Origin: a virus
DNA length: 64,000 nucleotides
Strand: one strand, 5' to 3'
IMG/VR virus record: IMGVR_UViG_3300022885_000003
Coordinates: 32,001-96,000 of that record
Within the stretch, counting starts at the first letter, position 1. Every line of letters begins with the position of its first letter. The notes under the pieces were generated by a model. That model was not told where the DNA came from. It did no database searches and saw only the letters and a list, made by a program, of their open reading frames with translations. Of this stretch, positions 1 through 64,000 are shown one piece after another. Made by a program: the position numbers and the translations under genes.

Positions 1-53
1 TAACCCAACTTGTGTTATTATAATTATGATTATAGAAGCTAGGAAAGCTAACA

Positions 54-338
54 ATGAGTAATGACTTCGAAGTCCCAGGTGAGCTAGAAACACTGCAAGG
101 AGAAATATCTCAATTGATACATGAGACTATCTCAGCAATTCCTACTGATGTAGAGGATGATGAATATACTAACATTCTTAGCACGTTGTCAGATAATATT
201 ATCGCTCATATTGTTCTTGTGGACCCAATAAGAATAGGTGCATCTGTACAAGTCCCTGCTAATGTTATCCATGCCCGGACAATGCACCTAGTTGCTGATG
301 CTTATTTGAAAGATAATGACTCTGAATATAAGGGTTGA
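54..338 (+). CDS. hypothetical acidic protein
   Basis: 94-aa ORF with AGGA RBS and upstream TATAAT. Confidence 0.7.
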   Translation: MSNDFEVPGELETLQGEISQLIHETISAIPTDVEDDEYTNILSTLSDNIIAHIVLVDPIRIGASVQVPANVIHARTMHLVADAYLKDNDSEYKG

Positions 339-363
339 CAATCAATCTAAAATTTAGTATACT
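335..363 (+). promoter_or_regulatory. sigma70-type early promoter
   Basis: TTGACA-N17-TATACT. Confidence 0.7.
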
Positions 364-385
364 TTACCAAATTATGGAGAATGAT

Positions 386-553
386 ATGAGTACGTATTGG
401 TTCCCGATTGGTTTAGCAATTTTTGGAATTGTGATGCTTTCATTTATTTGGTGGCTGCACCAAATGAGAAAAAGGCTTCATCAACAAGGCATTGTTGGTT
501 ATAATGAAGAAATAACCTGGTCGGAATTTTGGAAAAGAATCAAAAGACTTTAA
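386..553 (+). CDS. small single-TM membrane protein
   Basis: GGAGA RBS before ATG 386; hydrophobic WFPIGLAIFGIVMLSFIWWL followed by a basic tail. Confidence 0.7.
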   Translation: MSTYWFPIGLAIFGIVMLSFIWWLHQMRKRLHQQGIVGYNEEITWSEFWKRIKRL

Positions 554-596
554 TTAGTTTTTAATTGTATATAATAGATCTAAGGAAGGAAAAATA

Positions 597-890
597 ATGT
601 TACCTAAAGGCGGAAATCCATTTGCGGGTCCAGAGCGTTTTCAGAAACCTGAAAAGGGCAAGGAAAACAGGACTGTACATTTTGTCTTCGACGAAGTAAC
701 GCTTGAAAAGGCCAAGGATTGGCTCAACGAGGAAGACATGCCATTTAAAACCATGCCTAAGACTCCCAAGAAACCGAAAGATGGCACTCTTTTTATCTTC
801 GATGAGCAGTCCGACGCATTGCTGTTTAGGATGCAATGGGAAGATGAAGATAAGCGTTATTCGAAAAGGACTGGAGGAAAGACTGGATGA
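597..890 (+). CDS. FKLxW-family small protein
   Basis: AAGGAAGG RBS; KDWLNE...FIFDEQSDALLFRMQW. Confidence 0.75.
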   Translation: MLPKGGNPFAGPERFQKPEKGKENRTVHFVFDEVTLEKAKDWLNEEDMPFKTMPKTPKKPKDGTLFIFDEQSDALLFRMQWEDEDKRYSKRTGGKTG

Positions 891-1234
891 CATTTGAACC
901 TAATCAGAAAGTGATGGTTCGTCGACTTGGTGATGGGAAAGAATATCGAGGACGGGTTGTTGGTCTTCATTCCGAACACGACACTTGTTCATTTTATATT
1001 ATCGAAATGATAGATAGAATTGCTAATTCCAAGTGGAGTCATGCAGTGCATATAACCTCGTGCCTTGATGCTGAAGAGTGGGCATTTGATAATCGAAGGG
1101 ATATCGAAAGTCATGTCCAAGAAGAAATGGATAGGGTGTATGGAAAAGATGTTGTAGAAGAAGAGGCAATCTTAGATCACAATGATCGTCCAGAAAACCA
1201 GCCCGGACAGCCGTTTGCGGTCCGTCAACATTAA
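887..1234 (+). CDS. hypothetical protein (possible SH3/KOW-like N-terminus)
   Basis: ATGA-coupled to the previous gene, GGAGG RBS. Confidence 0.7.
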   Translation: MTFEPNQKVMVRRLGDGKEYRGRVVGLHSEHDTCSFYIIEMIDRIANSKWSHAVHITSCLDAEEWAFDNRRDIESHVQEEMDRVYGKDVVEEEAILDHNDRPENQPGQPFAVRQH

Positions 1235-1241
1235 AAAATTG

Positions 1242-1272
1242 TTGACAATTCTATTTTAATCAAGTATAAATA
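1242..1272 (+). promoter_or_regulatory. tRNA promoter: sigma70 site overlapping a T4-like late TATAAATA
   Basis: TTGACA-N17-TATAAATA directly upstream of the tRNA. Confidence 0.65.
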
Positions 1273-1285
1273 TGTTTGTTATTTT

Positions 1286-1358
1286 GCCGCTATAGCTCAG
1301 TTGGTAGAGCGGGTGATTTGTAATCACCAGGCCCGTGGTTCGAATCCTCGTGGCGGCA
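1286..1358 (+). tRNA. tRNA-Thr(UGU), CCA not encoded
   Basis: Cloverleaf: acceptor GCCGCTA/TGGCGGC, D arm GCTC-AGTTGGTA-GAGC, anticodon arm GGTGA-TTTGTAA-TCACC, T loop TTCGAAT; one U-U mismatch in the T stem. Confidence 0.95.
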
Positions 1359-1441
1359 CTCATTTCGCTGGCGGCGTTTCTCCTTGACATGTTATAATAT
1401 CTTTTATACTATATACCGGAACAGATATAGAAAGATTCAAA

Positions 1442-1777
1442 ATGACAAAGAAAACATCTTTTAGGAAAATCGTTGAAGATCAACAGACAAAAATCCTAAA
1501 TTTTTTACAGAATAATAATTCCTTTAGTGATTCGCAGCTAGAATTTCTACAAGCGAAACATAACCCAAAGGGAATTATTTTTAGAAACTTTTACCAAAGT
1601 TATGGGAAAGGAAATGACCAGCAATCCTTTGAGATAATACGCCTTTCCAATAAACATGGTGTATCCAAAGAACATATATTAGAAGCAGATATAAGTTTTC
1701 GATACAACATGGATTCATGTTTTCATTTAGCTGAAAATATGGGTATTAGCATTCGAGAATCTGGAAAATATTATTAA
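1442..1777 (+). CDS. hypothetical protein
   Basis: 111-aa ORF after TTGACA/TATACT-like promoter elements. Confidence 0.65.
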   Translation: MTKKTSFRKIVEDQQTKILNFLQNNNSFSDSQLEFLQAKHNPKGIIFRNFYQSYGKGNDQQSFEIIRLSNKHGVSKEHILEADISFRYNMDSCFHLAENMGISIRESGKYY

Positions 1778-1787
1778 GAATCAAATA

Positions 1788-2084
1788 ATGAATTGTTACA
1801 CAACAGTTATGAATTATGAAGAATTCTTAGCCCTATCAACCCCCGAGGATCGATCTAGATTTCTCTTCAAAGTAGCTAAAATAGACAACGAAAAACGTTT
1901 TAAAGAACAGCCAACCGCCACTCACGATGATCTTATGACAAAGTCATACCAAGAAATATTAAGTTGGTGTGAAGAAAATTGTGAAGAAAATGCACTAGTT
2001 CATCTATCGCGGGGATATGTAATCACAGTATATTTCTCCTCCACTGAAGATTTGGTTAAATTTAAACTAACAATGCAAAAATAA
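1788..2084 (+). CDS. FKLxW-family small protein
   Basis: WCEENC...VYFSSTEDLVKFKLTM. Confidence 0.75.
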   Translation: MNCYTTVMNYEEFLALSTPEDRSRFLFKVAKIDNEKRFKEQPTATHDDLMTKSYQEILSWCEENCEENALVHLSRGYVITVYFSSTEDLVKFKLTMQK

Positions 2085-2199
2085 TAAAAATTATATTGTA
2101 TTCCGATATACCAATCCCATATAATACTACTTTAATGATGCTATGATGGTCATAGCATTTATACAAAACTTTGAAATCTAATTGAAAGAGGGTTTAGTT

Positions 2200-2445
2200 A
2201 TGAATACAGCAAAAGTTCGCCTACCAAACGGTCGTCGTCTAACAGCCGTTGTTGGTGGTATCAACGACACGGGTTATCGCACCGCCAAGGTAAAGATGGT
2301 CCGTTCTGACGGTGAGCAGGTTACTATTGCTGGCCGTATCACTACGCGCCATGGTTTTGACCGCACACTTCCTTTTGAAGTCAACATGCTCGGCACAAAT
2401 GCCATTCATGCTTTCGAAGGAGATGACACAGTTTACTCAAAGTAA
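2200..2445 (+). CDS. hypothetical basic beta-rich protein
   Basis: GAGGG RBS before ATG 2200; followed by a terminator-like hairpin. Confidence 0.7.
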   Translation: MNTAKVRLPNGRRLTAVVGGINDTGYRTAKVKMVRSDGEQVTIAGRITTRHGFDRTLPFEVNMLGTNAIHAFEGDDTVYSK

Positions 2446-2465
2446 ATTGTCGACGATTGTACAGT

Positions 2466-2508
2466 GAAAAAGCGTCGATCGGTGTTAGGGTGCTGACGGC
2501 GTTTTTTC
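2466..2508 (+). terminator. putative intrinsic terminator
   Basis: GAAAAAGCGTCG...CGGCGTTTTTTC imperfect inverted repeat with U tract. Confidence 0.5.
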
Positions 2509-2548
2509 ATTTGTAATACATTGACATCATTAATGAAAATATCGCTTT

Positions 2549-2824
2549 ATGCTATATAAATATACGAAATACAATCCCTGTACGTACAGATTAATCGATC
2601 ATTATGAACATCACATAATAATTGAAAAGCATGAACATCAAATTGTATTCCCAAATAACCATATGGATGATAAAATATTTGAATGGTGCAATGAAATAAT
2701 TGGAAACTTTTGTACTCCATTCAATAAAACACGTTCATTCGCTTGTTCAAGTCGGCACTCGGATCCATTTTATGTGTTTACTTCTTACGACGATGCGTTA
2801 TTGTTTAAGGTGACGTGGGAATAG
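2549..2824 (+). CDS. FKLxW-family small protein
   Basis: EWCNE...VFTSYDDALLFKVTW; TTGACA upstream. Confidence 0.75.
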   Translation: MLYKYTKYNPCTYRLIDHYEHHIIIEKHEHQIVFPNNHMDDKIFEWCNEIIGNFCTPFNKTRSFACSSRHSDPFYVFTSYDDALLFKVTWE

Positions 2825-2888
2825 AAATTGACATAATCTTAAATAATGTTATACTCTATCTATACAGAGATAATTGCAGGATTAAAAT

Positions 2889-3068
2889 ATGTCATTTGAA
2901 ATTCAGAATAAACCGGCATTAATTTGTGGCGTTGTGTTCATGTGTCTATCCTTGATACCTGGATATGACACGATAGTATTAGATGCTGGGCCGATACCAT
3001 TTCTTTTATTTCCAATTTTCATAGCCGTATCACTAGGATCTCTTGCTGCGGCATTTACAAAAATTTAA
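2889..3068 (+). CDS. 59-aa two-TM membrane protein (below the ORF-track cut-off)
   Basis: MSFEIQNKPALICGVVFMCLSLIPG...FLLFPIFIAVSLGSLAAAFTKI*; AGGA RBS, TTGACA promoter at 2828. Confidence 0.65.
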   Translation: MSFEIQNKPALICGVVFMCLSLIPGYDTIVLDAGPIPFLLFPIFIAVSLGSLAAAFTKI

Positions 3069-3171
3069 ATCGAGACGGGAATGATAGAAAGATATTTTTA
3101 CAAATATCACGCAATGTTATCATTTTTAAGGTATTGTAACTTTCTCAAAAATTGCTATAATAACAGATATT

Positions 3172-3396
3172 ATGACATCATATATTGTTAGATACCAACA
3201 TTATCACGACCCTTTTGAAAGCCACGAAAGCGAAGTCGTTGATTGGTTAAAGTATAATACCGACAATGGCTATATTAAGGAGTCTAATTGGGATATGACG
3301 ATAAACAGCAATCTCGAGGCCATATATAGCAGGATATTAAGAGTTCGCTTCATGAACAAAGACGACGCCATAATATTTAAATTGAGATGGGTATGA
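3172..3396 (+). CDS. FKLxW-family small protein
   Basis: DWLKYN...RFMNKDDAIIFKLRW. Confidence 0.75.
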   Translation: MTSYIVRYQHYHDPFESHESEVVDWLKYNTDNGYIKESNWDMTINSNLEAIYSRILRVRFMNKDDAIIFKLRWV

Positions 3397-3776
3397 TAGC
3401 AGGATTTACAGGAACACAAAGCACAATGTCAACGGATCAATTTGATCGATTAGTTAAATTATGCAAAGATTATAAAATAACCGAATTGCATCACGGTGAC
3501 TGTGTTGGAGCCGATGCAGTTGCACACGATATTGCGGAATCACTTAACATTCGAACCGTAATTCACCCACCAATTAAACCATTCAAACGGGCGTTTAAGA
3601 AGGGTGATATGATATTGCCGATGAAAGATTATTTGGTCAGAAACCGAGACATTGTTAATGCCTCGGAAATTCTGTTTGCTTGCCCCAAAGGACCAGAAGA
3701 ATTACGTTCAGGAACTTGGTCAACGGTTAGATATGCTCGGCGAGTTAAGAAACCAATTGAAATTGTTATGCCTTAA
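3393..3776 (+). CDS. SLOG-superfamily (DprA/YspA-like) nucleotide-binding protein
   Basis: GFTGT, HHGDCVGAD, RNRDIV, SGTWSTVRYA motifs. Confidence 0.75.
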   Translation: MIAGFTGTQSTMSTDQFDRLVKLCKDYKITELHHGDCVGADAVAHDIAESLNIRTVIHPPIKPFKRAFKKGDMILPMKDYLVRNRDIVNASEILFACPKGPEELRSGTWSTVRYARRVKKPIEIVMP

Positions 3777-6700
3777 CTATTGTCTTTCTGTTCAGACTTC
3801 AAGCAACCATATGTTTCAACCGTTTCACCAGTATTTGCATTTTTAGATTCAAGAATAACATCAAATCCCCATAACGTATGAACATGTTTTAACATTTCAT
3901 CGGTATTATTATTCAATGGTATTTCATTTCTCATATAATGTGTTAGATACAATGTACGGTCTCCAAGTATATCGAAATCCGTAATCTGAATATCTGGAAG
4001 AATGCGATTAAGCTGATATTGCTTAGATAGAATTGATCGAACACGTTTGAAACCATAATCATCGTGAATGTTACTTACATCATATACTGGTCTTTTATTA
4101 TTATCATGAAGACTAAACAAATGCATCTTACGAATCAAGTGCGGTGATAGATATTGCAAAATAAATGATTCATCTTTGAAGTTTTCCATTGCATAATTTA
4201 ATGTAGGGAGCCAGGGCTGACCAACAATACTTGGAAACCATTCTTCATCTTCTTTAGTTGGCTTTTCACACATTCTTTTGATATCATGGAAGATATTGAA
4301 TCCAAGATAATACGGATTAAAACCACCTTGATAATATGGTGAATCAAAATCTGGCTGGAATACAACACCAGAGTGACTCTTTAGAAATTCAAGCATATTT
4401 CCATCCGAAATTCTATCCTGTTCCCATAAATCATACATCAAATGGTGATGCCAAAAACTTGCCCACCCTTCGTTCATAACTTTTGTATTATGGGATATTA
4501 ATCCATCAGTCCAAAATAAATGATTTTCTGGAACAGTTACATCATATACCCATTCTATATTTCCCTTTTCTATACTTACTATTTCATCATAATAATTATT
4601 AGATGCATTGCTTATTAATTCTAATGCTTCTTTTATTTTCGGATGACAATCTTTAATTTTTTCTAAACGTTTAATTAAGCAATATGATATTTGCTCAATC
4701 GCTACGTTATTTAGAGATAGATTAGGGAAGGCATCTAAACAATCTAATCCGGTATCTTTTAATAACAAATTATTTTTTACCTTATATGCGTAATTACTCT
4801 TTTGGTAGTTATCAGTAGCTGTATGGGCAATCTGTAATTTTTTAATAGCAGCCTTGGCTTCGATTAATACTTCTTTTCCGTTAGGAATAACTCTATTACC
4901 TTTTAGTAGTTTGATTTTAGACCGCTTAGTTCCTATTTCATCATAGAACTTGTTAGTAAAATCTGAATATATTTTTAAAGAATAATCAACGGCTTTAATA
5001 TCTTCACAATCCGGAATATTTAAAGCAAATGCAATAGACTCGAATGATTCTCTTTCTTTTATGTTGACTTTTGGTATTATACCGAAACCAGTCAGTATTA
5101 CTGATAACGTTTGTAAGTCATCATAATCGTCAGAATAACCGGCGATGGCAATGTTACCACGTTCATACGATTTTTTTGAAATTCTGGTATCAAAGAAACC
5201 ACTTAGATATTCTTTCATGTATTCTTTTTTCAAACTAAGAACAAACTTTGGTAATTCATGTCTTCTAGTTATAGATATATTTTTAAACCATATGTCTTTT
5301 AACATCATAGAAGCAAATTCGACTTTATACGACGAATAATATTCTTTAGATTTAACAACAATGCCAAACACTTTGTTGAGTAAATGAACAACGTCATCTG
5401 CTATTTCTTTTGTATCTGTAACGAATTTAAATAAAGATGCCGTTCGTCTATAGTCTGTAATAGTAGCACCCGATAAATAACCAAATAACCTGGCCGAATC
5501 ATTATTAAAATGTGTAGGCATTTTCGTTATTTTGTTTTTTGACATAGTTAATTTATATTCGTCTGAAATACAACTACCATATTCTTTTTTGTAAAAATCT
5601 ATATCGATACTATGCCGTTGTACAATATGACTTGCAATCGAGGAAGATTGTAAACCACATATCTTACATTCGATAACATCTAAATTATATTTAGGATATT
5701 TTATTTCTACTTCTTTATGCCCGAATATATCATAATCTAATTTATAAACAAGATATTCACCAGGACTCATATCCTCTAAACGCGTCATACATACTAAACC
5801 ATTATTAGATAATACTTGTAATGGGTGTTCAGGAGTGGCTGTAAAGGTTCTACCAGATTTAGTAGTTATTTTAAATGTGTCAGCTTGTTTTTTATATGTA
5901 TGAGAAATAGCTGTCGTTTTATTGCCTTCGGTTAATAAATTAAACCCAGGATGTTCTGCGATTCCTTCTGTTACGATTAGGTCTTGTAATCTAATTAAAC
6001 CATTTTCATTACTAACAAAATGATTACCAGTAAGACACTGCATTTGTGGATAAAAATACTGAGCCATTTTGCGGACGATGCGGACAATTTCACGCTGCCA
6101 CTGTTCAAGTACAGGACTATTTTTCTCAATGAAATATAAAAGGTTTTCTTGTGGTTCGCTCAAGAATTTTTTCTTTCTGGCGTCTTGATCTTCCTTCTTC
6201 GTTGGTGGAAGCGTTTTCCATAAGTCATCAACTTGGCTTTGTCGATAAGTTTCTCTATCTTGTTGCCTTAATAATTCTTTAGACTTGGAAAGCTTACGTG
6301 GCTTTTTATAGCGGTCGACACCATGATTCATAAGTGCGTGACATGAATCAAGTGTCTCTTCGACCTTTTCCTGGCCATAACGTTCTTCACATTGTTTGAT
6401 ATAACGGCGGGCGAAAACTACATAATCAATGATTGCATCAGCATCAGTCCATTCTTTAAACAGGAAATTGTTCTTAAAGAAATTATTGTGGCCATAGCCG
6501 GCATGAGCAATAACCAATGTTTGCATAGTCATGCTGTTCTCTTCCATAAGATAATTGATGGTTGGGTTAGAGTTAATAACAATCTCATATGCCAATCCCA
6601 TTGCGCCTCTTTTATAATTTTGTTCATCATGGAGGAACCTTTTTCCATAACTCCAGTGGTGATACATATTTGGCATACCAACGGAAGTATATGCATCCAA

Positions 6701-6844
6701 CATTTCAGCTGAGCCGATAATTTCGTACTGATTAGGATAACAGTCCATGCCATATGTTCCTATAGCGATATCGGCAATCGCTTTGTCAACTTCAGCAATC
6801 TTTTCAAATGTCCAATCATTGTTTGTATATAATAACTTACTCAT
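3773..6844 (-). CDS. spoVR: SpoVR/YcgB family protein interrupted by an intein
   Basis: GLAYEIVINSNP, LVIAHAGYGHNNFFKNN, YFYPQ..TKVMNEGWASFWH; exteins total 506 aa. Confidence 0.93.
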   Translation of the reverse strand: MSKLLYTNNDWTFEKIAEVDKAIADIAIGTYGMDCYPNQYEIIGSAEMLDAYTSVGMPNMYHHWSYGKRFLHDEQNYKRGAMGLAYEIVINSNPTINYLMEENSMTMQTLVIAHAGYGHNNFFKNNFLFKEWTDADAIIDYVVFARRYIKQCEERYGQEKVEETLDSCHALMNHGVDRYKKPRKLSKSKELLRQQDRETYRQSQVDDLWKTLPPTKKEDQDARKKKFLSEPQENLLYFIEKNSPVLEQWQREIVRIVRKMAQYFYPQMQCLTGNHFVSNENGLIRLQDLIVTEGIAEHPGFNLLTEGNKTTAISHTYKKQADTFKITTKSGRTFTATPEHPLQVLSNNGLVCMTRLEDMSPGEYLVYKLDYDIFGHKEVEIKYPKYNLDVIECKICGLQSSSIASHIVQRHSIDIDFYKKEYGSCISDEYKLTMSKNKITKMPTHFNNDSARLFGYLSGATITDYRRTASLFKFVTDTKEIADDVVHLLNKVFGIVVKSKEYYSSYKVEFASMMLKDIWFKNISITRRHELPKFVLSLKKEYMKEYLSGFFDTRISKKSYERGNIAIAGYSDDYDDLQTLSVILTGFGIIPKVNIKERESFESIAFALNIPDCEDIKAVDYSLKIYSDFTNKFYDEIGTKRSKIKLLKGNRVIPNGKEVLIEAKAAIKKLQIAHTATDNYQKSNYAYKVKNNLLLKDTGLDCLDAFPNLSLNNVAIEQISYCLIKRLEKIKDCHPKIKEALELISNASNNYYDEIVSIEKGNIEWVYDVTVPENHLFWTDGLISHNTKVMNEGWASFWHHHLMYDLWEQDRISDGNMLEFLKSHSGVVFQPDFDSPYYQGGFNPYYLGFNIFHDIKRMCEKPTKEDEEWFPSIVGQPWLPTLNYAMENFKDESFILQYLSPHLIRKMHLFSLHDNNKRPVYDVSNIHDDYGFKRVRSILSKQYQLNRILPDIQITDFDILGDRTLYLTHYMRNEIPLNNNTDEMLKHVHTLWGFDVILESKNANTGETVETYGCLKSEQKDNS
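4487..6037 (-). mobile_element. intein (517 aa) with a degenerate LAGLIDADG-type homing endonuclease region and a C2H2-like Zn finger
   Basis: Begins at Q|CLTGNH, block B TATPEHP, YLSGFFD motif, block F VYDVTVPENHLF, ends HN|T; CKIC...H...H insert. Confidence 0.93.
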
Positions 6845-8120
6845 CTAGTCCACCTTTCTTAAAGAGGTCACGGAAAATTGGGTATATTTCGTTTGGTGTA
6901 TCAACCTTCCTCATATGGAATCGTTCTTCCTGAATTTTCTCATAATTCTTCCAAAGTTCGGAGTCTACACCACCATTATCATAAAAGTGGGACCAATGCC
7001 CCTGGTCATGCCCTACCTCAACATATGCATAATATTGAACCTTGGGGAAAATATCATTAACCAGCATATCAATTACCTTAGTGGTATCTCCACCATAATT
7101 ATCACCATCAGATGCTTGTGCAAAATAAATGTTATAATCAGAAGTTGGATAACGATCAGTTATAATCTTATTCGCCAATTCAATAGCAGATGATACAACT
7201 GTTCCACCAGATTCCTTTGAGTAAAAGAATTCTTGTTCATCTACTTCAGCAGCAACATGATGATGTCGTATAAAGATAATATCAACTTTTTCATACTTTC
7301 TTTCAAGAAACAAATAAAGCAACATAAAGAATCTTTTTGCTAAGTCCTTTTCATATTCACCCATTGAACCCGAGACGTCCATCATACATATCATTACTGC
7401 TTGGGTAGAAGGTTCTGGCCTTTTTTCAAAATTGTTATAACGTAAATCGACATCATCAATAAAGGGTACCAGGTCCCTTTCTTTAAGTGCTAATGCAATT
7501 TCGTCATCGAATATGTCTCTTTCTTTTTTAGTTTTAGCTTTCTTTTTGTCTTCTTCAATTTTATCAATATCTTTATCGTATATAGATTGCATTGCAATTT
7601 GTCGACCAAGAGCCGCTTGCATTGATCTGACAATATTTAAATTTGCTGGATTACCAACAGCCGAATACCCTGATCGTTTTAATTTAAAGACGTCTTGATC
7701 TTTAAGTTGGGTTTTAATAAGGTCAGGGAGTTCTAGGTCTTCAAAGAAGAAATCCAAAAATTCTTCTCTAGTTAAATTAAAGGAGAATTCGTCTTCTCCA
7801 TCACCGTCAGCTGAGCCTTCGCTCCCGCCCCCACCAGAACCACCTTCTGGTTTCTTAATGGAGTCACCAACAAGTTTATCTTTGTTGCCTGGAAGAATGA
7901 AATCTCTGTTACCACCCTTGCCGTTACCAAAGGTCGGTTCCCCTATTCCTTTCTGTGGAATAGTAATTTTCTCTCCGCTGTCGATATCTTTGATATTCCG
8001 TTTCTGAACTATTTCATCTACTTGTTTTTTAATAGTTTTTCTAGCACGCTTTATAAAGCGGCGGCGGTTATCAAGGCTCTTCTTATTACTACTTTTTCTC
8101 CGGTCTACAATAGTGCTCAC
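6837..8120 (-). CDS. yeaH: YeaH/YhbH (DUF444) vWA-domain protein
   Basis: GTG start at 8120 with AAGGAGG RBS; MMDVSGSMG MIDAS motif, SGGTVVSSA, QASDGDN. Confidence 0.92.
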   Translation of the reverse strand: MSTIVDRRKSSNKKSLDNRRRFIKRARKTIKKQVDEIVQKRNIKDIDSGEKITIPQKGIGEPTFGNGKGGNRDFILPGNKDKLVGDSIKKPEGGSGGGGSEGSADGDGEDEFSFNLTREEFLDFFFEDLELPDLIKTQLKDQDVFKLKRSGYSAVGNPANLNIVRSMQAALGRQIAMQSIYDKDIDKIEEDKKKAKTKKERDIFDDEIALALKERDLVPFIDDVDLRYNNFEKRPEPSTQAVMICMMDVSGSMGEYEKDLAKRFFMLLYLFLERKYEKVDIIFIRHHHVAAEVDEQEFFYSKESGGTVVSSAIELANKIITDRYPTSDYNIYFAQASDGDNYGGDTTKVIDMLVNDIFPKVQYYAYVEVGHDQGHWSHFYDNGGVDSELWKNYEKIQEERFHMRKVDTPNEIYPIFRDLFKKGGLDE

Positions 8121-8283
8121 TGGAAGCCTCCTTACCATTGGGGGAATAGTTATTACAATACTATTTATTATTTTGGAAAATAGTTCATTCGATTTCATGC
8201 AATTTTATTTTAATAACGCTATGTTTTTTAATAATAAATAAAAGATAACATTAAAATTATGTTATATAATACCCATTAACTCC

Positions 8284-8316
8284 ACCCCGGGCTTACTTTT
8301 GCCCGGGGTCTTTTTT
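8284..8316 (+). terminator. intrinsic terminator oriented on the + strand
   Basis: ACCCCGGGC-loop-GCCCGGGGT followed by CTTTTTT. Confidence 0.7.
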
Positions 8317-8340
8317 GACTTAAATTCTAATCAAATTACA

Positions 8341-8372
8341 AAAAAGCCCCAGGATTATGTCCCAGGGCTTTT
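8341..8372 (-). terminator. prkA terminator (likely bidirectional)
   Basis: AAAAAGCCC...GGGCTTTT hairpin just after the prkA stop. Confidence 0.65.
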
Positions 8373-8400
8373 AAGTTGTAATGTACGTATTTTATTACTT

Positions 8401-10335
8401 TTATTGCGTCTTTTGAACCCTATGGTACCAATCAACTAAAATACGTGTCTGGCGCTCGGTGTAGCCCTTTTCACCCATGCGCTTGACAAAATCGTTATGC
8501 TTCTTCTGATCATCTTCTGACCTCTTAGCTGTGAAGCTAATAACTGGTAGAATCTCTTCAGTGTTAGCAAACATCTTTTCCTCAATAACGACGCGAAGCT
8601 TCTCGTAAGAAGTCCATTTTGGATTTTCGCCTTCGTGTTTGGAACGGTGACGTAGAGCAAAATTGACAACCTCATTACGGAAATCCTTAGGATTCGCAAT
8701 GCCCGCAGGCTTTTCAATCTTCTCTAGTTCATCATTTAATGCTTCACGATTAAACATTTCCCCGGTGTCTTCGTCCTTGTAGTCTTTATCCTCAACCCAA
8801 TGATCAGCATAATCAATATACCGGTCGAATAGATTCTGTCCATATTCGGAATATGACTCCAAGTATGCAACCTGCAACTCTTTTCCGATATGTTCTGCAA
8901 ATTTTGGCTTAATGTATTCATTAAGGAAAGTGAGGTACTTTTCTTCTCGCTCCTTACCCATCTGTTCTTTGATAATGGCTTCTTCTAGGACACGAAGTAG
9001 ATGAACTGGATTAGCACCAACCTCTTCTGGGTCATAGTTGAATACCTTTGAAAGAACTTTATAAGCAAAACGAGTACTTAGGCCGTGCATACCTTCATCA
9101 ACACCCGCATAGTCCTTATATTCATGCAAGCTTTTTGCACTTGGATCGTCGTCTTTGAGGTTTACACCATCATAAATACGCATCTTTGACCAAATGTTTG
9201 AGTTTTCTGGGTCAACGAGACGACTTAACACTGCAACCTGGGCCATCATTTCAAATGTTTGTGGAGTACATGGCGCCGCCGATAGACTTGATCCTGCAAC
9301 CAACTTCCTATAAATGTCAATTTCTTCTGTGACACGTAAGCAATATGGTACCTTAACAATGTAAATTCTGTCTAGGAATGCTTCATTGTTCTTGTTACCA
9401 CGGAATGTTGACCATTCGCTTTCGTTGGAGTGGGCTAGAATACCACCATTGAATGGTATTGCACCAATATTTTCTGTACCCACATAGTTTCCTTCCTGCG
9501 TAGCAGTTAGTAATGGGTGAAGAACCTTAATTGGCGCCTTGAACATTTCAACGAATTCCATAATACCCTGGTTGGCACGACATAGTGAACCATCCCATGA
9601 ATAACAATCTGGATCGTTTTGGCTATGATCACGTAGCTTACGAATGTCGACCTTACCAACTAGTGCCGAAATATCCTGGTTATTTTCATCGCCTGGTTCT
9701 GTCTTTGCAATAGCAACCTGGTTCAAACGGTTTGGTTTTACTCGAACAACACTAAACTGTTCAATATCACCATCAAATTCCTTTAGACGCTTTGATGCCC
9801 ATGGGCTCATTACCATATTTAGATAACGACGGGGAATTTTATATTCCTTTTCAAGGTCATCTGCATATTCATCTACGTCGAATAATCCAAGTGGTGATTC
9901 AAAACATGGGCTAATGTCATCGCCTGCTTTAAGAACGTAAATTGGATATTGTTCCATCAACTTCTTCAAATGCTCAGCGAGACTGGATTTACCACCACCA
10001 ACTGGTCCTAGAAGGTACAATACCTGTTTCTTTTCTTCCAAGCCCTGTGCAGAATGCTTATAATAACCAACAATCTGCTCAATTGTATCTTCCATACCAT
10101 AAAAGCCTTCAAATGACTTATATCGTTTGATTGTTCGGTTTGAGAAAATACGGCTAAGTCGATTATCAGATGACGTATCAACATATTCTGGTTCACCAAT
10201 TGCTGCCAACATGCGTTCAGCAGATGTAGCATATGTTGTTGGATCTTTTTTACAAAGAGCCAAATATTCACCTATTGACAATTCTTCGGCCGCGTTATTA
10301 TCATGATGTGATTTGTATTTTTTGAATATACTCAT
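8401..10335 (-). CDS. prkA: PrkA/YeaG AAA+ ATPase (annotated serine protein kinase)
   Basis: GPVGGGKSS Walker A, EPGDENNQDIS, RANQGIMEFVEMFK, NPKDFRNEVV; 644 aa. Confidence 0.95.
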   Translation of the reverse strand: MSIFKKYKSHHDNNAAEELSIGEYLALCKKDPTTYATSAERMLAAIGEPEYVDTSSDNRLSRIFSNRTIKRYKSFEGFYGMEDTIEQIVGYYKHSAQGLEEKKQVLYLLGPVGGGKSSLAEHLKKLMEQYPIYVLKAGDDISPCFESPLGLFDVDEYADDLEKEYKIPRRYLNMVMSPWASKRLKEFDGDIEQFSVVRVKPNRLNQVAIAKTEPGDENNQDISALVGKVDIRKLRDHSQNDPDCYSWDGSLCRANQGIMEFVEMFKAPIKVLHPLLTATQEGNYVGTENIGAIPFNGGILAHSNESEWSTFRGNKNNEAFLDRIYIVKVPYCLRVTEEIDIYRKLVAGSSLSAAPCTPQTFEMMAQVAVLSRLVDPENSNIWSKMRIYDGVNLKDDDPSAKSLHEYKDYAGVDEGMHGLSTRFAYKVLSKVFNYDPEEVGANPVHLLRVLEEAIIKEQMGKEREEKYLTFLNEYIKPKFAEHIGKELQVAYLESYSEYGQNLFDRYIDYADHWVEDKDYKDEDTGEMFNREALNDELEKIEKPAGIANPKDFRNEVVNFALRHRSKHEGENPKWTSYEKLRVVIEEKMFANTEEILPVISFTAKRSEDDQKKHNDFVKRMGEKGYTERQTRILVDWYHRVQKTQ

Positions 10336-10493
10336 TTTTGTTCCTTTGCGGGTTTCTTATTGACTAACTAATTAACTTGTATGTTTATATTTATACTGCA
10401 AATTTTGGTAAACCGCCCAAAACCCACGGAAATATATTATTTTTTTAAAATTTTAAGGTTGATAATGTGTTAATTGTATAATATAATGCATGT

Positions 10494-10952
10494 ATGATAG
10501 AAAAACACCTTTTGTTATCAAGCATGAATCACAAAGATCGACGGTTTATGAAGTTTATAGACAATGAAGCTCGCAACGTTGAGCCGATGTTTAGAACTCG
10601 ACTAACTGCTTTGGTGGTGATAAAGAATCAAATAATCAGTGTTGGTTATAATCAAGAAAAAACCGACCCATTTGTTCTCGATTACCAAAAACATGAACAG
10701 ATGGAGTTTTTGCACGCAGAAACGCACGCTATCAAGAAAGCGTTAAGGGTTTTGAAAGATGAAAAGGATCTCCGAAAATCTACACTATATGTTTGTCGTA
10801 TTAAATGCAACCATGATAACCATGATCAATTAGTTCGGGGATTGGCTAAACCATGTACGGGTTGTCAAATGGCTATTGATAATTATGGGATTCGCCGTGT
10901 TGTGTATACTATGAATGACACATATAATTGTGGTGAAATGTTGAGAGCATAA
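10494..10952 (+). CDS. cytidine/dCMP deaminase-like Zn-dependent deaminase
   Basis: LHAE...KPCTGC zinc motif, SVGYN. Confidence 0.85.
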   Translation: MIEKHLLLSSMNHKDRRFMKFIDNEARNVEPMFRTRLTALVVIKNQIISVGYNQEKTDPFVLDYQKHEQMEFLHAETHAIKKALRVLKDEKDLRKSTLYVCRIKCNHDNHDQLVRGLAKPCTGCQMAIDNYGIRRVVYTMNDTYNCGEMLRA

Positions 10953-11497
10953 TGTCTGGACAAGTTATGAGTGGATCAAATATAGAACTAGTTGAAAATT
11001 CGTTAATGCATGAATTAATACAAGAATTACGAAAAAATACCAGTGTTATCCCTAAAGAACAAAGGTGGTCTATCCCACGAAACGAATTCAGTGTTTTCAA
11101 AGATGGCAACTTTGTTATAAATCCAAACAATAAAGAAGAAGTTAAGGGGTATTTTCAAAATTCAGAGGGTATTTTTGTCCCCGATCATGATTGGGATTAT
11201 CCCTTAATAATCAAACCAGCTGATACTGTTAGTAGAATTTTATCAACATATAAGATTGTTTTAATATCTCATGAGTGCAATCGTTGGTTCCTTAATCGAC
11301 AGATAGGAATATACCAGAGACGTATTGAATGGAGTTACCCATTTCAAGTAACTCTCCAAGAATGCCCGATTGAAGTATATAAATGGTGTGATGAAAACTG
11401 CACAAAGGCATGGAACGGTCATCACCAGGACGACCCAATTATTTTTTCTTTTAACAATGAAGATGACGCAATATTATTCAAATTGACATGGGTATAA
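10952..11497 (+). CDS. FKLxW-family protein with extended N-terminus
   Basis: KWCDENC..W...FSFNNEDDAILFKLTW. Confidence 0.75.
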   Translation: MSGQVMSGSNIELVENSLMHELIQELRKNTSVIPKEQRWSIPRNEFSVFKDGNFVINPNNKEEVKGYFQNSEGIFVPDHDWDYPLIIKPADTVSRILSTYKIVLISHECNRWFLNRQIGIYQRRIEWSYPFQVTLQECPIEVYKWCDENCTKAWNGHHQDDPIIFSFNNEDDAILFKLTWV

Positions 11498-11550
11498 GAG
11501 TTGACTTTTCCTACAAAATGTTATAATATTTTAGTAACTGGAGAATAGTT

Positions 11551-11907
11551 ATGGAACGTGAAGAATTTGATAAGATTGTCGATGAATTTACCTGCCGGGG
11601 AGAGTTTGAACTTGAATGGTGTATTGGTGGACAAGAAGGCGGTAGTTGCTGGAATGATGGCGGCGATGACGAGTCAAGACATTATCCCGTTTCAGCTGAC
11701 CCTGAGCCCGAATTTTCTGATCTCGATTCGGCATTGCTCGAAATTGTACCAAACCTCAGTTTCTTGATGTATAAGAAGCTAATGTCGAAGGTTGATGTGA
11801 GTGAACGTACCAGCAATGATTATTACGACAACTACACGAGATATGCTGTTAAAAAAATAGCCGCCGATGAACTTTGGTTATTTCTTGTGGAGCATAACCT
11901 TGTATAA
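11551..11907 (+). CDS. hypothetical acidic phage protein
   Basis: Own early promoter (TTGACT..TATAAT, 11501-11527), GGAG RBS; WxxGGxxGGSCW motif. Confidence 0.7.
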   Translation: MEREEFDKIVDEFTCRGEFELEWCIGGQEGGSCWNDGGDDESRHYPVSADPEPEFSDLDSALLEIVPNLSFLMYKKLMSKVDVSERTSNDYYDNYTRYAVKKIAADELWLFLVEHNLV

Positions 11908-12280
11908 AATTACTTTAATTACGGGTCTTCCTGGATCAGGTAAGACGTTTCTTGCAACAAAAATGGCTATCGAGAACGACGCAATCGTCATTGACGACAT
12001 ACGTGAAACCGGAGAACTTCCGAAAACAAATTGCGATTGCAATATCGTCATCACTGACATCAATTTATGTGATAGTCGCATTTTGGATATGTGTATTGAT
12101 CAACTAACGATTCGTTATCCCATGCATGTTCTTAACGTAATCTATTTCGAAAACGATCCCGATGCTTGCCGAGCCAACGTCGTACGAAGGAATGATGGCC
12201 GGGACGTTGAAGGATCAATTCGACGGTTTACTGCGGTTTATAACCCACCAGTTGATGCCTTATCGGTATACAAGAGATAA
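11867..12280 (+). CDS. small P-loop NTPase/kinase (AAA_33-like)
   Basis: ITLITGLPGSGKT Walker A, IVIDD, CRANVVRR lid; true start probably near 11900. Confidence 0.8.
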   Translation: MNFGYFLWSITLYKITLITGLPGSGKTFLATKMAIENDAIVIDDIRETGELPKTNCDCNIVITDINLCDSRILDMCIDQLTIRYPMHVLNVIYFENDPDACRANVVRRNDGRDVEGSIRRFTAVYNPPVDALSVYKR

Positions 12281-12282
12281 TT

Positions 12283-13053
12283 ATGTCAAAAGACATTACA
12301 ACAATACCATTGATGGCACCCGTTATTGATTGCAGTAATTTAGTAATATATCCACGTAGACGAAAAAATAAAGATACACCATTTTGCCCGGATTCGGAAA
12401 AATTAATCAAAGTTGTACGAAGAATTAATTATGGTGTTAATTATGCCCGCGGCGGGAAACGAATTTACTTAAAATTCCTTCGAGGAAAATATCAGGGTTC
12501 GATTGTTTATATTTCAGATATAATTAAATATGATAACCGTAATGTTTCAAAATCATACATCAAATCGCCAAGATATTTCTTTTCATTAACAGTTCGTTAC
12601 GCATGGGATGATAAGAAAGGAAAGAAAGTAGAATTACTCAAAGGTATAAACACACCATTAGTTGAATGGTTAGTTAATTATGATGGTCCAACAGTATATA
12701 AGGAATTTGATACCAAATCCTCTGTGGATGAAATTTTAGCTAAAAATCCATTGTTTGACGTAAGAGGCAAACCAATTGAAATTGGTAATAAGGTTATGTT
12801 TATCAATTCGAGATTCAACAAAGCCGCTTCATTGGATTACGGTGTGATCAAAGAGATTAAGGTTAAAATAGATATCAATGATTTCCATGTTGATAGCGAT
12901 AAAAATGAAATAATTGTGATTATTGAAAGCGTAAGAACAGATAAAAATAACAAGCCATTTCTTTCCAATATTAAAGCATATTCGTCGATGATAATTTGTA
13001 TCGACGATACTGATTTAGTAAACGATATGTTAATGGCGAAATTGGAAGGATGA
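12283..13053 (+). CDS. hypothetical protein, tandem paralogue A
   Basis: Colinear similarity to 13061..13828 (IYxxFxxGxxxGSI, WDD, YxGPTV, KVxFINSR, LDYGV, DMLxAKL). Confidence 0.75.
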   Translation: MSKDITTIPLMAPVIDCSNLVIYPRRRKNKDTPFCPDSEKLIKVVRRINYGVNYARGGKRIYLKFLRGKYQGSIVYISDIIKYDNRNVSKSYIKSPRYFFSLTVRYAWDDKKGKKVELLKGINTPLVEWLVNYDGPTVYKEFDTKSSVDEILAKNPLFDVRGKPIEIGNKVMFINSRFNKAASLDYGVIKEIKVKIDINDFHVDSDKNEIIVIIESVRTDKNNKPFLSNIKAYSSMIICIDDTDLVNDMLMAKLEG

Positions 13054-13060
13054 TAATATA

Positions 13061-13828
13061 ATGGAAGAATTTGAAGGAACACAATTATTAAAGCCAGCAG
13101 ATCCCGGATCAAAATTTGTTTATCCCAGAAAAGACGGATCGGCATATTATCAACCCTGTGAAGATTTATCTAACACGATTAAACGAATCGTTGCGGATGT
13201 TGATTTGAAGAAGAAAATATATGTCCGATTTATTGCCGGTGAGCGTGAAGGATCAATCGCCTTCATTAAGAAAATACTTGACCATGGGTGCAGAAAGTCA
13301 ATGCGATCTGGTTTATTTTCAACTGATCGAGAAATCTGGCCAGAATATTCATTTACGCTTGATGCCCAACTCGGATGGGATGATAGGAAGAACGTTGCAA
13401 AGGTTAAATTCTTCGATCATTATGCATCCTATCAATTGGAATTATTATTAGATTATAATGGACCAACAGTTTGGAAGAATAGTGATCTAAAAAACGAAGC
13501 AGCAATAGCTCTAAAAAATGATCCCCCCGCTGATATGCGTGGAAGAATTATCAAAGAAAATGACAAAGTTGTTTTCATTAATTCTCGCTATGGTTCCGGT
13601 GCTGAATTAGATTATGGTGTTGTTAATGAAATCAAATCTAAAGCGTCATTTAATTACAAACGCGAATGTCAAATTGATATAACTGTTATTGTCCATAGTT
13701 TACAGCACACCGATCGAAGCGGTGATAATGACATGGTTTCAAAACTTAAACATCCTTCTCGATCCGTTTTAGTTGTTAACGATAACGATATCGTTGAAGA
13801 TATGCTATTGGCAAAGCTTGGCAATTAA
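13061..13828 (+). CDS. hypothetical protein, tandem paralogue B
   Basis: See paralogue A. Confidence 0.75.
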   Translation: MEEFEGTQLLKPADPGSKFVYPRKDGSAYYQPCEDLSNTIKRIVADVDLKKKIYVRFIAGEREGSIAFIKKILDHGCRKSMRSGLFSTDREIWPEYSFTLDAQLGWDDRKNVAKVKFFDHYASYQLELLLDYNGPTVWKNSDLKNEAAIALKNDPPADMRGRIIKENDKVVFINSRYGSGAELDYGVVNEIKSKASFNYKRECQIDITVIVHSLQHTDRSGDNDMVSKLKHPSRSVLVVNDNDIVEDMLLAKLGN

Positions 13829-13860
13829 TTAATTTAATTAAACAATTGTGGTGAGACAGA

Positions 13861-14721
13861 ATGACCAGATCATATCGCATTTATACGAAAGAGGGTGTTT
13901 TTCATTTAACTGCAATTGAATTCGATTGTTTTGACAAGAATAAATTCCATAGAGATGACGGCCCAGCTCTTATAGTTCCAGAAGGAACCAAGTATTGGTT
14001 TTTGCATGGAAAACGGCATCGAATTGATGGACCAGCGATTGAATATACGGATGGGACAAATGAGTGGTTTTTGCATGGAAAACGGCATCGAATTGATGGA
14101 CCAGCAATCGAATCATATGGCGACAAGTATTGGTATCTACATGGCTTACGTCATAGAACAGACGGACCAGCGATTGAATATACGGATGGGACAAATGAGT
14201 GGTATTTGAATGGAAAACAGCATCGAATTGATGGACCAGCGATTGAATATACGGATGGGACAAATGAGTGGTATTTGAATGGAAAACAGCATCGAATTGA
14301 TGGTCCAGCGATTGAATATACGGATGGGTCAAATGAGTGGTTGTTGCATGGAAAACGGCATCGAATTGATGGACCAGCGATTGAATATACGGATGGGTCA
14401 AATGAGTGGTATTTGAATGGAAAACAGCATCGAATTGATGGACCAGCGATTGAATATACGGATGGGTCAAATGAGTGGTTTTTGCATGGAAAACGGCATC
14501 GAATTGATGGACCAGCGATTGAATATACGGATGGAACTAAGGCATGGTATATAAATGGAAAACGGCATCGAATTGATGGACCAGCGATTGAATATACGGA
14601 TGGAACTAAGGCATGGTATATAAATGGGAATGATATACCTACGAGCTGGTTTAAAGAAAATGATATCGACCCATATAATACGACAAAACAGGATTTGGTT
14701 TTAATTAGATTGGTTTGGTGA
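13861..14721 (+). CDS. HRxDGPA beta-hairpin (MORN-like) repeat protein with FKLxW-like C-terminal helix
   Basis: 10 HRxDGPA motifs in 23-aa repeats; ends QDLVLIRLVW. Confidence 0.85.
   Translation: MTRSYRIYTKEGVFHLTAIEFDCFDKNKFHRDDGPALIVPEGTKYWFLHGKRHRIDGPAIEYTDGTNEWFLHGKRHRIDGPAIESYGDKYWYLHGLRHRTDGPAIEYTDGTNEWYLNGKQHRIDGPAIEYTDGTNEWYLNGKQHRIDGPAIEYTDGSNEWLLHGKRHRIDGPAIEYTDGSNEWYLNGKQHRIDGPAIEYTDGSNEWFLHGKRHRIDGPAIEYTDGTKAWYINGKRHRIDGPAIEYTDGTKAWYINGNDIPTSWFKENDIDPYNTTKQDLVLIRLVW
13996..14613 (+). repeat. coding tandem repeat, 9 units of 69 nt (one of 66 nt)
   Basis: Near-identical units TGG....CATCGAATTGATGGACCAGCGATTGAATATACGGATGG... Confidence 0.95.
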
Positions 14722-14747
14722 GACAGTTTATAATTATAATGGAAAGA

Positions 14748-14806
14748 TTGACAATCTCTAATTTAATGCTATAATTATGACATAAGTAAACAACAGGAGA
14801 TCGAAC
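14748..14806 (+). promoter_or_regulatory. early promoter plus conserved leader cassette
   Basis: TTGACA-N16-TATAAT (TGn extended -10), then TATGACATAAG..AAACAACAGGAGATCGAAC-ATG. Confidence 0.75.
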
Positions 14807-15043
14807 ATGAGTAACGATTATGTAAGTTTCGGTGATATTGCTCGAATTCGCCTCGGTCAACAGTGTCAGTATGCATCCCGGTATATCGATGGCGAGATTG
14901 AAGGCTATCCCAATCTCGGTGAAGGTCTTCGGTTTACGGGCTTTGACCACCTCGGCCGTATCAACAATTATCACGCTATGGAAATTCATAAGGATGATGT
15001 TGAAGAATTTGTTCGTCGTCACACTGAATATGTTAATCGATAA
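14807..15043 (+). CDS. hypothetical early protein
   Basis: 78 aa, strong promoter and GGAG RBS. Confidence 0.75.
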   Translation: MSNDYVSFGDIARIRLGQQCQYASRYIDGEIEGYPNLGEGLRFTGFDHLGRINNYHAMEIHKDDVEEFVRRHTEYVNR

Positions 15044-15045
15044 GG

Positions 15046-15102
15046 TTGACAATCTCCAATTTCATGCTATAATATAGCATGACAACGAAGAAGGAGATCG
15101 AA
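15046..15102 (+). promoter_or_regulatory. early promoter plus leader, near copy of 14748
   Basis: TTGACAATCTCCAATTTCATGCTATAAT ... AAGGAGATCGAA-ATG. Confidence 0.75.
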
Positions 15103-16341
15103 ATGACTGTAGAGAACGAAATCAACGAAATCTACAATATCCACGAAAACAACTGGGATTCGTTTAAGGACAAGGTCGAGAAGCTAAATCGCAAGATTAA
15201 GCGCCTGGGTCTGGATTTCGAAGAGTTCTCCATCATTGCCGATCCCGTTGGTTACGAATTTTTCGAGGACGAAAACAAGCCGGGACAAGGCCATAAGGTT
15301 TACGAAGTCCTCGTTGCTGGTAAGATCGTTCGGGTTGAAGGTTGGGAATTCGTTGCGCGTTTGCGGCATGATAAGGAAGCTGGTGTGATGGTTGATACCC
15401 AGCCCGGCAAAGAATGCCCTGTCCAGTATCGAGAAGCAGACCACCGCAATTGTGACCATTGTCACACGAAGCGTTATCGCAAGGATACGTTCGTTCTCCG
15501 TAACGTGGAGACGGATGAATACATGCAGGTTGGTCGTCAGTGTCTTCGGGACTTTTATGGTCACGACATCGACAAGATCGCGAAGCTGGCAGAGTTTTGG
15601 TTCGAATGTCACCGCGCGGCGCTTGAACCAGTAGACAACACACCACGTGACCCCAACTCCATCAACTTGGAAAGCTACCTTGCTTTTACCGTTCGAGCAA
15701 TCGCAGAATCGGGTTGGATTAGCCGTGGTACTGCTTATGGTATGGAGGATATCACCTCAACCGCAGACCAGGCATTGAATATTATGGCTTCGGCTTTTCG
15801 TTGGACTGGTTTGGGGTACGTGACGCCGGAGCCGGGACCGACAGTACAGGAAAGGGAAACGGTACGGGATGCAATTTCTTACTGGCTTGATATCGTTGAA
15901 AACAAGACGAACTTGAATGATTTTGAACACAACATTGGCATTATCGCCAAGAGCACGTATGTTAGTTACAAGGATGTGGGTAGAGCCGCCGCAATGATCA
16001 TGTCCTACCAGAAGGCAATGGATCGCTTGAAGGCTGCCGAACTCCGTAAGACCCTAGTCGGAAAGAGTGAGCATGTTGGCGCAGTGGGTGATGTCCTGGA
16101 GAATATGGAATTCACCGTTGAAATGCGCCGGATGGTTGAGGGTGCCTGGGGTTCATCGCCGATGACCAAGATGCGCGATAAGGACGGTAACACTTTTACG
16201 GTATTTGGTGGTAAGTGGACCACAGAAATTGAGGCAGGACAGAAGATTGTTATGAAGCGTGGACGCATTAAGAAGCACGATGAATTCCGTGATGAGAAGC
16301 AGACGGTTCTTACCCATGTGAAACAAGCAAACGAGGAGTAA
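15103..16341 (+). CDS. phage protein with Zn-binding CDHC motif and probable C-terminal OB fold
   Basis: CDHCHTKRYR...QVGRQCL; C-terminal SEHVGAVG...GRIKKHDEFRDEKQTVL; RBS favours ATG 15103. Confidence 0.7.
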   Translation: MTVENEINEIYNIHENNWDSFKDKVEKLNRKIKRLGLDFEEFSIIADPVGYEFFEDENKPGQGHKVYEVLVAGKIVRVEGWEFVARLRHDKEAGVMVDTQPGKECPVQYREADHRNCDHCHTKRYRKDTFVLRNVETDEYMQVGRQCLRDFYGHDIDKIAKLAEFWFECHRAALEPVDNTPRDPNSINLESYLAFTVRAIAESGWISRGTAYGMEDITSTADQALNIMASAFRWTGLGYVTPEPGPTVQERETVRDAISYWLDIVENKTNLNDFEHNIGIIAKSTYVSYKDVGRAAAMIMSYQKAMDRLKAAELRKTLVGKSEHVGAVGDVLENMEFTVEMRRMVEGAWGSSPMTKMRDKDGNTFTVFGGKWTTEIEAGQKIVMKRGRIKKHDEFRDEKQTVLTHVKQANEE

Positions 16342-16347
16342 TAAACA

Positions 16348-16575
16348 ATGGATGGAAAAATTTGTGCGGTTTATATGGAACAAATTGCGCCGGAGAAGAT
16401 TGGCATAGCGGCCAGCAAATGGGTTGTTTGGTGTCAGGATCTAATAGTCGCAACTGATGAAGTTGATGCTACGGTTGTTGACGGCGCACCCAAGGCAGCT
16501 CAAGTCTTGCAGAGCCTAATTGATATGCAAAAAGCTCGGGGATACCGTGTGTTTTTTTCATCAAAGGAGATGTAA
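16348..16575 (+). CDS. hypothetical (WGR-like) protein
   Basis: GAGGAG RBS; C-terminal LIDMQKARGY resembles the WGR end helix. Confidence 0.6.
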   Translation: MDGKICAVYMEQIAPEKIGIAASKWVVWCQDLIVATDEVDATVVDGAPKAAQVLQSLIDMQKARGYRVFFSSKEM

Positions 16576-16576
16576 A

Positions 16577-16933
16577 GTGTCATATACCCTCCAAAAGTTG
16601 TTATGGAACAACGAAGGAAAATCGGACAAGATCTGGGGATGGGTTGAAGCCGGAGACAATTGGTTCTGTTTTTGGGGAAAACGCCAGGTTGTAGATGTAG
16701 ATGGTCTAGTTGGCGGTAAGAGACCAAGCCTCCAGTTTAAGATGTACATCGGGAAAAAGGGTTTATCGGAATTGGAAAAACTTTCCCGGAACAAGCAAAA
16801 AAAGGGTTACACAAATCAGGATATAACTGATGTTGATGCTGTTGTGCCAGGATTTACGTCGTTTTTCGAGAACGCCCTAGTCACTGCCCGACTTATGGGT
16901 AAAGTACGGACAGATGACTGGGCTGATTGTTAA
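16577..16933 (+). CDS. WGR-domain protein
   Basis: GTG start after AAGGAG; SDKIWG...FWGKR...KQKKGY. Confidence 0.7.
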   Translation: MSYTLQKLLWNNEGKSDKIWGWVEAGDNWFCFWGKRQVVDVDGLVGGKRPSLQFKMYIGKKGLSELEKLSRNKQKKGYTNQDITDVDAVVPGFTSFFENALVTARLMGKVRTDDWADC

Positions 16934-16937
16934 TGTG

Positions 16938-17750
16938 TTATGATGTTGGGAATGCGGCTGTTGGAACTGAAAAACCGGAAGTATAACGAGCAACACCATT
17001 AGTGATTCTAAGATCGTCAATGAAACCATCAAAGTATAGAGATGATCCACTCTGTCCTCTAGCACCAACTTTTAATGGTGAAGAAGTATCAGCCATTGCT
17101 GTTGCACTAGTTGTTGAGTCGACCTGTACACCATCAATAAACATTCTAAAGTTGCTTCCATCGCGTGTGACTGCAAAATGGCTCCAAGTCTGGACTGGCA
17201 ATGGCCCACCAAATCCTAGATGATGCGTAAATTCGAATCCAGGAGGGGAGGTATCTAGTGAAACACCTAAGCCATCAGGACCAACATTAATCCAAAATGG
17301 TCCTGCGCCAGCGCCGCCGCCGTCACCTTTGTCAAGAATGGTAGAAAATTGCGTAGCGCCTGTATTCATATATGACCACCATTCAATTGTCCAATCATTT
17401 GATCCAAAGTTCAAATCTGCGGTATGAGCAAATTGCAAATACTGTGAACTGGCTTTTAAGAATTTACCAGATCCAGCCCCGAATTGTTTTTCAGTAGCAT
17501 CGATTGTTGGTGCATTCAATAGAGTTGGTGTTCTTGCTGAATTTGAAACATCGTTAAAGTCTGAATCCATTGGTAGCAATAATGTTACACTCGCAAAATC
17601 TGGATCCGTAGATCCGCCTGGATTAGCAATATGCCATGGGCCTGTTTCTGCTTCAAGTGAATATATGGATGAATCCCTGAAGCCTGCTCGATCAATGAAC
17701 GTAGTTCGTCCCGAGTTAATGTTAACTCTGTTATTTATTGATGTCCCCAT
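16938..17750 (-). CDS. LamG/concanavalin A-like lectin-domain virion protein
   Basis: DWTIEWW, WSHFAVTR, MFIDGV, FDGFIDDLRITNGVARYT; TAAATA upstream. Confidence 0.85.
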   Translation of the reverse strand: MGTSINNRVNINSGRTTFIDRAGFRDSSIYSLEAETGPWHIANPGGSTDPDFASVTLLLPMDSDFNDVSNSARTPTLLNAPTIDATEKQFGAGSGKFLKASSQYLQFAHTADLNFGSNDWTIEWWSYMNTGATQFSTILDKGDGGGAGAGPFWINVGPDGLGVSLDTSPPGFEFTHHLGFGGPLPVQTWSHFAVTRDGSNFRMFIDGVQVDSTTSATAMADTSSPLKVGARGQSGSSLYFDGFIDDLRITNGVARYTSGFSVPTAAFPTS

Positions 17751-17851
17751 AATGTGTATTCCTTTTAGTTAATGTGTCTTAAGATTGATGTGCTTATTAT
17801 TTATCCAAAATGGTTTATTATTTTTCATTGTTGATAATTGTTGTCTTATAA

Positions 17852-20272
17852 TTATGCTCCTGGAATTGGTGGTAAGTTTCCACCACCCGCCACGTCTGCA
17901 ATTGCCATATAAATGTGTGTTGATGCACTATTTATAACAGAAGCATTCCGGATTTTGAAACCATCACTAAGAAGGTCAACTGAATATGCATTATCAGGTG
18001 ATGCAGAATTTGAAAGGTTTGCCCATAATGGGTTAGTTGATGGGTTAATTGTATTGCGTTGCGTGTCAAAAATCCACCAATCGCTTGCTGCGGTGTCTTT
18101 AATAAGTAGCCAACGAGGCTTAAACCCTGTTCTAATATATGGTCCGTTAGCACTACTGTTACCTTCAAATGATCCAACATCACAAACACCAGGAACCGAC
18201 CTAAATGCATATGAAATATAATTTCCCGCATTAACATTAATATTGCTGCTAACAGTCATTGATGAACTAGTTGGTGGTGTATTAGCATGAACATTGTTAC
18301 CATCGGTGAATAACCCGTTAGTCAAATTCAGTAACAGATATGAATTATTTGTGGACAAATCCATACCAATGTTATTTGTCCAAAAATACCATGCATTTGA
18401 TGTACCTCTAGATTTTGCAATGATTGCATCTGGAGCGCCAGGCAAACCATGCCCGATAGTTGCAACCGATCCATCACCAGTATATGTCATTATACTAAAA
18501 TGCCCAGGAGTGGCAACAGATACGTTCGATGTTATCGACCCAGTTGTGTTTGTTACACTAGCACCACCCGCTAAGTAATTCCATGAAACATAATTTTCTG
18601 AATTCGTATTGACTTGAACATCATTACCAACAGTGAATCCATCAGCATTGAAAGACGCTAAGGCTTCGGCGGCTGTTACTTCAGCGTCTAAGCCATCGCT
18701 TGAGAGGTATTTGGTTGTACCTCTAACAACGTCAGTAAGAATATGTTGGTCAGCTGCCGATGTGTTCTTAATCCAAGTAAAATCAGGCTGGAATCCTGCG
18801 CCAGTTACAGCGTTACCACCCGATCCGATTGCTGTTCCGTTTCCTGTATAAAGAACTGTTTCAAAGAAGTCAACGCCTTGGAATGTTGGTGTTGGCAAGT
18901 TTGCTGAGTTGATCGGCAAGAAACCAGCTGTTGGTGTGTCTTGGAAATCAACTAAATCAAATATAAAATCAAAAGTTGGTGAAAGATAACGGACCGCTAT
19001 TGGGAACCATGTTTCATTGCTGTTTATTGCAATTGTTCCTTGGCTTACATTATCCTTGAAAAATTCAATTTCATCCGCGTCAGCATCTAATTCAACACGG
19101 ATCCGATTGGAAGATGTGTATGAGTCCCCGTATGCGGAGTTTGACCCCCCATCAATTGATTTAGTTCCAGAATTTGTGTAAACTATCGCGTGTTGGCTTG
19201 CTATTGCACCATCCAAGCGGGTATCGCCGCCGTATGAATTGGCAATTCCAAACGCCACGTTTGATCCGTTCGTTAACTGAGCTTCCCAGGTATATTTTCC
19301 AGTAGAAATTCCCATCGTGGTCCATACCGCTTCTGTACCACCCGAATTGGATATTGAACCGGATAAGTTTCCATTGCTTAATGTTGCGCGAACTGTTTTA
19401 TGTAGTGTATTAATCACTGGATAAACAAGTGATGGTGTATTGTTAGAACCATTTGTAGCATGAGTCATATTTGATGGTGTAAAGTCGTTTCCATTTGAAC
19501 TTGCGTCAGTTCCATCACCAATGCCATCAGTTAAACAGAATGAATTGCCACCAGCAGCGTCTGCGAGTGCTATTATTTGGTCGTTTGAGGCTGGCGCCCA
19601 CGTGAAGCCATTCGTGCCAACATTAACGAATTCACCAAAATCAAGTTCAGTTAATCCCGTATCTTCAATGAATGCTGGTTGTGCAATATATCCACTAAAA
19701 TGATTGCTTCCTCCTTGCGATCCGATTGTCCATGTAGAGGAACCTAATGGAATAGATGATGGGAATGACACACGGTCATCAATTGAGAAACTGGTTACTT
19801 CTTCACCATTGATGAATAATTCTGAATCTGTTCCTTTAAAATGATAAAGTATATGACACCAACCAATATCCCTAAATTGATGATTAGTTGTTATGGTGGA
19901 AGCGGGGCCTCCGTAAATTTGAAGGAAATCACCACCGTTGGGGATATTAACAAATAGTTGTGTGTTATTTAGGCTAAGTATACCCCACGTCGTTCCGGCA
20001 TCGAATTCGGTTCTAAGAACCCATAAAGAAATCCAACATTCAGTTGTATTCGAAGCAGCATTTGATGTTCGTGTTAAGCGTTGTGAAGAGCTTCTATCAA
20101 ACCAAGCAGATCCACCGATTGATGTCGTATCAAAAGTTATTGGGTTAGCTACATGCCAAGGCCCAGTTTGTGCTTCGGCAGGATATATAGAAGAGTTTCG
20201 AAAAGCATTTCTATCAATAAATGCGGTACGGCCTGAATTAACTTTTACTCTACTATTAATACTTGTTCCCAT
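17852..20272 (-). CDS. LamG + SPRY-like + GFQPD-repeat tail adhesin
   Basis: WCHILY..FINGE (LamG), GKYTWE..FFKD (SPRY-like), YTGNG..GFQPDFTWIK, HGLxxAP, GFKPRWLLIK. Confidence 0.8.
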   Translation of the reverse strand: MGTSINSRVKVNSGRTAFIDRNAFRNSSIYPAEAQTGPWHVANPITFDTTSIGGSAWFDRSSSQRLTRTSNAASNTTECWISLWVLRTEFDAGTTWGILSLNNTQLFVNIPNGGDFLQIYGGPASTITTNHQFRDIGWCHILYHFKGTDSELFINGEEVTSFSIDDRVSFPSSIPLGSSTWTIGSQGGSNHFSGYIAQPAFIEDTGLTELDFGEFVNVGTNGFTWAPASNDQIIALADAAGGNSFCLTDGIGDGTDASSNGNDFTPSNMTHATNGSNNTPSLVYPVINTLHKTVRATLSNGNLSGSISNSGGTEAVWTTMGISTGKYTWEAQLTNGSNVAFGIANSYGGDTRLDGAIASQHAIVYTNSGTKSIDGGSNSAYGDSYTSSNRIRVELDADADEIEFFKDNVSQGTIAINSNETWFPIAVRYLSPTFDFIFDLVDFQDTPTAGFLPINSANLPTPTFQGVDFFETVLYTGNGTAIGSGGNAVTGAGFQPDFTWIKNTSAADQHILTDVVRGTTKYLSSDGLDAEVTAAEALASFNADGFTVGNDVQVNTNSENYVSWNYLAGGASVTNTTGSITSNVSVATPGHFSIMTYTGDGSVATIGHGLPGAPDAIIAKSRGTSNAWYFWTNNIGMDLSTNNSYLLLNLTNGLFTDGNNVHANTPPTSSSMTVSSNINVNAGNYISYAFRSVPGVCDVGSFEGNSSANGPYIRTGFKPRWLLIKDTAASDWWIFDTQRNTINPSTNPLWANLSNSASPDNAYSVDLLSDGFKIRNASVINSASTHIYMAIADVAGGGNLPPIPGA

Positions 20273-20326
20273 AAGTAAAATTTCCTCTTGACATTAATTA
20301 AAATTTCATATATATTTATTTATGCT

Positions 20327-20578
20327 ATGGGTAAAACTATAATACACAAAGAATTGACTGAAAAATATCTAGAATGGGTCGGTACCATTTCATTGATAAC
20401 AGGGGCAATTTTAAGTAGTTTGAACATTTTCCCCTGGAATGTGGTAGCCTTTCTTATGGGTGGAGTTTTTTGGGTTATTCTTGGTAAACTATGGAAGAAA
20501 AATAGTGTCGTTATTCTAAACGCTTCAATGATGTCAATATATATATTTGGAGTAATCAAAGGATTTAATTGGTGGTAA
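20327..20578 (+). CDS. small three-TM membrane protein
   Basis: Three hydrophobic segments; TTGACA upstream. Confidence 0.7.
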   Translation: MGKTIIHKELTEKYLEWVGTISLITGAILSSLNIFPWNVVAFLMGGVFWVILGKLWKKNSVVILNASMMSIYIFGVIKGFNWW

Positions 20579-20581
20579 CGC

Positions 20582-20854
20582 ATGTCAAAAAAGAAATTTG
20601 CTATTGAATGCACAACATATGGTCTCGTTACTGACCACCGTCGACAAAAAGGGTGGATGACAGGAGAAACTAGCTGCCGATGGGTTCTACGAAAACGTCC
20701 AGGAGAATCTGGTCCTGGGTGTATGTCTATTGTTATATTTAAGACCAAGGAAGAAGCAAAAGAATATATCAATACAGAAGTAAAACCCAAAGAGAATAAA
20801 AGTTACCGGATTAGAAAACTTCCTAAGGATATAACAAATACCATGGAGTGGTAA
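20582..20854 (+). CDS. hypothetical basic protein
   Basis: 90-aa ORF in operon context. Confidence 0.6.
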   Translation: MSKKKFAIECTTYGLVTDHRRQKGWMTGETSCRWVLRKRPGESGPGCMSIVIFKTKEEAKEYINTEVKPKENKSYRIRKLPKDITNTMEW

Positions 20855-20875
20855 ATAATAAAAAGGAGAACTATT

Positions 20876-21244
20876 ATGCCTACTGATCCATTTGCATTAC
20901 CTGTACAGAAACCAACAGGACCAACTATTATTAATATCACTGACAGTGCTAAAGAGCATTTTGAAAATCTGCTCAAACAACACAATAAAAAAGCTATTCG
21001 ATTCGGGGTTAAATCTGGAGGTTGCTCAGGTTTTACATATGATATTGATTTTACTGATGAAATTGAAAAGGGTGATGATATCATTCCATTAGAAAATGGA
21101 GATTTTGTTGTAGATGCAGCAAGTATCATGTTTGTAATGGGTGTTGAGGTTGACTGGGTAACCGATATGATGGGATCTAGCTTTAGATTTACCAATCCAA
21201 ATGCAACTGCTTCGTGTGGATGTCAAACAAGCTTTTCAGTATAA
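20876..21244 (+). CDS. iscA: A-type Fe-S carrier (IscA/ErpA/HesB family)
   Basis: GVKSGGCSGFTY, NPNATASCGCQTSF. Confidence 0.93.
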   Translation: MPTDPFALPVQKPTGPTIINITDSAKEHFENLLKQHNKKAIRFGVKSGGCSGFTYDIDFTDEIEKGDDIIPLENGDFVVDAASIMFVMGVEVDWVTDMMGSSFRFTNPNATASCGCQTSFSV

Positions 21245-21534
21245 TGACAACTAGCGAATATTTTGGTAAATATTTTCAAGGACAGAATTGGAAAAAACCT
21301 ACCTTACCCACAATTGATGTTTATTTGTATGGTCATGAAGGCATAGTATTATCATCAATAGATTGGTGCATCAACAATTGCAAGCATAGATGGGGTTGGT
21401 GTTTCGATAATTTTCCACCAAACATAGACGAGATAATAGAAAAACTATCCGCAGATGAGTTTGTACACCGAACACCAATTATGAAATTCGAATCCAAGCA
21501 AGAAGCCATAGAATTTAAACTTTATTGTTTATAG
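21244..21534 (+). CDS. FKLxW-family small protein
   Basis: DWCINNCKHRWGW...FESKQEAIEFKLY. Confidence 0.75.
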   Translation: MTTSEYFGKYFQGQNWKKPTLPTIDVYLYGHEGIVLSSIDWCINNCKHRWGWCFDNFPPNIDEIIEKLSADEFVHRTPIMKFESKQEAIEFKLYCL

Positions 21535-21549
21535 CGAACTTCTCCTGTA

Positions 21550-21557
21550 ATAAATAC
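21550..21557 (+). promoter_or_regulatory. T4-like late promoter (ATAAATA); same motif precedes other late/structural genes
   Basis: (A)TAAATA lies shortly upstream of starts at 21587, 25876, 28113, 39233, 44151, 44986 and 48040, and on the - strand before 8120, 17750, 20272, 61884 and 63033. Confidence 0.7.
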
Positions 21558-21586
21558 TTAGTAGAGTATTCTTACAAGGATTGCGC

Positions 21587-24500
21587 ATGTCTGACATAAA
21601 AAAATATATTGCAGTTACGAAGCCAGGAACAAATGACCAATTTGGTTATTATCTTGCATCAAACCGCATTGAACACACAAATATCACCCCAATGAATAGT
21701 CATTGGATTATAAACTGTACACATAAACAATATATCAGCATTCTCGGACGAAGCGAGATTGTTATCATTGAGGAAGATGTTGAATTTTCAACTTGTGCTG
21801 TTCAAAACTTGAATGGTGTGGTCGATGATAACTGGGGATTGGATCGAATTGATCAACGCTCTACACAATTAAATAATGTTTATAAATTTAATCGGAATGG
21901 TTCAACTGTTGATATTTATGTAATTGATACAGGAATTAAGATTGACCACGAAGAGTTTGGAGGGAGAGCTTCGGTTCTATCCGACTTTGTTAATGAAACT
22001 GGTGTTGCCACAGGTCAAGATGGCAATGGTCACGGAACTCATGTAGCAGCGACAGCGTGTGGTGCAACATACGGTGTCGCAAAAGCGGCGAAAGTCTTTT
22101 CCGCAAAAGCTCTAAATTCAGCAGGAAGTGGTTCAGGTTCAGCTATTATACAAGCTATGAACTCAGTCCTGTCACACCATGTATCCAAAACAAATAATCG
22201 CCCGTCAGTTGCCAATATGAGTATTGGATTTAATGGTCGGGTAACTTCTGTTGATCTAGCAGTTGCAAACTTGGTTAATGCTGGTATAGTTACAATAGTC
22301 GCTGCGGGCAATTCGAATCGACCAGCAATTGAAGTGTCGCCAGCTGGTGCCCCCGAAGCTTTTACGGTTGGTGCTATCGGCTTCGGCGATGCAAGAGCCA
22401 GTTTTTCTAATTTTTCTAGCGGGGATGGGCCAGGAGACGGTGATAGGGGATTCGGAGAAGCTGGTATTTCAAACCTCGGATCAGCGGTTGATGTTTTTGC
22501 ACCTGGTGTTGCTATTCGTAGTGCTGCACCATTTGAAGTACCATCATTCTTCTTGCGCGTTGATGCACCATTTGAAACAATTGTTGGTAGAGTTCCTGCA
22601 GGTGAAACAATTCTATCGACAAGATTTAGAGTATTCTTCCCATATGATGGTACAAGCCGTGTTAGGATTGGGACACGTTCTAACCCTACATTATTATTTG
22701 ATGGTTCCCCTACATTCCTATCAAGAGTCCGAGATCTAAGACTAAATCCAAATATTATCTTACCAACAGATGAGGAAATCATTTTACAATATGAACAAAA
22801 TGATTCTACACAAGGTTCTTTCCAGTCAAACATTACATTATCAACCAAGGATGGAAGTCAAAGATTAAATGGTACGTCAATGGCTTGTCCTCATGCGGTT
22901 GGCGTTGCAGCATTATTCTTAGAAGATAAGCCAAGACCAACAAATTCAACTGGAGTACAAGAAGTTAAAGACTTTATGATCAACAATGCAACGGTTAATT
23001 CAATCCCCGATTTACCGATTGGAACCCCAAATCGGGTATTGTTTAGCTTCTTTGTTGAAGAAGCATCATTCGAGTGGATTACTCTACCAGGAATTATCAG
23101 AAGCCAAGAAGAAAATACCGCTTTTAGCCAAACAGTGGTTGCTAGGTTTGTAGATGAACTCGGAAATGAACAACCGGTTACATACCAAACTAATCCAGAT
23201 TTCCCAGTGTTCTTATCACTAAATCCAATAACAGGTTTACTTACAGGTACCCTCCCTGAAGTCACCGAAGATACCGAATTTGAATTTACATTAACTGCTA
23301 TTGCTCCTGATCTTAGTACAATCGACCAAGTATTTTCTATTAATGTTCTCGATATACCAAACCGACCACCTATATGGGTTACACAACCGAACCAGATAAA
23401 AGTTGGTGTTACGCCACATGACCCAGTAGAAGGCGAAGTGGTTAGTTTCCAATTAGAAGCAACCGACCCTGAAGGATTGCCTATAACTTATTCCCTGCAA
23501 GTTGGTGAAAATCCAAGCAACCCTGGTGAAATTAGAACTTCCGGATTGTTCTTAGATTCTAGCGGATTAATTTCTGGTACTGTATCAAATTTATTGGTAA
23601 ATCAAACAATTTCATTTACCGTTAGAGCAAGTGACGGTGAACTAATTACTGATAGATCATTCTTTATTGACTTGATCGCAGTTAATTCATCTCCTTTATG
23701 GTTCCCATTGGTTGTTAGTGAACCAGTCGAAATATTAACCGCTAGTCAAGGTGATACAATACTTTATGATTTTGCATTATTGACCAATGTTGATCATGCG
23801 GCGGATCCAGACAATGATCCATTGACATTTACTTTAGTTGGTGGCGCTCTTCCGAATGGTACAACACTTTCATCAGATGGTAAATTATCAGGTTCTCTCA
23901 TTGGGAACGGTAATTTTGTCTTCACAATTGAAGTTACTGACACAGTGTTAAGTGCAACACGAGAGTTTTCTGTTGATGTTGCTGAAATTGTAACAAATCA
24001 ACCGCCGGTATGGAATACACCAACCGGAAACATTGTAACAGCAAATGAATTATCATTATTTATTTTCCAACTTAATGCAATTGACCCAGAAGCTGGATTG
24101 GTTACTTATGCGCCCAACCTGCAATTTGGTGAAGAATTCCCCGCTACGCTTAATATATCATCATCCGGATTAATTACCGGTACGTTGCCAAGCATTAATG
24201 AATCAACAAAGGTGTTTACCTTTACAGTAAATGCAAGTGATGGCGTTCTTGTTACACCCAGAGTTTTCGAAATCACCGTAAGTAATGTATCAGGTGATGT
24301 TCCACCCATTTGGATTACTCCGGAAGGTTCATTAGGAACAACCGATGAATGCATTGATGCGATTTTCAAAGTTGAAGCAACTACTGCCGCAGTTTTAATT
24401 GATAGTGATAGTGAAGTAGATTTTGAATTAATCATTCAAGCGTTAACAGTGATTACTGAACTAGATGATCCACTAAATGATTTACCAAATGAAATCATTG

Positions 24501-25819
24501 AGGTACTAGCTGATGCTGGATTTGTATTTGATCCACTTGATCCTGATATTTTATTCCAACCAAAGATCACTTATAGTTTTGATTTACAACCAGGAGAGCA
24601 ATTCCCACCTGGATTAATCCTAAATACAAATACCGGTGAAATTTCAGGAACCCCGTTTGATGTATCAAGTGATACAACCTTTACATTTACAATAGTAGCT
24701 GATAATACTTTCTTCCAAGAGTCAAGAACTTTTTCTATTACTGTACTCGATATAACTGAACCAGAAACGATTAGTGTCGTCGTCCCAATTATGGGAGAAG
24801 ACCGAAGAATATTGCATGATGCGGCCTTGCATTTGTTCATACGTGAAGAAGTTAAGAGTATCAAAGATAGTGAAGAAATATTTGTCCCATTAGCCTTTGA
24901 TTTTGGTTTCACTCCTGAGATCATCCTCAATGAAGAAGATTTGGATGATGAAGATATTGAAAATCTACCGTTTGAAACAACATCAAACTTCGATGATGCG
25001 GGATTTATTACCGCCGAGATCGAAGGAAACACAATCTTTGTTCCAATACAACCACCTGAAAGAGACTCAGACTTTTTTGCTGAGTTTGATATCTTTGGTG
25101 ATACTGTTCCCAGCTTCGGTATTGTGCGAGATCCACACATTTATATGGTCGGTGGTTTGCAGCGTTCATTAAACGTTGGTCAAGAATTGGAAGATTTTTA
25201 TCTAAGCTTAGATGAACATCATAGAAAAGATACGGTTGTGTTTGGTGATTTCAAATCCGTGGTTGTTCGAAACAATGAAGGTGAATATATATACGATGCA
25301 ATTTATGTTGAAGTGCGTGATAGACAAGCAGGGGCGGCATTTGTTCGAACCTATCCACAAGCGCCTGGTCCTGTAAACGCGGTTACACCAATTAACAATT
25401 TGTTCCCACCTTCGTTACTCAATATGCGGGATGGTTTAATTGCAGAAAATGGCTTACCAGGCCAAGAACTCGCGCCAAGATGGCAGAAATCAGAACAAGT
25501 TGAAGGTGAACCTTCTTCGGTACTTGGGTGGACGGCAGCAATTGTTATTGCTTATGCTAAACCAGGGACGGGAGAACGTGTAGTTGATAACGTTTCTCCA
25601 GAAATTAGAAAATTGGTAAGTAATCGACCATTTACTATTGATCGATATAGTGTGTCAACGAAAGCTACACTCACAACTACCACTTTTGATGGTAATACAC
25701 CCACAACGTTTGATGGTAATTTTAATGTTTTTGACGTATTTCAATCACAAATTATTGAAGAGACGTTGGTTAAATTCCCGCCAGGTGATGTGCCAGGAAT
25801 TGCAGCAATTGGTCCATAA
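21587..25819 (+). CDS. subtilisin (S8, proteinase K-like) fused to He_PIG/cadherin-like Ig repeats and a putative virion-anchoring C-terminus
   Basis: Triad VIDTG / HGTHVA / GTSMACPH, oxyanion AAGN; five PxW...G.ISG...FTV.A.D Ig repeats; late promoter. Confidence 0.88.
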   Translation: MSDIKKYIAVTKPGTNDQFGYYLASNRIEHTNITPMNSHWIINCTHKQYISILGRSEIVIIEEDVEFSTCAVQNLNGVVDDNWGLDRIDQRSTQLNNVYKFNRNGSTVDIYVIDTGIKIDHEEFGGRASVLSDFVNETGVATGQDGNGHGTHVAATACGATYGVAKAAKVFSAKALNSAGSGSGSAIIQAMNSVLSHHVSKTNNRPSVANMSIGFNGRVTSVDLAVANLVNAGIVTIVAAGNSNRPAIEVSPAGAPEAFTVGAIGFGDARASFSNFSSGDGPGDGDRGFGEAGISNLGSAVDVFAPGVAIRSAAPFEVPSFFLRVDAPFETIVGRVPAGETILSTRFRVFFPYDGTSRVRIGTRSNPTLLFDGSPTFLSRVRDLRLNPNIILPTDEEIILQYEQNDSTQGSFQSNITLSTKDGSQRLNGTSMACPHAVGVAALFLEDKPRPTNSTGVQEVKDFMINNATVNSIPDLPIGTPNRVLFSFFVEEASFEWITLPGIIRSQEENTAFSQTVVARFVDELGNEQPVTYQTNPDFPVFLSLNPITGLLTGTLPEVTEDTEFEFTLTAIAPDLSTIDQVFSINVLDIPNRPPIWVTQPNQIKVGVTPHDPVEGEVVSFQLEATDPEGLPITYSLQVGENPSNPGEIRTSGLFLDSSGLISGTVSNLLVNQTISFTVRASDGELITDRSFFIDLIAVNSSPLWFPLVVSEPVEILTASQGDTILYDFALLTNVDHAADPDNDPLTFTLVGGALPNGTTLSSDGKLSGSLIGNGNFVFTIEVTDTVLSATREFSVDVAEIVTNQPPVWNTPTGNIVTANELSLFIFQLNAIDPEAGLVTYAPNLQFGEEFPATLNISSSGLITGTLPSINESTKVFTFTVNASDGVLVTPRVFEITVSNVSGDVPPIWITPEGSLGTTDECIDAIFKVEATTAAVLIDSDSEVDFELIIQALTVITELDDPLNDLPNEIIEVLADAGFVFDPLDPDILFQPKITYSFDLQPGEQFPPGLILNTNTGEISGTPFDVSSDTTFTFTIVADNTFFQESRTFSITVLDITEPETISVVVPIMGEDRRILHDAALHLFIREEVKSIKDSEEIFVPLAFDFGFTPEIILNEEDLDDEDIENLPFETTSNFDDAGFITAEIEGNTIFVPIQPPERDSDFFAEFDIFGDTVPSFGIVRDPHIYMVGGLQRSLNVGQELEDFYLSLDEHHRKDTVVFGDFKSVVVRNNEGEYIYDAIYVEVRDRQAGAAFVRTYPQAPGPVNAVTPINNLFPPSLLNMRDGLIAENGLPGQELAPRWQKSEQVEGEPSSVLGWTAAIVIAYAKPGTGERVVDNVSPEIRKLVSNRPFTIDRYSVSTKATLTTTTFDGNTPTTFDGNFNVFDVFQSQIIEETLVKFPPGDVPGIAAIGP

Positions 25820-25875
25820 ATGTTAATTAGGATTAATATAATAAATAATAGAGAATAAATTAAGGAGGCTATTTA

Positions 25876-28056
25876 ATGGCTGTTGGTATTAATAATGGAA
25901 TTTCAGGCACTGATGCCGATGGATTCACTTGGAATAGTGAATATCCAGTTGTTGGGCAAAATAACGATACATTCCAATTTAGATGGAATTGGTGGATTGC
26001 AAAAGTAGCCATTGAAAATCTTCAATCAAAGGTTCTTAGCGTTGCTGGCGACGTAGTTGGTGATTCAAGTATTTTTGATTCCGGTGATGGTGAAGTACCA
26101 TTAATTCTAAATCTTATTGATACTGGGGTTGGTGCAGGTAGTTACTCTTTGGCCTCATTAACCGTTGATTCTAAAGGCAGAATTACCGCAATAAGTGATG
26201 TTTCAAGTGATTACGTCCCAGTTACTGGCGGCAACTTTACGGGCATTGTAACGGTCCCAATGGTCACTGGTGCTAGTCCAGGGTTAGCAGCGGCTACTAA
26301 AGACTATGTTGACCTGGTTGCTGGTGGTGGGGCAGGAACGTTTGTTCTAACCGATGGTTCAGTAACAATGTCATCTGCTCTTGAATATGATGCTCTAGTT
26401 GTTACTTCAAACGATGATCAAGTACCAAATATGGCTGAAGTAAAGAATTATGTTACGCCTATTACAAACGGTTTAATTGCAAACAAGCTCAATATTTCCG
26501 GCGGGACGATGACTGGCAATTTGATTCTCAATGCAGATCCCACACTTGCATTACAGGCGGCTACAAAGGATTATGTTGATACCTTCTTACCTCTTGTTGG
26601 TGGGACATTAACTGGTGATCTAGTTCTTAATGCAGATCCCACACTTCCATTGGGTACGGCTACTAAGCAATATGTCGATAATACAACAATGACATTAGAT
26701 GGCATAAATTCAATGGTTGCAGATCTTGATGCTGGAACAAATAAAGTTATTAATGTGGTTGATCCAACCAATCCTCAAGACGTAGCAACTAAGGCTTATG
26801 TAGATTTTGTTGGGACTGCTTGTGTTGCAATACTTGCCGATGGAACAGTTGCAATGACAGCGGATTTGGACTTAGGAACAAACAAAATTGTTAATGTAGT
26901 TGACCCAGTTTTACCACAGGATTCAGCTACGAAGAATTATGTTGATACCATAACGATGACATTAGATGGCGCCAATTTTATGGCCGCAGATCTTAATGTC
27001 GGGACAAATAAAGTTGTTAACGTAGTAGATCCAATTGACCCACAAGATGCGGCTACTAAGGCTTATGTTGATGCTATTATGTCACCGGATATTTCCGATT
27101 TAATCAAACAAGATGGTACCGTTGCAATGACAGCGGATTTGGACTTAGGAACAAACAAAATTGTTAATGTAGTTGACCCAGTTTTACCACAGGATTCAGC
27201 TACGAAGAATTATGTTGATACCATAACGATGACATTAGATGGCGCCAATTTTATGGCCGCAGATCTTAATGTCGGGACAAATAAAGTTGTTAACGTAGTA
27301 GATCCAATTGACCCACAAGATGCGGCTACTAAGGCTTATGTTGATGCTATTATGTCACCGGATATTTCCGATTTAATCAAACAAGATGGTACCGTTGCAA
27401 TGACAGCGGATTTGGACTTAGGAACAAACAAAATTGTTAATGTAGTTGACCCAGTTTCAGCACAAGATGCAGCCACTAAGAACTACGTTGATACATTTGC
27501 TCCACTAAGTGGTGCCACATTTACAGGTGATATCACACTAAATGCAGATCCTACGGTTGCACTTGGTGCGGCCACTAAGCAATATGTTGATAACACAATA
27601 CCAACTGATCATATAAAGCAAGACGGCACTGTTGCAATGACAGCGGATTTGGACTTGGGAACAAACAAAATTGTTAATGTAGTTGATCCAGTTTCAGCAC
27701 AAGATGCAGCCACTAAGAACTATGTTGATACAAGCATACCAGGAACATTTGAAAGCACACAACAAACGATTACATCAGCTGGACAATTGATTCTATCTCA
27801 TGGCTTATCATCGACCCCATTGTTTATGACTGAGTATTTAATTTGTACAACCGCTGAGCATGGATATACTATCGGTGATAAGGTGTTATTTGGACAGCAA
27901 GGTTCAGGTAGCACATCAGTTGTATTTGATTCAACAAATTTAACGATTAGGTTTGCCAATATTGCTGCGGTTTTCCAAGCGTTAGATAAAACTATTGGGA
28001 ATATTGTTAGCCTCACAAATACTTCATGGAATTATTTGATCGTAGCTCGGACATAA
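25876..28056 (+). CDS. tail fibre-like protein with AATKxYVD repeats
   Basis: More than 10 (D)AATKxYVD motifs, TVDSKGRIT, AAGGAGG RBS, late promoter. Confidence 0.8.
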   Translation: MAVGINNGISGTDADGFTWNSEYPVVGQNNDTFQFRWNWWIAKVAIENLQSKVLSVAGDVVGDSSIFDSGDGEVPLILNLIDTGVGAGSYSLASLTVDSKGRITAISDVSSDYVPVTGGNFTGIVTVPMVTGASPGLAAATKDYVDLVAGGGAGTFVLTDGSVTMSSALEYDALVVTSNDDQVPNMAEVKNYVTPITNGLIANKLNISGGTMTGNLILNADPTLALQAATKDYVDTFLPLVGGTLTGDLVLNADPTLPLGTATKQYVDNTTMTLDGINSMVADLDAGTNKVINVVDPTNPQDVATKAYVDFVGTACVAILADGTVAMTADLDLGTNKIVNVVDPVLPQDSATKNYVDTITMTLDGANFMAADLNVGTNKVVNVVDPIDPQDAATKAYVDAIMSPDISDLIKQDGTVAMTADLDLGTNKIVNVVDPVLPQDSATKNYVDTITMTLDGANFMAADLNVGTNKVVNVVDPIDPQDAATKAYVDAIMSPDISDLIKQDGTVAMTADLDLGTNKIVNVVDPVSAQDAATKNYVDTFAPLSGATFTGDITLNADPTVALGAATKQYVDNTIPTDHIKQDGTVAMTADLDLGTNKIVNVVDPVSAQDAATKNYVDTSIPGTFESTQQTITSAGQLILSHGLSSTPLFMTEYLICTTAEHGYTIGDKVLFGQQGSGSTSVVFDSTNLTIRFANIAAVFQALDKTIGNIVSLTNTSWNYLIVART
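26848..27457 (+). repeat. 273-nt (91-aa) coding tandem duplication, 2 full copies plus a partial third
   Basis: Units begin GTTGCAATGACAGCGG at 26848, 27121 and 27394; a further partial copy at 27631. Confidence 0.92.
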
Positions 28057-28112
28057 TTTCTAAAATTTATCTTTAACGATAAATAATTATAGCAAGATTA
28101 TGGAGTATAATT

Positions 28113-31100
28113 ATGGCCAACAAAAATACATTACGCAAAATCGATAGTATTGAATCAAACGACCAAGGTGGTCTACTGATCGACAACCCTTATTTCTTAA
28201 GATTACCAACGGGGTCTAGTTCAAATCGTCCAGGTTTGCTCAGCACCAATATACCGGAATCTACGAATGGTATGATTAGGTATAATGAAGAAACTGGTAA
28301 TATCGAAATTTTCCTTCCTGAAGTTGACTCTGGCGGCGTTCCAACAACGGCACAAGTATGGACTAGTTTAGGTTTAGGGTCGGATCCAGAATCACCAGGA
28401 CAAGGTGACTTCTTACAACGATTCGGTGGCGTTATGTATGGTGACTTACGTATGTCAACCGGAGATGATTTCCACGATGGCTTAGGATCATTGCTTGGTG
28501 TGTCAGCTCAGGGAACTGGTTTACGGGCTGGTATTCAATCCGATAGTACCAATAGTAGAATATTAAACTCTGCAGGATCTATTGCTAATCCATCTTATAG
28601 TTTTGATGTGGAAAGAAATACAGGTATTGCTCTAACAGCACCTAATGAAATGTCATTTATTGTTGACGGTATACCACAATTAACGATTGACAGTGGCGGT
28701 GCCACTATTCCAGCCCCAACATCAATGAATAACGGTTTTGAAAATGCGCCAGGATTAGCGTTTGCTTCTGATCTTGATACTGGGTTTTATCACTCAGCTG
28801 CCAATACAATGGGATTAACCTCCGGCGGATTTGAAGCATTAGAGATTACGATTACTGGTGGCGCTTCATCAAGATTAGATACACAAGTGACAATTCGAGG
28901 AGACCTAATTGTTGAAGGAACAACAACAACAATTGATACAGCAAACCTTGTTGTTGCAGATAACACTATTACACTAAATGATGGGGAAGTTGGTGCCGGT
29001 ATTACGGCCGGAGCAGCAGGAATTGTGGTTGACCGTGGTAGTGAGACGGATGCCGGCTGGTTTTATGACGAAACGAATGATTGGTGGGGGCCAACTGGAC
29101 CAAGTGGTATTGCAGGAGAGGGTGGCGCCACAAATGTTATTGGTAACGTACAAGAGATTGATTCTCGAACAGCACCAACCGCAGGAGTTTTATTTACCAA
29201 CACTGATGCTATTCGTATAAAGAATTCTGGTGGCGGCGGAACAAGTCACGGAACTATTGCTGCGCCGGCATACTCGTTCGAAGCAGATGAAAATACAGGA
29301 ATATACCATCCAGCACTTGAACAGCTTGGGTTGGTTACAGATGGCGTTGAAATGGTTCTCGTTGATGGTTCAGTTACAACTGACCAACACACATTATTCT
29401 CCCGGCAAAGTCGAGCAGTTAAACAACCAATACTTCCAATTATTAGCGTAACTTCTATACCATCATGGTCGTTCGATGGAGATAGTGATACCGGTATTGG
29501 TAGCACAAATACAAATGAATTAGAACTAATTGCCGGTGGTGAAGTTGCAATGACACTAGTTTCTGATGGTGTTCTTGGACAATTGTTGATCGATGACGGA
29601 ACAGTTGGCGCGCCATCCATAGCATTTAGATCAGATACCGATTCAGGTGTATTCAAAAATGGTACAAGCGTTGGTATTGCTTCTGATGGTGTATTGTCAG
29701 GAAACTTTAATGCTAATCAGGTCAATTTATTACCAGGTACAGAAGCATTGCCAGGTATTTCGTTTATTTCCGATGAAGATACCGGAATATGGAATCCGTC
29801 TGCAAATAATATGGCAATGTCGACCGGTGGTGCCGAAAGACTGCGCATAGATGATGTAGGTAATGTTGGGGTTGGTACGACCACTCCTGCCACGTTATTG
29901 GATGTGCAAGGTAATATTACCCAAGGTGTTGTTGGATCCAATGCAGGTCGATTGCTTATCGATAATACAACCGATGATGTTCAAAGGATTAAAGTTAGTC
30001 GTACGGGAATAACTGGTCAATTAGCTTTCCATACAGGTGACGATACCGAACATATGAGGATCGACGATAACGGTAATATCGGTATTGGTACAGATGATCC
30101 ACTTGGTACCGTGCATATTAAAAAATCAACAATTATAGCTGACCCAGTTGATACATTAGTTGACGAATTGGTTATTGAAAATGCAACGACAAATGCTGGT
30201 ATTTCAATTATAACAAATTCAGTAAGTGCCGGCACCATTGCGTTCGGAGATGATAGTAACTCAAATGACGGTTCTCTTTCTTATAATAACACTGATCGTT
30301 CGATGCAGATTAGAACGAATGATACGAATAGATTCTTAATTGACGCTTCGGGTAATGTTGGCATAGGCACAATCCAGCCAGAAGCTGGACTTGATCTATT
30401 TACAGGATTAAACGGTTCGTTTAGTAGATTTAGAATTGAACATTCAGATTCAGCAGGTGGCTCTGCAGGTGGCGCAAAAATTGCAGGGTATGGTAGCAAT
30501 GGTGCTATTGTTGAAATTGCTAATATTGATTTCGCCTTAACTAATGGTTCAGTAGGTAACGAGACCGGTGATATCATATTTAGAACAGCTTTGAATGGTG
30601 CAGCCCCGGTTGAACATATGCGTCTAACCAGTGCAGGATTATTGACAATAACAGATTTAGAAGTTGCTGGGGACTTAACAATCCCATCAATCAATGATAC
30701 TAATGGTCAAATCGCAGGATTTAGAAATAAAATCGTTAATGGTAATTTTGATATTTGGCAACGTGGAACATCCGGATTTGGATCTGGCTTTAATGCTGAT
30801 TTATGGAGAGTTGATACTAATACAGATGATATCATTGTTATATCTCAACAACCTTTCGATCTAGGACAAACAGACGTTCCAGGAGAACCGCAATATTTTA
30901 TGCGTGCAACATTAACATCTGGTACATCTGGTTTCCTTAATGATTTCCGTCAAAGAATCGAAGGTGTCCGTACATTTGCCGGTCAAACCGTTACTCTCTC
31001 TTATTACACTAGAGCAAGTGTTGGTGCTACAACTCAAAATAGGAGAGTCGCGCAACAGTTCGGAACCGGTGGTTCCCCGTCGACCGCAGCCACACAAGCA

Positions 31101-31637
31101 TTGCCTGATGTAGTGCTTACAACACTGTGGACGAAAGTAACGAATACTTTTACCTTCCCATCGTTAACAGGAAAAACGATAGGAACAAATGATGATGATT
31201 TCATAAATATCGTATTAGGACTTCCAGTAAATACAACTATTGATGTTGATATTGCTTGCGTTCAACTTGAATTGGGGTCAATTGCTACACCATTTGAAAA
31301 ACGTGATCCGACAGTTGAATTAACCATGTGTCAGAGACATTATTATGAAACTGCGAAGTCTGGTAGCGCATGGGCGGTAGCTGCAACTGACATTGTTGCA
31401 TCGATCATCTTCCCAACGACAATGCGTAGAATTCCAGATGTATCGTTAATAGATACAACACCAACATTTAACGATTACAATGTATCATTGACTTCGTCGG
31501 GTTCAAGTTTGTCCACTAATGCATTTACAGAAGATGGTGGTAATGTCAGAATGGACGGTTTCTCTGGAGCAATCGTTAGTAGACCTGGATTTTGGAATCA
31601 AACAAATTCAATTTGGGCGTTTGATGCTGGATTCTAA
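28113..31637 (+). CDS. long tail fibre/virion protein with PxxxFxxDxDTG and GNVGIGT repeats and a C-terminal CBM-like domain
   Basis: GMIRYNE, six PxxxFxxD/ExD/NTG units, three GNV/IGV/IGT units, FRNKIVNGNFDIWQRG...CQRHY. Confidence 0.8.
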   Translation: MANKNTLRKIDSIESNDQGGLLIDNPYFLRLPTGSSSNRPGLLSTNIPESTNGMIRYNEETGNIEIFLPEVDSGGVPTTAQVWTSLGLGSDPESPGQGDFLQRFGGVMYGDLRMSTGDDFHDGLGSLLGVSAQGTGLRAGIQSDSTNSRILNSAGSIANPSYSFDVERNTGIALTAPNEMSFIVDGIPQLTIDSGGATIPAPTSMNNGFENAPGLAFASDLDTGFYHSAANTMGLTSGGFEALEITITGGASSRLDTQVTIRGDLIVEGTTTTIDTANLVVADNTITLNDGEVGAGITAGAAGIVVDRGSETDAGWFYDETNDWWGPTGPSGIAGEGGATNVIGNVQEIDSRTAPTAGVLFTNTDAIRIKNSGGGGTSHGTIAAPAYSFEADENTGIYHPALEQLGLVTDGVEMVLVDGSVTTDQHTLFSRQSRAVKQPILPIISVTSIPSWSFDGDSDTGIGSTNTNELELIAGGEVAMTLVSDGVLGQLLIDDGTVGAPSIAFRSDTDSGVFKNGTSVGIASDGVLSGNFNANQVNLLPGTEALPGISFISDEDTGIWNPSANNMAMSTGGAERLRIDDVGNVGVGTTTPATLLDVQGNITQGVVGSNAGRLLIDNTTDDVQRIKVSRTGITGQLAFHTGDDTEHMRIDDNGNIGIGTDDPLGTVHIKKSTIIADPVDTLVDELVIENATTNAGISIITNSVSAGTIAFGDDSNSNDGSLSYNNTDRSMQIRTNDTNRFLIDASGNVGIGTIQPEAGLDLFTGLNGSFSRFRIEHSDSAGGSAGGAKIAGYGSNGAIVEIANIDFALTNGSVGNETGDIIFRTALNGAAPVEHMRLTSAGLLTITDLEVAGDLTIPSINDTNGQIAGFRNKIVNGNFDIWQRGTSGFGSGFNADLWRVDTNTDDIIVISQQPFDLGQTDVPGEPQYFMRATLTSGTSGFLNDFRQRIEGVRTFAGQTVTLSYYTRASVGATTQNRRVAQQFGTGGSPSTAATQALPDVVLTTLWTKVTNTFTFPSLTGKTIGTNDDDFINIVLGLPVNTTIDVDIACVQLELGSIATPFEKRDPTVELTMCQRHYYETAKSGSAWAVAATDIVASIIFPTTMRRIPDVSLIDTTPTFNDYNVSLTSSGSSLSTNAFTEDGGNVRMDGFSGAIVSRPGFWNQTNSIWAFDAGF

Positions 31638-31649
31638 AAGGAATTAATA

Positions 31650-32189
31650 ATGAAAACAAATAATTTACGTCAATGGATGAATATACTTGAAAGCAAAGAT
31701 GATTTGAAATTAGATAAACTTTCCTTTTCAAAAGATTCGTTATCTCCAATCATGAGTAAAGAAACTATTGATATACATTATGATATTCTTACAAAAAATT
31801 ATCACAAAAATGCCAAGGACGGCGATCCTTTTCAGATTGCGGGGGCATTCTTACATGATTTGTTCTGGGAGAATTTACAACCACCAACGGACAACAACAA
31901 ACCATTAAATGATTTCTTAGAATTAATCAATGATAAATTTGGATCATTGGCTAAGTTCAAATCTGAGTTTGAGGAAACAGCAACCACAATACAAGGTAAT
32001 GGTTGGTGTGCTCTAACGAAGTCAGGGAAGATTGTTCAAATATCCAATCACAAAAAACGTTCTGATATCATATTGTTACTTGACATGTGGGAACACGCTT
32101 ATTTCTTGGATTATGGCGCAGACAAGAAAAAATACGCTAAAAGCTTTTGGAAAATTGTTAATTGGGAAACGGTGAACGGGAGGCTCTAA
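31650..32189 (+). CDS. Fe/Mn superoxide dismutase (compact) with a putative capsid-targeting leader
   Basis: Metal ligands IHY, HDLFW, DMWEHAY; leader MKTNNLRQWMNILE. Confidence 0.9.
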   Translation: MKTNNLRQWMNILESKDDLKLDKLSFSKDSLSPIMSKETIDIHYDILTKNYHKNAKDGDPFQIAGAFLHDLFWENLQPPTDNNKPLNDFLELINDKFGSLAKFKSEFEETATTIQGNGWCALTKSGKIVQISNHKKRSDIILLLDMWEHAYFLDYGADKKKYAKSFWKIVNWETVNGRL

Positions 32190-32198
32190 GGCCTCCCA
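32178..32198. terminator. hairpin between convergent SOD and RNA ligase genes
   Basis: GGGAGGC-TCTAAG-GCCTCCC. Confidence 0.55.
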
Positions 32199-32204
32199 TC
32201 CAGT

Positions 32205-33392
32205 TTAGTTAAACTCTGTTGTATCACCCTTACGAAGAAGATACTTTGGGCTTACATACTTGAGCATTACCCGGCCGATGAAATCGTTTTGCCGTTCAAC
32301 GTGCGGACGAATAACAATCCCTTCCCGGATATTGGAATTGCTGTAATCGCGCCCGTCACGAAGTTCTTCCATCTTCTCCATGCTGAACGGTCCTTCATAC
32401 AACATAGGAACGGATTCAATTCCCTGAGTAGAAAGAATGTCGATACGAACAAAAGAGTTTACATATTCACCCTGCCCAGGCTGACCAGAATAAAGATCAA
32501 ACGCTCGGAAGGTTGGCTTATCTTCACCATACGCAAGATCCTGCACACCCTTTCCGTAAGTTTCACCGAGAAGATAAAACGGCTTTCGTTCGCGATCAGA
32601 ACGTTCGTAGATACGGTTCATCTTTTCAATTAAACGGTCAATAATGTCAAAACCATTCTCGTCTTTGGTTTCGTTCAACATTCGAACATAAAGGTTACCA
32701 GCATTTTCCTCGGTCAATTTGAATGCAAGACCCTTGGCACTCATGCCTTTGCTTGTTACGATTTTAGTCCACGTTCCATCTTCTTCAGGATAAGCACCGA
32801 AGCAGGTCCATGTTCCGTGAAGCTTCTCAGTCACGTTAACGGCTTCCCCTTCAACGAAAATATCAGGATACTTTTGGATGTTTTCAACATCAAACTTCAA
32901 TGTTTTCCCGAACGCATCAAACATTTCACCGTTCATACTGGACGGAATAACTGGTTCATGCTTGGTGATGCCAAGACCTTCAGCAACATTGTCACCGAGT
33001 CTCCATAGTCCAGCGCCCTCATTGCCATTATGAGGTTCAGAAATAACCAGGACATTATCTTCAGTTGAATCTGGCTCAACAGGCAATAGAATTCCTTGTG
33101 AGAAAATTCCCCGAAGCTTCATCGCTTTGACGCGGTTCCCTTTGGAGCCGGCAAGTCCGCCGGTATCCTTCTCGTCGTTCCAGAAGCCCATGTGCTTCAA
33201 GAGCCAATCAGGAACAACGGCACCTTCGGGAATATAGACAACCATGTCTCCACCCTGATAGCGCCAGGAGCCGTCTTCCTTCTTATTGGCGATGCAATTG
33301 AACCCACCAATCTTGACTACCGTTAGGCGATCGGCATCTGGATGATCAACTACGTCGTCGATCTTAACGACCTTTACTTCAAACTCTGACAT
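32205..33392 (-). CDS. RNA ligase, DRB0094 family (N-terminal OB/tRNA-binding domain)
   Basis: HPDADRL, LRGIFSQG, motif I TEKLHGT, GETYG, FRAFD, REGIVIR, LKYVS. Confidence 0.9.
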   Translation of the reverse strand: MSEFEVKVVKIDDVVDHPDADRLTVVKIGGFNCIANKKEDGSWRYQGGDMVVYIPEGAVVPDWLLKHMGFWNDEKDTGGLAGSKGNRVKAMKLRGIFSQGILLPVEPDSTEDNVLVISEPHNGNEGAGLWRLGDNVAEGLGITKHEPVIPSSMNGEMFDAFGKTLKFDVENIQKYPDIFVEGEAVNVTEKLHGTWTCFGAYPEEDGTWTKIVTSKGMSAKGLAFKLTEENAGNLYVRMLNETKDENGFDIIDRLIEKMNRIYERSDRERKPFYLLGETYGKGVQDLAYGEDKPTFRAFDLYSGQPGQGEYVNSFVRIDILSTQGIESVPMLYEGPFSMEKMEELRDGRDYSNSNIREGIVIRPHVERQNDFIGRVMLKYVSPKYLLRKGDTTEFN

Positions 33393-33434
33393 ATCTATTC
33401 TCCTCTGTTATTTGCTAATTATAGCATTATTTCA

Positions 33435-33752
33435 TTAATAGTCAAGTAAATTATTGACCATTGCATACATCATTTTGAATGTTATCGCGTCGTGTTCATT
33501 TGCAAAAAATACTCTAGAATTAAGTAGATAAAACACACCACCAGTTAGATGATCGTCGATCCATGATTCAATTTCTTTATATTGTTCATTAGAAAGGCTT
33601 CTAGAAAAATGAACTACAATAATATCACCATCAGACACCCCATCATCAAACGAATCAACCCCGAACGGAACATTGGGTTGCGCCCATCCCCATACATTAT
33701 GCGTTACGCGCAATGTTTTTTTACTGTAAAGTGGTAATCGTTCTATTGACAT
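33435..33752 (-). CDS. FKLxW-family small protein
   Basis: SWIDDH...FFANEHDAITFKMMY. Confidence 0.75.
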   Translation of the reverse strand: MSIERLPLYSKKTLRVTHNVWGWAQPNVPFGVDSFDDGVSDGDIIVVHFSRSLSNEQYKEIESWIDDHLTGGVFYLLNSRVFFANEHDAITFKMMYAMVNNLLDY

Positions 33753-33803
33753 ATCATCTCCAAGTTTTTTATTATTATAACACTAAAATAGCATAGGTCA
33801 ATT

Positions 33804-34109
33804 TTATCCCCAAGTTAATTTGAATAATATGGCGTCTTGTTTCCTATAAAAGTATATTGTGGGAATATTTTGGATATGAACATAATACTTTGCATTTTCT
33901 TTCAACCATTCGTTTAATGTTGGGTTAACTTCGTATCTTACATACACATTTTGGCGTTCTTTTTGACGTCTATCTGGTATTTCCCAAAAACTCTTAACAT
34001 GATCAATGATATCATACATAAATGGATATCGACCACCGGACAAACGGTAAAGAGATATAGAAATAACCATTGTTACTATTTCGGTCTTGGTATATTTTAT
34101 GTTAGCCAT
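33804..34109 (-). CDS. FKLxW-family small protein
   Basis: EWLKEN...YFYRKQDAILFKLTW. Confidence 0.75.
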   Translation of the reverse strand: MANIKYTKTEIVTMVISISLYRLSGGRYPFMYDIIDHVKSFWEIPDRRQKERQNVYVRYEVNPTLNEWLKENAKYYVHIQNIPTIYFYRKQDAILFKLTWG

Positions 34110-34111
34110 TA

Positions 34112-34405
34112 TTACATCCATACCAATCTGCATAAAACAGCATCTTCTTTACGGAAAAAATAGATATAAGATCCATAACGATCAAGAATATAATATTTGC
34201 AATTTTGGCTCAACCAGATTTCAAAATTGGTAGTTGTTGAACCGATCGGAGGACATACGACACAAAGATTTTCCACTTTATCCAAATCAATACGATACGG
34301 ATATTTTTTACAAGTAATGTGATATAATGTCGAAGACAGAGATATATTTTTAATCCAATGATAATACCAAAAAATTGTTACCAATGTTCTATTATAACGG
34401 TCCAT
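34112..34405 (-). CDS. FKLxW-family small protein
   Basis: WLSQNC...YFFRKEDAVLCRLVW. Confidence 0.72.
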   Translation of the reverse strand: MDRYNRTLVTIFWYYHWIKNISLSSTLYHITCKKYPYRIDLDKVENLCVVCPPIGSTTTNFEIWLSQNCKYYILDRYGSYIYFFRKEDAVLCRLVWM

Positions 34406-34406
34406 A

Positions 34407-34763
34407 TTATCCCCATGCCAATTTAAACATTATTCGATCGTTTTCATCTTGGAAATAAAAAACACCAGTAAATGATGGCCTCCATTCACCACTGCATGTT
34501 TCAATGATCCAAATAATTATATCACCGTAATTTTTAACACCTTTTTCGGATACCTTTATTACGGTTTTAGCTTCGGCAAAAGTTAAACTATCAAATTTAA
34601 TCCTAGGAAGAAGTTCTGCATTTGGTCCTTTAAGCCATTCTGGATACAAAGAAACCTTACCTCCAGACGCTTTCATAATTTGATAGACACCATTACTTAG
34701 CTGGGGATAAACCCAACCTTCAGGTAATTCTATATCACAGTTTTTGGGTTTCTCAATATTCAT
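34407..34763 (-). CDS. FKLxW-family protein (paralogue of 50332..50685)
   Basis: PEGW..GVYQIMK..YPEWL..LPR; FYFQDENDRIMFKLAW. Confidence 0.75.
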   Translation of the reverse strand: MNIEKPKNCDIELPEGWVYPQLSNGVYQIMKASGGKVSLYPEWLKGPNAELLPRIKFDSLTFAEAKTVIKVSEKGVKNYGDIIIWIIETCSGEWRPSFTGVFYFQDENDRIMFKLAWG

Positions 34764-34878
34764 ATTGGGTTATTATATTATAATTATATGATATTTGTCA
34801 ATAGTAAACATAATGTTTTTTTATAATTGGTTAGGCTAAATAACAATGAGCAGCAGGTAAACATAAAAGGAAACTGAT

Positions 34879-35142
34879 ATGGAAATTATTCCATTTCCTG
34901 GTGCTCGAAAATCAACCAGGACGAAAAAAATAACAAAAATTAGCGCAGTGCCAGAAATGACTGAGGCGGCTGAACGCCTATACGTGTCTGATATGGAATA
35001 TACCTGCTACCATTGTCAAAATAAAACAACATTATCAGTAACAGGAATGATATTCAAAACACTTGAATTTTTCTGTAATACTTGCGGAACCAAGCATAAA
35101 GTGGTAAATCCAGCATTTAGTAAAGTAAAAACTCAAAATTAA
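34879..35142 (+). CDS. Zn-ribbon protein
   Basis: CYHC...CNTC; N-terminal IIPFP motif. Confidence 0.7.
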   Translation: MEIIPFPGARKSTRTKKITKISAVPEMTEAAERLYVSDMEYTCYHCQNKTTLSVTGMIFKTLEFFCNTCGTKHKVVNPAFSKVKTQN

Positions 35143-35212
35143 ATTGATTGTTGCATCCCCCAACAAGTATAATTGGAGTAATAATAAATTAACCAATAAT
35201 ATTGGAGATAAA

Positions 35213-35677
35213 ATGAAAGAATTGTCGAGTATACTTTCTAGAATAAATTTCAAACAAACGACTAAAAAGCAAATTGAATACATATATCATGAGGGCAATA
35301 CTAATGATATGCCCATGTTTTCATATACCGAACATAAAGGTCCTGATCTATTAGTTGAAACTTTTACATCTGATGGTAAAGAAACACAAAATACCGCTAA
35401 AGATGGTGATATTATTATGTGCGGACCAAGTCTAGAAAAATATATTCTAAAACATGATAAATTTTTAGAAAAGTACGAAATAATCAACGGTATAGCCATC
35501 CCTGAACAATCTTATCGTAACGTGGCTGAATACCTTGACGAAGAAGAAATAATGTTCACAGCGTCATGGGGTGAGTTAATGGTATTAAAGAAGAATGATT
35601 TTCTAGTTAAAGATGGTGATCATTATTATCGCATTGCTAGGAAGGAATTCTTAGAGACGTATAATTTACCAGAATAA
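35213..35677 (+). CDS. PGDYG-like duplicated-domain protein
   Basis: AKDGDIIMCGPSLEKY..FLEKY and ASWGE..KNDFLV..YRI..EFLETY; GGAG RBS. Confidence 0.6.
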   Translation: MKELSSILSRINFKQTTKKQIEYIYHEGNTNDMPMFSYTEHKGPDLLVETFTSDGKETQNTAKDGDIIMCGPSLEKYILKHDKFLEKYEIINGIAIPEQSYRNVAEYLDEEEIMFTASWGELMVLKKNDFLVKDGDHYYRIARKEFLETYNLPE

Positions 35678-35744
35678 TATTGCATTTCACATTCTTAATC
35701 TGTTATTATTATTTAATAATAAATCTAATAATAAAGGGTGAACA

Positions 35745-36152
35745 ATGTCACAAGAAAAATTAAATCTATACATGGATTTTGTAGAAAAAATTACTTCTGA
35801 AGAATCCAATAATACATTAGCTTATATTGAACGTCTTAAGAAGCTGGATGCAGCGGGCGTAAATATGGCGTTACTCGATACAGCCGCTTCTGGTCTATCC
35901 TCTGAAGGTGGTGAAGTAGCAGAAATCGTAAAGAAAATTAAGTTTCACGGTAAGGATATGGATGAAGATGTCCGTTTTCACCTTAAGCGGGAACTCGGTG
36001 ATGTTATGTGGTACTGGATTAACGCCTGTCGTGCCTTGGGTTTGGAACCATTTGATGTTATTGAAGAAAATATCAATAAACTTGAAGCTAGGTACCCGGG
36101 TGGTACATTTTCCGAATGGCATTCAGATAACCGCAAAGACGGTGATATTTAA
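35745..36152 (+). CDS. MazG-like nucleotide pyrophosphohydrolase
   Basis: GLSSEGGEVAEIVKK, ELGDVMWY, NINKLEARYP. Confidence 0.9.
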   Translation: MSQEKLNLYMDFVEKITSEESNNTLAYIERLKKLDAAGVNMALLDTAASGLSSEGGEVAEIVKKIKFHGKDMDEDVRFHLKRELGDVMWYWINACRALGLEPFDVIEENINKLEARYPGGTFSEWHSDNRKDGDI

Positions 36153-36155
36153 ATA

Positions 36156-36344
36156 ATGCGTAAACAATTGGTGCGGGATTTAGCCACAGTAATCAATAAA
36201 CACAATGTAGAAAGTATTTCGGATACTCCAGATTGGATACTTGCGGAATACTTGGTCACTTGTTTGGACAATTATCATAGCATTGATACCGCTAAGAAAT
36301 CATATTACAGCCCCGACGGGGTTGACGAATCAATCGTTTTTTAA
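36156..36344 (+). CDS. small phage protein (DTPDWILAEYL motif)
   Basis: 62-aa ORF in operon context. Confidence 0.65.
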   Translation: MRKQLVRDLATVINKHNVESISDTPDWILAEYLVTCLDNYHSIDTAKKSYYSPDGVDESIVF

Positions 36345-36354
36345 GGAGAATATT

Positions 36355-36663
36355 ATGCATGGATTGCGCTTAATTTTTATACCGCATCAAAACGTTAACA
36401 TTAATAATGATAAAATGTTCCAGAACTATGTTGAGAACTATTTGGATTCATTCAATGGACATTATGCTGGTTATATTGCTGCCGGAACCACTGCCACAGA
36501 GGGAAAGCGTTCTGGTGTATTTTATCAATATATAATTGAGAATCATTCCCCATCGTTGTTGGCTTACTTACAAGAATATATTGCAAGAAATCCTATGCAC
36601 GGATATAATGTTGACATATATGAAGGTCAAATTGGTCAGCCTGAGATATTAATTAATGTCTGA
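36355..36663 (+). CDS. hypothetical protein
   Basis: AAGGAG RBS before ATG 36355. Confidence 0.65.
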   Translation: MHGLRLIFIPHQNVNINNDKMFQNYVENYLDSFNGHYAGYIAAGTTATEGKRSGVFYQYIIENHSPSLLAYLQEYIARNPMHGYNVDIYEGQIGQPEILINV

Positions 36664-36946
36664 TAATCCAGATCATTTGGGTCGCAAACATCGTATATTT
36701 ATGAATCCAAGCGTGACTGGTAAAGCAAGTGTTTGCACATGGGATCTAACATTTACTTTCAGAACACGTGAGCAATGCACTTCATTTATAAATGAACTGT
36801 TAGAAACAAGTGATATCCCATGGAATGTTTCGTATGAACAAAAAGACAACAATGTCCACGTTGTTGATATCGTTGAAATGTCATGGGCCAACAATTTGAA
36901 ATATGTTGCGGAAATATTGCAACGAGTGGACCATAAAGGAGTATAA
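36656..36946 (+). CDS. hypothetical protein
   Basis: Overlap-coupled ORF, 96 aa. Confidence 0.6.
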   Translation: MSDNPDHLGRKHRIFMNPSVTGKASVCTWDLTFTFRTREQCTSFINELLETSDIPWNVSYEQKDNNVHVVDIVEMSWANNLKYVAEILQRVDHKGV

Positions 36947-37450
36947 ATGGAAAATCATATAACATGGGATACATTTTTTATGTCACTTGTTTATCTAGTG
37001 GCTATGAAAAGTAAAGACCGTTCAACCCATGTTGGGTGCGTCGTGGTTGACAAAGAGAATACAGTAAGAAGCATTGGTTATAACGGCATGCCGCGTGGTG
37101 TAGATGATGATGTTGAAGATAGACACGCTCGCCCAAAGAAGTATTTGTATGCTGAACATGCTGAGAGAAATGCAATTTATAATTCTAGAAGTGATTTGCG
37201 TGGATGCTCTGCTTATGCCAACTTTCTGCCATGTGCCGATTGTGCCCGAGGGCTCATTCAAGCAGGAATAAAAGAAGTTATTGTTCACGAAAATTTTAGC
37301 AATTCGTATCAATTAAATCAATTCGATGAATCTCATAAGGCTACTTTAGAAATGTTTGAAGAAGCTGGTGTTAAGGTCGTTGAATGGGATGGTGAAATTG
37401 TAACAGAAATTGCAGGATTTGTAGGCGGTAAGGTATTACCATTAACCTAA
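36947..37450 (+). CDS. dCMP deaminase
   Basis: SKDRSTHVGC, GYNGMPRG, HAERNAI, PCADCARGLIQAGI. Confidence 0.92.
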   Translation: MENHITWDTFFMSLVYLVAMKSKDRSTHVGCVVVDKENTVRSIGYNGMPRGVDDDVEDRHARPKKYLYAEHAERNAIYNSRSDLRGCSAYANFLPCADCARGLIQAGIKEVIVHENFSNSYQLNQFDESHKATLEMFEEAGVKVVEWDGEIVTEIAGFVGGKVLPLT

Positions 37451-37492
37451 TATAAAAAGGTGTAAATATTAGGAATAAGGAGTGTTTTTATT

Positions 37493-37771
37493 ATGATGCC
37501 ATTTTTAGATGTTAGTAAATTTTCAGATGCCGAGCTAGAGAAGAAAACGGGAGATCTTGCGAATCGTATCAGCATTGCGCAAAGAACAAATTCACAAGCA
37601 TATCAACAATTATTACAAATGATGCAAATGTTGAATGATGAGCGTTTGAATAGGTTTAATAAAAAACAGGGCGACGAAAATCCAAGAATGAAACCGGGAC
37701 TCGTTATGACAACAGATGAAAATGTTGATGCAAAGAAAGAGGACGATGATGGTCTTATCAATATACAATAA
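37493..37771 (+). CDS. hypothetical helical protein
   Basis: AAGGAG RBS, TAAATA upstream. Confidence 0.7.
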   Translation: MMPFLDVSKFSDAELEKKTGDLANRISIAQRTNSQAYQQLLQMMQMLNDERLNRFNKKQGDENPRMKPGLVMTTDENVDAKKEDDDGLINIQ

Positions 37772-37783
37772 AGGAAAAAGAAT

Positions 37784-38047
37784 ATGTCAATACAAGTATT
37801 AGAAATCACTAATCCAACAGACTCAGGTACTGTTATGGCCAAAATTGATAAACGATATCAAGCAGATATTAATTCTCAATTAATAAAACAAATGGCATTC
37901 GGGAATGGTGATAAGACAGCTAATTATAAATTTGATCAAGACTTTAATACATTTTCGTTATTTGGTTGTTGGTTCAAAAATATCGACTATACCAACCAGG
38001 ATCATATCCAAGTAGAAATTCAATATGATAATTCAATCGTAAAATAA
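37784..38047 (+). CDS. hypothetical protein
   Basis: AAGGA RBS, operon context. Confidence 0.65.
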   Translation: MSIQVLEITNPTDSGTVMAKIDKRYQADINSQLIKQMAFGNGDKTANYKFDQDFNTFSLFGCWFKNIDYTNQDHIQVEIQYDNSIVK

Positions 38048-38062
38048 AAAGGAAATAAAACA

Positions 38063-38419
38063 ATGGGTGGCAAATCATCAGGAACAACGTATACATCAAG
38101 TGGTGAACGACGTAATGTCGCAAGGAAGACATTAAATATGATGCGTAAGGAACGTAAAACAAATCCAAGTATGCGATCATTAATTGCAAAAAGAGCTTAT
38201 CGTGATGAAATTATGAATAGGCAAGGAAACAAGGAGCTCAAAGATAAGATCATTCTTAAAGAGAAACTTGAAAATACCGCATTGCAGTTGTATGAAACAT
38301 ATAAATCAGCAGGTATTACATGGAGCGCGTGTATGCAAGCCGCAAAAACGGACTGGGTATCAGAATTGCATCATAAATGGTCACAAACATTAGCTCGTTC
38401 AAAAGATAGTAAAAAATAA
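38063..38419 (+). CDS. hypothetical basic protein
   Basis: AAGGA RBS; YTSSGERRNV motif. Confidence 0.7.
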   Translation: MGGKSSGTTYTSSGERRNVARKTLNMMRKERKTNPSMRSLIAKRAYRDEIMNRQGNKELKDKIILKEKLENTALQLYETYKSAGITWSACMQAAKTDWVSELHHKWSQTLARSKDSKK

Positions 38420-38468
38420 TCATTTTATATGGTTATTCTTGGCTATAAAAACTGATAAGCTAAATATT

Positions 38469-38541
38469 ATTGTTGAAAGGATGTACTAATAACAATAGGC
38501 TGCTCACATCTTTTCGATAATTTAAATACCGGCGCCGGTAT
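38469..38541 (+). ncRNA. candidate structured small RNA
   Basis: 16-bp stem 38469-38484/38506-38521 whose three non-Watson-Crick pairs are all G-U on the + strand; starts just after TAAATA; followed by a perfect 16-bp palindrome. Confidence 0.4.
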
Positions 38542-38614
38542 ATTAATTTCAAAGATAAATGAAAGATATAAAATATATCTTGAAATTTGTTGTACTCATT
38601 AGTTATAATTAACT

Positions 38615-39175
38615 ATGACTGAAAATTCAAATAAAATTGATCTCCAAAATAGAACACGTGATAAGTTTGGTAATATCACTCTGAAACCAGATTCTGGCTG
38701 CGAGTTATTATTACATGGAAAAGATATAACTTCCTTTATGTTTAATGACGACCCGGAGGTTCATCTCTATAATAAATATATCAAAATTTTATCCGGGTTA
38801 GATGACGATGATACGCCATTGTCCATATATAAAGAGCCGACCGTTACAATTGAAGAATTTGATTCTGAAATACAAAAAAATTGGCTAACACCAGAACCAT
38901 TCACATCAGCTAATATTGAAGAATTGTTACTTGAATTATGCAAAACAGATGAAGAACGCGATCGTGTCAAGGATGAAATGATTTTATTTAGACATTATGA
39001 GTTAGAACAAATGTTGCGTTGTTTATTATGGCTCGTGTCGATAATGCGGAAGAATGGTATTGTTTGGGGAGTTGGGCGTGGGTCATCTTGTGCGAGCTAT
39101 TGTTTATATCTCTTGGGTATTCATAGAGTGAATTCTTTGCGTTATAATTTAAATTTTAGAGAATTTCTCAAATGA
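38615..39175 (+). CDS. DNA polymerase III alpha-like fragment (NTPase/palm N-portion)
   Basis: RVKDEM..F, WGVGRGSSCASYCLYLLGIHRVNSLRYNLNFREFL. Confidence 0.85.
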   Translation: MTENSNKIDLQNRTRDKFGNITLKPDSGCELLLHGKDITSFMFNDDPEVHLYNKYIKILSGLDDDDTPLSIYKEPTVTIEEFDSEIQKNWLTPEPFTSANIEELLLELCKTDEERDRVKDEMILFRHYELEQMLRCLLWLVSIMRKNGIVWGVGRGSSCASYCLYLLGIHRVNSLRYNLNFREFLK

Positions 39176-39232
39176 CAGGTTTTTTAAAGTATAAATAAAA
39201 CTATACAGATTAGCCAAGGAGTTAATATAACA

Positions 39233-39682
39233 ATGTCACTAGTGAGAACATCAAAAGGCACGCTAATTGATATGGCGGCTTTAGCAACAAAGAATAAAAA
39301 AATTGTAGCAGTTTCTGGAGGCGGCGTTTCGATGAACGCCCAAGGGGATATTCTCGGAAAAGGCGGTAAGGTTATAAGGTCACGTAAAGACCTAGAAGCT
39401 GCATACGCTGCCTATACTGAGGCTAATCCACAGGGAGCAACACAAGTCAATATTCGATCTAAGAATATCACCCCAGATAAATTTAAAAATCGTCGAGCAC
39501 CAACTGAAGAAAACGAAAAAGTGGTTCTCGAATTGGATGATGTTACAAATATGCTAAATGGTAAAGTGCCTGAATCACCCAAACCAGAAGAACCAATTGA
39601 AGATAATGATTCTGAAGACGAAAGTAGAGACGAGGAAATTGCTAAAAAGTCCCGAAAGCGTAAGACCGTGGAGGAGGAATAA
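39233..39682 (+). CDS. phage late protein of unknown function
   Basis: TATAAATA promoter, AAGGAG RBS; RTSKG..IDM..L..MNAQGDILGKGG. Confidence 0.7.
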   Translation: MSLVRTSKGTLIDMAALATKNKKIVAVSGGGVSMNAQGDILGKGGKVIRSRKDLEAAYAAYTEANPQGATQVNIRSKNITPDKFKNRRAPTEENEKVVLELDDVTNMLNGKVPESPKPEEPIEDNDSEDESRDEEIAKKSRKRKTVEEE

Positions 39683-40098
39683 TGAACGCATTGTTGGAAT
39701 TTGATAATGTGGAAAACAAAAAATGTATTTATAATAGTCTAAATTCAGACCTTGACGGTACTCTCCAAACAAAGGCATGCCAATTCTACGACGATCTATT
39801 TAATATTATGCACAATGTTGAAGAAATAATAAACGACGATGAATTTGTTCACCTAGTTCTTCCAATTGCCAAATATGTGATAAGCAATTATGACATTACT
39901 AATATTCAAGATTCTGCATTAAAATTAAGCAACTATCTAAGCCAATTTCTTATATATAAAAATGGATCGAGACATTATGTGGTACCATGTGAAATTATAA
40001 AGAATTATCCTGGTAACAAACATATGAAAGATATCGATGTCATGATTGTTCTCGCATGTGATTTTATAAATTATTTCCAAGATAGAAAGGGTTATTAA
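39682..40098 (+). CDS. hypothetical protein
   Basis: GGAGG RBS, coupled ORF. Confidence 0.65.
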   Translation: MNALLEFDNVENKKCIYNSLNSDLDGTLQTKACQFYDDLFNIMHNVEEIINDDEFVHLVLPIAKYVISNYDITNIQDSALKLSNYLSQFLIYKNGSRHYVVPCEIIKNYPGNKHMKDIDVMIVLACDFINYFQDRKGY

Positions 40099-40100
40099 GA

Positions 40101-40433
40101 ATGTCCGAAATGAAAGAACCTTATGTTCACACAATCACCGGTGATGTACAACCATTGAAAGATGGAGTTTTAGTTACTGATATGGAATATGGTGAACAAA
40201 AAACTGGTCGCGGTATTATTATACTACATGACGATGGTAAAGATGCAGGAATTCGCCCACGTTGGTGTACTGTATACAGTGTTGGGTCTGAAGTTGATTA
40301 TGTAAAGAAGGGTGAGCGCATCCTTGTTGCTCATGCCCGTTGGACGCGCGGAGTTAAAATTAAAGCTGGTACACCTGAAGAAAAAGTAATTCGAATGGTT
40401 GATACTGACGAGATTTTGTTAGTTCAAGAATGA
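40101..40433 (+). CDS. groES: GroES-like co-chaperonin
   Basis: QPLKDGVLV...KTGRGII...VYSVG..VKKGERILV. Confidence 0.8.
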   Translation: MSEMKEPYVHTITGDVQPLKDGVLVTDMEYGEQKTGRGIIILHDDGKDAGIRPRWCTVYSVGSEVDYVKKGERILVAHARWTRGVKIKAGTPEEKVIRMVDTDEILLVQE

Positions 40434-40434
40434 T

Positions 40435-40695
40435 ATGTTTATCCATAGTTCACCCTCATCGGATGATCCATATGGTCTGTACAATTACCAAATTTTAATA
40501 AGAGATCATTATCCGAACGAAGTCGTCAATTGGGTCAATAATAAAAATATCACCAAATGGCTTTCAGTTAATTTAATGATAGAAGATTATGGCTATTCAT
40601 GGATTGAAGAAACTTCTCAAGTTTCATTAGTAATTATGTTTAGTTTTCATGGTGATTATGTTCAATTCCTAAAAACATTCATATTATGTAAGTGA
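40435..40695 (+). CDS. divergent FKLxW-family-like small protein
   Basis: KWLSVN...FSFHGDYVQFLKTF. Confidence 0.55.
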   Translation: MFIHSSPSSDDPYGLYNYQILIRDHYPNEVVNWVNNKNITKWLSVNLMIEDYGYSWIEETSQVSLVIMFSFHGDYVQFLKTFILCK

Positions 40696-41111
40696 CTTTC
40701 ATGGACCAATATAAACAGAGAGTAATCAAGTTTGTTATTAATTGTTTAACCGGTTCAATCACAACCGTATTTGTTTTATCTATATATTGCTTACTAATTT
40801 GTATTATGGTGTTAATAGCTATTAATGAATCAATAAAATACATCATTGACAAAATATACAAATATCAAGAAGATATAATGTATGATTACAATTTTAGAAT
40901 AGATGAATTTAGAACATGGTCTAAAGGACAAATACCTTGGTATGCTTGGTATCACCGTAAGCAGCGTGTATACTATGATGAAGAAATGGATGTATTTTTT
41001 CCATTAAATGATTTTTTATCAAATGATATTGGTGGGTGCTATATAACAACCAGTTATAAACTATATTTTTTACGAAAATCAGATCAAGTGTTATACAAAT
41101 TGAGTTTCTAA
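40692..41111 (+). CDS. FKLxW-family protein (start uncertain, possibly 40878)
   Basis: YFLRKSDQVLYKLSF. Confidence 0.6.
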   Translation: MTFMDQYKQRVIKFVINCLTGSITTVFVLSIYCLLICIMVLIAINESIKYIIDKIYKYQEDIMYDYNFRIDEFRTWSKGQIPWYAWYHRKQRVYYDEEMDVFFPLNDFLSNDIGGCYITTSYKLYFLRKSDQVLYKLSF

Positions 41112-41166
41112 ATTGACTTATTATGACAATAATTGTTATAATGATGTATAATTATGGAGATACTAA

Positions 41167-41985
41167 ATGATAACCAATGAAGCAACTAGTATTCGTCGTT
41201 CCATGCATCTGAACGTAACGGATATGAAATTCCTATCCGAAAAAGAACGACTTGTATTTTTAGAAAACAAGTTTATTATAGACATGGAAGATAACAAAGC
41301 ATCAGAATCACCCATCGAAGAATTCTTTTCAACGATGCGTGACTCATGTAAGCATTTCTATCATGTAAGTTCTCCCGAGAAGAAAAATGACAGACTTGTT
41401 TATTACATTTATTTCTCTTCTAAAGATGATGTGCAGCGGATACATTCAAAAATATTAAAACCCATGGGGAAAGAGTTGAGTGAAAATGATATAATATTCT
41501 TGGATAATGAAACTAAAAGGAATATGTTGAATAATAAATTTGCTCTAACTACATTAGAAGACGATGAATCTGATGAGATTGAGTGTCTAAAGCAGATTAG
41601 AGCAAAATATAAACACTATTTTTACATTGGTGCCACGGTTATAAGCAATGATAATAATTATGTAACACGACATATATATTTTGAAAATGCAAAGGATGCA
41701 GAAAAAATCAAATCAGAATATTTATCACCAACCAAAGAACTCGTAACATCAGATTTAGAATGCCTGCGTGATGATATCAAATCTAAACTTTTGCAAAATA
41801 AATTCATTGTGCGAACAAATGAAGAAAAAAGAGATGCTATCTTTGAAAATTATAAATCATGGCTTCGAGAAAATTGTGAAAGCTTTTTCTACTTGGGTGA
41901 TAAGAAATATGATAAAGGTGATTCAGTATTCTATATCTATTTTGAAGACCAAGAAGAAGCAAAATTATTTAAACTAACGTTTTAA
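41167..41985 (+). CDS. protein with three tandem FKLxW-family domains
   Basis: 3x (L.NKF...FY....IYF....D/E); last unit ends FEDQEEAKLFKLTF; own early promoter at 41113. Confidence 0.8.
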   Translation: MITNEATSIRRSMHLNVTDMKFLSEKERLVFLENKFIIDMEDNKASESPIEEFFSTMRDSCKHFYHVSSPEKKNDRLVYYIYFSSKDDVQRIHSKILKPMGKELSENDIIFLDNETKRNMLNNKFALTTLEDDESDEIECLKQIRAKYKHYFYIGATVISNDNNYVTRHIYFENAKDAEKIKSEYLSPTKELVTSDLECLRDDIKSKLLQNKFIVRTNEEKRDAIFENYKSWLRENCESFFYLGDKKYDKGDSVFYIYFEDQEEAKLFKLTF

Positions 41986-41995
41986 GGAAAACCAT

Positions 41996-42934
41996 ATGGA
42001 AAACAAATTATGGGTTGAAAAATATAGGCCCGTTGAATTAGAAGATTATGTTGTAAGGGATAATGGTTTAAAGGAAGCAATTAAAAGTTGGATTGATAAT
42101 AAATCTTTGCCAGGAAATATGCTTTTTAGCGGGCATTCAGGTACCGGTAAAACAACTCTAGCTAAACTAATCCTAAAACAGCTTGGGGTACCGAAAGCAG
42201 ATATATTAACAATTAACGGATCTAACGAAGGTCGGAAGATTGATGTATTGCGTGATAAAATTGAGGGGTTTTGTTCAACTTATTCTTTATCAGGTGGTAT
42301 GAAGTATGTCTTAATAGATGAGGCTGATTACTTGAATAAAGAATCAGTTCAGCCAGCATTGCGGCACGTTATTGAAAGATATGAGGATAATATCCGATTC
42401 ATATTCACATGTAATCACCCAAACAAAATCATGCCTGCTCTACATTCCAGACTACAGGAAATTACATTCAAAGAACTTGATAAGGAAGAATTTTTAAGCC
42501 GCGCATTACAAATTTTACTGGATGAAGAAATTCAGTTTGAACCAGATGACGTTGTTGAAATTTCAGAACTGACCTATCCAGATTTAAGGAAGTTTATTAA
42601 TGTTCTACAACAGAATACACGCGCGGGCACATTACATTATGTTAAGGATGAGTTATCTACAACAAAAGATTATCTACTAGAAATGCTACCTCTAATTGCT
42701 GATGGCAAACTTACAGAAGCGAGGCTATTGGTTTGTTCTCAAGCATCAGAGGATGAATATGATGATATCTACGAATTCTTGTATAAAAATCCTGAGATAT
42801 GGGGTGAAGGTGAAGATTCAATTTGCCAAGCTTTAATTATTATCGATAAATATTTGTATAGAGATGCCATTGTTGGTAAGAGGGAAATTAATTTAGCGGC
42901 TTGTTTTGCGGAATTAAGAACACTTTTGATGTAA
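41996..42934 (+). CDS. sliding-clamp loader ATPase (RFC small subunit / T4 gp44-like)
   Basis: LWVEKYRP, GHSGTGKTT, IDEAD, SRL, PDLRK. Confidence 0.93.
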   Translation: MENKLWVEKYRPVELEDYVVRDNGLKEAIKSWIDNKSLPGNMLFSGHSGTGKTTLAKLILKQLGVPKADILTINGSNEGRKIDVLRDKIEGFCSTYSLSGGMKYVLIDEADYLNKESVQPALRHVIERYEDNIRFIFTCNHPNKIMPALHSRLQEITFKELDKEEFLSRALQILLDEEIQFEPDDVVEISELTYPDLRKFINVLQQNTRAGTLHYVKDELSTTKDYLLEMLPLIADGKLTEARLLVCSQASEDEYDDIYEFLYKNPEIWGEGEDSICQALIIIDKYLYRDAIVGKREINLAACFAELRTLLM

Positions 42935-43018
42935 AGAAATATTCAATAATCTCGATGATGTCATCAAGGTAACACACCGGCGAACGTTAAGAACGTTTGT
43001 GAATAATAAGGAAAAGAA

Positions 43019-43483
43019 ATGGGAAAATTTAATAATCTACGCAATCGGCCATTTATGATGATATCTTTAGTGTACCGACCTAAGGATGGTATCAATACTA
43101 GTGTAAAGGGGTGGCAGGAACAGCCACGATCAATGCAAGTAATTGAAAAAGCAGATTTCTATGATCGAGTAAATGATAAGCATTTTTCAAAATATTCAGT
43201 TATTATCGATTTATTTCACGGTGAAGTATTATCGCATAGAATACCGGAGAAAACAAATCAAGAAGTATTTGATTATTTTACCAATAAATATCGTGATCAA
43301 ATTAATGAATCGGTTGGTTTGTTTATGAAAAAAATGAGGGATTCTGGGCGAAAGGACTTGATATTAAAAGAAATGAATAATTTCATTGAGCGATTCAAAG
43401 ACGTTAGCGGTAACGAAGATCCTACAGATAAACTTGTGTTAGAAGAAAAAGGATTGGGTGATGCAAAAATTACTATTGACTGA
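43019..43483 (+). CDS. hypothetical phage protein
   Basis: AAGGA RBS, 154 aa. Confidence 0.7.
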   Translation: MGKFNNLRNRPFMMISLVYRPKDGINTSVKGWQEQPRSMQVIEKADFYDRVNDKHFSKYSVIIDLFHGEVLSHRIPEKTNQEVFDYFTNKYRDQINESVGLFMKKMRDSGRKDLILKEMNNFIERFKDVSGNEDPTDKLVLEEKGLGDAKITID

Positions 43484-44039
43484 TATTGATGAAACTTGCC
43501 TAAAGTGGATTGACCCATTCTTTGAATGGGTGGTAAACGAAGTTGGCATTGCCCACAAACGGGATCCTAAAGTTTGGGATTTCAAAGATGCTCTAGGTTG
43601 TCATACCTCAGATGAATCAGATGCCATTATTAGATGGTTTAATAATACGCCACATTTTGGACGACTTGAACCATACCCCCATGCAGTTGAAGTAATTAAT
43701 AAATTGCATGATGAAGGTTGGAAATTTATTGGTATTTCAACATGTAGTTCGTCTGAAACCACAAAGAGCCTAAGAGAGGAAAACATTAGAAGAGTATTTG
43801 GTGACGTATTTTTAGAAGTTCATTGCATTGAGCATCAAATCGGTAAAGAATCAATACTACAAGAGTTTCCGGGTACTTGGTGGGTTGAAGATAACACAAA
43901 TTGGGCAGAGATTTCATTAAAATATGACCATAAGCCAATTCTCATAACACAACCATATAACGAGGATTTTAACCACCCTGAGATACCAAAGGTAGCAGAC
44001 TGGCGGGAAGTTTACGATATTATCAATCAAAGTAATTGA
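43461..44039 (+). CDS. HAD-family 5'(3')-nucleotidase-like protein
   Basis: LLTDIDET, ISTC, WVEDN, QPYN. Confidence 0.8.
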   Translation: MQKLLLTDIDETCLKWIDPFFEWVVNEVGIAHKRDPKVWDFKDALGCHTSDESDAIIRWFNNTPHFGRLEPYPHAVEVINKLHDEGWKFIGISTCSSSETTKSLREENIRRVFGDVFLEVHCIEHQIGKESILQEFPGTWWVEDNTNWAEISLKYDHKPILITQPYNEDFNHPEIPKVADWREVYDIINQSN

Positions 44040-44150
44040 CACTAAGTATATTTATACTAGCAGAATTCAATTAAAACATAAGTTAAAGTTATTGAAACCA
44101 ACCGATAAATATTCATAGCAGCCTATATTTAAAACCCCTTGAAGGAGGCT

Positions 44151-44885
44151 ATGATGAAGACCAAACGTTCTAAACGAGCAACTCGTCGTAATCCACGTGA
44201 AGACCGAAACTATTCGGCAACTAGCGAAAAACAATCATTTAATGCACCAAAACATATAGCTTTGATTCCCCGTAATCTAAGTCAAGAACATTATGTCAAT
44301 GCCTTAAAAGATGATACTAAGGCAATTGTTGTTGCAACTGGGCCAGCAGGTTGTGGTAAAACCTGGTTAGGATCAATTGCAGCTATCAAAGCATATAACG
44401 AAGGACAATGTGATAAAATTGTAATTACTCGCCCTAATCGCGCAGTAGATGATAAAGATATCGGGTTCCTCCCTGGTGACATTTTTAAGAAGATGATGCC
44501 ATGGATGCTACCAATTATGGATGTATTCAAAGAATATTATTCACCACAACAGGTAGAAAAAATGCTTGAGGACGAAATCATCGAGGTGTGCCCAATTGCG
44601 TATATTCGTGGTCGTACGTTCAAAAATGCATTTGTTATTGTTGATGAAGCGCAAGGCACTACAAAAAATTCAATGTTGTCAATTCTAACACGAATTGGTG
44701 AAGGATCTAAGATGGTTGTAACAGGTGATGTCCGTCAATCAGACATCGGCTCAAGCAACGGTCTACAGGATTTCATTAATCGCTTCGAGGGTTCAGATTT
44801 AATTTCAGTGATTAAATTTGAAAGAAAAGATGTTGAACGTTCTCCAGTAGTTTCGGAAGTTTTACGAATTTACAAAGAAGAATAA
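44151..44885 (+). CDS. phoH: PhoH-like ATPase
   Basis: GPAGCGKT, GFLPGD, RGRTF, DEAQ, LTRIG, GDVRQSD; AAGGAGG RBS. Confidence 0.95.
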   Translation: MMKTKRSKRATRRNPREDRNYSATSEKQSFNAPKHIALIPRNLSQEHYVNALKDDTKAIVVATGPAGCGKTWLGSIAAIKAYNEGQCDKIVITRPNRAVDDKDIGFLPGDIFKKMMPWMLPIMDVFKEYYSPQQVEKMLEDEIIEVCPIAYIRGRTFKNAFVIVDEAQGTTKNSMLSILTRIGEGSKMVVTGDVRQSDIGSSNGLQDFINRFEGSDLISVIKFERKDVERSPVVSEVLRIYKEE

Positions 44886-44908
44886 AGCCAAACATCTAAA
44901 CTTTATTA

Positions 44909-44939
44909 GAACAGCGGGTGCTCAGTGCATCCGCTGTTT
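44909..44939 (+). terminator. hairpin after phoH
   Basis: AACAGCGGGTGC-TCAGT-GCATCCGCTGTT. Confidence 0.6.
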
Positions 44940-44985
44940 CTATTTGCATAAATAATATAGTAAATAATGAATAAAAGGTTAGCCG

Positions 44986-45531
44986 ATGTCAGAATTAAAA
45001 AGCGATAATTCAGTTAGAAGTTTAACAGACAACGAGAGTCTTCTAGATGTTATGCTTCAAGTTGAAGATTATTTAGATTCTCTCGATTTATATGCTTTTG
45101 CCAATTGGGTTGAAGGTCAAGTAGTTGAAGGACCATTCATCCATCGGTATTGGGTTAATCTTGCGTTGTTATATCCATATAAGAAAATGCCTGATCCACG
45201 TGGTGGTGAGAGATTGCTCAAATTTGGTACTAAGGTCAAGTACAAAAAGATTAAGCAAGAAGTCGCGAGCGAAATTCGAGATCAAGGTGATCTAGGTAGC
45301 GACGGTCGTCCCAAAATGGAAGAGAAATTAATGTGGATTATCTATCTGAAAATTCCACGACGTTTCATTGAAGAGCTTGGTCTATGGGATCTTGATGATT
45401 CGGAAGAAGATATTAATGTTGAAGATGTTGAGGATGCTAAGGACGAAGGCGTCGACGACGAGACCGGTATTACCAATAGTGGTGATATGGAAGATAATGA
45501 TAGTTTTGAAGAAGACGATTTTGAACTCTAA
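44986..45531 (+). CDS. phage late protein of unknown function, acidic tail
   Basis: LDLYAFANWVEG, MPDPRGG; TAAATA upstream. Confidence 0.7.
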   Translation: MSELKSDNSVRSLTDNESLLDVMLQVEDYLDSLDLYAFANWVEGQVVEGPFIHRYWVNLALLYPYKKMPDPRGGERLLKFGTKVKYKKIKQEVASEIRDQGDLGSDGRPKMEEKLMWIIYLKIPRRFIEELGLWDLDDSEEDINVEDVEDAKDEGVDDETGITNSGDMEDNDSFEEDDFEL

Positions 45532-45545
45532 GGAGAAATAACGAG

Positions 45546-46499
45546 ATGGCAACAGAAGTTCGAAGAAGAAGGGGATCAGAGGCTGAAAATGATGCCTTTA
45601 CTGGTGCTGAAGGTGAAGTAACAATTATCATTGAGGGCGGCGGTGTTCCGGCAACTAATGTCATCACAGCCGTGGTTCATGATGGTATTGAAGTCGGTGG
45701 GTTTCAATTAGCGCGTAAAACATTGGATAATATTTCCGGTGTTCCCGCTGATCAAGCCACAGCAAGAACAAATCTTGATCTTGGGTCAGTTGCGACAATA
45801 GATACAGGAACCGCTATTGGTGAAGTTCCGGTTAACTCATTTGCGGGTGCTTTGGGTTCGGCAGCGTATGAAGCGGTGGGCATCGTTGATCAAACCGTTC
45901 CAGTGTTATTAGATTCAGTTGTTAATCCAGGTACGGGAGCGTTACCAATTATTTCAGCAGAGAACCTAATTAATATTCCTACCACAACTGTTGACACTAC
46001 TTCTAGAGCTAATAGTGCATTAACGACATATTTAACGTTATATCAGAATAACTTACCAGCACAGATTTTATCTGATGGATTCATGGATGCGTATGTAGGT
46101 TCTGCCTCAGCAACGGTATCTGGCGATGGTGTTTATAATTCAGGAAACAAAACATTTGATGATGATGTTGGCGCTACGGGGTTCTTTCTAGATTCAAGCA
46201 CCTTTACTGCTAAGGTCACTGATCCAGCGGCGGCGCATATTGCAATCCTTATGGCTGGTAGTACAACATTTACCGCTAGGGCAAGTCGGGATGCTGGTAC
46301 GACATTTACTGATTTTACGCTTGTTAATAGGGGAACAGTTCTAGATGGTTCCGTAACATTGCTCACGGGGACCGTAGATATCTCAGCACAACCAGCAGGG
46401 TCTGGAATGCAGTATCAAATTGAAGTTCCAGCAGCGAAAGTTATCCAAATTCATGGAACTGCTTTATTCTGGCAGACAGAAGTATTCGTAGGAATCTAA
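45546..46499 (+). CDS. tail-fibre-like protein with an Mtd_N-type N-terminal domain
   Basis: RRRRGS..E...FTGAEGEVT...VVHDG...GG..LAR, ARTNL. Confidence 0.75.
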   Translation: MATEVRRRRGSEAENDAFTGAEGEVTIIIEGGGVPATNVITAVVHDGIEVGGFQLARKTLDNISGVPADQATARTNLDLGSVATIDTGTAIGEVPVNSFAGALGSAAYEAVGIVDQTVPVLLDSVVNPGTGALPIISAENLINIPTTTVDTTSRANSALTTYLTLYQNNLPAQILSDGFMDAYVGSASATVSGDGVYNSGNKTFDDDVGATGFFLDSSTFTAKVTDPAAAHIAILMAGSTTFTARASRDAGTTFTDFTLVNRGTVLDGSVTLLTGTVDISAQPAGSGMQYQIEVPAAKVIQIHGTALFWQTEVFVGI

Positions 46500-46500
46500 T

Positions 46501-47217
46501 ATGAAACAATTAGTTGAAGGTTTAAAAACAGGAGATCTCGACGATCTTGTTCTAAATAGAATTTCAGTTGATGAATTTGAATCAAAAATTGATAATGAAA
46601 AAGCTATTGTTATTGGCTTTTTCGTCGATGATAAAGAGCCAGCAAACGATTTAAGAAACTTTTTAGATAAATCAGCAACAGAATTATTAGACTCGGATCG
46701 TTCCCCTGCACCGGATATCGACGGCCAATATATGGTTTTCGTCGAGTTTGAAAGAAACAGTTCTTTTCCAGAAGAAATGATAAAGATGGTAGAGACGATT
46801 GAAAATCTCGTCGATGTGGATGAATGGGTGTTCACAGTTTATAAAGATAAGGGTCCATTCCCATTAACGGAAGAAAATTTGAAAAAGCATGTTCGTTTAG
46901 AACCAAAAGAAGAAAAGGATGACTTTGAAGAAAGCTTCAAGTATTCTCTAGTCGACTCCGCTGATATAGAAAATAACATTTTGACATTATCCAAAGGGAG
47001 AATGGAAGAATCGTTTATTATTGTTAGAGCAGGCCCATTTGATCAATTAGAAGTAGCCATTTCTGAATCAAATTATAATTTAAAGAATAGAAATTATATG
47101 AAAAACACACTTCGAGAAATGCTTGGAGAAAGTTGGGACATTTCAGTCACTGATAAACAAATTGTTTTATATAATATAGTAACGGATTACGCTTTAATTC
47201 TTAAAGAGCATGATTAA
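46501..47217 (+). CDS. phage protein of unknown function, probably virion-associated
   Basis: MKQLVEGL..GDL..L...ISVDEFESK...MVFVEFER. Confidence 0.7.
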   Translation: MKQLVEGLKTGDLDDLVLNRISVDEFESKIDNEKAIVIGFFVDDKEPANDLRNFLDKSATELLDSDRSPAPDIDGQYMVFVEFERNSSFPEEMIKMVETIENLVDVDEWVFTVYKDKGPFPLTEENLKKHVRLEPKEEKDDFEESFKYSLVDSADIENNILTLSKGRMEESFIIVRAGPFDQLEVAISESNYNLKNRNYMKNTLREMLGESWDISVTDKQIVLYNIVTDYALILKEHD

Positions 47218-47256
47218 TACTTGATTTTTTTGTAAAATCAATTTATAATAAACATT

Positions 47257-47646
47257 ATGGCATACATGTTTAATCCAGAAGACTTTAGATGTACGGGATC
47301 GTATAATAGGATTAGTTCATTTAATGTTGGAAAAAATGGTAACACCGCAACATATGGTGAATGGGCGAAATCTGTTGCGGATTTTTTACCACATCATATA
47401 TTGTTGAATAATCAACAACTAGGTGATAGTTTTCATCACAGACGATGGATTTCATCAAATTGTAATTATTGGTGGACAAATTCAAACCTTACATCTTCTT
47501 ATCTACTAAGAAAAAATAAAGATATACCCGAAGTGGGCGGATCACATACACCATTGAATAGTTTGCTATCTATTGTCTCATCAAAAGATTATTATTTGTT
47601 TGAAGATAAAAATGATGCAATTATTTTTCGACTATATGCTTCATAA
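47257..47646 (+). CDS. FKLxW-family protein
   Basis: RWISSNC..W...LFEDKNDAIIFRLY. Confidence 0.72.
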   Translation: MAYMFNPEDFRCTGSYNRISSFNVGKNGNTATYGEWAKSVADFLPHHILLNNQQLGDSFHHRRWISSNCNYWWTNSNLTSSYLLRKNKDIPEVGGSHTPLNSLLSIVSSKDYYLFEDKNDAIIFRLYAS

Positions 47647-47659
47647 CCCGGGGAAGATT

Positions 47660-47995
47660 ATGGCTGTAAGAGTTTATCTTAACAACTCCAACGAAACCAA
47701 AGAAGCTATTGAATGGATTGAGCAGCGTGGTATCAAATATAAGATTCTACGTGGAAACAAAGCAGTCGATCCTGATACTCGAGTAAGGGCTCCTAATATG
47801 TGGAGATCTAGTCATCATTCTTATTTCGGTATTGAATCATATACAGAAACTGAAAAGGATGAATTCTATCCAAGAATTAGAAACTCTATCTTGTATGAAA
47901 ATGGCCCCAACACGGAACACAACAAAGACTATTCAGTTGGATTCGTATTATTTGATGAAAAAGAAGCGATCGAATTTAAACTTATTTACGGCTGA
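47660..47995 (+). CDS. FKLxW-family protein
   Basis: EWIEQRG...[14 protein letters not shown]. Confidence 0.72.
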
Positions 47996-48039
47996 ACATA
48001 AATAAGATTAATAATGTATTTAACGCTCAAAGGAAAATA

Positions 48040-48264
48040 ATGAGTAAACAAGATATAATTCTAGTTCAAGGTGTTATCACCAACGTTCTCCCCAATGCAA
48101 TGTTTAAAGTAGAACTAGATGATTCAAAACACGTAATTATCGGTCATATATCAGGAAAGATGCGGAAGAATAATATCAATATTCTTCTTGGTGACCGTGT
48201 TGATGTCGAAATGACACCATATGATCTTACCAAAGGCCGAATCGTTTTCCGATATAAGAAATAA
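48040..48264 (+). CDS. infA: translation initiation factor IF-1
   Basis: [42 protein letters not shown]. Confidence 0.96.
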
Positions 48265-48299
48265 TTTAGATTAAAACGTTACTATCAGTAACGTTGTGC

Positions 48300-48599
48300 C
48301 TATCTTGATTTCTTAACAGCTGGTGCGGAAGCAATTCGGGCCATAACTGCTTCTTGATATGCTTTATTATTATTGAATTGTTTGACATATCCAAGAAATT
48401 CTTTGACATTAAATACATCCGTTGATTTAGCTCTTTCTGCTTTGGTTGACAACTCTTCGAGTTCATCATGTGCAGCAAAAAAATCACTAATTTCTTTTGT
48501 ATTCAATTTCTCTTGGATTTTTCTAGCGTACATCTGCATAGCCATCACGCGCTCTGCTTTGCTGAATGAACTAAAGTTACCCTTTTGATATCGTGCCAT
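48300..48599 (-). CDS. hypothetical basic early protein
   Basis: TTGACA..TATAAT promoter on the - strand at about 48625-48655. Confidence 0.7.
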   Translation of the reverse strand: MARYQKGNFSSFSKAERVMAMQMYARKIQEKLNTKEISDFFAAHDELEELSTKAERAKSTDVFNVKEFLGYVKQFNNNKAYQEAVMARIASAPAVKKSR

Positions 48600-48658
48600 G
48601 TTCTTTTCCCTTTTTTAATGTAAAGTATTATAACGCGGCATCAATCCATTGTCAACAG

Positions 48659-49069
48659 CTATCTTTGGAAAGGTCGCGTTTTAACCATCTCCTTGAATTG
48701 CTCTATCGTTGACTTGTCTGTTAAGACTAAAGCATACGTGTGACCCATCAAATCAGCAGCGATAAGGCGGTGCCGTCCGTCTGTGAACTCTAAATATTTC
48801 CCATTAACAACATGAATTAGGCTTGGATTCATATAACCACCAGATGTCCAATGTTCTTGTGCGCAGGATATACGTCGTGCTTTACCTGTTTCCCCGCCTG
48901 ATGGGTCACCTATTGGTAAACGCTGCCACTGTGATGTATGATTGAAAATATCGTTGATGTTTGCCCAAATCAGGATAAGGGACGGGTCTTCAAGATCTCT
49001 CTTGCCGGTACCATATGATTGTGATGGTTCAGTTGCCCATCTTAATTCTTCGAGCTCTTTGAGTTTCAT
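48659..49069 (-). CDS. ParB/sulfiredoxin-like domain protein with CTS-like leader
   Basis: PSLI...FTDGRHRLIAA..MG; starts MKLKELEE; TAAATA immediately upstream. Confidence 0.75.
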   Translation of the reverse strand: MKLKELEELRWATEPSQSYGTGKRDLEDPSLILIWANINDIFNHTSQWQRLPIGDPSGGETGKARRISCAQEHWTSGGYMNPSLIHVVNGKYLEFTDGRHRLIAADLMGHTYALVLTDKSTIEQFKEMVKTRPFQR

Positions 49070-49073
49070 AAAA

Positions 49074-49508
49074 CTATTTAGTTTCTGGCTTATGCAAAGC
49101 GTTTATTCGTCTAATTTCATTTAGGACATTTCCAAAATTCATGGCATCTGATTTTGGAACATCCGGAAAAACTTCTCGAATCCAGTTATCGATTTGTTCG
49201 TGATCAACAACAGTGGAACAACCATGATAGAAGCAAATCCATCGACCTTCAATTTTTTGGAAGGACAGTTCAACCACTACTGGTCTCCCCGCAATTCTAC
49301 CAACTTCCTGCATCCCGCCTTGTCGACTCCGATCATCCCAATGAACTCGATATTTCCTATCTTTTTCTAATTCATAACGAGCATGATCCGACTCAAGTGC
49401 TGTCTCCTTCCATAAGAAAAAAGAAGCATCGTTGGATCCGTCAACCAATCCTACAATTTGTGGTATAAGTTTTTGGCATTCATCATTTAGTGCGACAGAA
49501 ACGTGCAT
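49074..49508 (-). CDS. hypothetical phage protein
   Basis: Probable start MHVSVAL; FY..S.VVDH..I..W..DAMNF motif. Confidence 0.65.
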   Translation of the reverse strand: MHVSVALNDECQKLIPQIVGLVDGSNDASFFLWKETALESDHARYELEKDRKYRVHWDDRSRQGGMQEVGRIAGRPVVVELSFQKIEGRWICFYHGCSTVVDHEQIDNWIREVFPDVPKSDAMNFGNVLNEIRRINALHKPETK

Positions 49509-49675
49509 TATACTATCCCATGTTTCTTTAGGGTTGCTACGAAATAATTGAGGCCTTCTTGTGTGTCGATGTGATAGCCGCCAACGACTTCCATTCCGCA
49601 AATTTTGTGATCCAGGACCCTTTCAGATGGATGCGGGCAACCGCAATCACCAGAAACACGGATATCCTTTCGACC
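49508..49675 (-). pseudogene. orphan 3' gene fragment (IRVSGDCGCP...YHIDTQEGL) out of frame with the upstream repeat gene
   Basis: Protein-like C-terminal segment without its own RBS/start; overlaps the abrupt end of 49647..49877. Confidence 0.45.
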
Positions 49676-49877
49676 ATTCTGTTCTCCCATTTGGATATTC
49701 AACAGCAGGTCCATCAATTCGATGTAATTCCCCATTCACATACCACTGTTTTGTTCCATCTGCGCATTCAAGAGCGGGGGCGCCTTCTCGATGAATGGAT
49801 GGTATTAATGACTGATATTCATCGAAAGATATCCATTTGTTTCCATCTCTTGTCCATATATGAATATTCTTTTCCAT
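49647..49877 (-). CDS. truncated HRxDGPA repeat protein (duplicate of 49880..50329)
   Basis: Same MEKNIHIWTRDG start; 2 repeats; lacks the C-terminal helix. Confidence 0.65.
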   Translation of the reverse strand: MEKNIHIWTRDGNKWISFDEYQSLIPSIHREGAPALECADGTKQWYVNGELHRIDGPAVEYPNGRTEWSKGYPCFW

Positions 49878-49879
49878 AT

Positions 49880-50329
49880 TTAACCCCACGTCATCTTAAT
49901 TAAAACCAAATCTTGTTTTGTCGTATTATATGGGTCGATATCATTTTCTTTAAACCAACTCAGAGGTATATGGCCTCCATTCAAATACCACGCATTTGAT
50001 CCATCTACGCCTTCAACAGCCGGACCATCATGTCGATGTAATTCCCCATTCACATACCACTGGTTTGTTCCATACTTAAATTCAAGAGCTGGCCCATCAA
50101 TTCGATGTAGTTTTCCGTCCTTGTACCATACCTTTGATCCATCCGCAGATTCAATAGCTGGTCCATCAAGTCGATGTCGTTTTCCATCAACCCACCACTC
50201 CTTTGTTCCATCTGCATCTATAAGAGCTGGGCCGCCATCTCGATGCAGGAATAATAATGATGACTGATATTCATCATTAGATATCCATTTGTCTCCATCT
50301 CTTGTCCATATATGAATATTCTTTTCCAT
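49880..50329 (-). CDS. HRxDGPA repeat protein with FKLxW-like tail
   Basis: 4 repeats; ends SWFKENDIDPYNTTKQDLVLIKMTWG. Confidence 0.8.
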   Translation of the reverse strand: MEKNIHIWTRDGDKWISNDEYQSSLLFLHRDGGPALIDADGTKEWWVDGKRHRLDGPAIESADGSKVWYKDGKLHRIDGPALEFKYGTNQWYVNGELHRHDGPAVEGVDGSNAWYLNGGHIPLSWFKENDIDPYNTTKQDLVLIKMTWG

Positions 50330-50331
50330 AT

Positions 50332-50685
50332 CTAGCACCATGTCATTTTAAACAACACTGCGTCATCGCAGTTTTCGAACCAATACAAATCACCGGAAAG
50401 ACTGCACCATTTATGTTCAGTATTTTCTATTATCCATATAATTTTTACTGGGTACATCCCATCAGAATTGAATTCTCGTCGTGTGAAAAATGTTTCAACC
50501 ATATGTCCGTCATCAATATCACCGCTGTCCAATTTGTCATTATATCGTGGCAGATTGCCTAAATCAGAAGTTAGCCATTCCGGATAATTTTCAATTTTTC
50601 CTTGAAAATGTTTCATAATCTCAACAACACCAATACTGATTTTTCTTTTATTCCAACCAGTTGGATATTCTAGTTCATTTGTCAT
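50332..50685 (-). CDS. FKLxW-family protein
   Basis: WIIENT..W...YWFENCDDAVLFKMTW. Confidence 0.75.
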   Translation of the reverse strand: MTNELEYPTGWNKRKISIGVVEIMKHFQGKIENYPEWLTSDLGNLPRYNDKLDSGDIDDGHMVETFFTRREFNSDGMYPVKIIWIIENTEHKWCSLSGDLYWFENCDDAVLFKMTWC

Positions 50686-50686
50686 T

Positions 50687-51025
50687 TTATCCCCACGCCA
50701 ACTTAATTAAGAGTTGATCTTCAATTGATGGCGGCAACTCAATTCCCATTTCGTCTAGCCATGAATCAATCCTTTGATCATTGACCCAATATTGCTCTTC
50801 TATAATGTTTCCGGACATGAAATACTTGGTGCAAGCTGGGCCATCAATTCGATGTCTTTTTCCGTTGTTATAATACAAAGCATCATTCAGAATGTTTCCT
50901 GGATAATAACTGATAAACGCTGGACCATCTTCTCGATGAAAACAAAACTTGGGGGGAATTCGGTAACGCTCCTCAAATAAATTACCATCCATCCCGTAAG
51001 TTTGTGTTCGGATTACATTTTCCAT
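50687..51025 (-). CDS. HRxDGPA/MORN-like protein with FKLxW-like tail
   Basis: FHREDGPA, HRIDGPA; ends EDQLLIKLAWG. Confidence 0.78.
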   Translation of the reverse strand: MENVIRTQTYGMDGNLFEERYRIPPKFCFHREDGPAFISYYPGNILNDALYYNNGKRHRIDGPACTKYFMSGNIIEEQYWVNDQRIDSWLDEMGIELPPSIEDQLLIKLAWG

Positions 51026-51027
51026 TT

Positions 51028-51264
51028 TTAACACCATACCATTTTGAACAAAGTGGCCTCTTCGATATCATATATACAAAAAATCATCCTAGAAAGATGC
51101 TCATAATTAGTAATATTATCCATTAGCCATGTATTCAACATTTCAACTTCGAAATATTCAGTAATTAGAATACTAAAATAAACGGCGGGTTCAAGGCGAA
51201 GATGTTCAAGATAAAAATCTTCCCGGTCAGCTTGAACAACAACTAAGGTATCGATATCTTCCAT
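51028..51264 (-). CDS. FKLxW-family small protein
   Basis: TWLMDN...IEEATLFKMVW. Confidence 0.7.
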   Translation of the reverse strand: MEDIDTLVVVQADREDFYLEHLRLEPAVYFSILITEYFEVEMLNTWLMDNITNYEHLSRMIFCIYDIEEATLFKMVWC

Positions 51265-51653
51265 TATAGTTCCCCGCCCCAACATATCTGCATTAATACT
51301 TGTTCTTCTTTAGTAATATTGGTTATGTCGATGATATTATCCTTGATCCATTCATCCGGGATTCGATTCCCATCCACAAACCACGCTTTGGTTCCATCTG
51401 GATATTCAATAGCTGGTCCATCAATTCGGTGTCGATTCCCGTTTATAAACCACTCTTTTTTACCATTGGCGCGTTTGATTGCGGGGCCATCGGCGTGGTG
51501 GCGTTTTCCGTATATATACCATTCAACTGATCCATTTTTAAATACAACCGCTGGGCCATTAATTCGATGTAGAGCGTTTCGATATAGATCGTTATCAATA
51601 AACCACATCTTTGTACCGTATGGAGAAATATCTGGATTAGTCTTTTTAGACAT
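51264..51653 (-). CDS. HRxDGPA repeat protein with FKLxW-like tail
   Basis: 3 repeats; WIKDNIIDITNITKEEQVLMQICW. Confidence 0.78.
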   Translation of the reverse strand: MSKKTNPDISPYGTKMWFIDNDLYRNALHRINGPAVVFKNGSVEWYIYGKRHHADGPAIKRANGKKEWFINGNRHRIDGPAIEYPDGTKAWFVDGNRIPDEWIKDNIIDITNITKEEQVLMQICWGGEL

Positions 51654-51700
51654 TATCAATTATCCACATGAATATATCTTTTCATATTAGCCAATGTTTA

Positions 51701-52126
51701 TCACTTCACTTCGTACGGCTTGTTCCACTTACCAATGTTCATCCGAACATGATAACCAATGTCGAAATAGTCCGACTGGATGTCGCTGTTATCATAATTC
51801 TTGATGTTCATCGCCTTCAGCAATGCAACAATTACCTTCTGGGCTTCATCGGTAAAATGTTCATGTGCCCAGAACGGGTTGATATCAATGCTGTCTTCAG
51901 CGAGTCGATTCTTCATGTGGTCTGTGATATATTTGTTCTTTTCTTCGGCTACCGCGTTATAGTTGCCAATGAAGTCAATCGGCCCACTTTTAACATTCAA
52001 TGTGAGCATCGTACCGTTGCTAACAGCGAGGGAATACTTCAACTTTCCCTTCAAACCAAGGATTTCAACGGTTGCATCAATCGCCGCTTTGATTTCTTTT
52101 TTCATTTCCTGGTTCATGTACGCCAT
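51701..52126 (-). CDS. phage early protein of unknown function
   Basis: YDNSDIQSDYFDIGY..IGKWNKPY motif; strong promoter cassette. Confidence 0.75.
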   Translation of the reverse strand: MAYMNQEMKKEIKAAIDATVEILGLKGKLKYSLAVSNGTMLTLNVKSGPIDFIGNYNAVAEEKNKYITDHMKNRLAEDSIDINPFWAHEHFTDEAQKVIVALLKAMNIKNYDNSDIQSDYFDIGYHVRMNIGKWNKPYEVK

Positions 52127-52189
52127 TTTCGATCTCCGTGTTGCTGTTTGCTTATGTCATAATTATAACATGGAATGACGACATGTCAA
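52127..52189 (-). promoter_or_regulatory. early promoter plus conserved leader cassette
   Basis: TTGACA-N16-TATAAT-TATGACATAAGCAAACAGCAACACGGAGATCGAAA-ATG. Confidence 0.75.
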
Positions 52190-52191
52190 CC

Positions 52192-52461
52192 TTACGAAAA
52201 GGTTAAACGGAATAAAACAGCGTCTTCTTTAGATTTAAAATAAAAGGATTTTACGCCAGTGTAATAAAGGTCCGATGAGGTGCTATACCATTCATCGGTT
52301 ACATTGTTAATAATCCATATACGTAACTGCCAAACCGATGTTCCAATTGCGTGTCTCAATGAGTCTGACATTTCAACCGGGTTCCAAGTATCAAATACTT
52401 CTCTCTTCTTAGCCGCTCGTTCGACGCCCAGCAATGTATGTACTTCAAGATCCGACATCAT
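52192..52461 (-). CDS. FKLxW-family small protein
   Basis: IWIINN..W...FYFKSKEDAVLFRLTF. Confidence 0.72.
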   Translation of the reverse strand: MMSDLEVHTLLGVERAAKKREVFDTWNPVEMSDSLRHAIGTSVWQLRIWIINNVTDEWYSTSSDLYYTGVKSFYFKSKEDAVLFRLTFS

Positions 52462-52467
52462 TCATCC

Positions 52468-52974
52468 CTATTTGATATATGCACCGAGTTCGATTTCTTC
52501 TTTGGTTAATAATGCCATATAGGCCGTCCGTAATTCGGCTCTCTTAATCTTCTGGTCGGCCTTGGAAACATTCTTCTTAAAAACCTTTGATTGCCATCTC
52601 CACGGCATGACGCCATTAACTCGATAAATTTCCATATATTGCGTGGCGGCGAAAGCATATGCCTGGATCTTCTTCTCGTCATCCAATCCCGGAAAGATTG
52701 TCACTGTGGACAGAAATTCCTTCACCGCGAATTTAACGGTCAATGGAGCATTACCGAGAACACTGTTGATATCCCGGTGCGATGCAACCAAATTCCATTG
52801 ATCACGTTTGACAAATTTGTGAATCTTCCGCAATGCATCCTGCGAGACCAAATGTTCAACCGAATAAGTGTCGTCGATTAATTTCACACCTGTGTAAAAG
52901 CACGTCGAATACGTAGAACGAACATATTCTTTGGGAGTAAGACGCTTACCATTCACTTGATTATCATTGAGCAT
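52468..52974 (-). CDS. HNH-like nuclease-domain protein
   Basis: CFYTG...SVEHLV...WNLVASHRDIN. Confidence 0.65.
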   Translation of the reverse strand: MLNDNQVNGKRLTPKEYVRSTYSTCFYTGVKLIDDTYSVEHLVSQDALRKIHKFVKRDQWNLVASHRDINSVLGNAPLTVKFAVKEFLSTVTIFPGLDDEKKIQAYAFAATQYMEIYRVNGVMPWRWQSKVFKKNVSKADQKIKRAELRTAYMALLTKEEIELGAYIK

Positions 52975-53035
52975 ATCGATCCCTTTGATTCCGTGTTATG
53001 CTATTATTATAACATGGATCGATATGTTGTCAACC

Positions 53036-53302
53036 TTAGTGATACAGATATGCTGCCGGCGTTCCTTCAAAATCATCTGATGGGATATGAGCCATATCAA
53101 CGTCGATTCCGTATGGCTCATACCCGTAATGAGTCTCACCGTTTGAGTCGGCCCATCCATTTTTTGAATTTAATTGTTTTAGGATTTTGTCAATATACTG
53201 ACAAGATACTGCAACTGTTCTTAAACTATGGCAATTACATAACTGCCGTTGAACGATCGCGTCTCGTCTGAGGCTTAGAAATTGATACTTCGTCATATAC
53301 AT
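53036..53302 (-). CDS. hypothetical protein
   Basis: AAGGAG RBS; dual early/late promoter upstream. Confidence 0.65.
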   Translation of the reverse strand: MYMTKYQFLSLRRDAIVQRQLCNCHSLRTVAVSCQYIDKILKQLNSKNGWADSNGETHYGYEPYGIDVDMAHIPSDDFEGTPAAYLYH

Positions 53303-53423
53303 TTTGCATCTCCTTAATGGAGTTTGACGTCTTTCGCAAATGCGGGGCGCGTGGCATTCCCTTGCTATTATTTATAATATAATACTGTTCGGGTATGTTG
53401 TCAAGTTTTAAAATGTAAGTTTT

Positions 53424-53654
53424 TCATTGCTGCCACACCAGTTTCACCATAACAGCATCTTCAAGTGAAAGGCTAAAGATCATATCAGGTGAACCAGTAT
53501 AACATTTAATATCAAATATACCGTTTAATTCCAAATTTATCCACTTTAGGAATTTGGCATATTCATAACCATCATCAAAATCAAGTGTATAGTGTTTCTT
53601 ATTTCGATCTAAGTGAAATCTTTCGATTTCATTTTCTTTTAATTCAACCAACAT
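53424..53654 (-). CDS. FKLxW-family small protein
   Basis: KWINLE...FSLSLEDAVMVKLVW. Confidence 0.7.
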   Translation of the reverse strand: MLVELKENEIERFHLDRNKKHYTLDFDDGYEYAKFLKWINLELNGIFDIKCYTGSPDMIFSLSLEDAVMVKLVWQQ

Positions 53655-54231
53655 GATGTTTATACCTCACAGTCTCTTGGTTATGGGTTACCTTCCATGC
53701 TGAGAATTTAACACACGGGAACTCATCTTTCAACTCCAAAAACGAATCCAAATTCTTTTCATAATCGTCGATCATTTTCACATGCGTATAATTTCCATTA
53801 GAAAGATAAACTCGCATGATATCCTTTTTTAATATGTTGCTTGATCCACGTTTGTTTCCTGCGCGTTCAACATACATGTTGTCGATGTCTAGTCCATGAT
53901 CACGGAATGTTTGCAGGAATGGCTCTTTATCATAGAAATCTTGTCGGGCGGTAAGGAGAATCATTTCAGAACCAACCTCAGACTTAACCTTTTCATGTAT
54001 ATCATTAATTTTTTGAATCACATTGTGTATTGGTTTTGACGTTCGTTTAAAGAGATCACCATCTTTGAATTCGTGAAAATCGTAAGACTCACCGTTTTTT
54101 AGCTCATAAGCGTTGAATTCCTGATTGTCTAATTCACAAACGATTTGCCCATCATTCATAACTCGCACTTTGGCAAAAGTCTGGAATAAGGTTTCATCAA
54201 TATCTATCATATAAAGGGCTTTTCTTATCAT
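53644..54231 (-). CDS. HAD-superfamily phosphatase
   Basis: IDIDETLF, LTAR, K, MIDDYEKNL. Confidence 0.82.
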   Translation of the reverse strand: MIRKALYMIDIDETLFQTFAKVRVMNDGQIVCELDNQEFNAYELKNGESYDFHEFKDGDLFKRTSKPIHNVIQKINDIHEKVKSEVGSEMILLTARQDFYDKEPFLQTFRDHGLDIDNMYVERAGNKRGSSNILKKDIMRVYLSNGNYTHVKMIDDYEKNLDSFLELKDEFPCVKFSAWKVTHNQETVRYKHHVG

Positions 54232-54261
54232 AATAGCATTATAACACCATTATGTAAAATG

Positions 54262-54933
54262 TCAAGCTAGTAATTGCGGCAGATAATGTTCCCATGACAA
54301 TGGTATTGCATAATAACTATTTGGTCCAGTAATTAATACCTCTTTTCCTTCTTCAATAGCCATTTCTAAATTTGTATTCATTGGTTCATACTGTTCAGTC
54401 ATCAAATAAAGTTGATCCATAATAAATTTCTCCGCTGTTGGAAAATCGTTATGTGATTCATCATCGTCTAAGTTACGATATTCCTCGAGACTATCATCGA
54501 TGATTGCGTTGAATACAAAATACATATAATCACCTTTATTTTGGTTTTTGAACCAAGTATATTGGAATCCATTCATCGGAAACACAATAAACGGAGATCC
54601 CCAATCTTTGGCAATCTTCATACGGGGACTAGTAAAAATTGAATTTCCTCGAACAGCCTTCATGCCTTGTCTATGCAACACATCGTCAATCATATCCTGG
54701 CGATTACTACTCATATCAACAGGTGTTCTATATTCCCAATAATCTATTTTATTGCCCGTTGGTCGGATTCCATTTATTCCTCTATATAAAGCGTTTCCGT
54801 TTGCTTTACGATAAACATCAATGATTTCTGAACAATCATTTTGAATTAGTTCGACAAATTCGTCTACACTTGAAACTATATCATCTAATTCTTCGGTATG
54901 TGGTGCTTCTTCTGTTAATTCATTGTATCTCAT
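54262..54933 (-). CDS. CTS-leader protein with an ADP-ribosyltransferase-like domain
   Basis: MRYNELTEE; LYRG...IFTS...WG..FIVFP...EVLI pattern; paralogous to the C-domain of 58124. Confidence 0.55.
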   Translation of the reverse strand: MRYNELTEEAPHTEELDDIVSSVDEFVELIQNDCSEIIDVYRKANGNALYRGINGIRPTGNKIDYWEYRTPVDMSSNRQDMIDDVLHRQGMKAVRGNSIFTSPRMKIAKDWGSPFIVFPMNGFQYTWFKNQNKGDYMYFVFNAIIDDSLEEYRNLDDDESHNDFPTAEKFIMDQLYLMTEQYEPMNTNLEMAIEEGKEVLITGPNSYYAIPLSWEHYLPQLLA

Positions 54934-55691
54934 TCGGTATAGTCCTTAATAACGCGATATACAGTTTTTAGGAATTTTTTCCATGTTTCACCAGCAGCTG
55001 GATTGTTTCGCAACGAATTATAATATTCTTTCATAGTATTTGAATACTGGATAGCATCTTTAATTCCATCCTGTGTTCTCAATTTGCTTAGAATAGTTTC
55101 CAAGTCTCTATCATAGGCAAATAGTAACTGATGAGCGGCATTATTGGCATAAGCTTCAATCTCAATTGGTTGCCCAAAATAATCTGTCCTCTCATTCCCT
55201 GTATTTGATAAACTTTTATCAAAACCATACATCTCTTTTTCTTGGTCTAATGGTCTTTTGTTTATTTGGATAAAATGTAAAACTTCGTGCGAGAACATTT
55301 GGGCCAGTAAATTTGAAATCTGTTCCACGTCTCCTTCACCTTTAATAATATCAATAAAATGTTGCTTATCAACATAAAGCTCAATCGATAATTTATTAGT
55401 GGAATATTCCATATTTCCCATTTCATCTGCTTTATGAGTAAAAATAGTCAACATAATGGAAAATTCATCACTGAAATTAATTGTAAAGTAAGAATTTAAA
55501 TCAATATTTTTTACTATTTTCCTAAACGCATTTTCCAATTTATCAGATAAAAGTCTTGAGCAAGAAAGAATATTTCGATTATGAATATCACCTGTACCGA
55601 AATATTCATTTAAGACCTGCATAGAATGTTTATATGCTACATCATAAAATGGTTTAGTATTTGTCCGATCCAATAATTCATATAAACGCAT
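54930..55691 (-). CDS. CTS-leader protein with a zincin metallopeptidase motif
   Basis: MRLYELL; HEVLH plus Y...P.EIEAYA. Confidence 0.7.
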   Translation of the reverse strand: MRLYELLDRTNTKPFYDVAYKHSMQVLNEYFGTGDIHNRNILSCSRLLSDKLENAFRKIVKNIDLNSYFTINFSDEFSIMLTIFTHKADEMGNMEYSTNKLSIELYVDKQHFIDIIKGEGDVEQISNLLAQMFSHEVLHFIQINKRPLDQEKEMYGFDKSLSNTGNERTDYFGQPIEIEAYANNAAHQLLFAYDRDLETILSKLRTQDGIKDAIQYSNTMKEYYNSLRNNPAAGETWKKFLKTVYRVIKDYTE

Positions 55692-56815
55692 TATAATTCT
55701 CTTATATAATTCTGTGCATCTCGTATATTGTCGAATCGTTCATTATTGATATAAAATTCCATTTTATCACGTTGATCTCTAAGTTGTCTTAATGCATATT
55801 TTTTTGTTTCAGGTGACATGGAATTAAATTCCATACCAAATTCTTGCGGGCGGTCATACACTCTTATCCATCCTCGATTTAACGCAACTTCCAAATAACC
55901 TTCTAAATCTAAATCTTCTGGGTCATCTACATATTGATTTAAATGATCAGAGGCTACATTTTCGTGGTGGTAATCGTTTTCGTAATCAACATCGATTCTA
56001 TTACCATTCTCATCTATCCACCACCCTTTCCAATCTTTAGTGATATTGAAGTTTTCGTCAATAACGGTATTTCCCATATTTTTTATATTGTCTGGATGCA
56101 ATGGCCCCGGAACTGATTCACCACCATCGAAATATCTTAGTTCAACTGGTAACGTTTTCCAACCAAGTTTAGCTGCGGCCATAATACGATGATTTCCTTC
56201 ACTTACCCAAGGTTGACCGTCATATCCAACAACGATAAATGGAGCGTATTCCGAATCATTATCCTTAGACATTGGTGGTAGTCTATCATTGGCCTGCATG
56301 TAATTTGTTAGCCAATCCAAATCTTCTTGTCGAACGTTCTTCTGTTCGCCACTGGCTCCAGGTATATTTTTTAAAAGAGATACTGGTAAACGAACATAAT
56401 CACTGAATGAGCCAGTCATTGTGCTCATAAAAGGCTTACCGTGTACATTCCGACCCATTTCTTTGGCATATTCGATCTTTCCACGTAACCAATCACCGCC
56501 AGGGTTATCTACTCTAAGTTTTGTCTGATTGCCGCTATTTTCATTTATATTTTCGGATACGGTGATCCTATTACCAACTTGTCCTTTCATATAATTAGAA
56601 GCGGATAATGCATCGTTGATAGGAGTGCCGTTAACCATCCAGGATGAAACACCTCGATCGTTCCATTCGTTAACATCTTTAAGAATAGAATTAAATTCTT
56701 CTTCGATTATGATGCTTGGATCAAAGGTGATTGTAACTTCAGCCGTTGATGGATTAACATCAAATCCTTCGAAGATTGGTTCATATTTATAATCGAATAG
56801 TTCTTTTAAATACAT
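55691..56815 (-). CDS. CTS-leader multidomain protein with ParB/Srx-like and GWIR domains
   Basis: MYLKELF; PFIVV...EGNHRIMAAAKLG; C-terminal WWID..H..GWIRV domain. Confidence 0.7.
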   Translation of the reverse strand: MYLKELFDYKYEPIFEGFDVNPSTAEVTITFDPSIIIEEEFNSILKDVNEWNDRGVSSWMVNGTPINDALSASNYMKGQVGNRITVSENINENSGNQTKLRVDNPGGDWLRGKIEYAKEMGRNVHGKPFMSTMTGSFSDYVRLPVSLLKNIPGASGEQKNVRQEDLDWLTNYMQANDRLPPMSKDNDSEYAPFIVVGYDGQPWVSEGNHRIMAAAKLGWKTLPVELRYFDGGESVPGPLHPDNIKNMGNTVIDENFNITKDWKGWWIDENGNRIDVDYENDYHHENVASDHLNQYVDDPEDLDLEGYLEVALNRGWIRVYDRPQEFGMEFNSMSPETKKYALRQLRDQRDKMEFYINNERFDNIRDAQNYIREL

Positions 56816-56816
56816 A

Positions 56817-58121
56817 TCAAACCTTATATTTTGATTCAGCAGCTTCTAATATATTATATTTATATTCATCATACTTATCACGTTTCTTTCTATATTGTCT
56901 CTCAAGTTTGAACGCATTTTCAATTGCTGGTAATGATGAATCTAAATAAATTACGCCATCTCTTTCTTCGGTATATTTTAAATCTTGTATCGACTCGGAG
57001 AAATCACTTGCTGATTCCTCTATATCTAATCCATCACCATCCCTAGTCACGATCTGCAACGATGCATAAAGAAGCATAGTTTCGGCTCTATTGTTTTCAT
57101 AATCAATGGAATATAAAAATGCGTTGCCCTTTGCATCATTTCCACGGATTAATGAATAACCCATAATATAATCTCTTGCACCCTCAAATGATATTTCGCT
57201 TTCGTAAATATCTTTATGATAAACAAGTGCGCCAGATTCAGTGTCCATAATCAACCAATTTTTGTAATCGTTTACATAATCAGTCTTTGGTTCATCTTTA
57301 TATTCTGGTCTATCATCTAAATCTTTTATAATTTCCTTTACTCGACTAGATGATATCTTTCCAGATTTAACCAGTTTTGAATAAGTACCATCTGCTAATG
57401 CTTCTCGAACAAACTTGTTCCATACACGCTTTACTTGTGCAGATCCCGCATATGTGGTCCCACCAGTGTTCTTTTCTGGATAGCGTTCTCTATAAATTTT
57501 ACCAAGCAATGTACCAAAACCATATGAACGGTATTCTTGCGCAACACTTACAAGAATTGCACCCCATTCATCTTGTGCAACAGCAACTTTTTGAGCATCG
57601 TTATTGAAGATTGCAAAATCGCCATTATCCTCTCTTATTTGGAAAGATTGGCCCTTAATTTTAATATTTTGTAGCAGTTTTGAATATTTGCTACGTTGGG
57701 CTATTGCTTCTTTTTGCTTGAAATAAGCCATTGGATACTTTACATATTTTATGATTAAATCACCGTTAACTAACCGATCTACATCGCGCTTCAATGCCCT
57801 GTCATCAAATCCCTTAATAATATATAAAACATTATCCACGGTATAACCAATTAATGAATGACTATCCTTTTTGAATACACGCAAATCATTATCATTATGG
57901 GATTGAATAATTTCCTTATCCATTGCTTGACCAGCTTGTGGATCAACAATTTTCCCACCTAAATCAATTCTATTCATTTGGTCCAAATCCCAATTGTAAG
58001 CTTCATCTGAATGATGCTTTCCGCCAGGATTCATTACCTCCCAATATTCTTCCCAAGTCATAAGAGCTGGATTTTGTGGATGGCTTAAAGGAATTTTTTC
58101 AAATAATTGATGAAGATACAT
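56817..58121 (-). CDS. CTS-leader protein with a GNAT-like acetyltransferase domain
   Basis: MYLHQLFE; VSVAQEYRSYGFGTLL acetyl-CoA motif A, TYAGS..KRVW. Confidence 0.65.
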   Translation of the reverse strand: MYLHQLFEKIPLSHPQNPALMTWEEYWEVMNPGGKHHSDEAYNWDLDQMNRIDLGGKIVDPQAGQAMDKEIIQSHNDNDLRVFKKDSHSLIGYTVDNVLYIIKGFDDRALKRDVDRLVNGDLIIKYVKYPMAYFKQKEAIAQRSKYSKLLQNIKIKGQSFQIREDNGDFAIFNNDAQKVAVAQDEWGAILVSVAQEYRSYGFGTLLGKIYRERYPEKNTGGTTYAGSAQVKRVWNKFVREALADGTYSKLVKSGKISSSRVKEIIKDLDDRPEYKDEPKTDYVNDYKNWLIMDTESGALVYHKDIYESEISFEGARDYIMGYSLIRGNDAKGNAFLYSIDYENNRAETMLLYASLQIVTRDGDGLDIEESASDFSESIQDLKYTEERDGVIYLDSSLPAIENAFKLERQYRKKRDKYDEYKYNILEAAESKYKV

Positions 58122-58123
58122 GA

Positions 58124-59453
58124 TTATTTTTCCTTTTGGGTTTTTCGAGAAGGAAACGGTTTTTCCTCACGGATTGTAAAATTGGCAACATATGATAACT
58201 CATCTGGTGATAATTTATATAGAACATCTTCCAAATCTATATGTTCGTACAACCATGGATATATAACGTCATTCACCATAAAATCATTTATCCAAAGCAC
58301 TTGTTTAGCTTTAAGCATAATCTCCATTTCTGATTCAATTGCGGCTGCTAAATCATCATCTCTATAATTCTCTTTAATAAAGTATACTGCATAATCATAA
58401 TTTAACAATAAACCATCCAAATTCTTACGACGAAGTTTAAATGTAATATCGAGTTTAGATTTATAATCTTCAACAAAATCGTCACTTCTACGTGGATCAT
58501 CTAATAGATCCTGAAACCAAGCAATGCTTGATTCCCAGGTGGGATCGTGTTCTTCTCCATTCTCATCGGCGGATTTTATTTCGTCTTTGTAATCATTAAG
58601 CTCATCTTGCCATGTAGCTGCATATTTTTGATATATATCACTAAATATCTCGCTTTTATCTTTATCACTAATATCCAACCATTTTTCTGCACTTTTATAA
58701 TCATTGCTCAGCAATGTGAAGAAATCTTCAACCATTGGGCTCCAAGTAAAACTAAATTCTCCTAATGGGAAAACCGCGCCAAGGGTACCATATGCTCCTG
58801 CTTCTGTCATATCACCAGTGACAAAGAAGTCATCTCGGTTTGCTTTAAAACCAGCTTCAGAAAATGCTTTTATTAAATCATTGTGTATATTAAGTGGTGT
58901 ATTCTTGGGGTTGGTTCGAGTTGAAAGATTTTTAATAATTCCCATATCCGGGCTTAATATTTTGTTTGATGCTCCATGCCACATAATCTTGCCATTGGTT
59001 CGTATTAAGAATTGTTCCATTATATTCCAAATATCTTCATCGATGTCCTGTAAATGTGCATAGGCTTCTTGAACCAAGTCATCTTGATCTTCAGTCAATC
59101 TTTCTTCAAATAATTCCGAATCATGAACTAAATGTTCCACGTCGATAATTTTAGCTTCTGAAACTGAAAATTCTGTTTCCCTATCTTCCAAATTTCCTGT
59201 AATTAATTCAGTTGGATCAAATTCTAAAGTAAGAAGAACTTCATTCTCAGAAAGCTCAGAATAATATGTTAAAACATATTCTTTATCTAAACTCATATAA
59301 ATGCCATTACCACGCATTTGAATTGTTTCGCCGACACGAATAGGAAAGCTCAATCGTTTATTGGCACCTGCTAATAGCACGGCCTGTTTCAGGATCATAT
59401 GCCATCACCTTATAAGCGATATTTTTTTGGTTATGAAGTTCTGTTAATTTCAT
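58124..59453 (-). CDS. CTS-leader two-domain protein (ART-like), split by a +1 frameshift near 59370
   Basis: ATG 59453 encodes MKLTELH...AYDPETGRAIS then stops at 59358; the +1 frame continues GANKRLSF... to 58124; WHGA..FFVT..YG..VFP..EIML. Confidence 0.6.
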
Positions 59454-59458
59454 GGTTC

Positions 59459-60790
59459 TTATTCCTTCAATGCAAACACGATATGACCTTCGTCGATAAT
59501 ATCAAAATTTCTTTTGATATAATCATTGCCGTTGGCTATCATAATATCCTGTAACAATTCAGCACAATCCATAACATATCTGTCTTCACCATCTATCCAT
59601 TTTTTATCCAATTCCAATCGATGACTAGTTTTTGGGCTTAATCCTAATTCCTTCATAGCCGCATTATGAATAAGTTTAGCGGCGTCCCACCAATAAAATG
59701 ACCCTGTATCGTATGCATATATTCCACGCAATTCTTGATATCCGCTTTTATCTGCAAAACGCTTTAATTGTTTATATTCAGGATCAACCATTGCAACTAC
59801 ATCTTCATTACCGATATCCATCTTTTCAATACGATATTCATCTAGCTTTTCCGATGGCATCAATTTCTTAATTCTACCCTTAAAAATCTGCTGATCACCT
59901 TTATTTGTTTTGGCGATTGGTTGATTGTTCTTGTCTTTCTTAAAGCCCTTAATCTCTGCTTTGCGGTTTTTAAACTTACCAACCATAAGTGTGTCACCAA
60001 CGTTAAGGGTTGGTAGCTTTAGGCTATCTTCATCTTCATTGATGGTTTCTCGGTCTAAAATCTTAATCTGTTTATCAGAGAACGTAACCCATGTCGTTTG
60101 ATCATCATCTTCTAATTTAAGACCATCATATCCACGTCCGATAAGCTCATCTGTTCCAAATTTGTCATATTCTTTCCAACCAGCAGGATTTTTAATGTCT
60201 AGTTCAGCGGTGATAATTGTACCTTTTGAACTAGCACCGACTCCTCCTTGCAGAATCAAATCTTTATTATCAGTAAACCATGTCAAAGTACCAATAGCAA
60301 ATTCGTCATTAAATGAATCAAATGACGCGCCGGTGCCATGATATGCAATAATTTTATCGTCCAAGGATTCTTTTAGATTCGAACCGGTGATTTTATCTTC
60401 AAATGAATGAACACGTCTCTCAACCTTTGCCACCCATTCTTTGGACGGACGTTTTCCTTTTGGGCCATCATAATATTGCAAAACTTTTTTTGGGTTGCTC
60501 TTGCTCACTAGTGCCCATTTTCCGTTAACCTGCTTTAATGTTTCAGTCATGAAGCCTGGTTGTTCCGCTTTATCTAATCGATCATAATAGTCGATAAATT
60601 CATCCAAATGATCTAATGAAATTTCTCGAGCTTCTGCTTCATTATTGGTATGTTCTAGTTCCACCTTAATACCTTTAACAATTTCAGATTCGACCCGAGA
60701 AACACTGACACCATGTTTTTTTGCGATTTCCTCTGCTGATGGTGTTTGTTTACCAATCAGATCCTTTTCATATAACTCAAATGCTCTCAT
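59459..60790 (-). CDS. CTS-leader polyvalent protein: DUF5661-like + small domain + ART-like (YHGT) + two further domains
   Basis: MRAFELYE; GIKVELEHT..I.LDHLDE..DYY..L; AYHGT...WFT...GYDG; linkers MTE, LKE, INE, LDE. Confidence 0.75.
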   Translation of the reverse strand: MRAFELYEKDLIGKQTPSAEEIAKKHGVSVSRVESEIVKGIKVELEHTNNEAEAREISLDHLDEFIDYYDRLDKAEQPGFMTETLKQVNGKWALVSKSNPKKVLQYYDGPKGKRPSKEWVAKVERRVHSFEDKITGSNLKESLDDKIIAYHGTGASFDSFNDEFAIGTLTWFTDNKDLILQGGVGASSKGTIITAELDIKNPAGWKEYDKFGTDELIGRGYDGLKLEDDDQTTWVTFSDKQIKILDRETINEDEDSLKLPTLNVGDTLMVGKFKNRKAEIKGFKKDKNNQPIAKTNKGDQQIFKGRIKKLMPSEKLDEYRIEKMDIGNEDVVAMVDPEYKQLKRFADKSGYQELRGIYAYDTGSFYWWDAAKLIHNAAMKELGLSPKTSHRLELDKKWIDGEDRYVMDCAELLQDIMIANGNDYIKRNFDIIDEGHIVFALKE

Positions 60791-61884
60791 TGTTTTTCTT
60801 TCCTCGTTTCCTTCATATCATTTATTATCTCGGATACAAGCCTAGGTGGTATGTTAAACATTTGGGCGGTTTTATTTATTGATGAATTCTCACCCTTTTT
60901 CTCTAAATGCATTACCATATCAAAAATCCTTTTCTTTGTACCATATGATAATATATTCTTCTTAAATGAACGAGTAATTGCTGGTATACTCCACTCATCA
61001 ACCGTTGATTTACGGTTGTCTTTAAGGAATTTTCTTATTTCATGCTTACCATCTAATGTTTCGTAATTATTCTTCTCATCCGATACGTGATATGATTCAC
61101 CACTTCGGTTATTGGTTATCAACCAACGCAATGCTTTTGCAACATCATGTAATGTCTTACCTTGTAAAATTGCTTGACCACTTGCATCATGATATCTTAC
61201 CCATCCTTTATCAAATAATATTCTACCAACTGGGCTATCAGGGTCGGTGGATTTAACATCTTCTAGTGACACGTTGTCAAATATTTTACCACTTAACCCC
61301 ATCTTTTCTGGATGATCATACGCAAATTTTATATGGTGCGTTTCATTAGAATTTAAAGGAATGACCTTTGCATTTTTTGGATCGTTGGTCGGATTAATCC
61401 ATAGTTTTTCATCGGCTATTGATTTAATGTGTGCTTCTCGAAACTGGGAAACCGAACTACGGTCTTTTTCTGGAAATCTACCATATCGTAGCCAATAATC
61501 CATGTCATACCCTTTTAGCTCAATCCAACTACGACTGGAAAACTCTTCATAAAAGGTATCAAATAAAATTGCTTCAAGTGGATAGATTTTATTGATTTGG
61601 CGTGCGGCTTTTAGGATTATCTCATTGCTATCGCCCTGCATAGATAGCGCAGTTGTTCCATCTCGAGACAACTCCATATTGCAACGGATCCATCCCATGT
61701 CACCAACAACTTCCATAAGAGTAGAACTCCAACCACCGATTTGAGTGATCGTATCTTGATCCAAATCAAATAGTTCTGGATGATCTTTGACAATCTGAAA
61801 ATGTTCTTGGTTTCGGGCCGGTATAATTCTGTTATCTTCTGAAAGATTTGGATTATACCAAAAACTTCTGGGTAGCTCAGTCAT
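60787..61884 (-). CDS. late protein with two W.NP..H..GW[IV]R domains
   Basis: FWYNP..H..P..GWIR and LWINP..H..P..GWVR repeats; TATAAATA upstream. Confidence 0.7.
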   Translation of the reverse strand: MTELPRSFWYNPNLSEDNRIIPARNQEHFQIVKDHPELFDLDQDTITQIGGWSSTLMEVVGDMGWIRCNMELSRDGTTALSMQGDSNEIILKAARQINKIYPLEAILFDTFYEEFSSRSWIELKGYDMDYWLRYGRFPEKDRSSVSQFREAHIKSIADEKLWINPTNDPKNAKVIPLNSNETHHIKFAYDHPEKMGLSGKIFDNVSLEDVKSTDPDSPVGRILFDKGWVRYHDASGQAILQGKTLHDVAKALRWLITNNRSGESYHVSDEKNNYETLDGKHEIRKFLKDNRKSTVDEWSIPAITRSFKKNILSYGTKKRIFDMVMHLEKKGENSSINKTAQMFNIPPRLVSEIINDMKETRKEKQ

Positions 61885-61941
61885 AAATATCCCCTTTGTT
61901 ATATATTATTTATAATTTCAGGGAGGAGAGGTGTTAGGAAA

Positions 61942-63033
61942 TTATTTGGTTATCTTTGCAGCCAATTTCGCCGAATCCCACATGCTTGGTGGATTGCCAT
62001 CCTTATCAAGTTTATTGCCGAATTTAGCTGCTTGGCGCTGTGTTTCGCCTTGTTTAACATCGACTGTGGTGTTAACACCAGGGACAATTAAACCATCTTC
62101 CATAATAACCGTAACATTATCAAATGTCAATTTAAAATCTAAAACAAAATTTTCAGCATTCTGTTCATTATTAAACAATAATATTGCAATATTTGGTAAT
62201 GGTGCATTATGATCTGGTGCAATGCCATCGAGATCAATATCATAATAACCCGGATCAATAGCAATACCATCGCTAGTTGCTGTAATAACAACGGATGGGT
62301 GTGAGCCTTTAATTACATTACGTAATATTCCATAATCATCACGATAATCATCAATCCAATTATTAATTTCGGCATATTCGTTCTGAAATATTTCATTAAT
62401 CTGAATATCTATCAAGCGTTTTTCAGATTCTGATAGCATATTACTATATGCATTATTTGGCGCCCATTCCAATAGATCTTTTATTGAAGTATTATCTATT
62501 TGTTTAGACATTGCGCGAAAAAGGCTACCTTTTTTTTTAGTAAACTTAATTTCTTCTTTCAACGGTTTTGGTGACCAATCGCTGTTAAATGGTCTTATAA
62601 ATTCATCGGCAAACTCTAGATCAAGGTTCCATTCTGGTAGATCCTCTACATCGCCGGAAAAATCATAACTTAAACTCAAATGCGGGATATATTCAGGGAA
62701 ATCGTATTTAATATCGTTCTTATCTTTAATTTCCGTATGACGCTTTGATAGAGCTGGTTCTGCGAAAGCAACAACTAACACATTATTATCTTCGCCAAAG
62801 AGTTTATACTCACAATCTTTAGCCTTTATTTTAAGAGCTGGATCATATGATTCAGGTGCTTCCGAAAATGTCTTTTCTTTATCAATGATAATAGTTGTGT
62901 GGAAATCATCATGCACATTTTCAATTTTATTCTTTTTACACCATTCTACAATTTTATCATTGCATTCATCGGTGGGATTCATTCCCATAAATGTTCCTGA
63001 AGTTTTACCTTCTAATAGTTCTTGATATCTCAT
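61942..63033 (-). CDS. CTS-leader protein with an N-terminal Acb1 (T4 gp57B)-like 2H phosphoesterase
   Basis: Start MRYQELLE (GAGGGAG RBS, TAAATA); FHTTI and PHLSLSY HxT/S motifs; LVV..L..RH..YDF.EY.PH.SLSY...DW layout as in Acb1. Confidence 0.8.
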   Translation of the reverse strand: MRYQELLEGKTSGTFMGMNPTDECNDKIVEWCKKNKIENVHDDFHTTIIIDKEKTFSEAPESYDPALKIKAKDCEYKLFGEDNNVLVVAFAEPALSKRHTEIKDKNDIKYDFPEYIPHLSLSYDFSGDVEDLPEWNLDLEFADEFIRPFNSDWSPKPLKEEIKFTKKKGSLFRAMSKQIDNTSIKDLLEWAPNNAYSNMLSESEKRLIDIQINEIFQNEYAEINNWIDDYRDDYGILRNVIKGSHPSVVITATSDGIAIDPGYYDIDLDGIAPDHNAPLPNIAILLFNNEQNAENFVLDFKLTFDNVTVIMEDGLIVPGVNTTVDVKQGETQRQAAKFGNKLDKDGNPPSMWDSAKLAAKITK

Positions 63034-63049
63034 ATTAATCTCCCTCGAA

Positions 63050-63391
63050 CTATTTAGTAGCTCGGCGATTAATAAGATTTTGTATCTGATGCCATGCTTT
63101 CGACGCCTCATTGTGGTTTAAATCGAAGAACCCTCTCATCACTTCTTGAACATCTTCCCCACGGTTTACTAATTCAATGGTAATTCTATCTCGGGCAGGT
63201 TCCCATTCATCTAGTTTATCAGCGAACGGACACGAATACGATAAGACACCAATCATATAATCAGTTAAATCATCATCTTTGATGTTTCGCAAAAGTTCGT
63301 TGAGGTTATCGAGTTGGTTAGCTGTCATCATATTATGAATTACAGTGCATAAATTGGCTAACTCTCGATCAGTCATAGTTTGTTCTGTCAT
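63050..63391 (-). CDS. hypothetical helical protein
   Basis: 113-aa ORF in operon context. Confidence 0.65.
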   Translation of the reverse strand: MTEQTMTDRELANLCTVIHNMMTANQLDNLNELLRNIKDDDLTDYMIGVLSYSCPFADKLDEWEPARDRITIELVNRGEDVQEVMRGFFDLNHNEASKAWHQIQNLINRRATK

Positions 63392-63394
63392 ATC

Positions 63395-63607
63395 TTAATT
63401 AATTTTCTGGTATAACCAGCCAAAAAATCCAGTAACGCTGCCGAGATAAAATGCGCCCACAGACAATGCAATGACCACAATAAACCAAAACCATCCCATA
63501 ATCATGGATACAAATGACCCAATAAGTAATCCAATAGCGATAAGGATTATCGGCAATCGCCAACCCTTTGGGATCTTATAGAAAATACTCAATAAAAATT
63601 CTACCAT
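63395..63607 (-). CDS. small two-TM membrane protein
   Basis: GAGGA RBS before MVEFLL; hydrophobic. Confidence 0.65.
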   Translation of the reverse strand: MVEFLLSIFYKIPKGWRLPIILIAIGLLIGSFVSMIMGWFWFIVVIALSVGAFYLGSVTGFFGWLYQKIN

Positions 63608-63608
63608 G

Positions 63609-64000
63609 TTATTCCTCTGTATCGATTGCAACCCTACCGGATCCAATCTCATCTAGATAAACTGTTGATTCTGGATTATCCGCTGCCAACTTAGCCATTG
63701 CTCGAGTTGGTGTAAAAGAAGGCCAATCATCTTCGAATATGTAGGCTGCAAAATGCGTATGCGTTCCGCCACCACCTGTACCTGTATGTATACAACTATT
63801 CCCGAATAACCCCGATCCAACATAAACCGTATGACTAAAATTCCTTTGCCCTTTCTTGCTTGAAGGAGCAATCATTGTAACATCGCATGTATCGAAATGT
63901 ATATCAAGCGTACCACGCCATCCCGGATACGAGGTTGGCAAATCACCACGCTTCCCGGCCCAATTTCTTGCGCCATCCTTTGGGCAATGATGTGAATTAC
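63609..64000 (-). CDS. hypothetical phage protein, 5' end beyond the window
   Basis: Frame open to the window edge (NSHHCPKDGARNW...YPGWRG...HTGTGGG...F..DWP). Confidence 0.65.
   Translation of the reverse strand, partial: NSHHCPKDGARNWAGKRGDLPTSYPGWRGTLDIHFDTCDVTMIAPSSKKGQRNFSHTVYVGSGLFGNSCIHTGTGGGGTHTHFAAYIFEDDWPSFTPTRAMAKLAADNPESTVYLDEIGSGRVAIDTEE

Follow-up and report, generated by a model that had tools for sequence, protein, structure and literature searches.

What do the many small genes between positions 597 and 53654 of this phage DNA have in common? The window, the whole 64,000-nucleotide stretch that was analysed, belongs to a 114.7-kb record, and an original prediction held that these genes form an expanded family sharing a C-terminal motif, which would act as a docking helix and recruit the targets of variable N-terminal parts to one hub. 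Below, we address whether the family is real, what the motif is, and which function its architecture favours.

Family members and their distribution

The motif was present in the translations of the listed ORFs, at or close to the C-terminus, and the starts given as 21244 and 47660 are internal ATG starts of the longer ORFs 21214 and 47573. As a chance test, the regular expression [DE]x3[FILVMC][KR][LMI]x[WFY] was run on the six-frame ORFs of the record and on 200 shuffles. It matched 23 times in the record, with 17 of the 23 matches at most 2 aa from a stop, compared to a mean of 6.6 matches in the shuffles, of which 0.34 were near a stop (near-stop maximum 3). An HMM trained on 18 C-termini from the window scored these at 36.6-59.2 bits, whereas shuffled (5x) and reversed ORFs scored no higher than 11.6 and 11.0 bits, respectively, and it recovered 6-7 untrained members just past the window end. 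The whole record contains about 25 family members. The family is thus supported as real and strongly expanded, as predicted, and full members were confirmed in 18 of the 19 cases claimed, since ORF 40435-40695 was not scored by the HMM even with the threshold at E 100. This ORF (40435..40695, plus strand) was rejected as a member and is at most a degenerate look-alike. The members are as follows (HMM bits in brackets).

597..890, plus strand: 97 aa, domain 702-842, then a basic 15-aa tail (44.3)
1788..2084, plus strand: 98 aa, domain 1947-2078 (48.5)
2549..2824, plus strand: 91 aa, domain 2666-2821 (47.3)
3172..3396, plus strand: 74 aa, domain 3226-3393, thus nearly all domain (46.2)
10952..11497, plus strand: 181 aa, domain 11366-11494 (59.2)
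21244..21534, plus strand: 96 aa, domain 21346-21531 with a long hairpin insert (45.9)
33435..33752, minus strand: 105 aa, domain 33462-33581, 8 aa past the motif (44.6)
33804..34133, minus strand: at most 109 aa, domain 33807-33926 (58.5)
34112..34405, minus strand: 97 aa, domain 34115-34234 (54.8)
34407..34763, minus strand: 118 aa, domain 34410-34529 (56.8)
40692..41111, plus strand: 139 aa, domain 40995-41108 (39.4)
41167..41985, plus strand: 272 aa, three tandem copies, canonical last copy 41842-41982 (45.5), degenerate internal copies 41317-41430 (10.2) and 41605-41700 (2.4)
47257..47646, plus strand: 129 aa, domain 47455-47643 with a long hairpin insert (43.2)
47660..47995, plus strand: 111 aa from the ATG, domain 47867-47992 (36.6)
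50332..50685, minus strand: 117 aa, domain 50335-50454, modelled with AlphaFold2 (59.1)
51028..51285, minus strand: 85 aa, domain 51031-51147 (49.7)
52192..52461, minus strand: 89 aa, domain 52195-52335 (55.4)
53424..53654, minus strand: 76 aa, domain 53430-53561 (44.8)
66196-67983, window-equivalent: six untrained genes found by the HMM, one of them at E 2e-3 only
72331-73107, window-equivalent: untrained member found by the HMM at E 4e-4

A profile search returned 1,843 clusters at E ≤1e-3, for which the recorded taxa were tailed phages, and the matches in the ESM Atlas are annotated as 'hypothetical protein', Uroviricota. The family has no match in Pfam, PHROGs, NCBIfam or PDB sequences, and we found no mention of the motif in the literature; this is a large phage-specific family that is unnamed in family databases. 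Across about 1 Mb of IMG/VR loci there were 203 domain ORFs, and in 181 of these the domain ends within 3 aa of the stop. Four huge phages (416-465 kb, at least 90% complete) carry 29-37 copies each, phage fragments that are 8-23% complete carry 5-16, and sporadic copies occur in prophage-like regions of Paraburkholderia, Rhizobium, Novosphingobium and others. The present record, with its about 25 copies in 115 kb, may be a fragment of such a huge phage. Paralogues within this phage share 25-45% identity, and 20 of 25 members have a better match outside the genome than among their own paralogues (the closest relatives outside the phage are 38% identical over 94 aa for member 21244, and 55% over 58 aa for member 52192). 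Judged from these comparisons, the family is old and diversified, with no recent burst.

Fold of the conserved part

The conserved part is a mini-domain of about 40 residues, predicted with confidence by AlphaFold2 to be alpha-beta-beta-alpha: helix 1 with W-[CLI]-x-[ED]-N at its end, a beta-hairpin with a loop of variable length (from about 8 residues to over 30), and helix 2 with [DE]-A-x-[LM]-F-K-L-x-W, typically ending 0-3 residues ahead of the stop codon. The monomer model of a 54-aa segment of 50332 (pLDDT 83.6, pTM 0.66) has helices at 15-25 and 43-53 and strands at 30-34 and 37-40. Among 378 members, conservation was W 99%, N 74%, F 92%, D 84% and A 93%, followed by F 96%, K 87%, L 84% and W 79% in the remainder of the motif, and all remaining columns were variable. 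The near-invariant set (W, F, A, F, L and W, together with the N and D of the caps and a single Lys) is of the type that builds a small hydrophobic core and helix caps, so we interpret the motif as a fold skeleton rather than an exposed docking peptide; F, L and W would be buried, judging by the confident monomer fold and the conservation pattern. A bare docking helix, as initially proposed, does not agree with a conserved part that is predicted to fold on its own. The near-invariant Lys and the extreme C-terminal preference would equally fit a conserved interaction surface. The fold and the distribution of the family are well supported.

Structure searches with the mini-domain gave only generic two-layer alpha/beta folds (Z ≤5.3). 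The best matches were ACT, RRM, KH and secretin N-domains, at Z 4-5.3 and rmsd 2.0-2.6 Å over 50-54 residues; matches in BFVD were uncharacterized phage proteins (TM 0.7-0.83). An alternative in the original prediction, a small RRM or ferredoxin-like domain binding nucleic acids, therefore had the fold class right, a two-layer alpha/beta sandwich with RRM matches at Z 4.1-4.8, and the second strand often carries an outward aromatic residue. However, RRM domains score no higher than ACT, KH or secretin domains, the outward sheet positions are variable, and RNP1 and RNP2 motifs and a Pfam RRM match are absent. The domains are also mostly acidic (66% net negative, median pI 5.05), which argues against RNA or DNA binding. 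Nucleic-acid binding is thus unlikely on sequence grounds, and we consider this alternative very improbable.

Protein architecture and the hub hypothesis

Homologues are mostly 55-100 aa long (median of the representatives 88 aa, some 55-65 aa; 101 of the best 150 representatives have at most 100 aa), so that the domain makes up the bulk of most proteins and leaves scant space for a separate recognition module. In most homologues, the whole protein consists of the mini-domain and a short variable N-terminal segment, and a minority either carry tandem duplicates of the domain or have it behind a further module, for example a membrane anchor or Cys-rich segment. Two to three matched stretches were present in 20 of the best 150 representatives, and member 41167 had three in the profile search. 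In several tandem-domain proteins the internal copies retain the full motif, and a free C-terminus is thus not required. The N-termini are indeed mostly unrelated, as only those of 34407 and 50332 (E 7e-10) and those of a Cys-rich MDCxxC subgroup located past the window match at E <1e-6. Member 40692 probably has a membrane anchor, a hydrophobic N-terminal stretch of roughly 30 aa, and member 10952 has a 130-aa N-terminal part of unknown type without a match in Pfam. The latter gene is preceded by a dCMP-deaminase-like gene. Modularity holds for the anchor of 40692, the Cys-rich subgroup, the tandem copies in 41167 and 72331, and the helices on MORN-like repeats described below, but most homologues are mainly domain.

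Four proteins in the window carry the family's helices on MORN-like repeats.

13861..14721, plus strand: MORN-like repeat protein, 286 aa, tail of two family helices, hairpin between them absent
49880..50341, minus strand: MORN-like repeat protein, 153 aa, ending in the hairpin of the last repeat, followed by a SWFKEN helix, a loop and a DLVLIKMTW helix
50687..51037, minus strand: MORN-like repeat protein, 116 aa, two-helix tail as in 49880
51264..51659, minus strand: MORN-like repeat protein, 131 aa, two-helix tail, more divergent

The repeats of 13861 match DUF6745 (E 3e-16), and the AlphaFold2 model of 49880 (pLDDT 86.4; strand 115-124, helices 126-131 and 141-151) has MORN4 and MORN1 as its best PDB structure matches. 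These tails had been described as helix-only. Their terminal helix does align with that of the family profile (hhalign probability 91%, E 1e-6, 17 columns), but a W-[FLI]-x-[ED]-N-like helix precedes it in all four, and the proteins close with a permuted form, i.e. hairpin, helix 1, helix 2. Fusions of the helix pair with MORN-like repeats occur in other phages too. A helix pair attached without the hairpin suggests a portable unit, which favours a shared function or a shared partner.

This fusion to unrelated proteins in several phages would suit a library of adaptors, in which the helix pair is a common docking surface that brings the targets of the variable parts to a protease or AAA+ machine, the sliding clamp or RNA polymerase. 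The strict conservation of F-K-L-x-W, including the Lys at 87%, the extreme C-terminal position in 181 of 203 ORFs, and the varied N-terminal parts are in line with it as well. On the other hand, the motif belongs to a domain with a confident autonomous fold, many members of 55-70 aa lack the space for a recognition module, and internal copies keep the motif. The proposed PrkA-YeaH hub is contradicted by co-occurrence in both directions, as PrkA is absent from the four near-complete huge phages with 29-37 family copies, and the family is absent from two PrkA-bearing jumbo phages. There is also no clamp gene in the window, 44139-44885 being PhoH. The claim of adaptors to a single hub did not gain positive support, and we regard it as quite unlikely. 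The present phage itself encodes PrkA and a large subtilase.

The motif might also be a C-terminal signal, a degron or a tag for packaging or secretion, through which a protease or sorting machine would time or place many unrelated early proteins; the subtilase and PrkA encoded by the phage are in line with this. The bias to the last residues is strong and a W-G ending is frequent, but the conserved unit is a 40-residue folded domain and no short tail, the motif persists in internal copies, members 597 and 33435 have 8-15 extra residues after it, and family and PrkA do not co-occur, making such a signal highly improbable.

Promoters, operons and a proposed function

The record contains 31 sigma-70 sites matching at least 11 of 12 positions, compared to 7 in shuffles, and 12 of the 31 are perfect. 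Those relevant to the family are listed below.

33801-33774, minus strand: 11/12 sigma-70 site upstream of member 33435
34801-34772, minus strand: perfect 12/12 promoter upstream of member 34407
41113-41152, plus strand: 11/12 promoter upstream of member 41167
52162..52189, minus strand: perfect TTGACA-N16-TATAAT site heading operon 51701 / 51264 / 51028 / 50687 / 50332 / 49880
53006..53033, minus strand: sigma-70 site with perfect consensus, upstream of 52468-52974 and member 52192
54238..54265, minus strand: sigma-70 site with perfect consensus, upstream of 53644-54231 and member 53424

The suggestion that many of the genes have their own early promoter applies to 34407, 33435 and 41167, which have a site of at least 11/12 directly upstream, but most other members are the second or a later gene in short operons behind consensus sigma-70 sites. 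In the operon headed by 52162..52189, family members alternate with repeat proteins. Given these short operons and their promoter consensus, host RNA polymerase probably transcribes the family genes early.

From the architecture we infer, with a probability of about 0.5, that the family is a diversified early-gene scaffold for small binder proteins and not a set of single-hub adaptors. Host RNA polymerase would read the operons early from the sigma-70 promoters, the mini-domain would serve as a stable scaffold, and each paralogue would acquire a target of its own through its N-terminal segment and variable hairpin loop, resulting in a toolbox of small early binders or inhibitors in host takeover or counter-defence. 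Alternatively, the domain could be an oligomerisation module, with the small sheet and helix pair joining paralogues, homo- or heteromerically and in an ACT-like manner, into mixed complexes. Small sheets of two to three strands that leave one face open usually require a partner, the nearest folds include ACT domains and designed beta-sheet heterodimers, and many paralogues are predicted to be co-expressed from the same operons. Yet positive evidence for oligomerisation is absent, and the variable N-terminal segment could mask the open sheet face within the chain, so we consider this unlikely.

The scaffold reading can be compared with several known systems. Large viruses, such as jumbo phages and giant viruses, carry tens of divergent paralogues, often as tandem arrays, in accessory regions of their very large genomes; the present family differs from such multigene families in lacking a database name and any literature mention of its motif that we could find. 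The ankyrin/PRANC (F-box-like) adaptors of poxviruses likewise form many paralogues in a large viral genome, with differing N-termini and a C-terminal module, about 40-50 residues long, that is conserved. However, the family shows no PRANC, F-box or ankyrin signals in Pfam, its N-terminal part is in most homologues a short segment and not a repeat domain, its conserved part is alpha-beta-beta-alpha instead of a helical F-box, and no hub is known for it. Ferredoxin-like or split beta-alpha-beta domains (ACT, RRM, KH, secretin N-domains) likewise have two helices packed against the same side of a small antiparallel sheet, whereas the mini-domain has just two strands predicted with confidence and a weak third one on the N-terminal side, is mostly acidic, and lacks ligand- or RNA-binding motifs; none of these domains outranks the others as a relative, and a sequence signal to each is absent. 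Finally, the four repeat proteins share their stacked 23-residue beta-hairpins with MORN-repeat proteins (MORN4, MORN1, junctophilin) and with proteins of phages or bacteria that carry DUF6745-type HRxDGPA repeats, but differ from these in ending in the two helices of the family, a tail that is present in only about 5 of their 120 nearest repeat-protein relatives.

Members and distribution of the family

The window (bases 32001-96000) belongs to a virus record of 114,738 bp, and translation of the ORFs listed in the original prediction confirmed that they carry the described motif. A loose regular expression for the terminal helix gave 23 matches in the six-frame ORFs of the whole record, of which 17 end at most 2 residues from the stop, versus means of 6.6 matches and 0.34 matches ending near the stop in shuffled versions of the record (n = 200). 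We then built a hidden Markov model (HMM) from the last ~45 residues of 18 window members. This HMM scored 18 of the 19 listed ORFs at 36.6-59.2 bits, versus maxima of 11.6 bits for 5x shuffled ORFs and 11.0 bits for reversed ORFs, and it therefore separates the family from shuffled ORFs, the test that had been set in advance. ORF 40435-40695, which had also been listed, received no score and was dropped. Sequences matched by the HMM without having been used for its training all lie past the end of the window:

Window-equivalent 66196-67983, minus strand: cluster of six genes, five matching at E 4e-10 to 2e-7 and one at 2e-3
Window-equivalent 72331-73107: gene for a 258-aa protein, matching at E 4e-4

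The whole record holds about 25 members, 18 of them inside the window. The W-[CLI]-x-[ED]-N element said to precede the motif proved genuine, since its Trp and Asn are conserved in 99% and 74%, respectively, of 378 aligned members. Two adjacent 255-aa paralogues on the plus strand (12283-13053 and 13061-13828) end in a strand and helix of the form D-x-V-x-D-M-L-x-A-K-L-x-x, which resembles the family tail but has Ala and Gly where the family has Phe and Trp; this pair gave no score with the family HMM and no Pfam match.

When 1.84 billion representative proteins were searched with the profile, 1,843 clusters matched at E <=1e-3, most of the matches being 55-160 aa long and ending in the domain. 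The resulting family consensus reads W-C-x2-N-C-x-G-x-W ... F-x-F-E-x3-D-A-x-L-F-K-L-x-W. None of 60 representatives matched Pfam, PHROGs or NCBIfam, and the ESM Atlas labels of the homologues are only 'hypothetical protein' and Uroviricota. A full-text literature search found no paper mentioning the motif; the family has no name and seems not to have been described before.

A degenerate DNA pattern for the terminal helix led to 113 IMG/VR loci with 203 domain ORFs, 181 of them ending at most 3 residues from the stop. Four huge-phage records of 416-465 kb, at least 90% complete, carry 36, 36, 37 and 29 copies, a 183-kb fragment has 26 family matches, and contigs of 40-70 kb, representing 8-23% of a genome according to CheckV, contain 5-16 copies. 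In the huge phages these genes are arranged as tandem arrays of 60-130-aa proteins. The family is thus a hallmark of huge phages. A few copies were found in prophage-like regions of Paraburkholderia, Rhizobium, Novosphingobium, Allosphingosinicella and Beijerinckia. When bacterial genomes were scanned with the DNA pattern, 6 of 120 loci contained a real domain and the rest were chance matches, which a 32-bit pattern should produce when 596 Gb are scanned; the IMG/VR loci L004, L026 and L088, which are from isolate genomes, were likewise set aside as chance matches. A megablast search of the INPHARED phage collection with 8 kb of the window gave no match, nor did tblastn with a 68-aa member at E <=0.01, a result that does not imply absence given the short query and the divergence of the family. 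The conclusion that the family is phage-specific and enriched in huge phages is well supported, and the 115-kb record may itself be a fragment of a huge phage. In the tandem arrays of two other huge phages (loci L119 and L122, in G003 and G002, respectively), many family genes end in K-L-T-W-G-G-(E), and the codons of the terminal Trp-Gly-Gly may provide the following gene with a GGAGG-like ribosome-binding site.

Hundreds of genes in huge phages have no known role. The present family amounts to ~30 genes per genome in one huge-phage group and is absent from Pfam, PHROGs and NCBIfam, so that a family name and profile would annotate thousands of 'hypothetical proteins', and the family can be used as a marker of huge-phage fragments in metagenomes.

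Fold and architecture of the domain

The 54-residue C-terminal segment of member 50332 was modeled with AlphaFold2, using an alignment of 25 paralogues. The model is confident (mean pLDDT 83.6, pTM 0.66) and has the order helix-hairpin-helix, with helices at residues 15-25 and 43-53 and strands at 30-34 and 37-40. The conserved part is thus predicted to be a compact alpha-beta-beta-alpha unit. Because of the positions of these elements in the model, the F-K-L-x-W motif corresponds to the second helix of this unit, whereas W-x3-N forms the first helix and the Phe of F-x4-[DE]-A lies within the second strand. Among the 378 members, W, F, A, F, L, W, the capping N and D, and one Lys (87%) are near-invariant, the remaining columns are variable, and the length of the hairpin loop varies between ~8 and over 30 residues. 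This conservation pattern fits the skeleton of a fold, and the conserved residues probably build the core of the domain. A metal site formed by the Cys pair of helix 1 was considered and dropped, since each Cys occurs in less than half of the members and Leu, Ile and Val substitute freely, also in the present phage. Complex prediction with two copies of the domain gave a score of 0.15, versus a mark of 0.42, which speaks neither for nor against dimerisation.

Structural comparison did not point to a specific relative. Foldseek found no significant match to the domain model in the PDB, and comparison of the family profile with PDB sequences gave only chance-level matches. An exhaustive structural aligner returned a flat list with Z up to 5.3, comprising ACT, RRM, KH, secretin N-domains and designed ferredoxins, all two-layer alpha/beta domains, and the list stays flat across many families. 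In a viral structure library matches were found at TM 0.7-0.83, all of them uncharacterized proteins of uncultured tailed phages. The original prediction had offered a nucleic-acid-binding domain of the RRM type as an alternative, and RRM structures are indeed among the matches, with Z 4.1-4.8, although not above ACT or KH. This alternative is weakened by several observations: the net charge is negative in 66% of the domains and the median pI is 5.05, RNP1 and RNP2 motifs are absent, there are no Pfam RRM matches, and the strand columns are variable except for one core Phe. In the family model two strands are firm and an N-terminal strand is weak; an RRM has four strands (beta1-alpha1-beta2-beta3-alpha2-beta4).

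Most homologues consist of little beyond the domain, with a median length of 88 aa among the representatives and individual proteins as short as 55-65 aa. Two or three matched stretches were present in 20 of the best 150 representatives, and the internal copies of several multi-stretch homologues that we examined keep the full motif; member 41167 has three domain copies, of which both internal ones are degenerate. The N-terminal parts are short and mostly without mutual similarity, except that those of 34407 and 50332 resemble each other, as do those of a Cys-rich subgroup (MDCxxC) past the window, and the N-terminus of 40692 contains ~30 hydrophobic residues. Pfam recognized no fused known domain in ten longer family members, and a word-index search for homologues in which the domain is part of a longer, fused protein yielded a single weak match. 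Identity between paralogues is 25-45%, and for 20 of 25 members a protein from another phage, within a small sample of such proteins, outscores the best paralogue, at times over the full length. The expansion is therefore old, with subfamilies conserved across phages. The domain may also lend itself to use as a small, natural scaffold for binders.

Promoters, repeat proteins and neighboring genes

The 114.7-kb record contains 31 TTGACA-N16-18-TATAAT sites with a match of 11/12 or better, versus ~7 in shuffles, and 12 are perfect; the perfect set and this excess form an unusually clean collection of host-type promoters. Perfect sigma-70 sites in the window include the following:

14748-14775, plus strand
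15046-15073, plus strand
48655-48627, minus strand
52189-52162, minus strand
53033-53006, minus strand
54265-54238, minus strand

A site of at least 11/12 lies immediately 5' of members 34407, 33435 and 41167, and the remaining members are mostly second or later in short operons behind such a site. Judged from the consensus, these genes would be transcribed early by the host polymerase.

In the operon running from 52189 down to 49880, family members alternate with repeat proteins. The four repeat proteins of the window (13861, 49880, 50687 and 51264) are stacks of 23-residue hairpins with a G-x-W-Y-x-N-G consensus, labeled DUF6745 by Pfam and not MORN, and the top structural matches in the PDB are MORN4/Myo3a (probability 0.99) and MORN1. 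With tandem hairpins and a MORN structural match, all four qualify as MORN-repeat proteins. They had been described as ending in a helix-only version of the motif. The terminal helix matches that of the family (hhalign 91%, 17 columns), and a preceding SWFKEN-type helix is present as well. In the AlphaFold2 model of 49880 (pLDDT 86.4), the last repeat hairpin (115-124) is followed by a helix (126-131), a loop and a second helix (141-151), all with high confidence. The tail is thus modeled as a permuted form of the domain (hairpin, helix, helix) in which the repeat provides the hairpin. A few repeat proteins in other phages end with the same tail (P0166, P0214, P0236 and P0246), and most of the 120 nearest relatives have different ends.

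Other genes in the window are:

3773-10335, minus strand: operon PrkA / YeaH (DUF444) / SpoVR; the SpoVR gene (1023 aa) is split by an intein that carries a LAGLIDADG homing-endonuclease domain, and PrkA proteins closely related to this one are found in Ralstonia phage RsoM2USA and metagenomic huge phages of 635-642 kb
21581-25819, plus strand, 17852-20272, minus strand, and 25876-31637, plus strand: 1412-aa subtilase with Ig-like domains adjoining tail-fibre-like proteins, which have a T7 tail-fibre N-domain and DUF7483 with lectin and SPRY domains
38615-39175, plus strand: 186-aa ORF whose match is confined to a short part of the NTPase domain of DNA polymerase III alpha; a polymerase gene may be split or fragmented here
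48040-48264, plus strand: 74-aa homologue of translation initiation factor IF-1 (Pfam eIF-1a/IF-1, 87 bits)
59459-60790 and 61942-63111, both minus strand: multi-domain proteins with a polyvalent-protein ADP-ribosyltransferase domain (with DUF5661) and an Acb1-like anti-CBASS domain

Possible partners and comparison with viral adaptor systems

Taken together, it is well supported that the family is real, that it has a confidently predicted mini-domain fold, that it diverged anciently and that its genes lie behind sigma-70-type promoters. We favor a reading in which the variable loop and the N-terminal segment would carry the specificity, and in which the family proteins may act as small early binders or inhibitors. 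The original prediction proposed that the conserved end is a docking element of an adaptor library that recruits targets to one hub. Reformulated for the helix pair, W-x3-N and F-K-L-x-W would form a portable docking surface by which early huge-phage proteins in their dozens, the MORN-repeat proteins among them, attach to a single conserved machine of the host or to one another. Three points speak for this idea, namely the invariant Lys, the marked preference of the domain for the C-terminal end and the recurrence of the portable helix pair on MORN-like proteins, yet we consider it unlikely. Named beforehand as an outcome against the idea was a self-contained fold with F, L and W in its core and no common partner; of these elements, the models support the self-contained fold.

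Of the proposed hubs, PrkA-YeaH was the one put to a test, by co-occurrence, which fails both ways: the PrkA domain is absent from the four near-complete huge phages with 29-37 family copies, and close homologues of PrkA are encoded by Ralstonia phage RsoM2USA (344 kb) and the metagenomic phage LR745206 (635 kb), neither of which has a family member. A window-encoded clamp can be discarded, as the window has no clamp gene, and the clamp candidate located after a clamp-loader-like ATPase turned out to be PhoH (44139-44885). If a common partner exists, it would indicate a central host target of the phages that bear the family. Because the domain is self-folding, measures only ~40 residues and combines a variable loop with a variable N-terminus, the family provides a tractable handle on the early accessory genes of huge phages.

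The poxvirus ANK/PRANC proteins, to which the supposed adaptor library had been likened, differ from the family at both ends. These adaptors have N-terminal ankyrin repeats, whereas the family has no ankyrin match in Pfam, and they end in a PRANC/F-box-like domain, for which 10 window members and 60 homologues gave no Pfam match. They also share a hub, Skp1/cullin or an analogue, and the phage candidate for such a hub, PrkA, failed by co-occurrence as described above. Should the docking surface hold nevertheless, it would represent a phage adaptor or assembly code akin to the F-box systems of eukaryotic viruses. Large multigene families with divergent members are familiar from the accessory regions of very large viruses, and the present family is of this kind.

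Follow-up and report, generated by a model that had tools for sequence, protein, structure and literature searches.

Eight consecutive open reading frames occupy the minus strand at 54262-63033 of the window (the whole analysed stretch of 64,000 nt of viral DNA), just as the first-pass annotation had placed them. Most of them start with nearly the same short peptide, and the question is what this peptide is for. Our preferred answer, to which we give a probability of about 0.7, is that these genes specify the virion cargo of a jumbo phage resembling Atu_ph07, proteins which would be loaded by means of the tag, cut by a protease and delivered to the host.

A leader peptide common to unrelated genes

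The eight genes and the additional reading frame in front of gene 4 are as follows.

61942..63033, minus strand: gene 1, 363 aa, leader MRYQELLE at 63010-63033
60787..61884, minus strand: gene 2, 365 aa, starting with MTE, without leader
59459..60790, minus strand: gene 3, 443 aa, leader MRAFELYE at 60767-60790 followed by five modules
59358..59453, minus strand: 31-codon ORF opened by MKLTELH and ended by a stop, in a +1 frame offset from gene 4
58124..59398, minus strand: main ORF of gene 4, 424 aa, N-terminal domain first
56817..58121, minus strand: gene 5, 434 aa, leader MYLHQLFE at 58098-58121
55691..56815, minus strand: gene 6, 374 aa, leader MYLKELFD with Asp as last residue
54930..55691, minus strand: gene 7, 253 aa, leader MRLYELLD with Asp as last residue
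54262..54933, minus strand: gene 8, 223 aa, member of an ART-like paralogue family, leader MRYNELTE

The leader had been claimed for seven of the eight genes. Six carry it in frame, in the form M-[RY]-x-x-[EQ]-L-x-[ED]; gene 2 lacks it, and the MKLTELH of gene 4 is one base out of frame. Both exceptions speak against the cargo reading. MKLTELH starts at 59453, and its 31-codon ORF overlaps the 424-aa ORF by 13 codons; the frameshift that cuts off this leader may be an assembly error or a real break.

On the whole 114.7-kb contig (170 genes) M[RKY]xx[EQ]L was found at about 25-27 gene starts, whereas 0.18-0.2 are expected by chance. Among the 27 contig leaders, position 2 is R or K in 24, position 5 is E in 25 and position 6 is L in 26; the last position is E in 20 and D in three. 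The sequences downstream of the leader are mutually unrelated and hold differing domains. A short N-terminal propeptide common to otherwise unrelated proteins, present here in about 27 genes, and a leader end conforming to the gp21 motif (L/I)-x-E are both characters of cargo with the T4-type capsid-targeting sequence (CTS). In T4, Asp at the last position of the tag stops cutting, not loading. By analogy, the products of genes 6 and 7, whose leaders end with Asp, may be loaded and remain untrimmed.

The shared start could also be the boundary of a DNA-level cassette, either a hotspot for recombination or a junction that is self-punctuating in providing the upstream gene with its stop codon, with no role for the peptide. 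The dense packing of the genes, with ATGA and 14-nt overlaps, would fit this explanation, as would the nearly exact recurrence of the commonest leader DNA. However, the leader codons differ synonymously between copies (one copy reads CGC GCC ATC) and still encode the identical peptide, which argues for selection on the peptide. Moreover, the Atu_ph07 words MRWEQLTE and MRLIDLLE retain E-L-x-E and predict presence in the virion, and copies within proteins are found at joints that are not gene boundaries. We regard a pure DNA cassette as very improbable.

Domains and module joints

The following parts were assigned within genes 1 to 3.

62569-62997, minus strand: Acb1-like 2H phosphoesterase of gene 1 (Pfam PF23474)
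62893-62904 and 62674-62685, minus strand: H-x-T/S motifs FHTT and PHLS of gene 1
62554-62565, minus strand: PLKE joint of gene 1
62098-62550, minus strand: inserted module of gene 1, 150 aa, with VIME at its end
61945-62097, minus strand: C-terminal DG-L-IVPGVNTT module of gene 1
61684-61695 and 61195-61206, minus strand: GW[IV]R motifs of the two domain copies of gene 2 (internal repeat E 8e-6)
60560-60769, minus strand: DUF5661 of gene 3 (Pfam 1.3e-12)
60392-60550, minus strand: module B of gene 3
60053-60343, minus strand: ART-PolyVal of gene 3 (Pfam 3.9e-9)
59858-60028, minus strand: module D of gene 3
59462-59833, minus strand: module E of gene 3; the joints of this gene are FMTE, NLKE, TINE and KLDE

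Protein 1 consists of three modules. Its proposed Acb1-like domain was confirmed: almost the entire Pfam model (positions 2-143 of 144) is matched at 2.6e-19 and 69.8 bits, the gathering cut-off being 27, and both H-x-T/S motifs are kept. Tagged protein 1 is likely an anti-CBASS nuclease. In the relative P0129, Acb1 is joined straight to the C-terminal module at LKE; the insert of protein 1 therefore lies between two hydrophobic-x-Glu (h-x-E) sites, LKE and IME. The DUF5661-like domain of protein 3 and the repeated GW[IV]R domains were found as described, the latter in three copies, two in protein 2 and one in protein 6. A family match for the gene 2 product was sought and none was found.

Within genes 4 to 8 the assignments are these.

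59090-59119, minus strand: internal leader relic SELFEE/RLTE of gene 4, aligning with N-terminal leaders of paralogues
58259-59116, minus strand: ART-like paralogue-family member in gene 4
57393-57680, minus strand: central GNAT-like domain of gene 5, EYRSYGFG at 57513-57536
56141-56392, minus strand: ParB-like segment of gene 6, GNHR at 56186-56197
55862-55873, minus strand: motif of the C-terminal GWIR domain of gene 6 (E 1e-3 against the protein 2 repeat)
55275-55289, minus strand: HEVLH zincin motif of gene 7
54778-54789 and 54634-54648, minus strand: motifs LYRG and GNSIF of gene 8

Three ART-like units had been proposed, and the ART-PolyVal of protein 3 is the firm one. The other two, in proteins 4 and 8, are members of a family of 10 paralogues with conserved YRG, NS-x-F and late E(I/V) columns. 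The model of this family (pLDDT 64) was aligned by VIA-align with Arr, exotoxin A, cholix toxin and PARP at a weak Z of 2.7-4.1, protein 8 gave similarly weak matches to Arr, exotoxin A and PARP at Z 3-4, and Foldseek returned no match for the family at E<=0.001. From these models the ART fold of the family is weakly supported. For protein 5 the fold argues for the proposed GNAT domain, which found no match in Pfam: the top 10 Foldseek matches of the AlphaFold2 model (pLDDT 74) are HAT1, MYST and GNAT proteins with a probability of 0.9-0.99, at E values of only 6e-3 to 0.1, and the EYRSYGFG motif is invariant among 7 homologues. Residues 142-225 of protein 6 match three PHROG ParB-like families (weak, E 6e-4 to 4e-3) and contain the GNHR motif; no match was obtained in Pfam, NCBIfam or the PDB sequences, and the ParB/Srx-like domain is a weak candidate. 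The HEXXH motif proposed for protein 7 is present as HEVLH, and the peptidase family is weakly assigned. No profile was matched, the nearest clusters in the ESM Atlas are viral with SprT-like, M48 and LPD23 as weak leads, and the Atlas structure rows give a TM of 0.42 to SprT-like and of 0.52 to a viral BepA-like cluster.

The E sites which the first-pass annotation had named as joints do coincide with homology break-points: protein 3 has them at MTE, LKE, INE and LDE, protein 1 at LKE and IME, and protein 4 at LFE/LTE. Hundreds of metagenomic proteins contain the modules in shuffled combinations. The 158 database relatives of protein 3 each match only one or two of its modules, with the break-points at the joints, and in these relatives the modules accompany NT5C, GNAT, ParB, Acb1 and other domains. 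An h-x-E site precedes module B in 31 of 32 contexts and module D in 18 of 20, against 15 and 7 expected after shuffling. In an independent search on the C-terminal module of protein 1, 84 of 91 contexts had the site in front of this module, and in 30 contexts an N-terminal leader directly abuts it. Leader relics inside the proteins can be aligned with the leaders that paralogues carry at their N-termini. In addition, the large tagged Atu_ph07 proteins gp53 (87 kDa), gp482 and gp483 migrate on the published gel at about 15-22 kDa, well below the sizes calculated for them (PMC6102473). By comparison, then, the joints fit cutting by a head protease. Within the proteins concerned [LI]-x-E is common (85 sites in 7.7 k residues) and neither enriched nor depleted, so the motif by itself predicts nothing; h-x-E at fixed positions could be part of the module fold.

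Transcription and virion association

Three promoter elements are found in the block or at its end.

61907..61914, minus strand: TATAAATA, a T4-type late-promoter box 23 nt before the gene 2 ATG, then AAAGGGG
56857..56864, minus strand: second TATAAATA, located in gene 5 at its 3' end, 42 nt upstream of the ATG of gene 6
54238..54265, minus strand: perfect sigma-70 promoter TTGACA-16-TG-TATAAT, placed precisely at the block's 3' end

The block had been described as driven by late promoters of the type TAAATA. This hexamer itself is rarer than chance (145 found, 220 expected), but the full T4 late box TATAAATA occurs in 17 copies on the contig, 11-12 of them in the 5% non-coding part, and a canonical copy precedes gene 2. 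Gene 1 has only CTAAATAG. The perfect sigma-70 consensus is present in 12 copies in the intergenic spacers of the contig, including the one at 54238..54265, which starts the next transcription unit, probably an early one. A perfect sigma-70 promoter also lies about 1.4 kb upstream of gene 1 on the same strand (genome 96386-96413), and no terminator between it and gene 1 was found in the part of this stretch inside the window; early transcription of the block is therefore possible. Late expression is partly supported, through the box before gene 2.

Syntenic homologues of 40 of the 170 contig proteins are encoded by the Agrobacterium jumbo phage Atu_ph07, for which a virion list of 131 proteins has been published (PMC6102473). 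We took the virion proteome from Table S5 of that paper and mapped the ORFs by molecular weight and position. Of the Atu_ph07 ORFs starting with M[RK]xx[EQD]LxE, 18 of 19 were detected in the virion, against a background of 140/714 (hypergeometric P about 1e-12). This raw P overstates independence because 13 of the 19 tagged proteins share modules; counted as sequence families, 6 of 7 are virion-detected (P about 3e-4). Where a contig protein has an Atu_ph07 homologue, this homologue is a virion protein for 12 of 13 tagged versus 8 of 27 untagged proteins (Fisher P 4e-4). The homologues of proteins 4 and 8 are the virion proteins gp63 and gp60, and that of protein 5 is gp377, with 6 virion peptides. 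The tagged virion proteins of Atu_ph07 further include one that is ART-PolyVal-like and a kinase domain of the Zeta-toxin type. The claim that tagged proteins are loaded into virions is supported through the published mass spectrometry of this relative, and it is only there that they have been shown in particles; for the present phage we argue from its genes. The Atu_ph07 sample was PEG-purified and some non-structural proteins are listed, and the data report virion association only (PMC6102473).

Virion association alone would suit structural or head-core (scaffold-like) parts that are never ejected, the tag being a signal for assembly and trimming only. Members of the largest tagged family, Atu_ph07 gp55-62 (near 30 kDa), are abundant, at 7-13 peptides each, and lack a proven enzyme activity; for them the ART fold is a weak prediction. 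We nevertheless consider this explanation unlikely, since clear enzyme domains are tagged (Acb1 and ART-PolyVal, and the Zeta-toxin kinase in Atu_ph07), the domain set is that of polyvalent proteins (PMC5512222), and similarly tagged T4 cargo is ejected (PMC9026906).

Packaging could, on the other hand, be incidental to late action in the cytoplasm, where Acb1, for example, would destroy CBASS signals triggered by the prohead protease; the tag would then have a role in late translation or in regulated turnover. As T4 gp21 is reported to activate CBASS late in infection (2026 preprint, PMC12991175), late Acb1 would be useful in the cytoplasm; the late-type box before gene 2 and the occurrence of some cytoplasmic proteins in the PEG-purified virions point in the same direction. 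This is hard to reconcile with the detection of nearly all tagged ORFs, many of them by numerous peptides, when the majority of the remaining phage proteins went undetected, and with a protease motif that ends the tag and recurs at the module joints. We judge it quite unlikely.

Most probably, the tagged proteins are enzymes that the particle takes up and brings to the host it infects next. According to this cargo reading the leader would bind the protein to the assembling head core, and its L-x-E end would be the cutting site of a prohead protease of the T4 gp21 type (S77), which would free the mature enzyme inside the head; the multi-module proteins 1, 3 and 4 would additionally be cut at the hydrophobic-x-E joints between their modules. 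The cargo, comprising an Acb1-like nuclease directed against cyclic-nucleotide immune signals, ART-type and GNAT-type modifiers, a ParB-like domain and a zincin, would leave the particle together with the DNA and act in the new host on defence and host machinery. A Peptidase_S77 of the gp21 type is encoded by both nearest cultured relatives, SCTP-2 and Atu_ph07, in the latter as gp204 (PMC6102473 Table S3). None was found on the 114.7-kb contig, which represents about 31% of the genome and carries no head genes.

It is possible, though we lean slightly against it, that the tag and the joints form a cargo code readable from sequence in hundreds of jumbo phages that are uncultured and have head genes of the T4 type, and that polyvalent effector proteins are polyproteins diced in the head by the prohead protease. 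The 45-residue DG-K-IVPGVNTT module always stands right after a putative cut site, in a third of contexts right after the tag, and may be an adaptor for head-core binding or ejection. If this holds, the proteins that a jumbo phage injects, pre-loaded anti-CBASS nucleases among them, could be read off its genome sequence alone. The protein cargo of jumbo phages is mostly unknown because most virion proteins are unannotated. If the eight-residue tag marks cargo, the 131-protein list of Atu_ph07 would gain an organising rule that could be read in uncultured phages as well. The Acb1-type nuclease, the protein-modifying enzymes and the kinase-type toxin domain would then be pre-loaded weapons, and polyvalent proteins would gain a concrete processing mechanism, cuts by the head protease at module joints. 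The leader might also serve as a natural address tag for putting foreign proteins into large phage heads, a use already made of the T4 tag.

Relation to known systems

With the polyvalent proteins, for which packaging and injection have been predicted (Iyer, Burroughs, Anand, de Souza, Aravind 2017, PMC5512222), the block shares free module shuffling and a repertoire of ART-PolyVal, GNAT, ParB-like, zincin peptidase, Zeta toxin and nucleotide-signal enzymes. Unrelated conflict-type domains are likewise combined in one polypeptide, in many architectures (five modules in protein 3, three in protein 1). In contrast, the proteins found here are shorter (223-443 aa), have T4-type tags of their own and carry a prohead-protease motif at the joints, whereas processing by embedded peptidase domains was proposed for polyvalent proteins; a term search of PMC5512222 found no mention of an N-terminal tag in common.

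The phiKZ-like phages (phiKZ, 201phi2-1, SPN3US) also pack dozens of head-internal proteins with the DNA and eject them; a prohead protease related to that of T4, gp175/gp245, cleaves these ejection (E) or inner-body proteins behind Glu, at S/A/G-x-E (PMC9026906, PMC5694885). They differ in lineage, in the P3 preference and in having long varied propeptides instead of one short common tag. Protein 1 resembles the Acb1 of T4 (gp57B) in the full Pfam model and in both H-x-T/S motifs; unlike gp57B, it follows a capsid-type tag and has two further modules attached to it. No report of a packaged Acb1 was found in the literature searched.

The closest likeness is to the T4 CTS, which is carried by the internal proteins IPI, IPII, IPIII and Alt and removed by the prohead protease gp21 (PMC3012670, PMC9026906). 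Common to both are a short N-terminal tag on otherwise unrelated proteins ending with (L/I)-x-E, a gp21-type S77 protease in the lineage, tagged proteins in virions (in the relative Atu_ph07) and a cargo, here predicted, with anti-defence and host-modifying enzymes (PMC3012670, PMC9026906); the leaders of some database relatives, such as MKIYDIINE, approach the T4 tag. The differences are a length of eight residues instead of ten and another word (M-R-A-I-E-L-Y-E), about 27 genes on a third of the genome compared with a handful in T4, and, as read from the genes of this phage, several cargoes that are multi-module chains with a cutting motif per joint. The tag system is probably a variant of the T4 capsid-targeting system and as such new, as is its test against a virion proteome.

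A common leader in the block and along the contig

The block comprises eight closely packed minus-strand ORFs in the gene call (window 54262-63033), and a megablast search of the block against GenBank phages gave no match. The first-pass annotation had claimed a common leader for seven of the eight genes. Six of these leaders were found to be in frame and fit the octapeptide pattern M-[RY]-x-x-[EQ]-L-x-[ED], whereas the seventh, MKLTELH, is out of frame with the main ORF of its gene:

start 63033, minus strand: leader MRYQELLE, gene 1, in frame
start 60790, minus strand: leader MRAFELYE, gene 3, in frame
59358-59453, minus strand: leader MKLTELH, opens a 31-codon ORF ending in a stop
start 58121, minus strand: leader MYLHQLFE, gene 5, in frame
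start 56815 (56792-56815), minus strand: leader MYLKELFD, gene 6, in frame, Asp at the end
start 55691 (55668-55691), minus strand: leader MRLYELLD, gene 7, in frame, Asp at the end
start 54933, minus strand: leader MRYNELTE, gene 8, in frame

Gene 2 (60787-61884, minus strand) starts with MTE and carries no leader. The main ORF of gene 4 (424 aa, 58124-59398, minus strand) lies in the +1 frame relative to the MKLTELH ORF, and the two overlap by 13 codons. Either the assembly is wrong at this point or the frameshift is genuine. Close relatives of gene 4 were sought in viral contigs to decide on the frameshift and none was found. Reading the 13-codon overlap by eye revealed no obvious slippery sequence that could serve programmed frameshifting.

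The IMG/VR record of 114,738 bases, of which the window covers bases 32001-96000, is estimated to be 31% of a genome and contains 170 genes according to a simple gene call. The tag, an N-terminal octapeptide, opens about 27 of these genes, with 0.18 expected by chance from the amino-acid composition. It is present on 17 of 18 consecutive genes (genome 18905-30963) and on two gene pairs (genome 2565-4927 and 12708-13791). Among the 27 leaders, R or K occupies position 2 in 24, E position 5 in 25, and L position 6 in 26; at position 8, 20 leaders have E and three have D. The leader codons are variable (one MRAIELYE copy has CGC GCC ATC) and the DNA upstream of the tagged genes is not conserved, and therefore selection acts on the peptide. 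The sequence following the tag differs from gene to gene and is unrelated.

Matching the exact word MRAIELYE gave 41 viral contigs (IMG/VR loci L032-L072), and in about 39 of these the word starts the same conserved gene (MRAIELYESAA[TS]). The copy of this gene on a 349-kb contig (L043:2348-3301, minus strand) combines the tag with a HELTH zincin motif and with a segment in which visual inspection suggests a resemblance to sigma-70 region 4; its neighbours start with MRATEFIIE and MKIKQITE. A second leader type, x-L-R-K/Q-aromatic-x-N-I-L-x-E, occurs in a 179-aa protein encoded just after the tail-fibre genes (window 31650-32189, plus strand, starting with MKTNNLRQWMNILE). This type was also seen in two proteins of the Salicola phage SCTP-2 and in the virion proteins gp33, gp206, and gp594 of the Agrobacterium jumbo phage Atu_ph07, the last of which migrates far below its predicted size.

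The leader and the Atu_ph07 virion proteome

Homologues in the cultured phage Atu_ph07 were found for 40 of the 170 contig proteins, arranged in collinear blocks; protein 5, the product of gene 5, has a match in SCTP-2 as well. For Atu_ph07 an ESI-MS/MS protein list of purified particles is available (Attai et al. 2018; PMC6102473, Table S5). The terms N-terminal, motif, leader, and cleavage do not occur in the text of PMC6102473. We assigned the 140 rows of Table S5 to Atu_ph07 ORFs via molecular weight and position, and the 38 unambiguous anchors of this mapping are strictly collinear.

Eighteen of the 19 Atu_ph07 ORFs starting with M[RK]xx[EQD]LxE are listed in Table S5, compared to a background of 140 out of 714 (hypergeometric P 1e-12). 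Thirteen of the 19 have modules in common; counted as families with the leader removed, six of seven were detected (P about 3e-4). Looser variants of the leader are listed too, namely MQYTDLIE (gp394), MLLSELFD (gp483), and MRLSEILE (gp548). Regarding the contig proteins with an Atu_ph07 homologue, 12 of 13 tagged proteins map to virion proteins, whereas only 8 of 27 untagged proteins do so (Fisher P 4e-4). In the block, proteins 4, 5, and 8 have gp63, gp377, and gp60, respectively, as their counterparts. In Atu_ph07 the leader thus tracks the virion proteins of Table S5 and is not spread across non-virion genes; an equal frequency among early non-virion genes had been set as refutation in the first-pass annotation. 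The sample was PEG-purified and Table S5 includes a few non-structural proteins. The proteome shows virion association alone, not location in the capsid interior, trimming, or ejection. What is new here is that the leader is connected to a published virion proteome.

A Peptidase_S77 prohead protease of the T4 gp21 type is encoded by both Atu_ph07 (gp204; PMC6102473, Table S3) and SCTP-2. The present contig carries tail-fibre and baseplate-like genes. Neither the Peptidase_S77 profile nor tblastn queries taken from Atu_ph07 (protease, capsid, portal, terminase, and sheath) gave a match in the 114.7-kb contig. Therefore the head module is absent from this fragment, and for this reason the protease of the present phage is not visible.

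Domains and module joints of the block proteins

Several of the block proteins had been described as strings of effector-like domains. This was borne out by Pfam for Acb1, which is full-length in protein 1 (PF23474, 2.6e-19, both H-x-T/S motifs), and for DUF5661 (1.3e-12) and one ART domain (ART-PolyVal, 3.9e-9) in protein 3; the GNAT assignment is supported by fold matches, and the other ART, ParB, and HEXXH assignments are weak. In the ten-member paralogue family to which proteins 4 and 8 belong, the YRG, NS-x-F, and late Glu columns are conserved. The model of protein 8 (pLDDT 64) had no significant Foldseek match. Arr, exotoxin A, cholix toxin, and PARP are among the low-Z rows of its VIA-align comparison; an ART fold of proteins 4 and 8 is plausible. 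For the protein 5 model (pLDDT 74) the best Foldseek matches are all acetyltransferases (HAT1, MYST, and GNAT; probability 0.9-0.99, E 6e-3 and weaker), and its EYR-x-x-G-x-G motif is invariant. Protein 6 has only a GNHR motif and weak matches to ParB families of PHROG, protein 7 a HEVLH motif and weak SprT-like leads. Protein 2 contains two copies of the GW[IV]R domain (E 8e-6) and protein 6 a single one. No match was obtained for proteins 5, 6, and 7 against PDB sequences by phmmer or for all eight proteins against NCBIfam, and the ESM Atlas gave no lead for protein 2. Among the tagged virion proteins of Atu_ph07, gp53 has a Zeta-toxin-type kinase domain (1.5e-14) and gp381 a weak ART-PolyVal match. 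The former is a 778-aa protein (Atu_ph07 39484-41820; L073:8485-10821, minus strand) with the leader MKWNDLNE and 31 peptides in virions.

The motif [LI]-x-E is common over whole proteins, with a ratio of 1.13 in tagged and 1.09 in untagged proteins. The idea that tagged proteins avoid it was consequently dropped. Since the motif is neither enriched nor avoided, its mere presence is uninformative and its position is informative. The first-pass annotation had placed domain boundaries at such Glu sites, and this is what we found in proteins 1 and 3. The 158 database relatives of protein 3 each match only one or two of its modules, with 50-84% identity and very different architectures. Their homology break-points delimit five modules (A, DUF5661; C, ART-PolyVal; B, D, and E), and the linkers contain FMTE, NLKE, TINE, and KLDE. 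Among non-redundant relatives, [LIV]-x-E precedes module B in 31 of 32 contexts (shuffled expectation 15), and hydrophobic-x-Glu (h-x-E) lies within 12 residues before module D in 18 of 20 (shuffled expectation 7; background in random 12-mers 19%); before modules A and C it was not significant. In the relative P0129 Acb1 is fused at LKE straight to the C-terminal module, whereas in protein 1 an insert of 150 residues, starting after LKE and ending in IME, separates the two.

This C-terminal module was used, without its preceding motif, as query in an independent search of 1.84 billion representative proteins, which gave 373 clusters at 50% identity. [LIVMF]-x-E stands immediately before the module in 84 of 91 non-redundant contexts, and in 30 of the 91 the module begins at residue 7-12, right after a leader (MKITELYE, MRLRELFE). 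The module is widespread and has 51 residues (window 61945-62097, minus strand; DG-L-IVPGVNTT-x-DV ... AAKFG ... G-x-PP); possibly it acts as an adaptor in binding to the core or in ejection. Protein 4 and a 538-aa protein at genome 18905 contain internal relics of the leader (SELFEE, RNKLNE), which align with N-terminal leaders of paralogues. On the Atu_ph07 gel the abundance of tagged gp53 (87 kDa) peaks in the ~22 kDa slice, as if diced, and that of tagged gp482 and gp483 (32-34 kDa) in the ~15 kDa slice. The h-x-E at fixed positions could be part of the module fold; module contexts, relics, and gel sizes are consistent with a head protease cutting at the joints.

The protein 5 orthologues of other lineages (P0123-P0127) keep the mature start G-L-M-T-x-E-E-F and differ in their N-terminal extensions (e.g. 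...LQAAATPLP...). These sequences suggest lineage-specific propeptides, perhaps matched to different proteases.

Expression of the block and comparison with T4

The contig has 12 promoters that match the sigma-70 consensus perfectly (TTGACA, 16-18 nt spacer, TATAAT). Nearly all are intergenic and most lie 6-34 nt before gene starts, but none of the 12 directly precedes a tagged gene. They include:

window 54238-54265: coinciding with the 3' end of the block
window 53006-53033, 52162-52189, and 48627-48655
window 34772-34801, 15046-15073, and 14748-14775
genome 96386-96413: same strand as the block, about 1.4 kb upstream

These promoters probably mark the early units of the phage. The promoter at genome 96386-96413 is separated from gene 1 by three small genes; a terminator was looked for in the window part of this stretch and not found.

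Late promoters with the word TAAATA had been proposed for the block. TAAATA itself is below chance in the contig and was rejected as promoter word; only the 8-mer TATAAATA, the T4 late box, is informative. It has 17 copies, 11-12 of them within the non-coding 5% of the contig, and is located upstream of gene 2 (at 23 nt), of gene 6 (at 42 nt), and of two other tagged blocks. These positions make late expression plausible for genes 2-8; for gene 1 it is unproven. Another copy (window 1265-1272, plus strand) lies ~25 nt ahead of a stretch resembling the 5' end of a tRNA gene (GCCGCTATAGCTCAGTTGG), possibly a tRNA transcribed from a late-type promoter.

The first-pass annotation had the effectors acting after injection. 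According to a 2026 preprint (PMC12991175) CBASS is activated late in T4 infection by the prohead protease, and therefore Acb1, if made late, could also act before packaging and not solely after injection.

T4 capsid targeting sequence cargo and polyvalent proteins are each already known, and the domain repertoire of the latter (Iyer et al. 2017; PMC5512222) is the same as the block set. Our paper searches gave no account of Atu_ph07-like phages in which dozens of proteins share a tag, nor of prohead-protease joints in polyvalent proteins. The internal proteins and Alt of T4 carry a 10-residue capsid targeting sequence, in which targeting depends on residues 4 and 7 and processing on residues 8 and 10; with Asp at position 10 cutting is blocked while loading still takes place, and the tag by itself packages foreign proteins (PMC9026906; PMC3012670). 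By analogy, the proteins with the Asp-ending tags of genes 6 and 7 are predicted to be loaded without trimming. Protein 6 has an additional I-F-E at residues 14-16. The T4 tag has 10 residues, whereas the present tag follows the same logic in eight, and leaders of database relatives such as MKIYDIINE are intermediate toward the T4 word.
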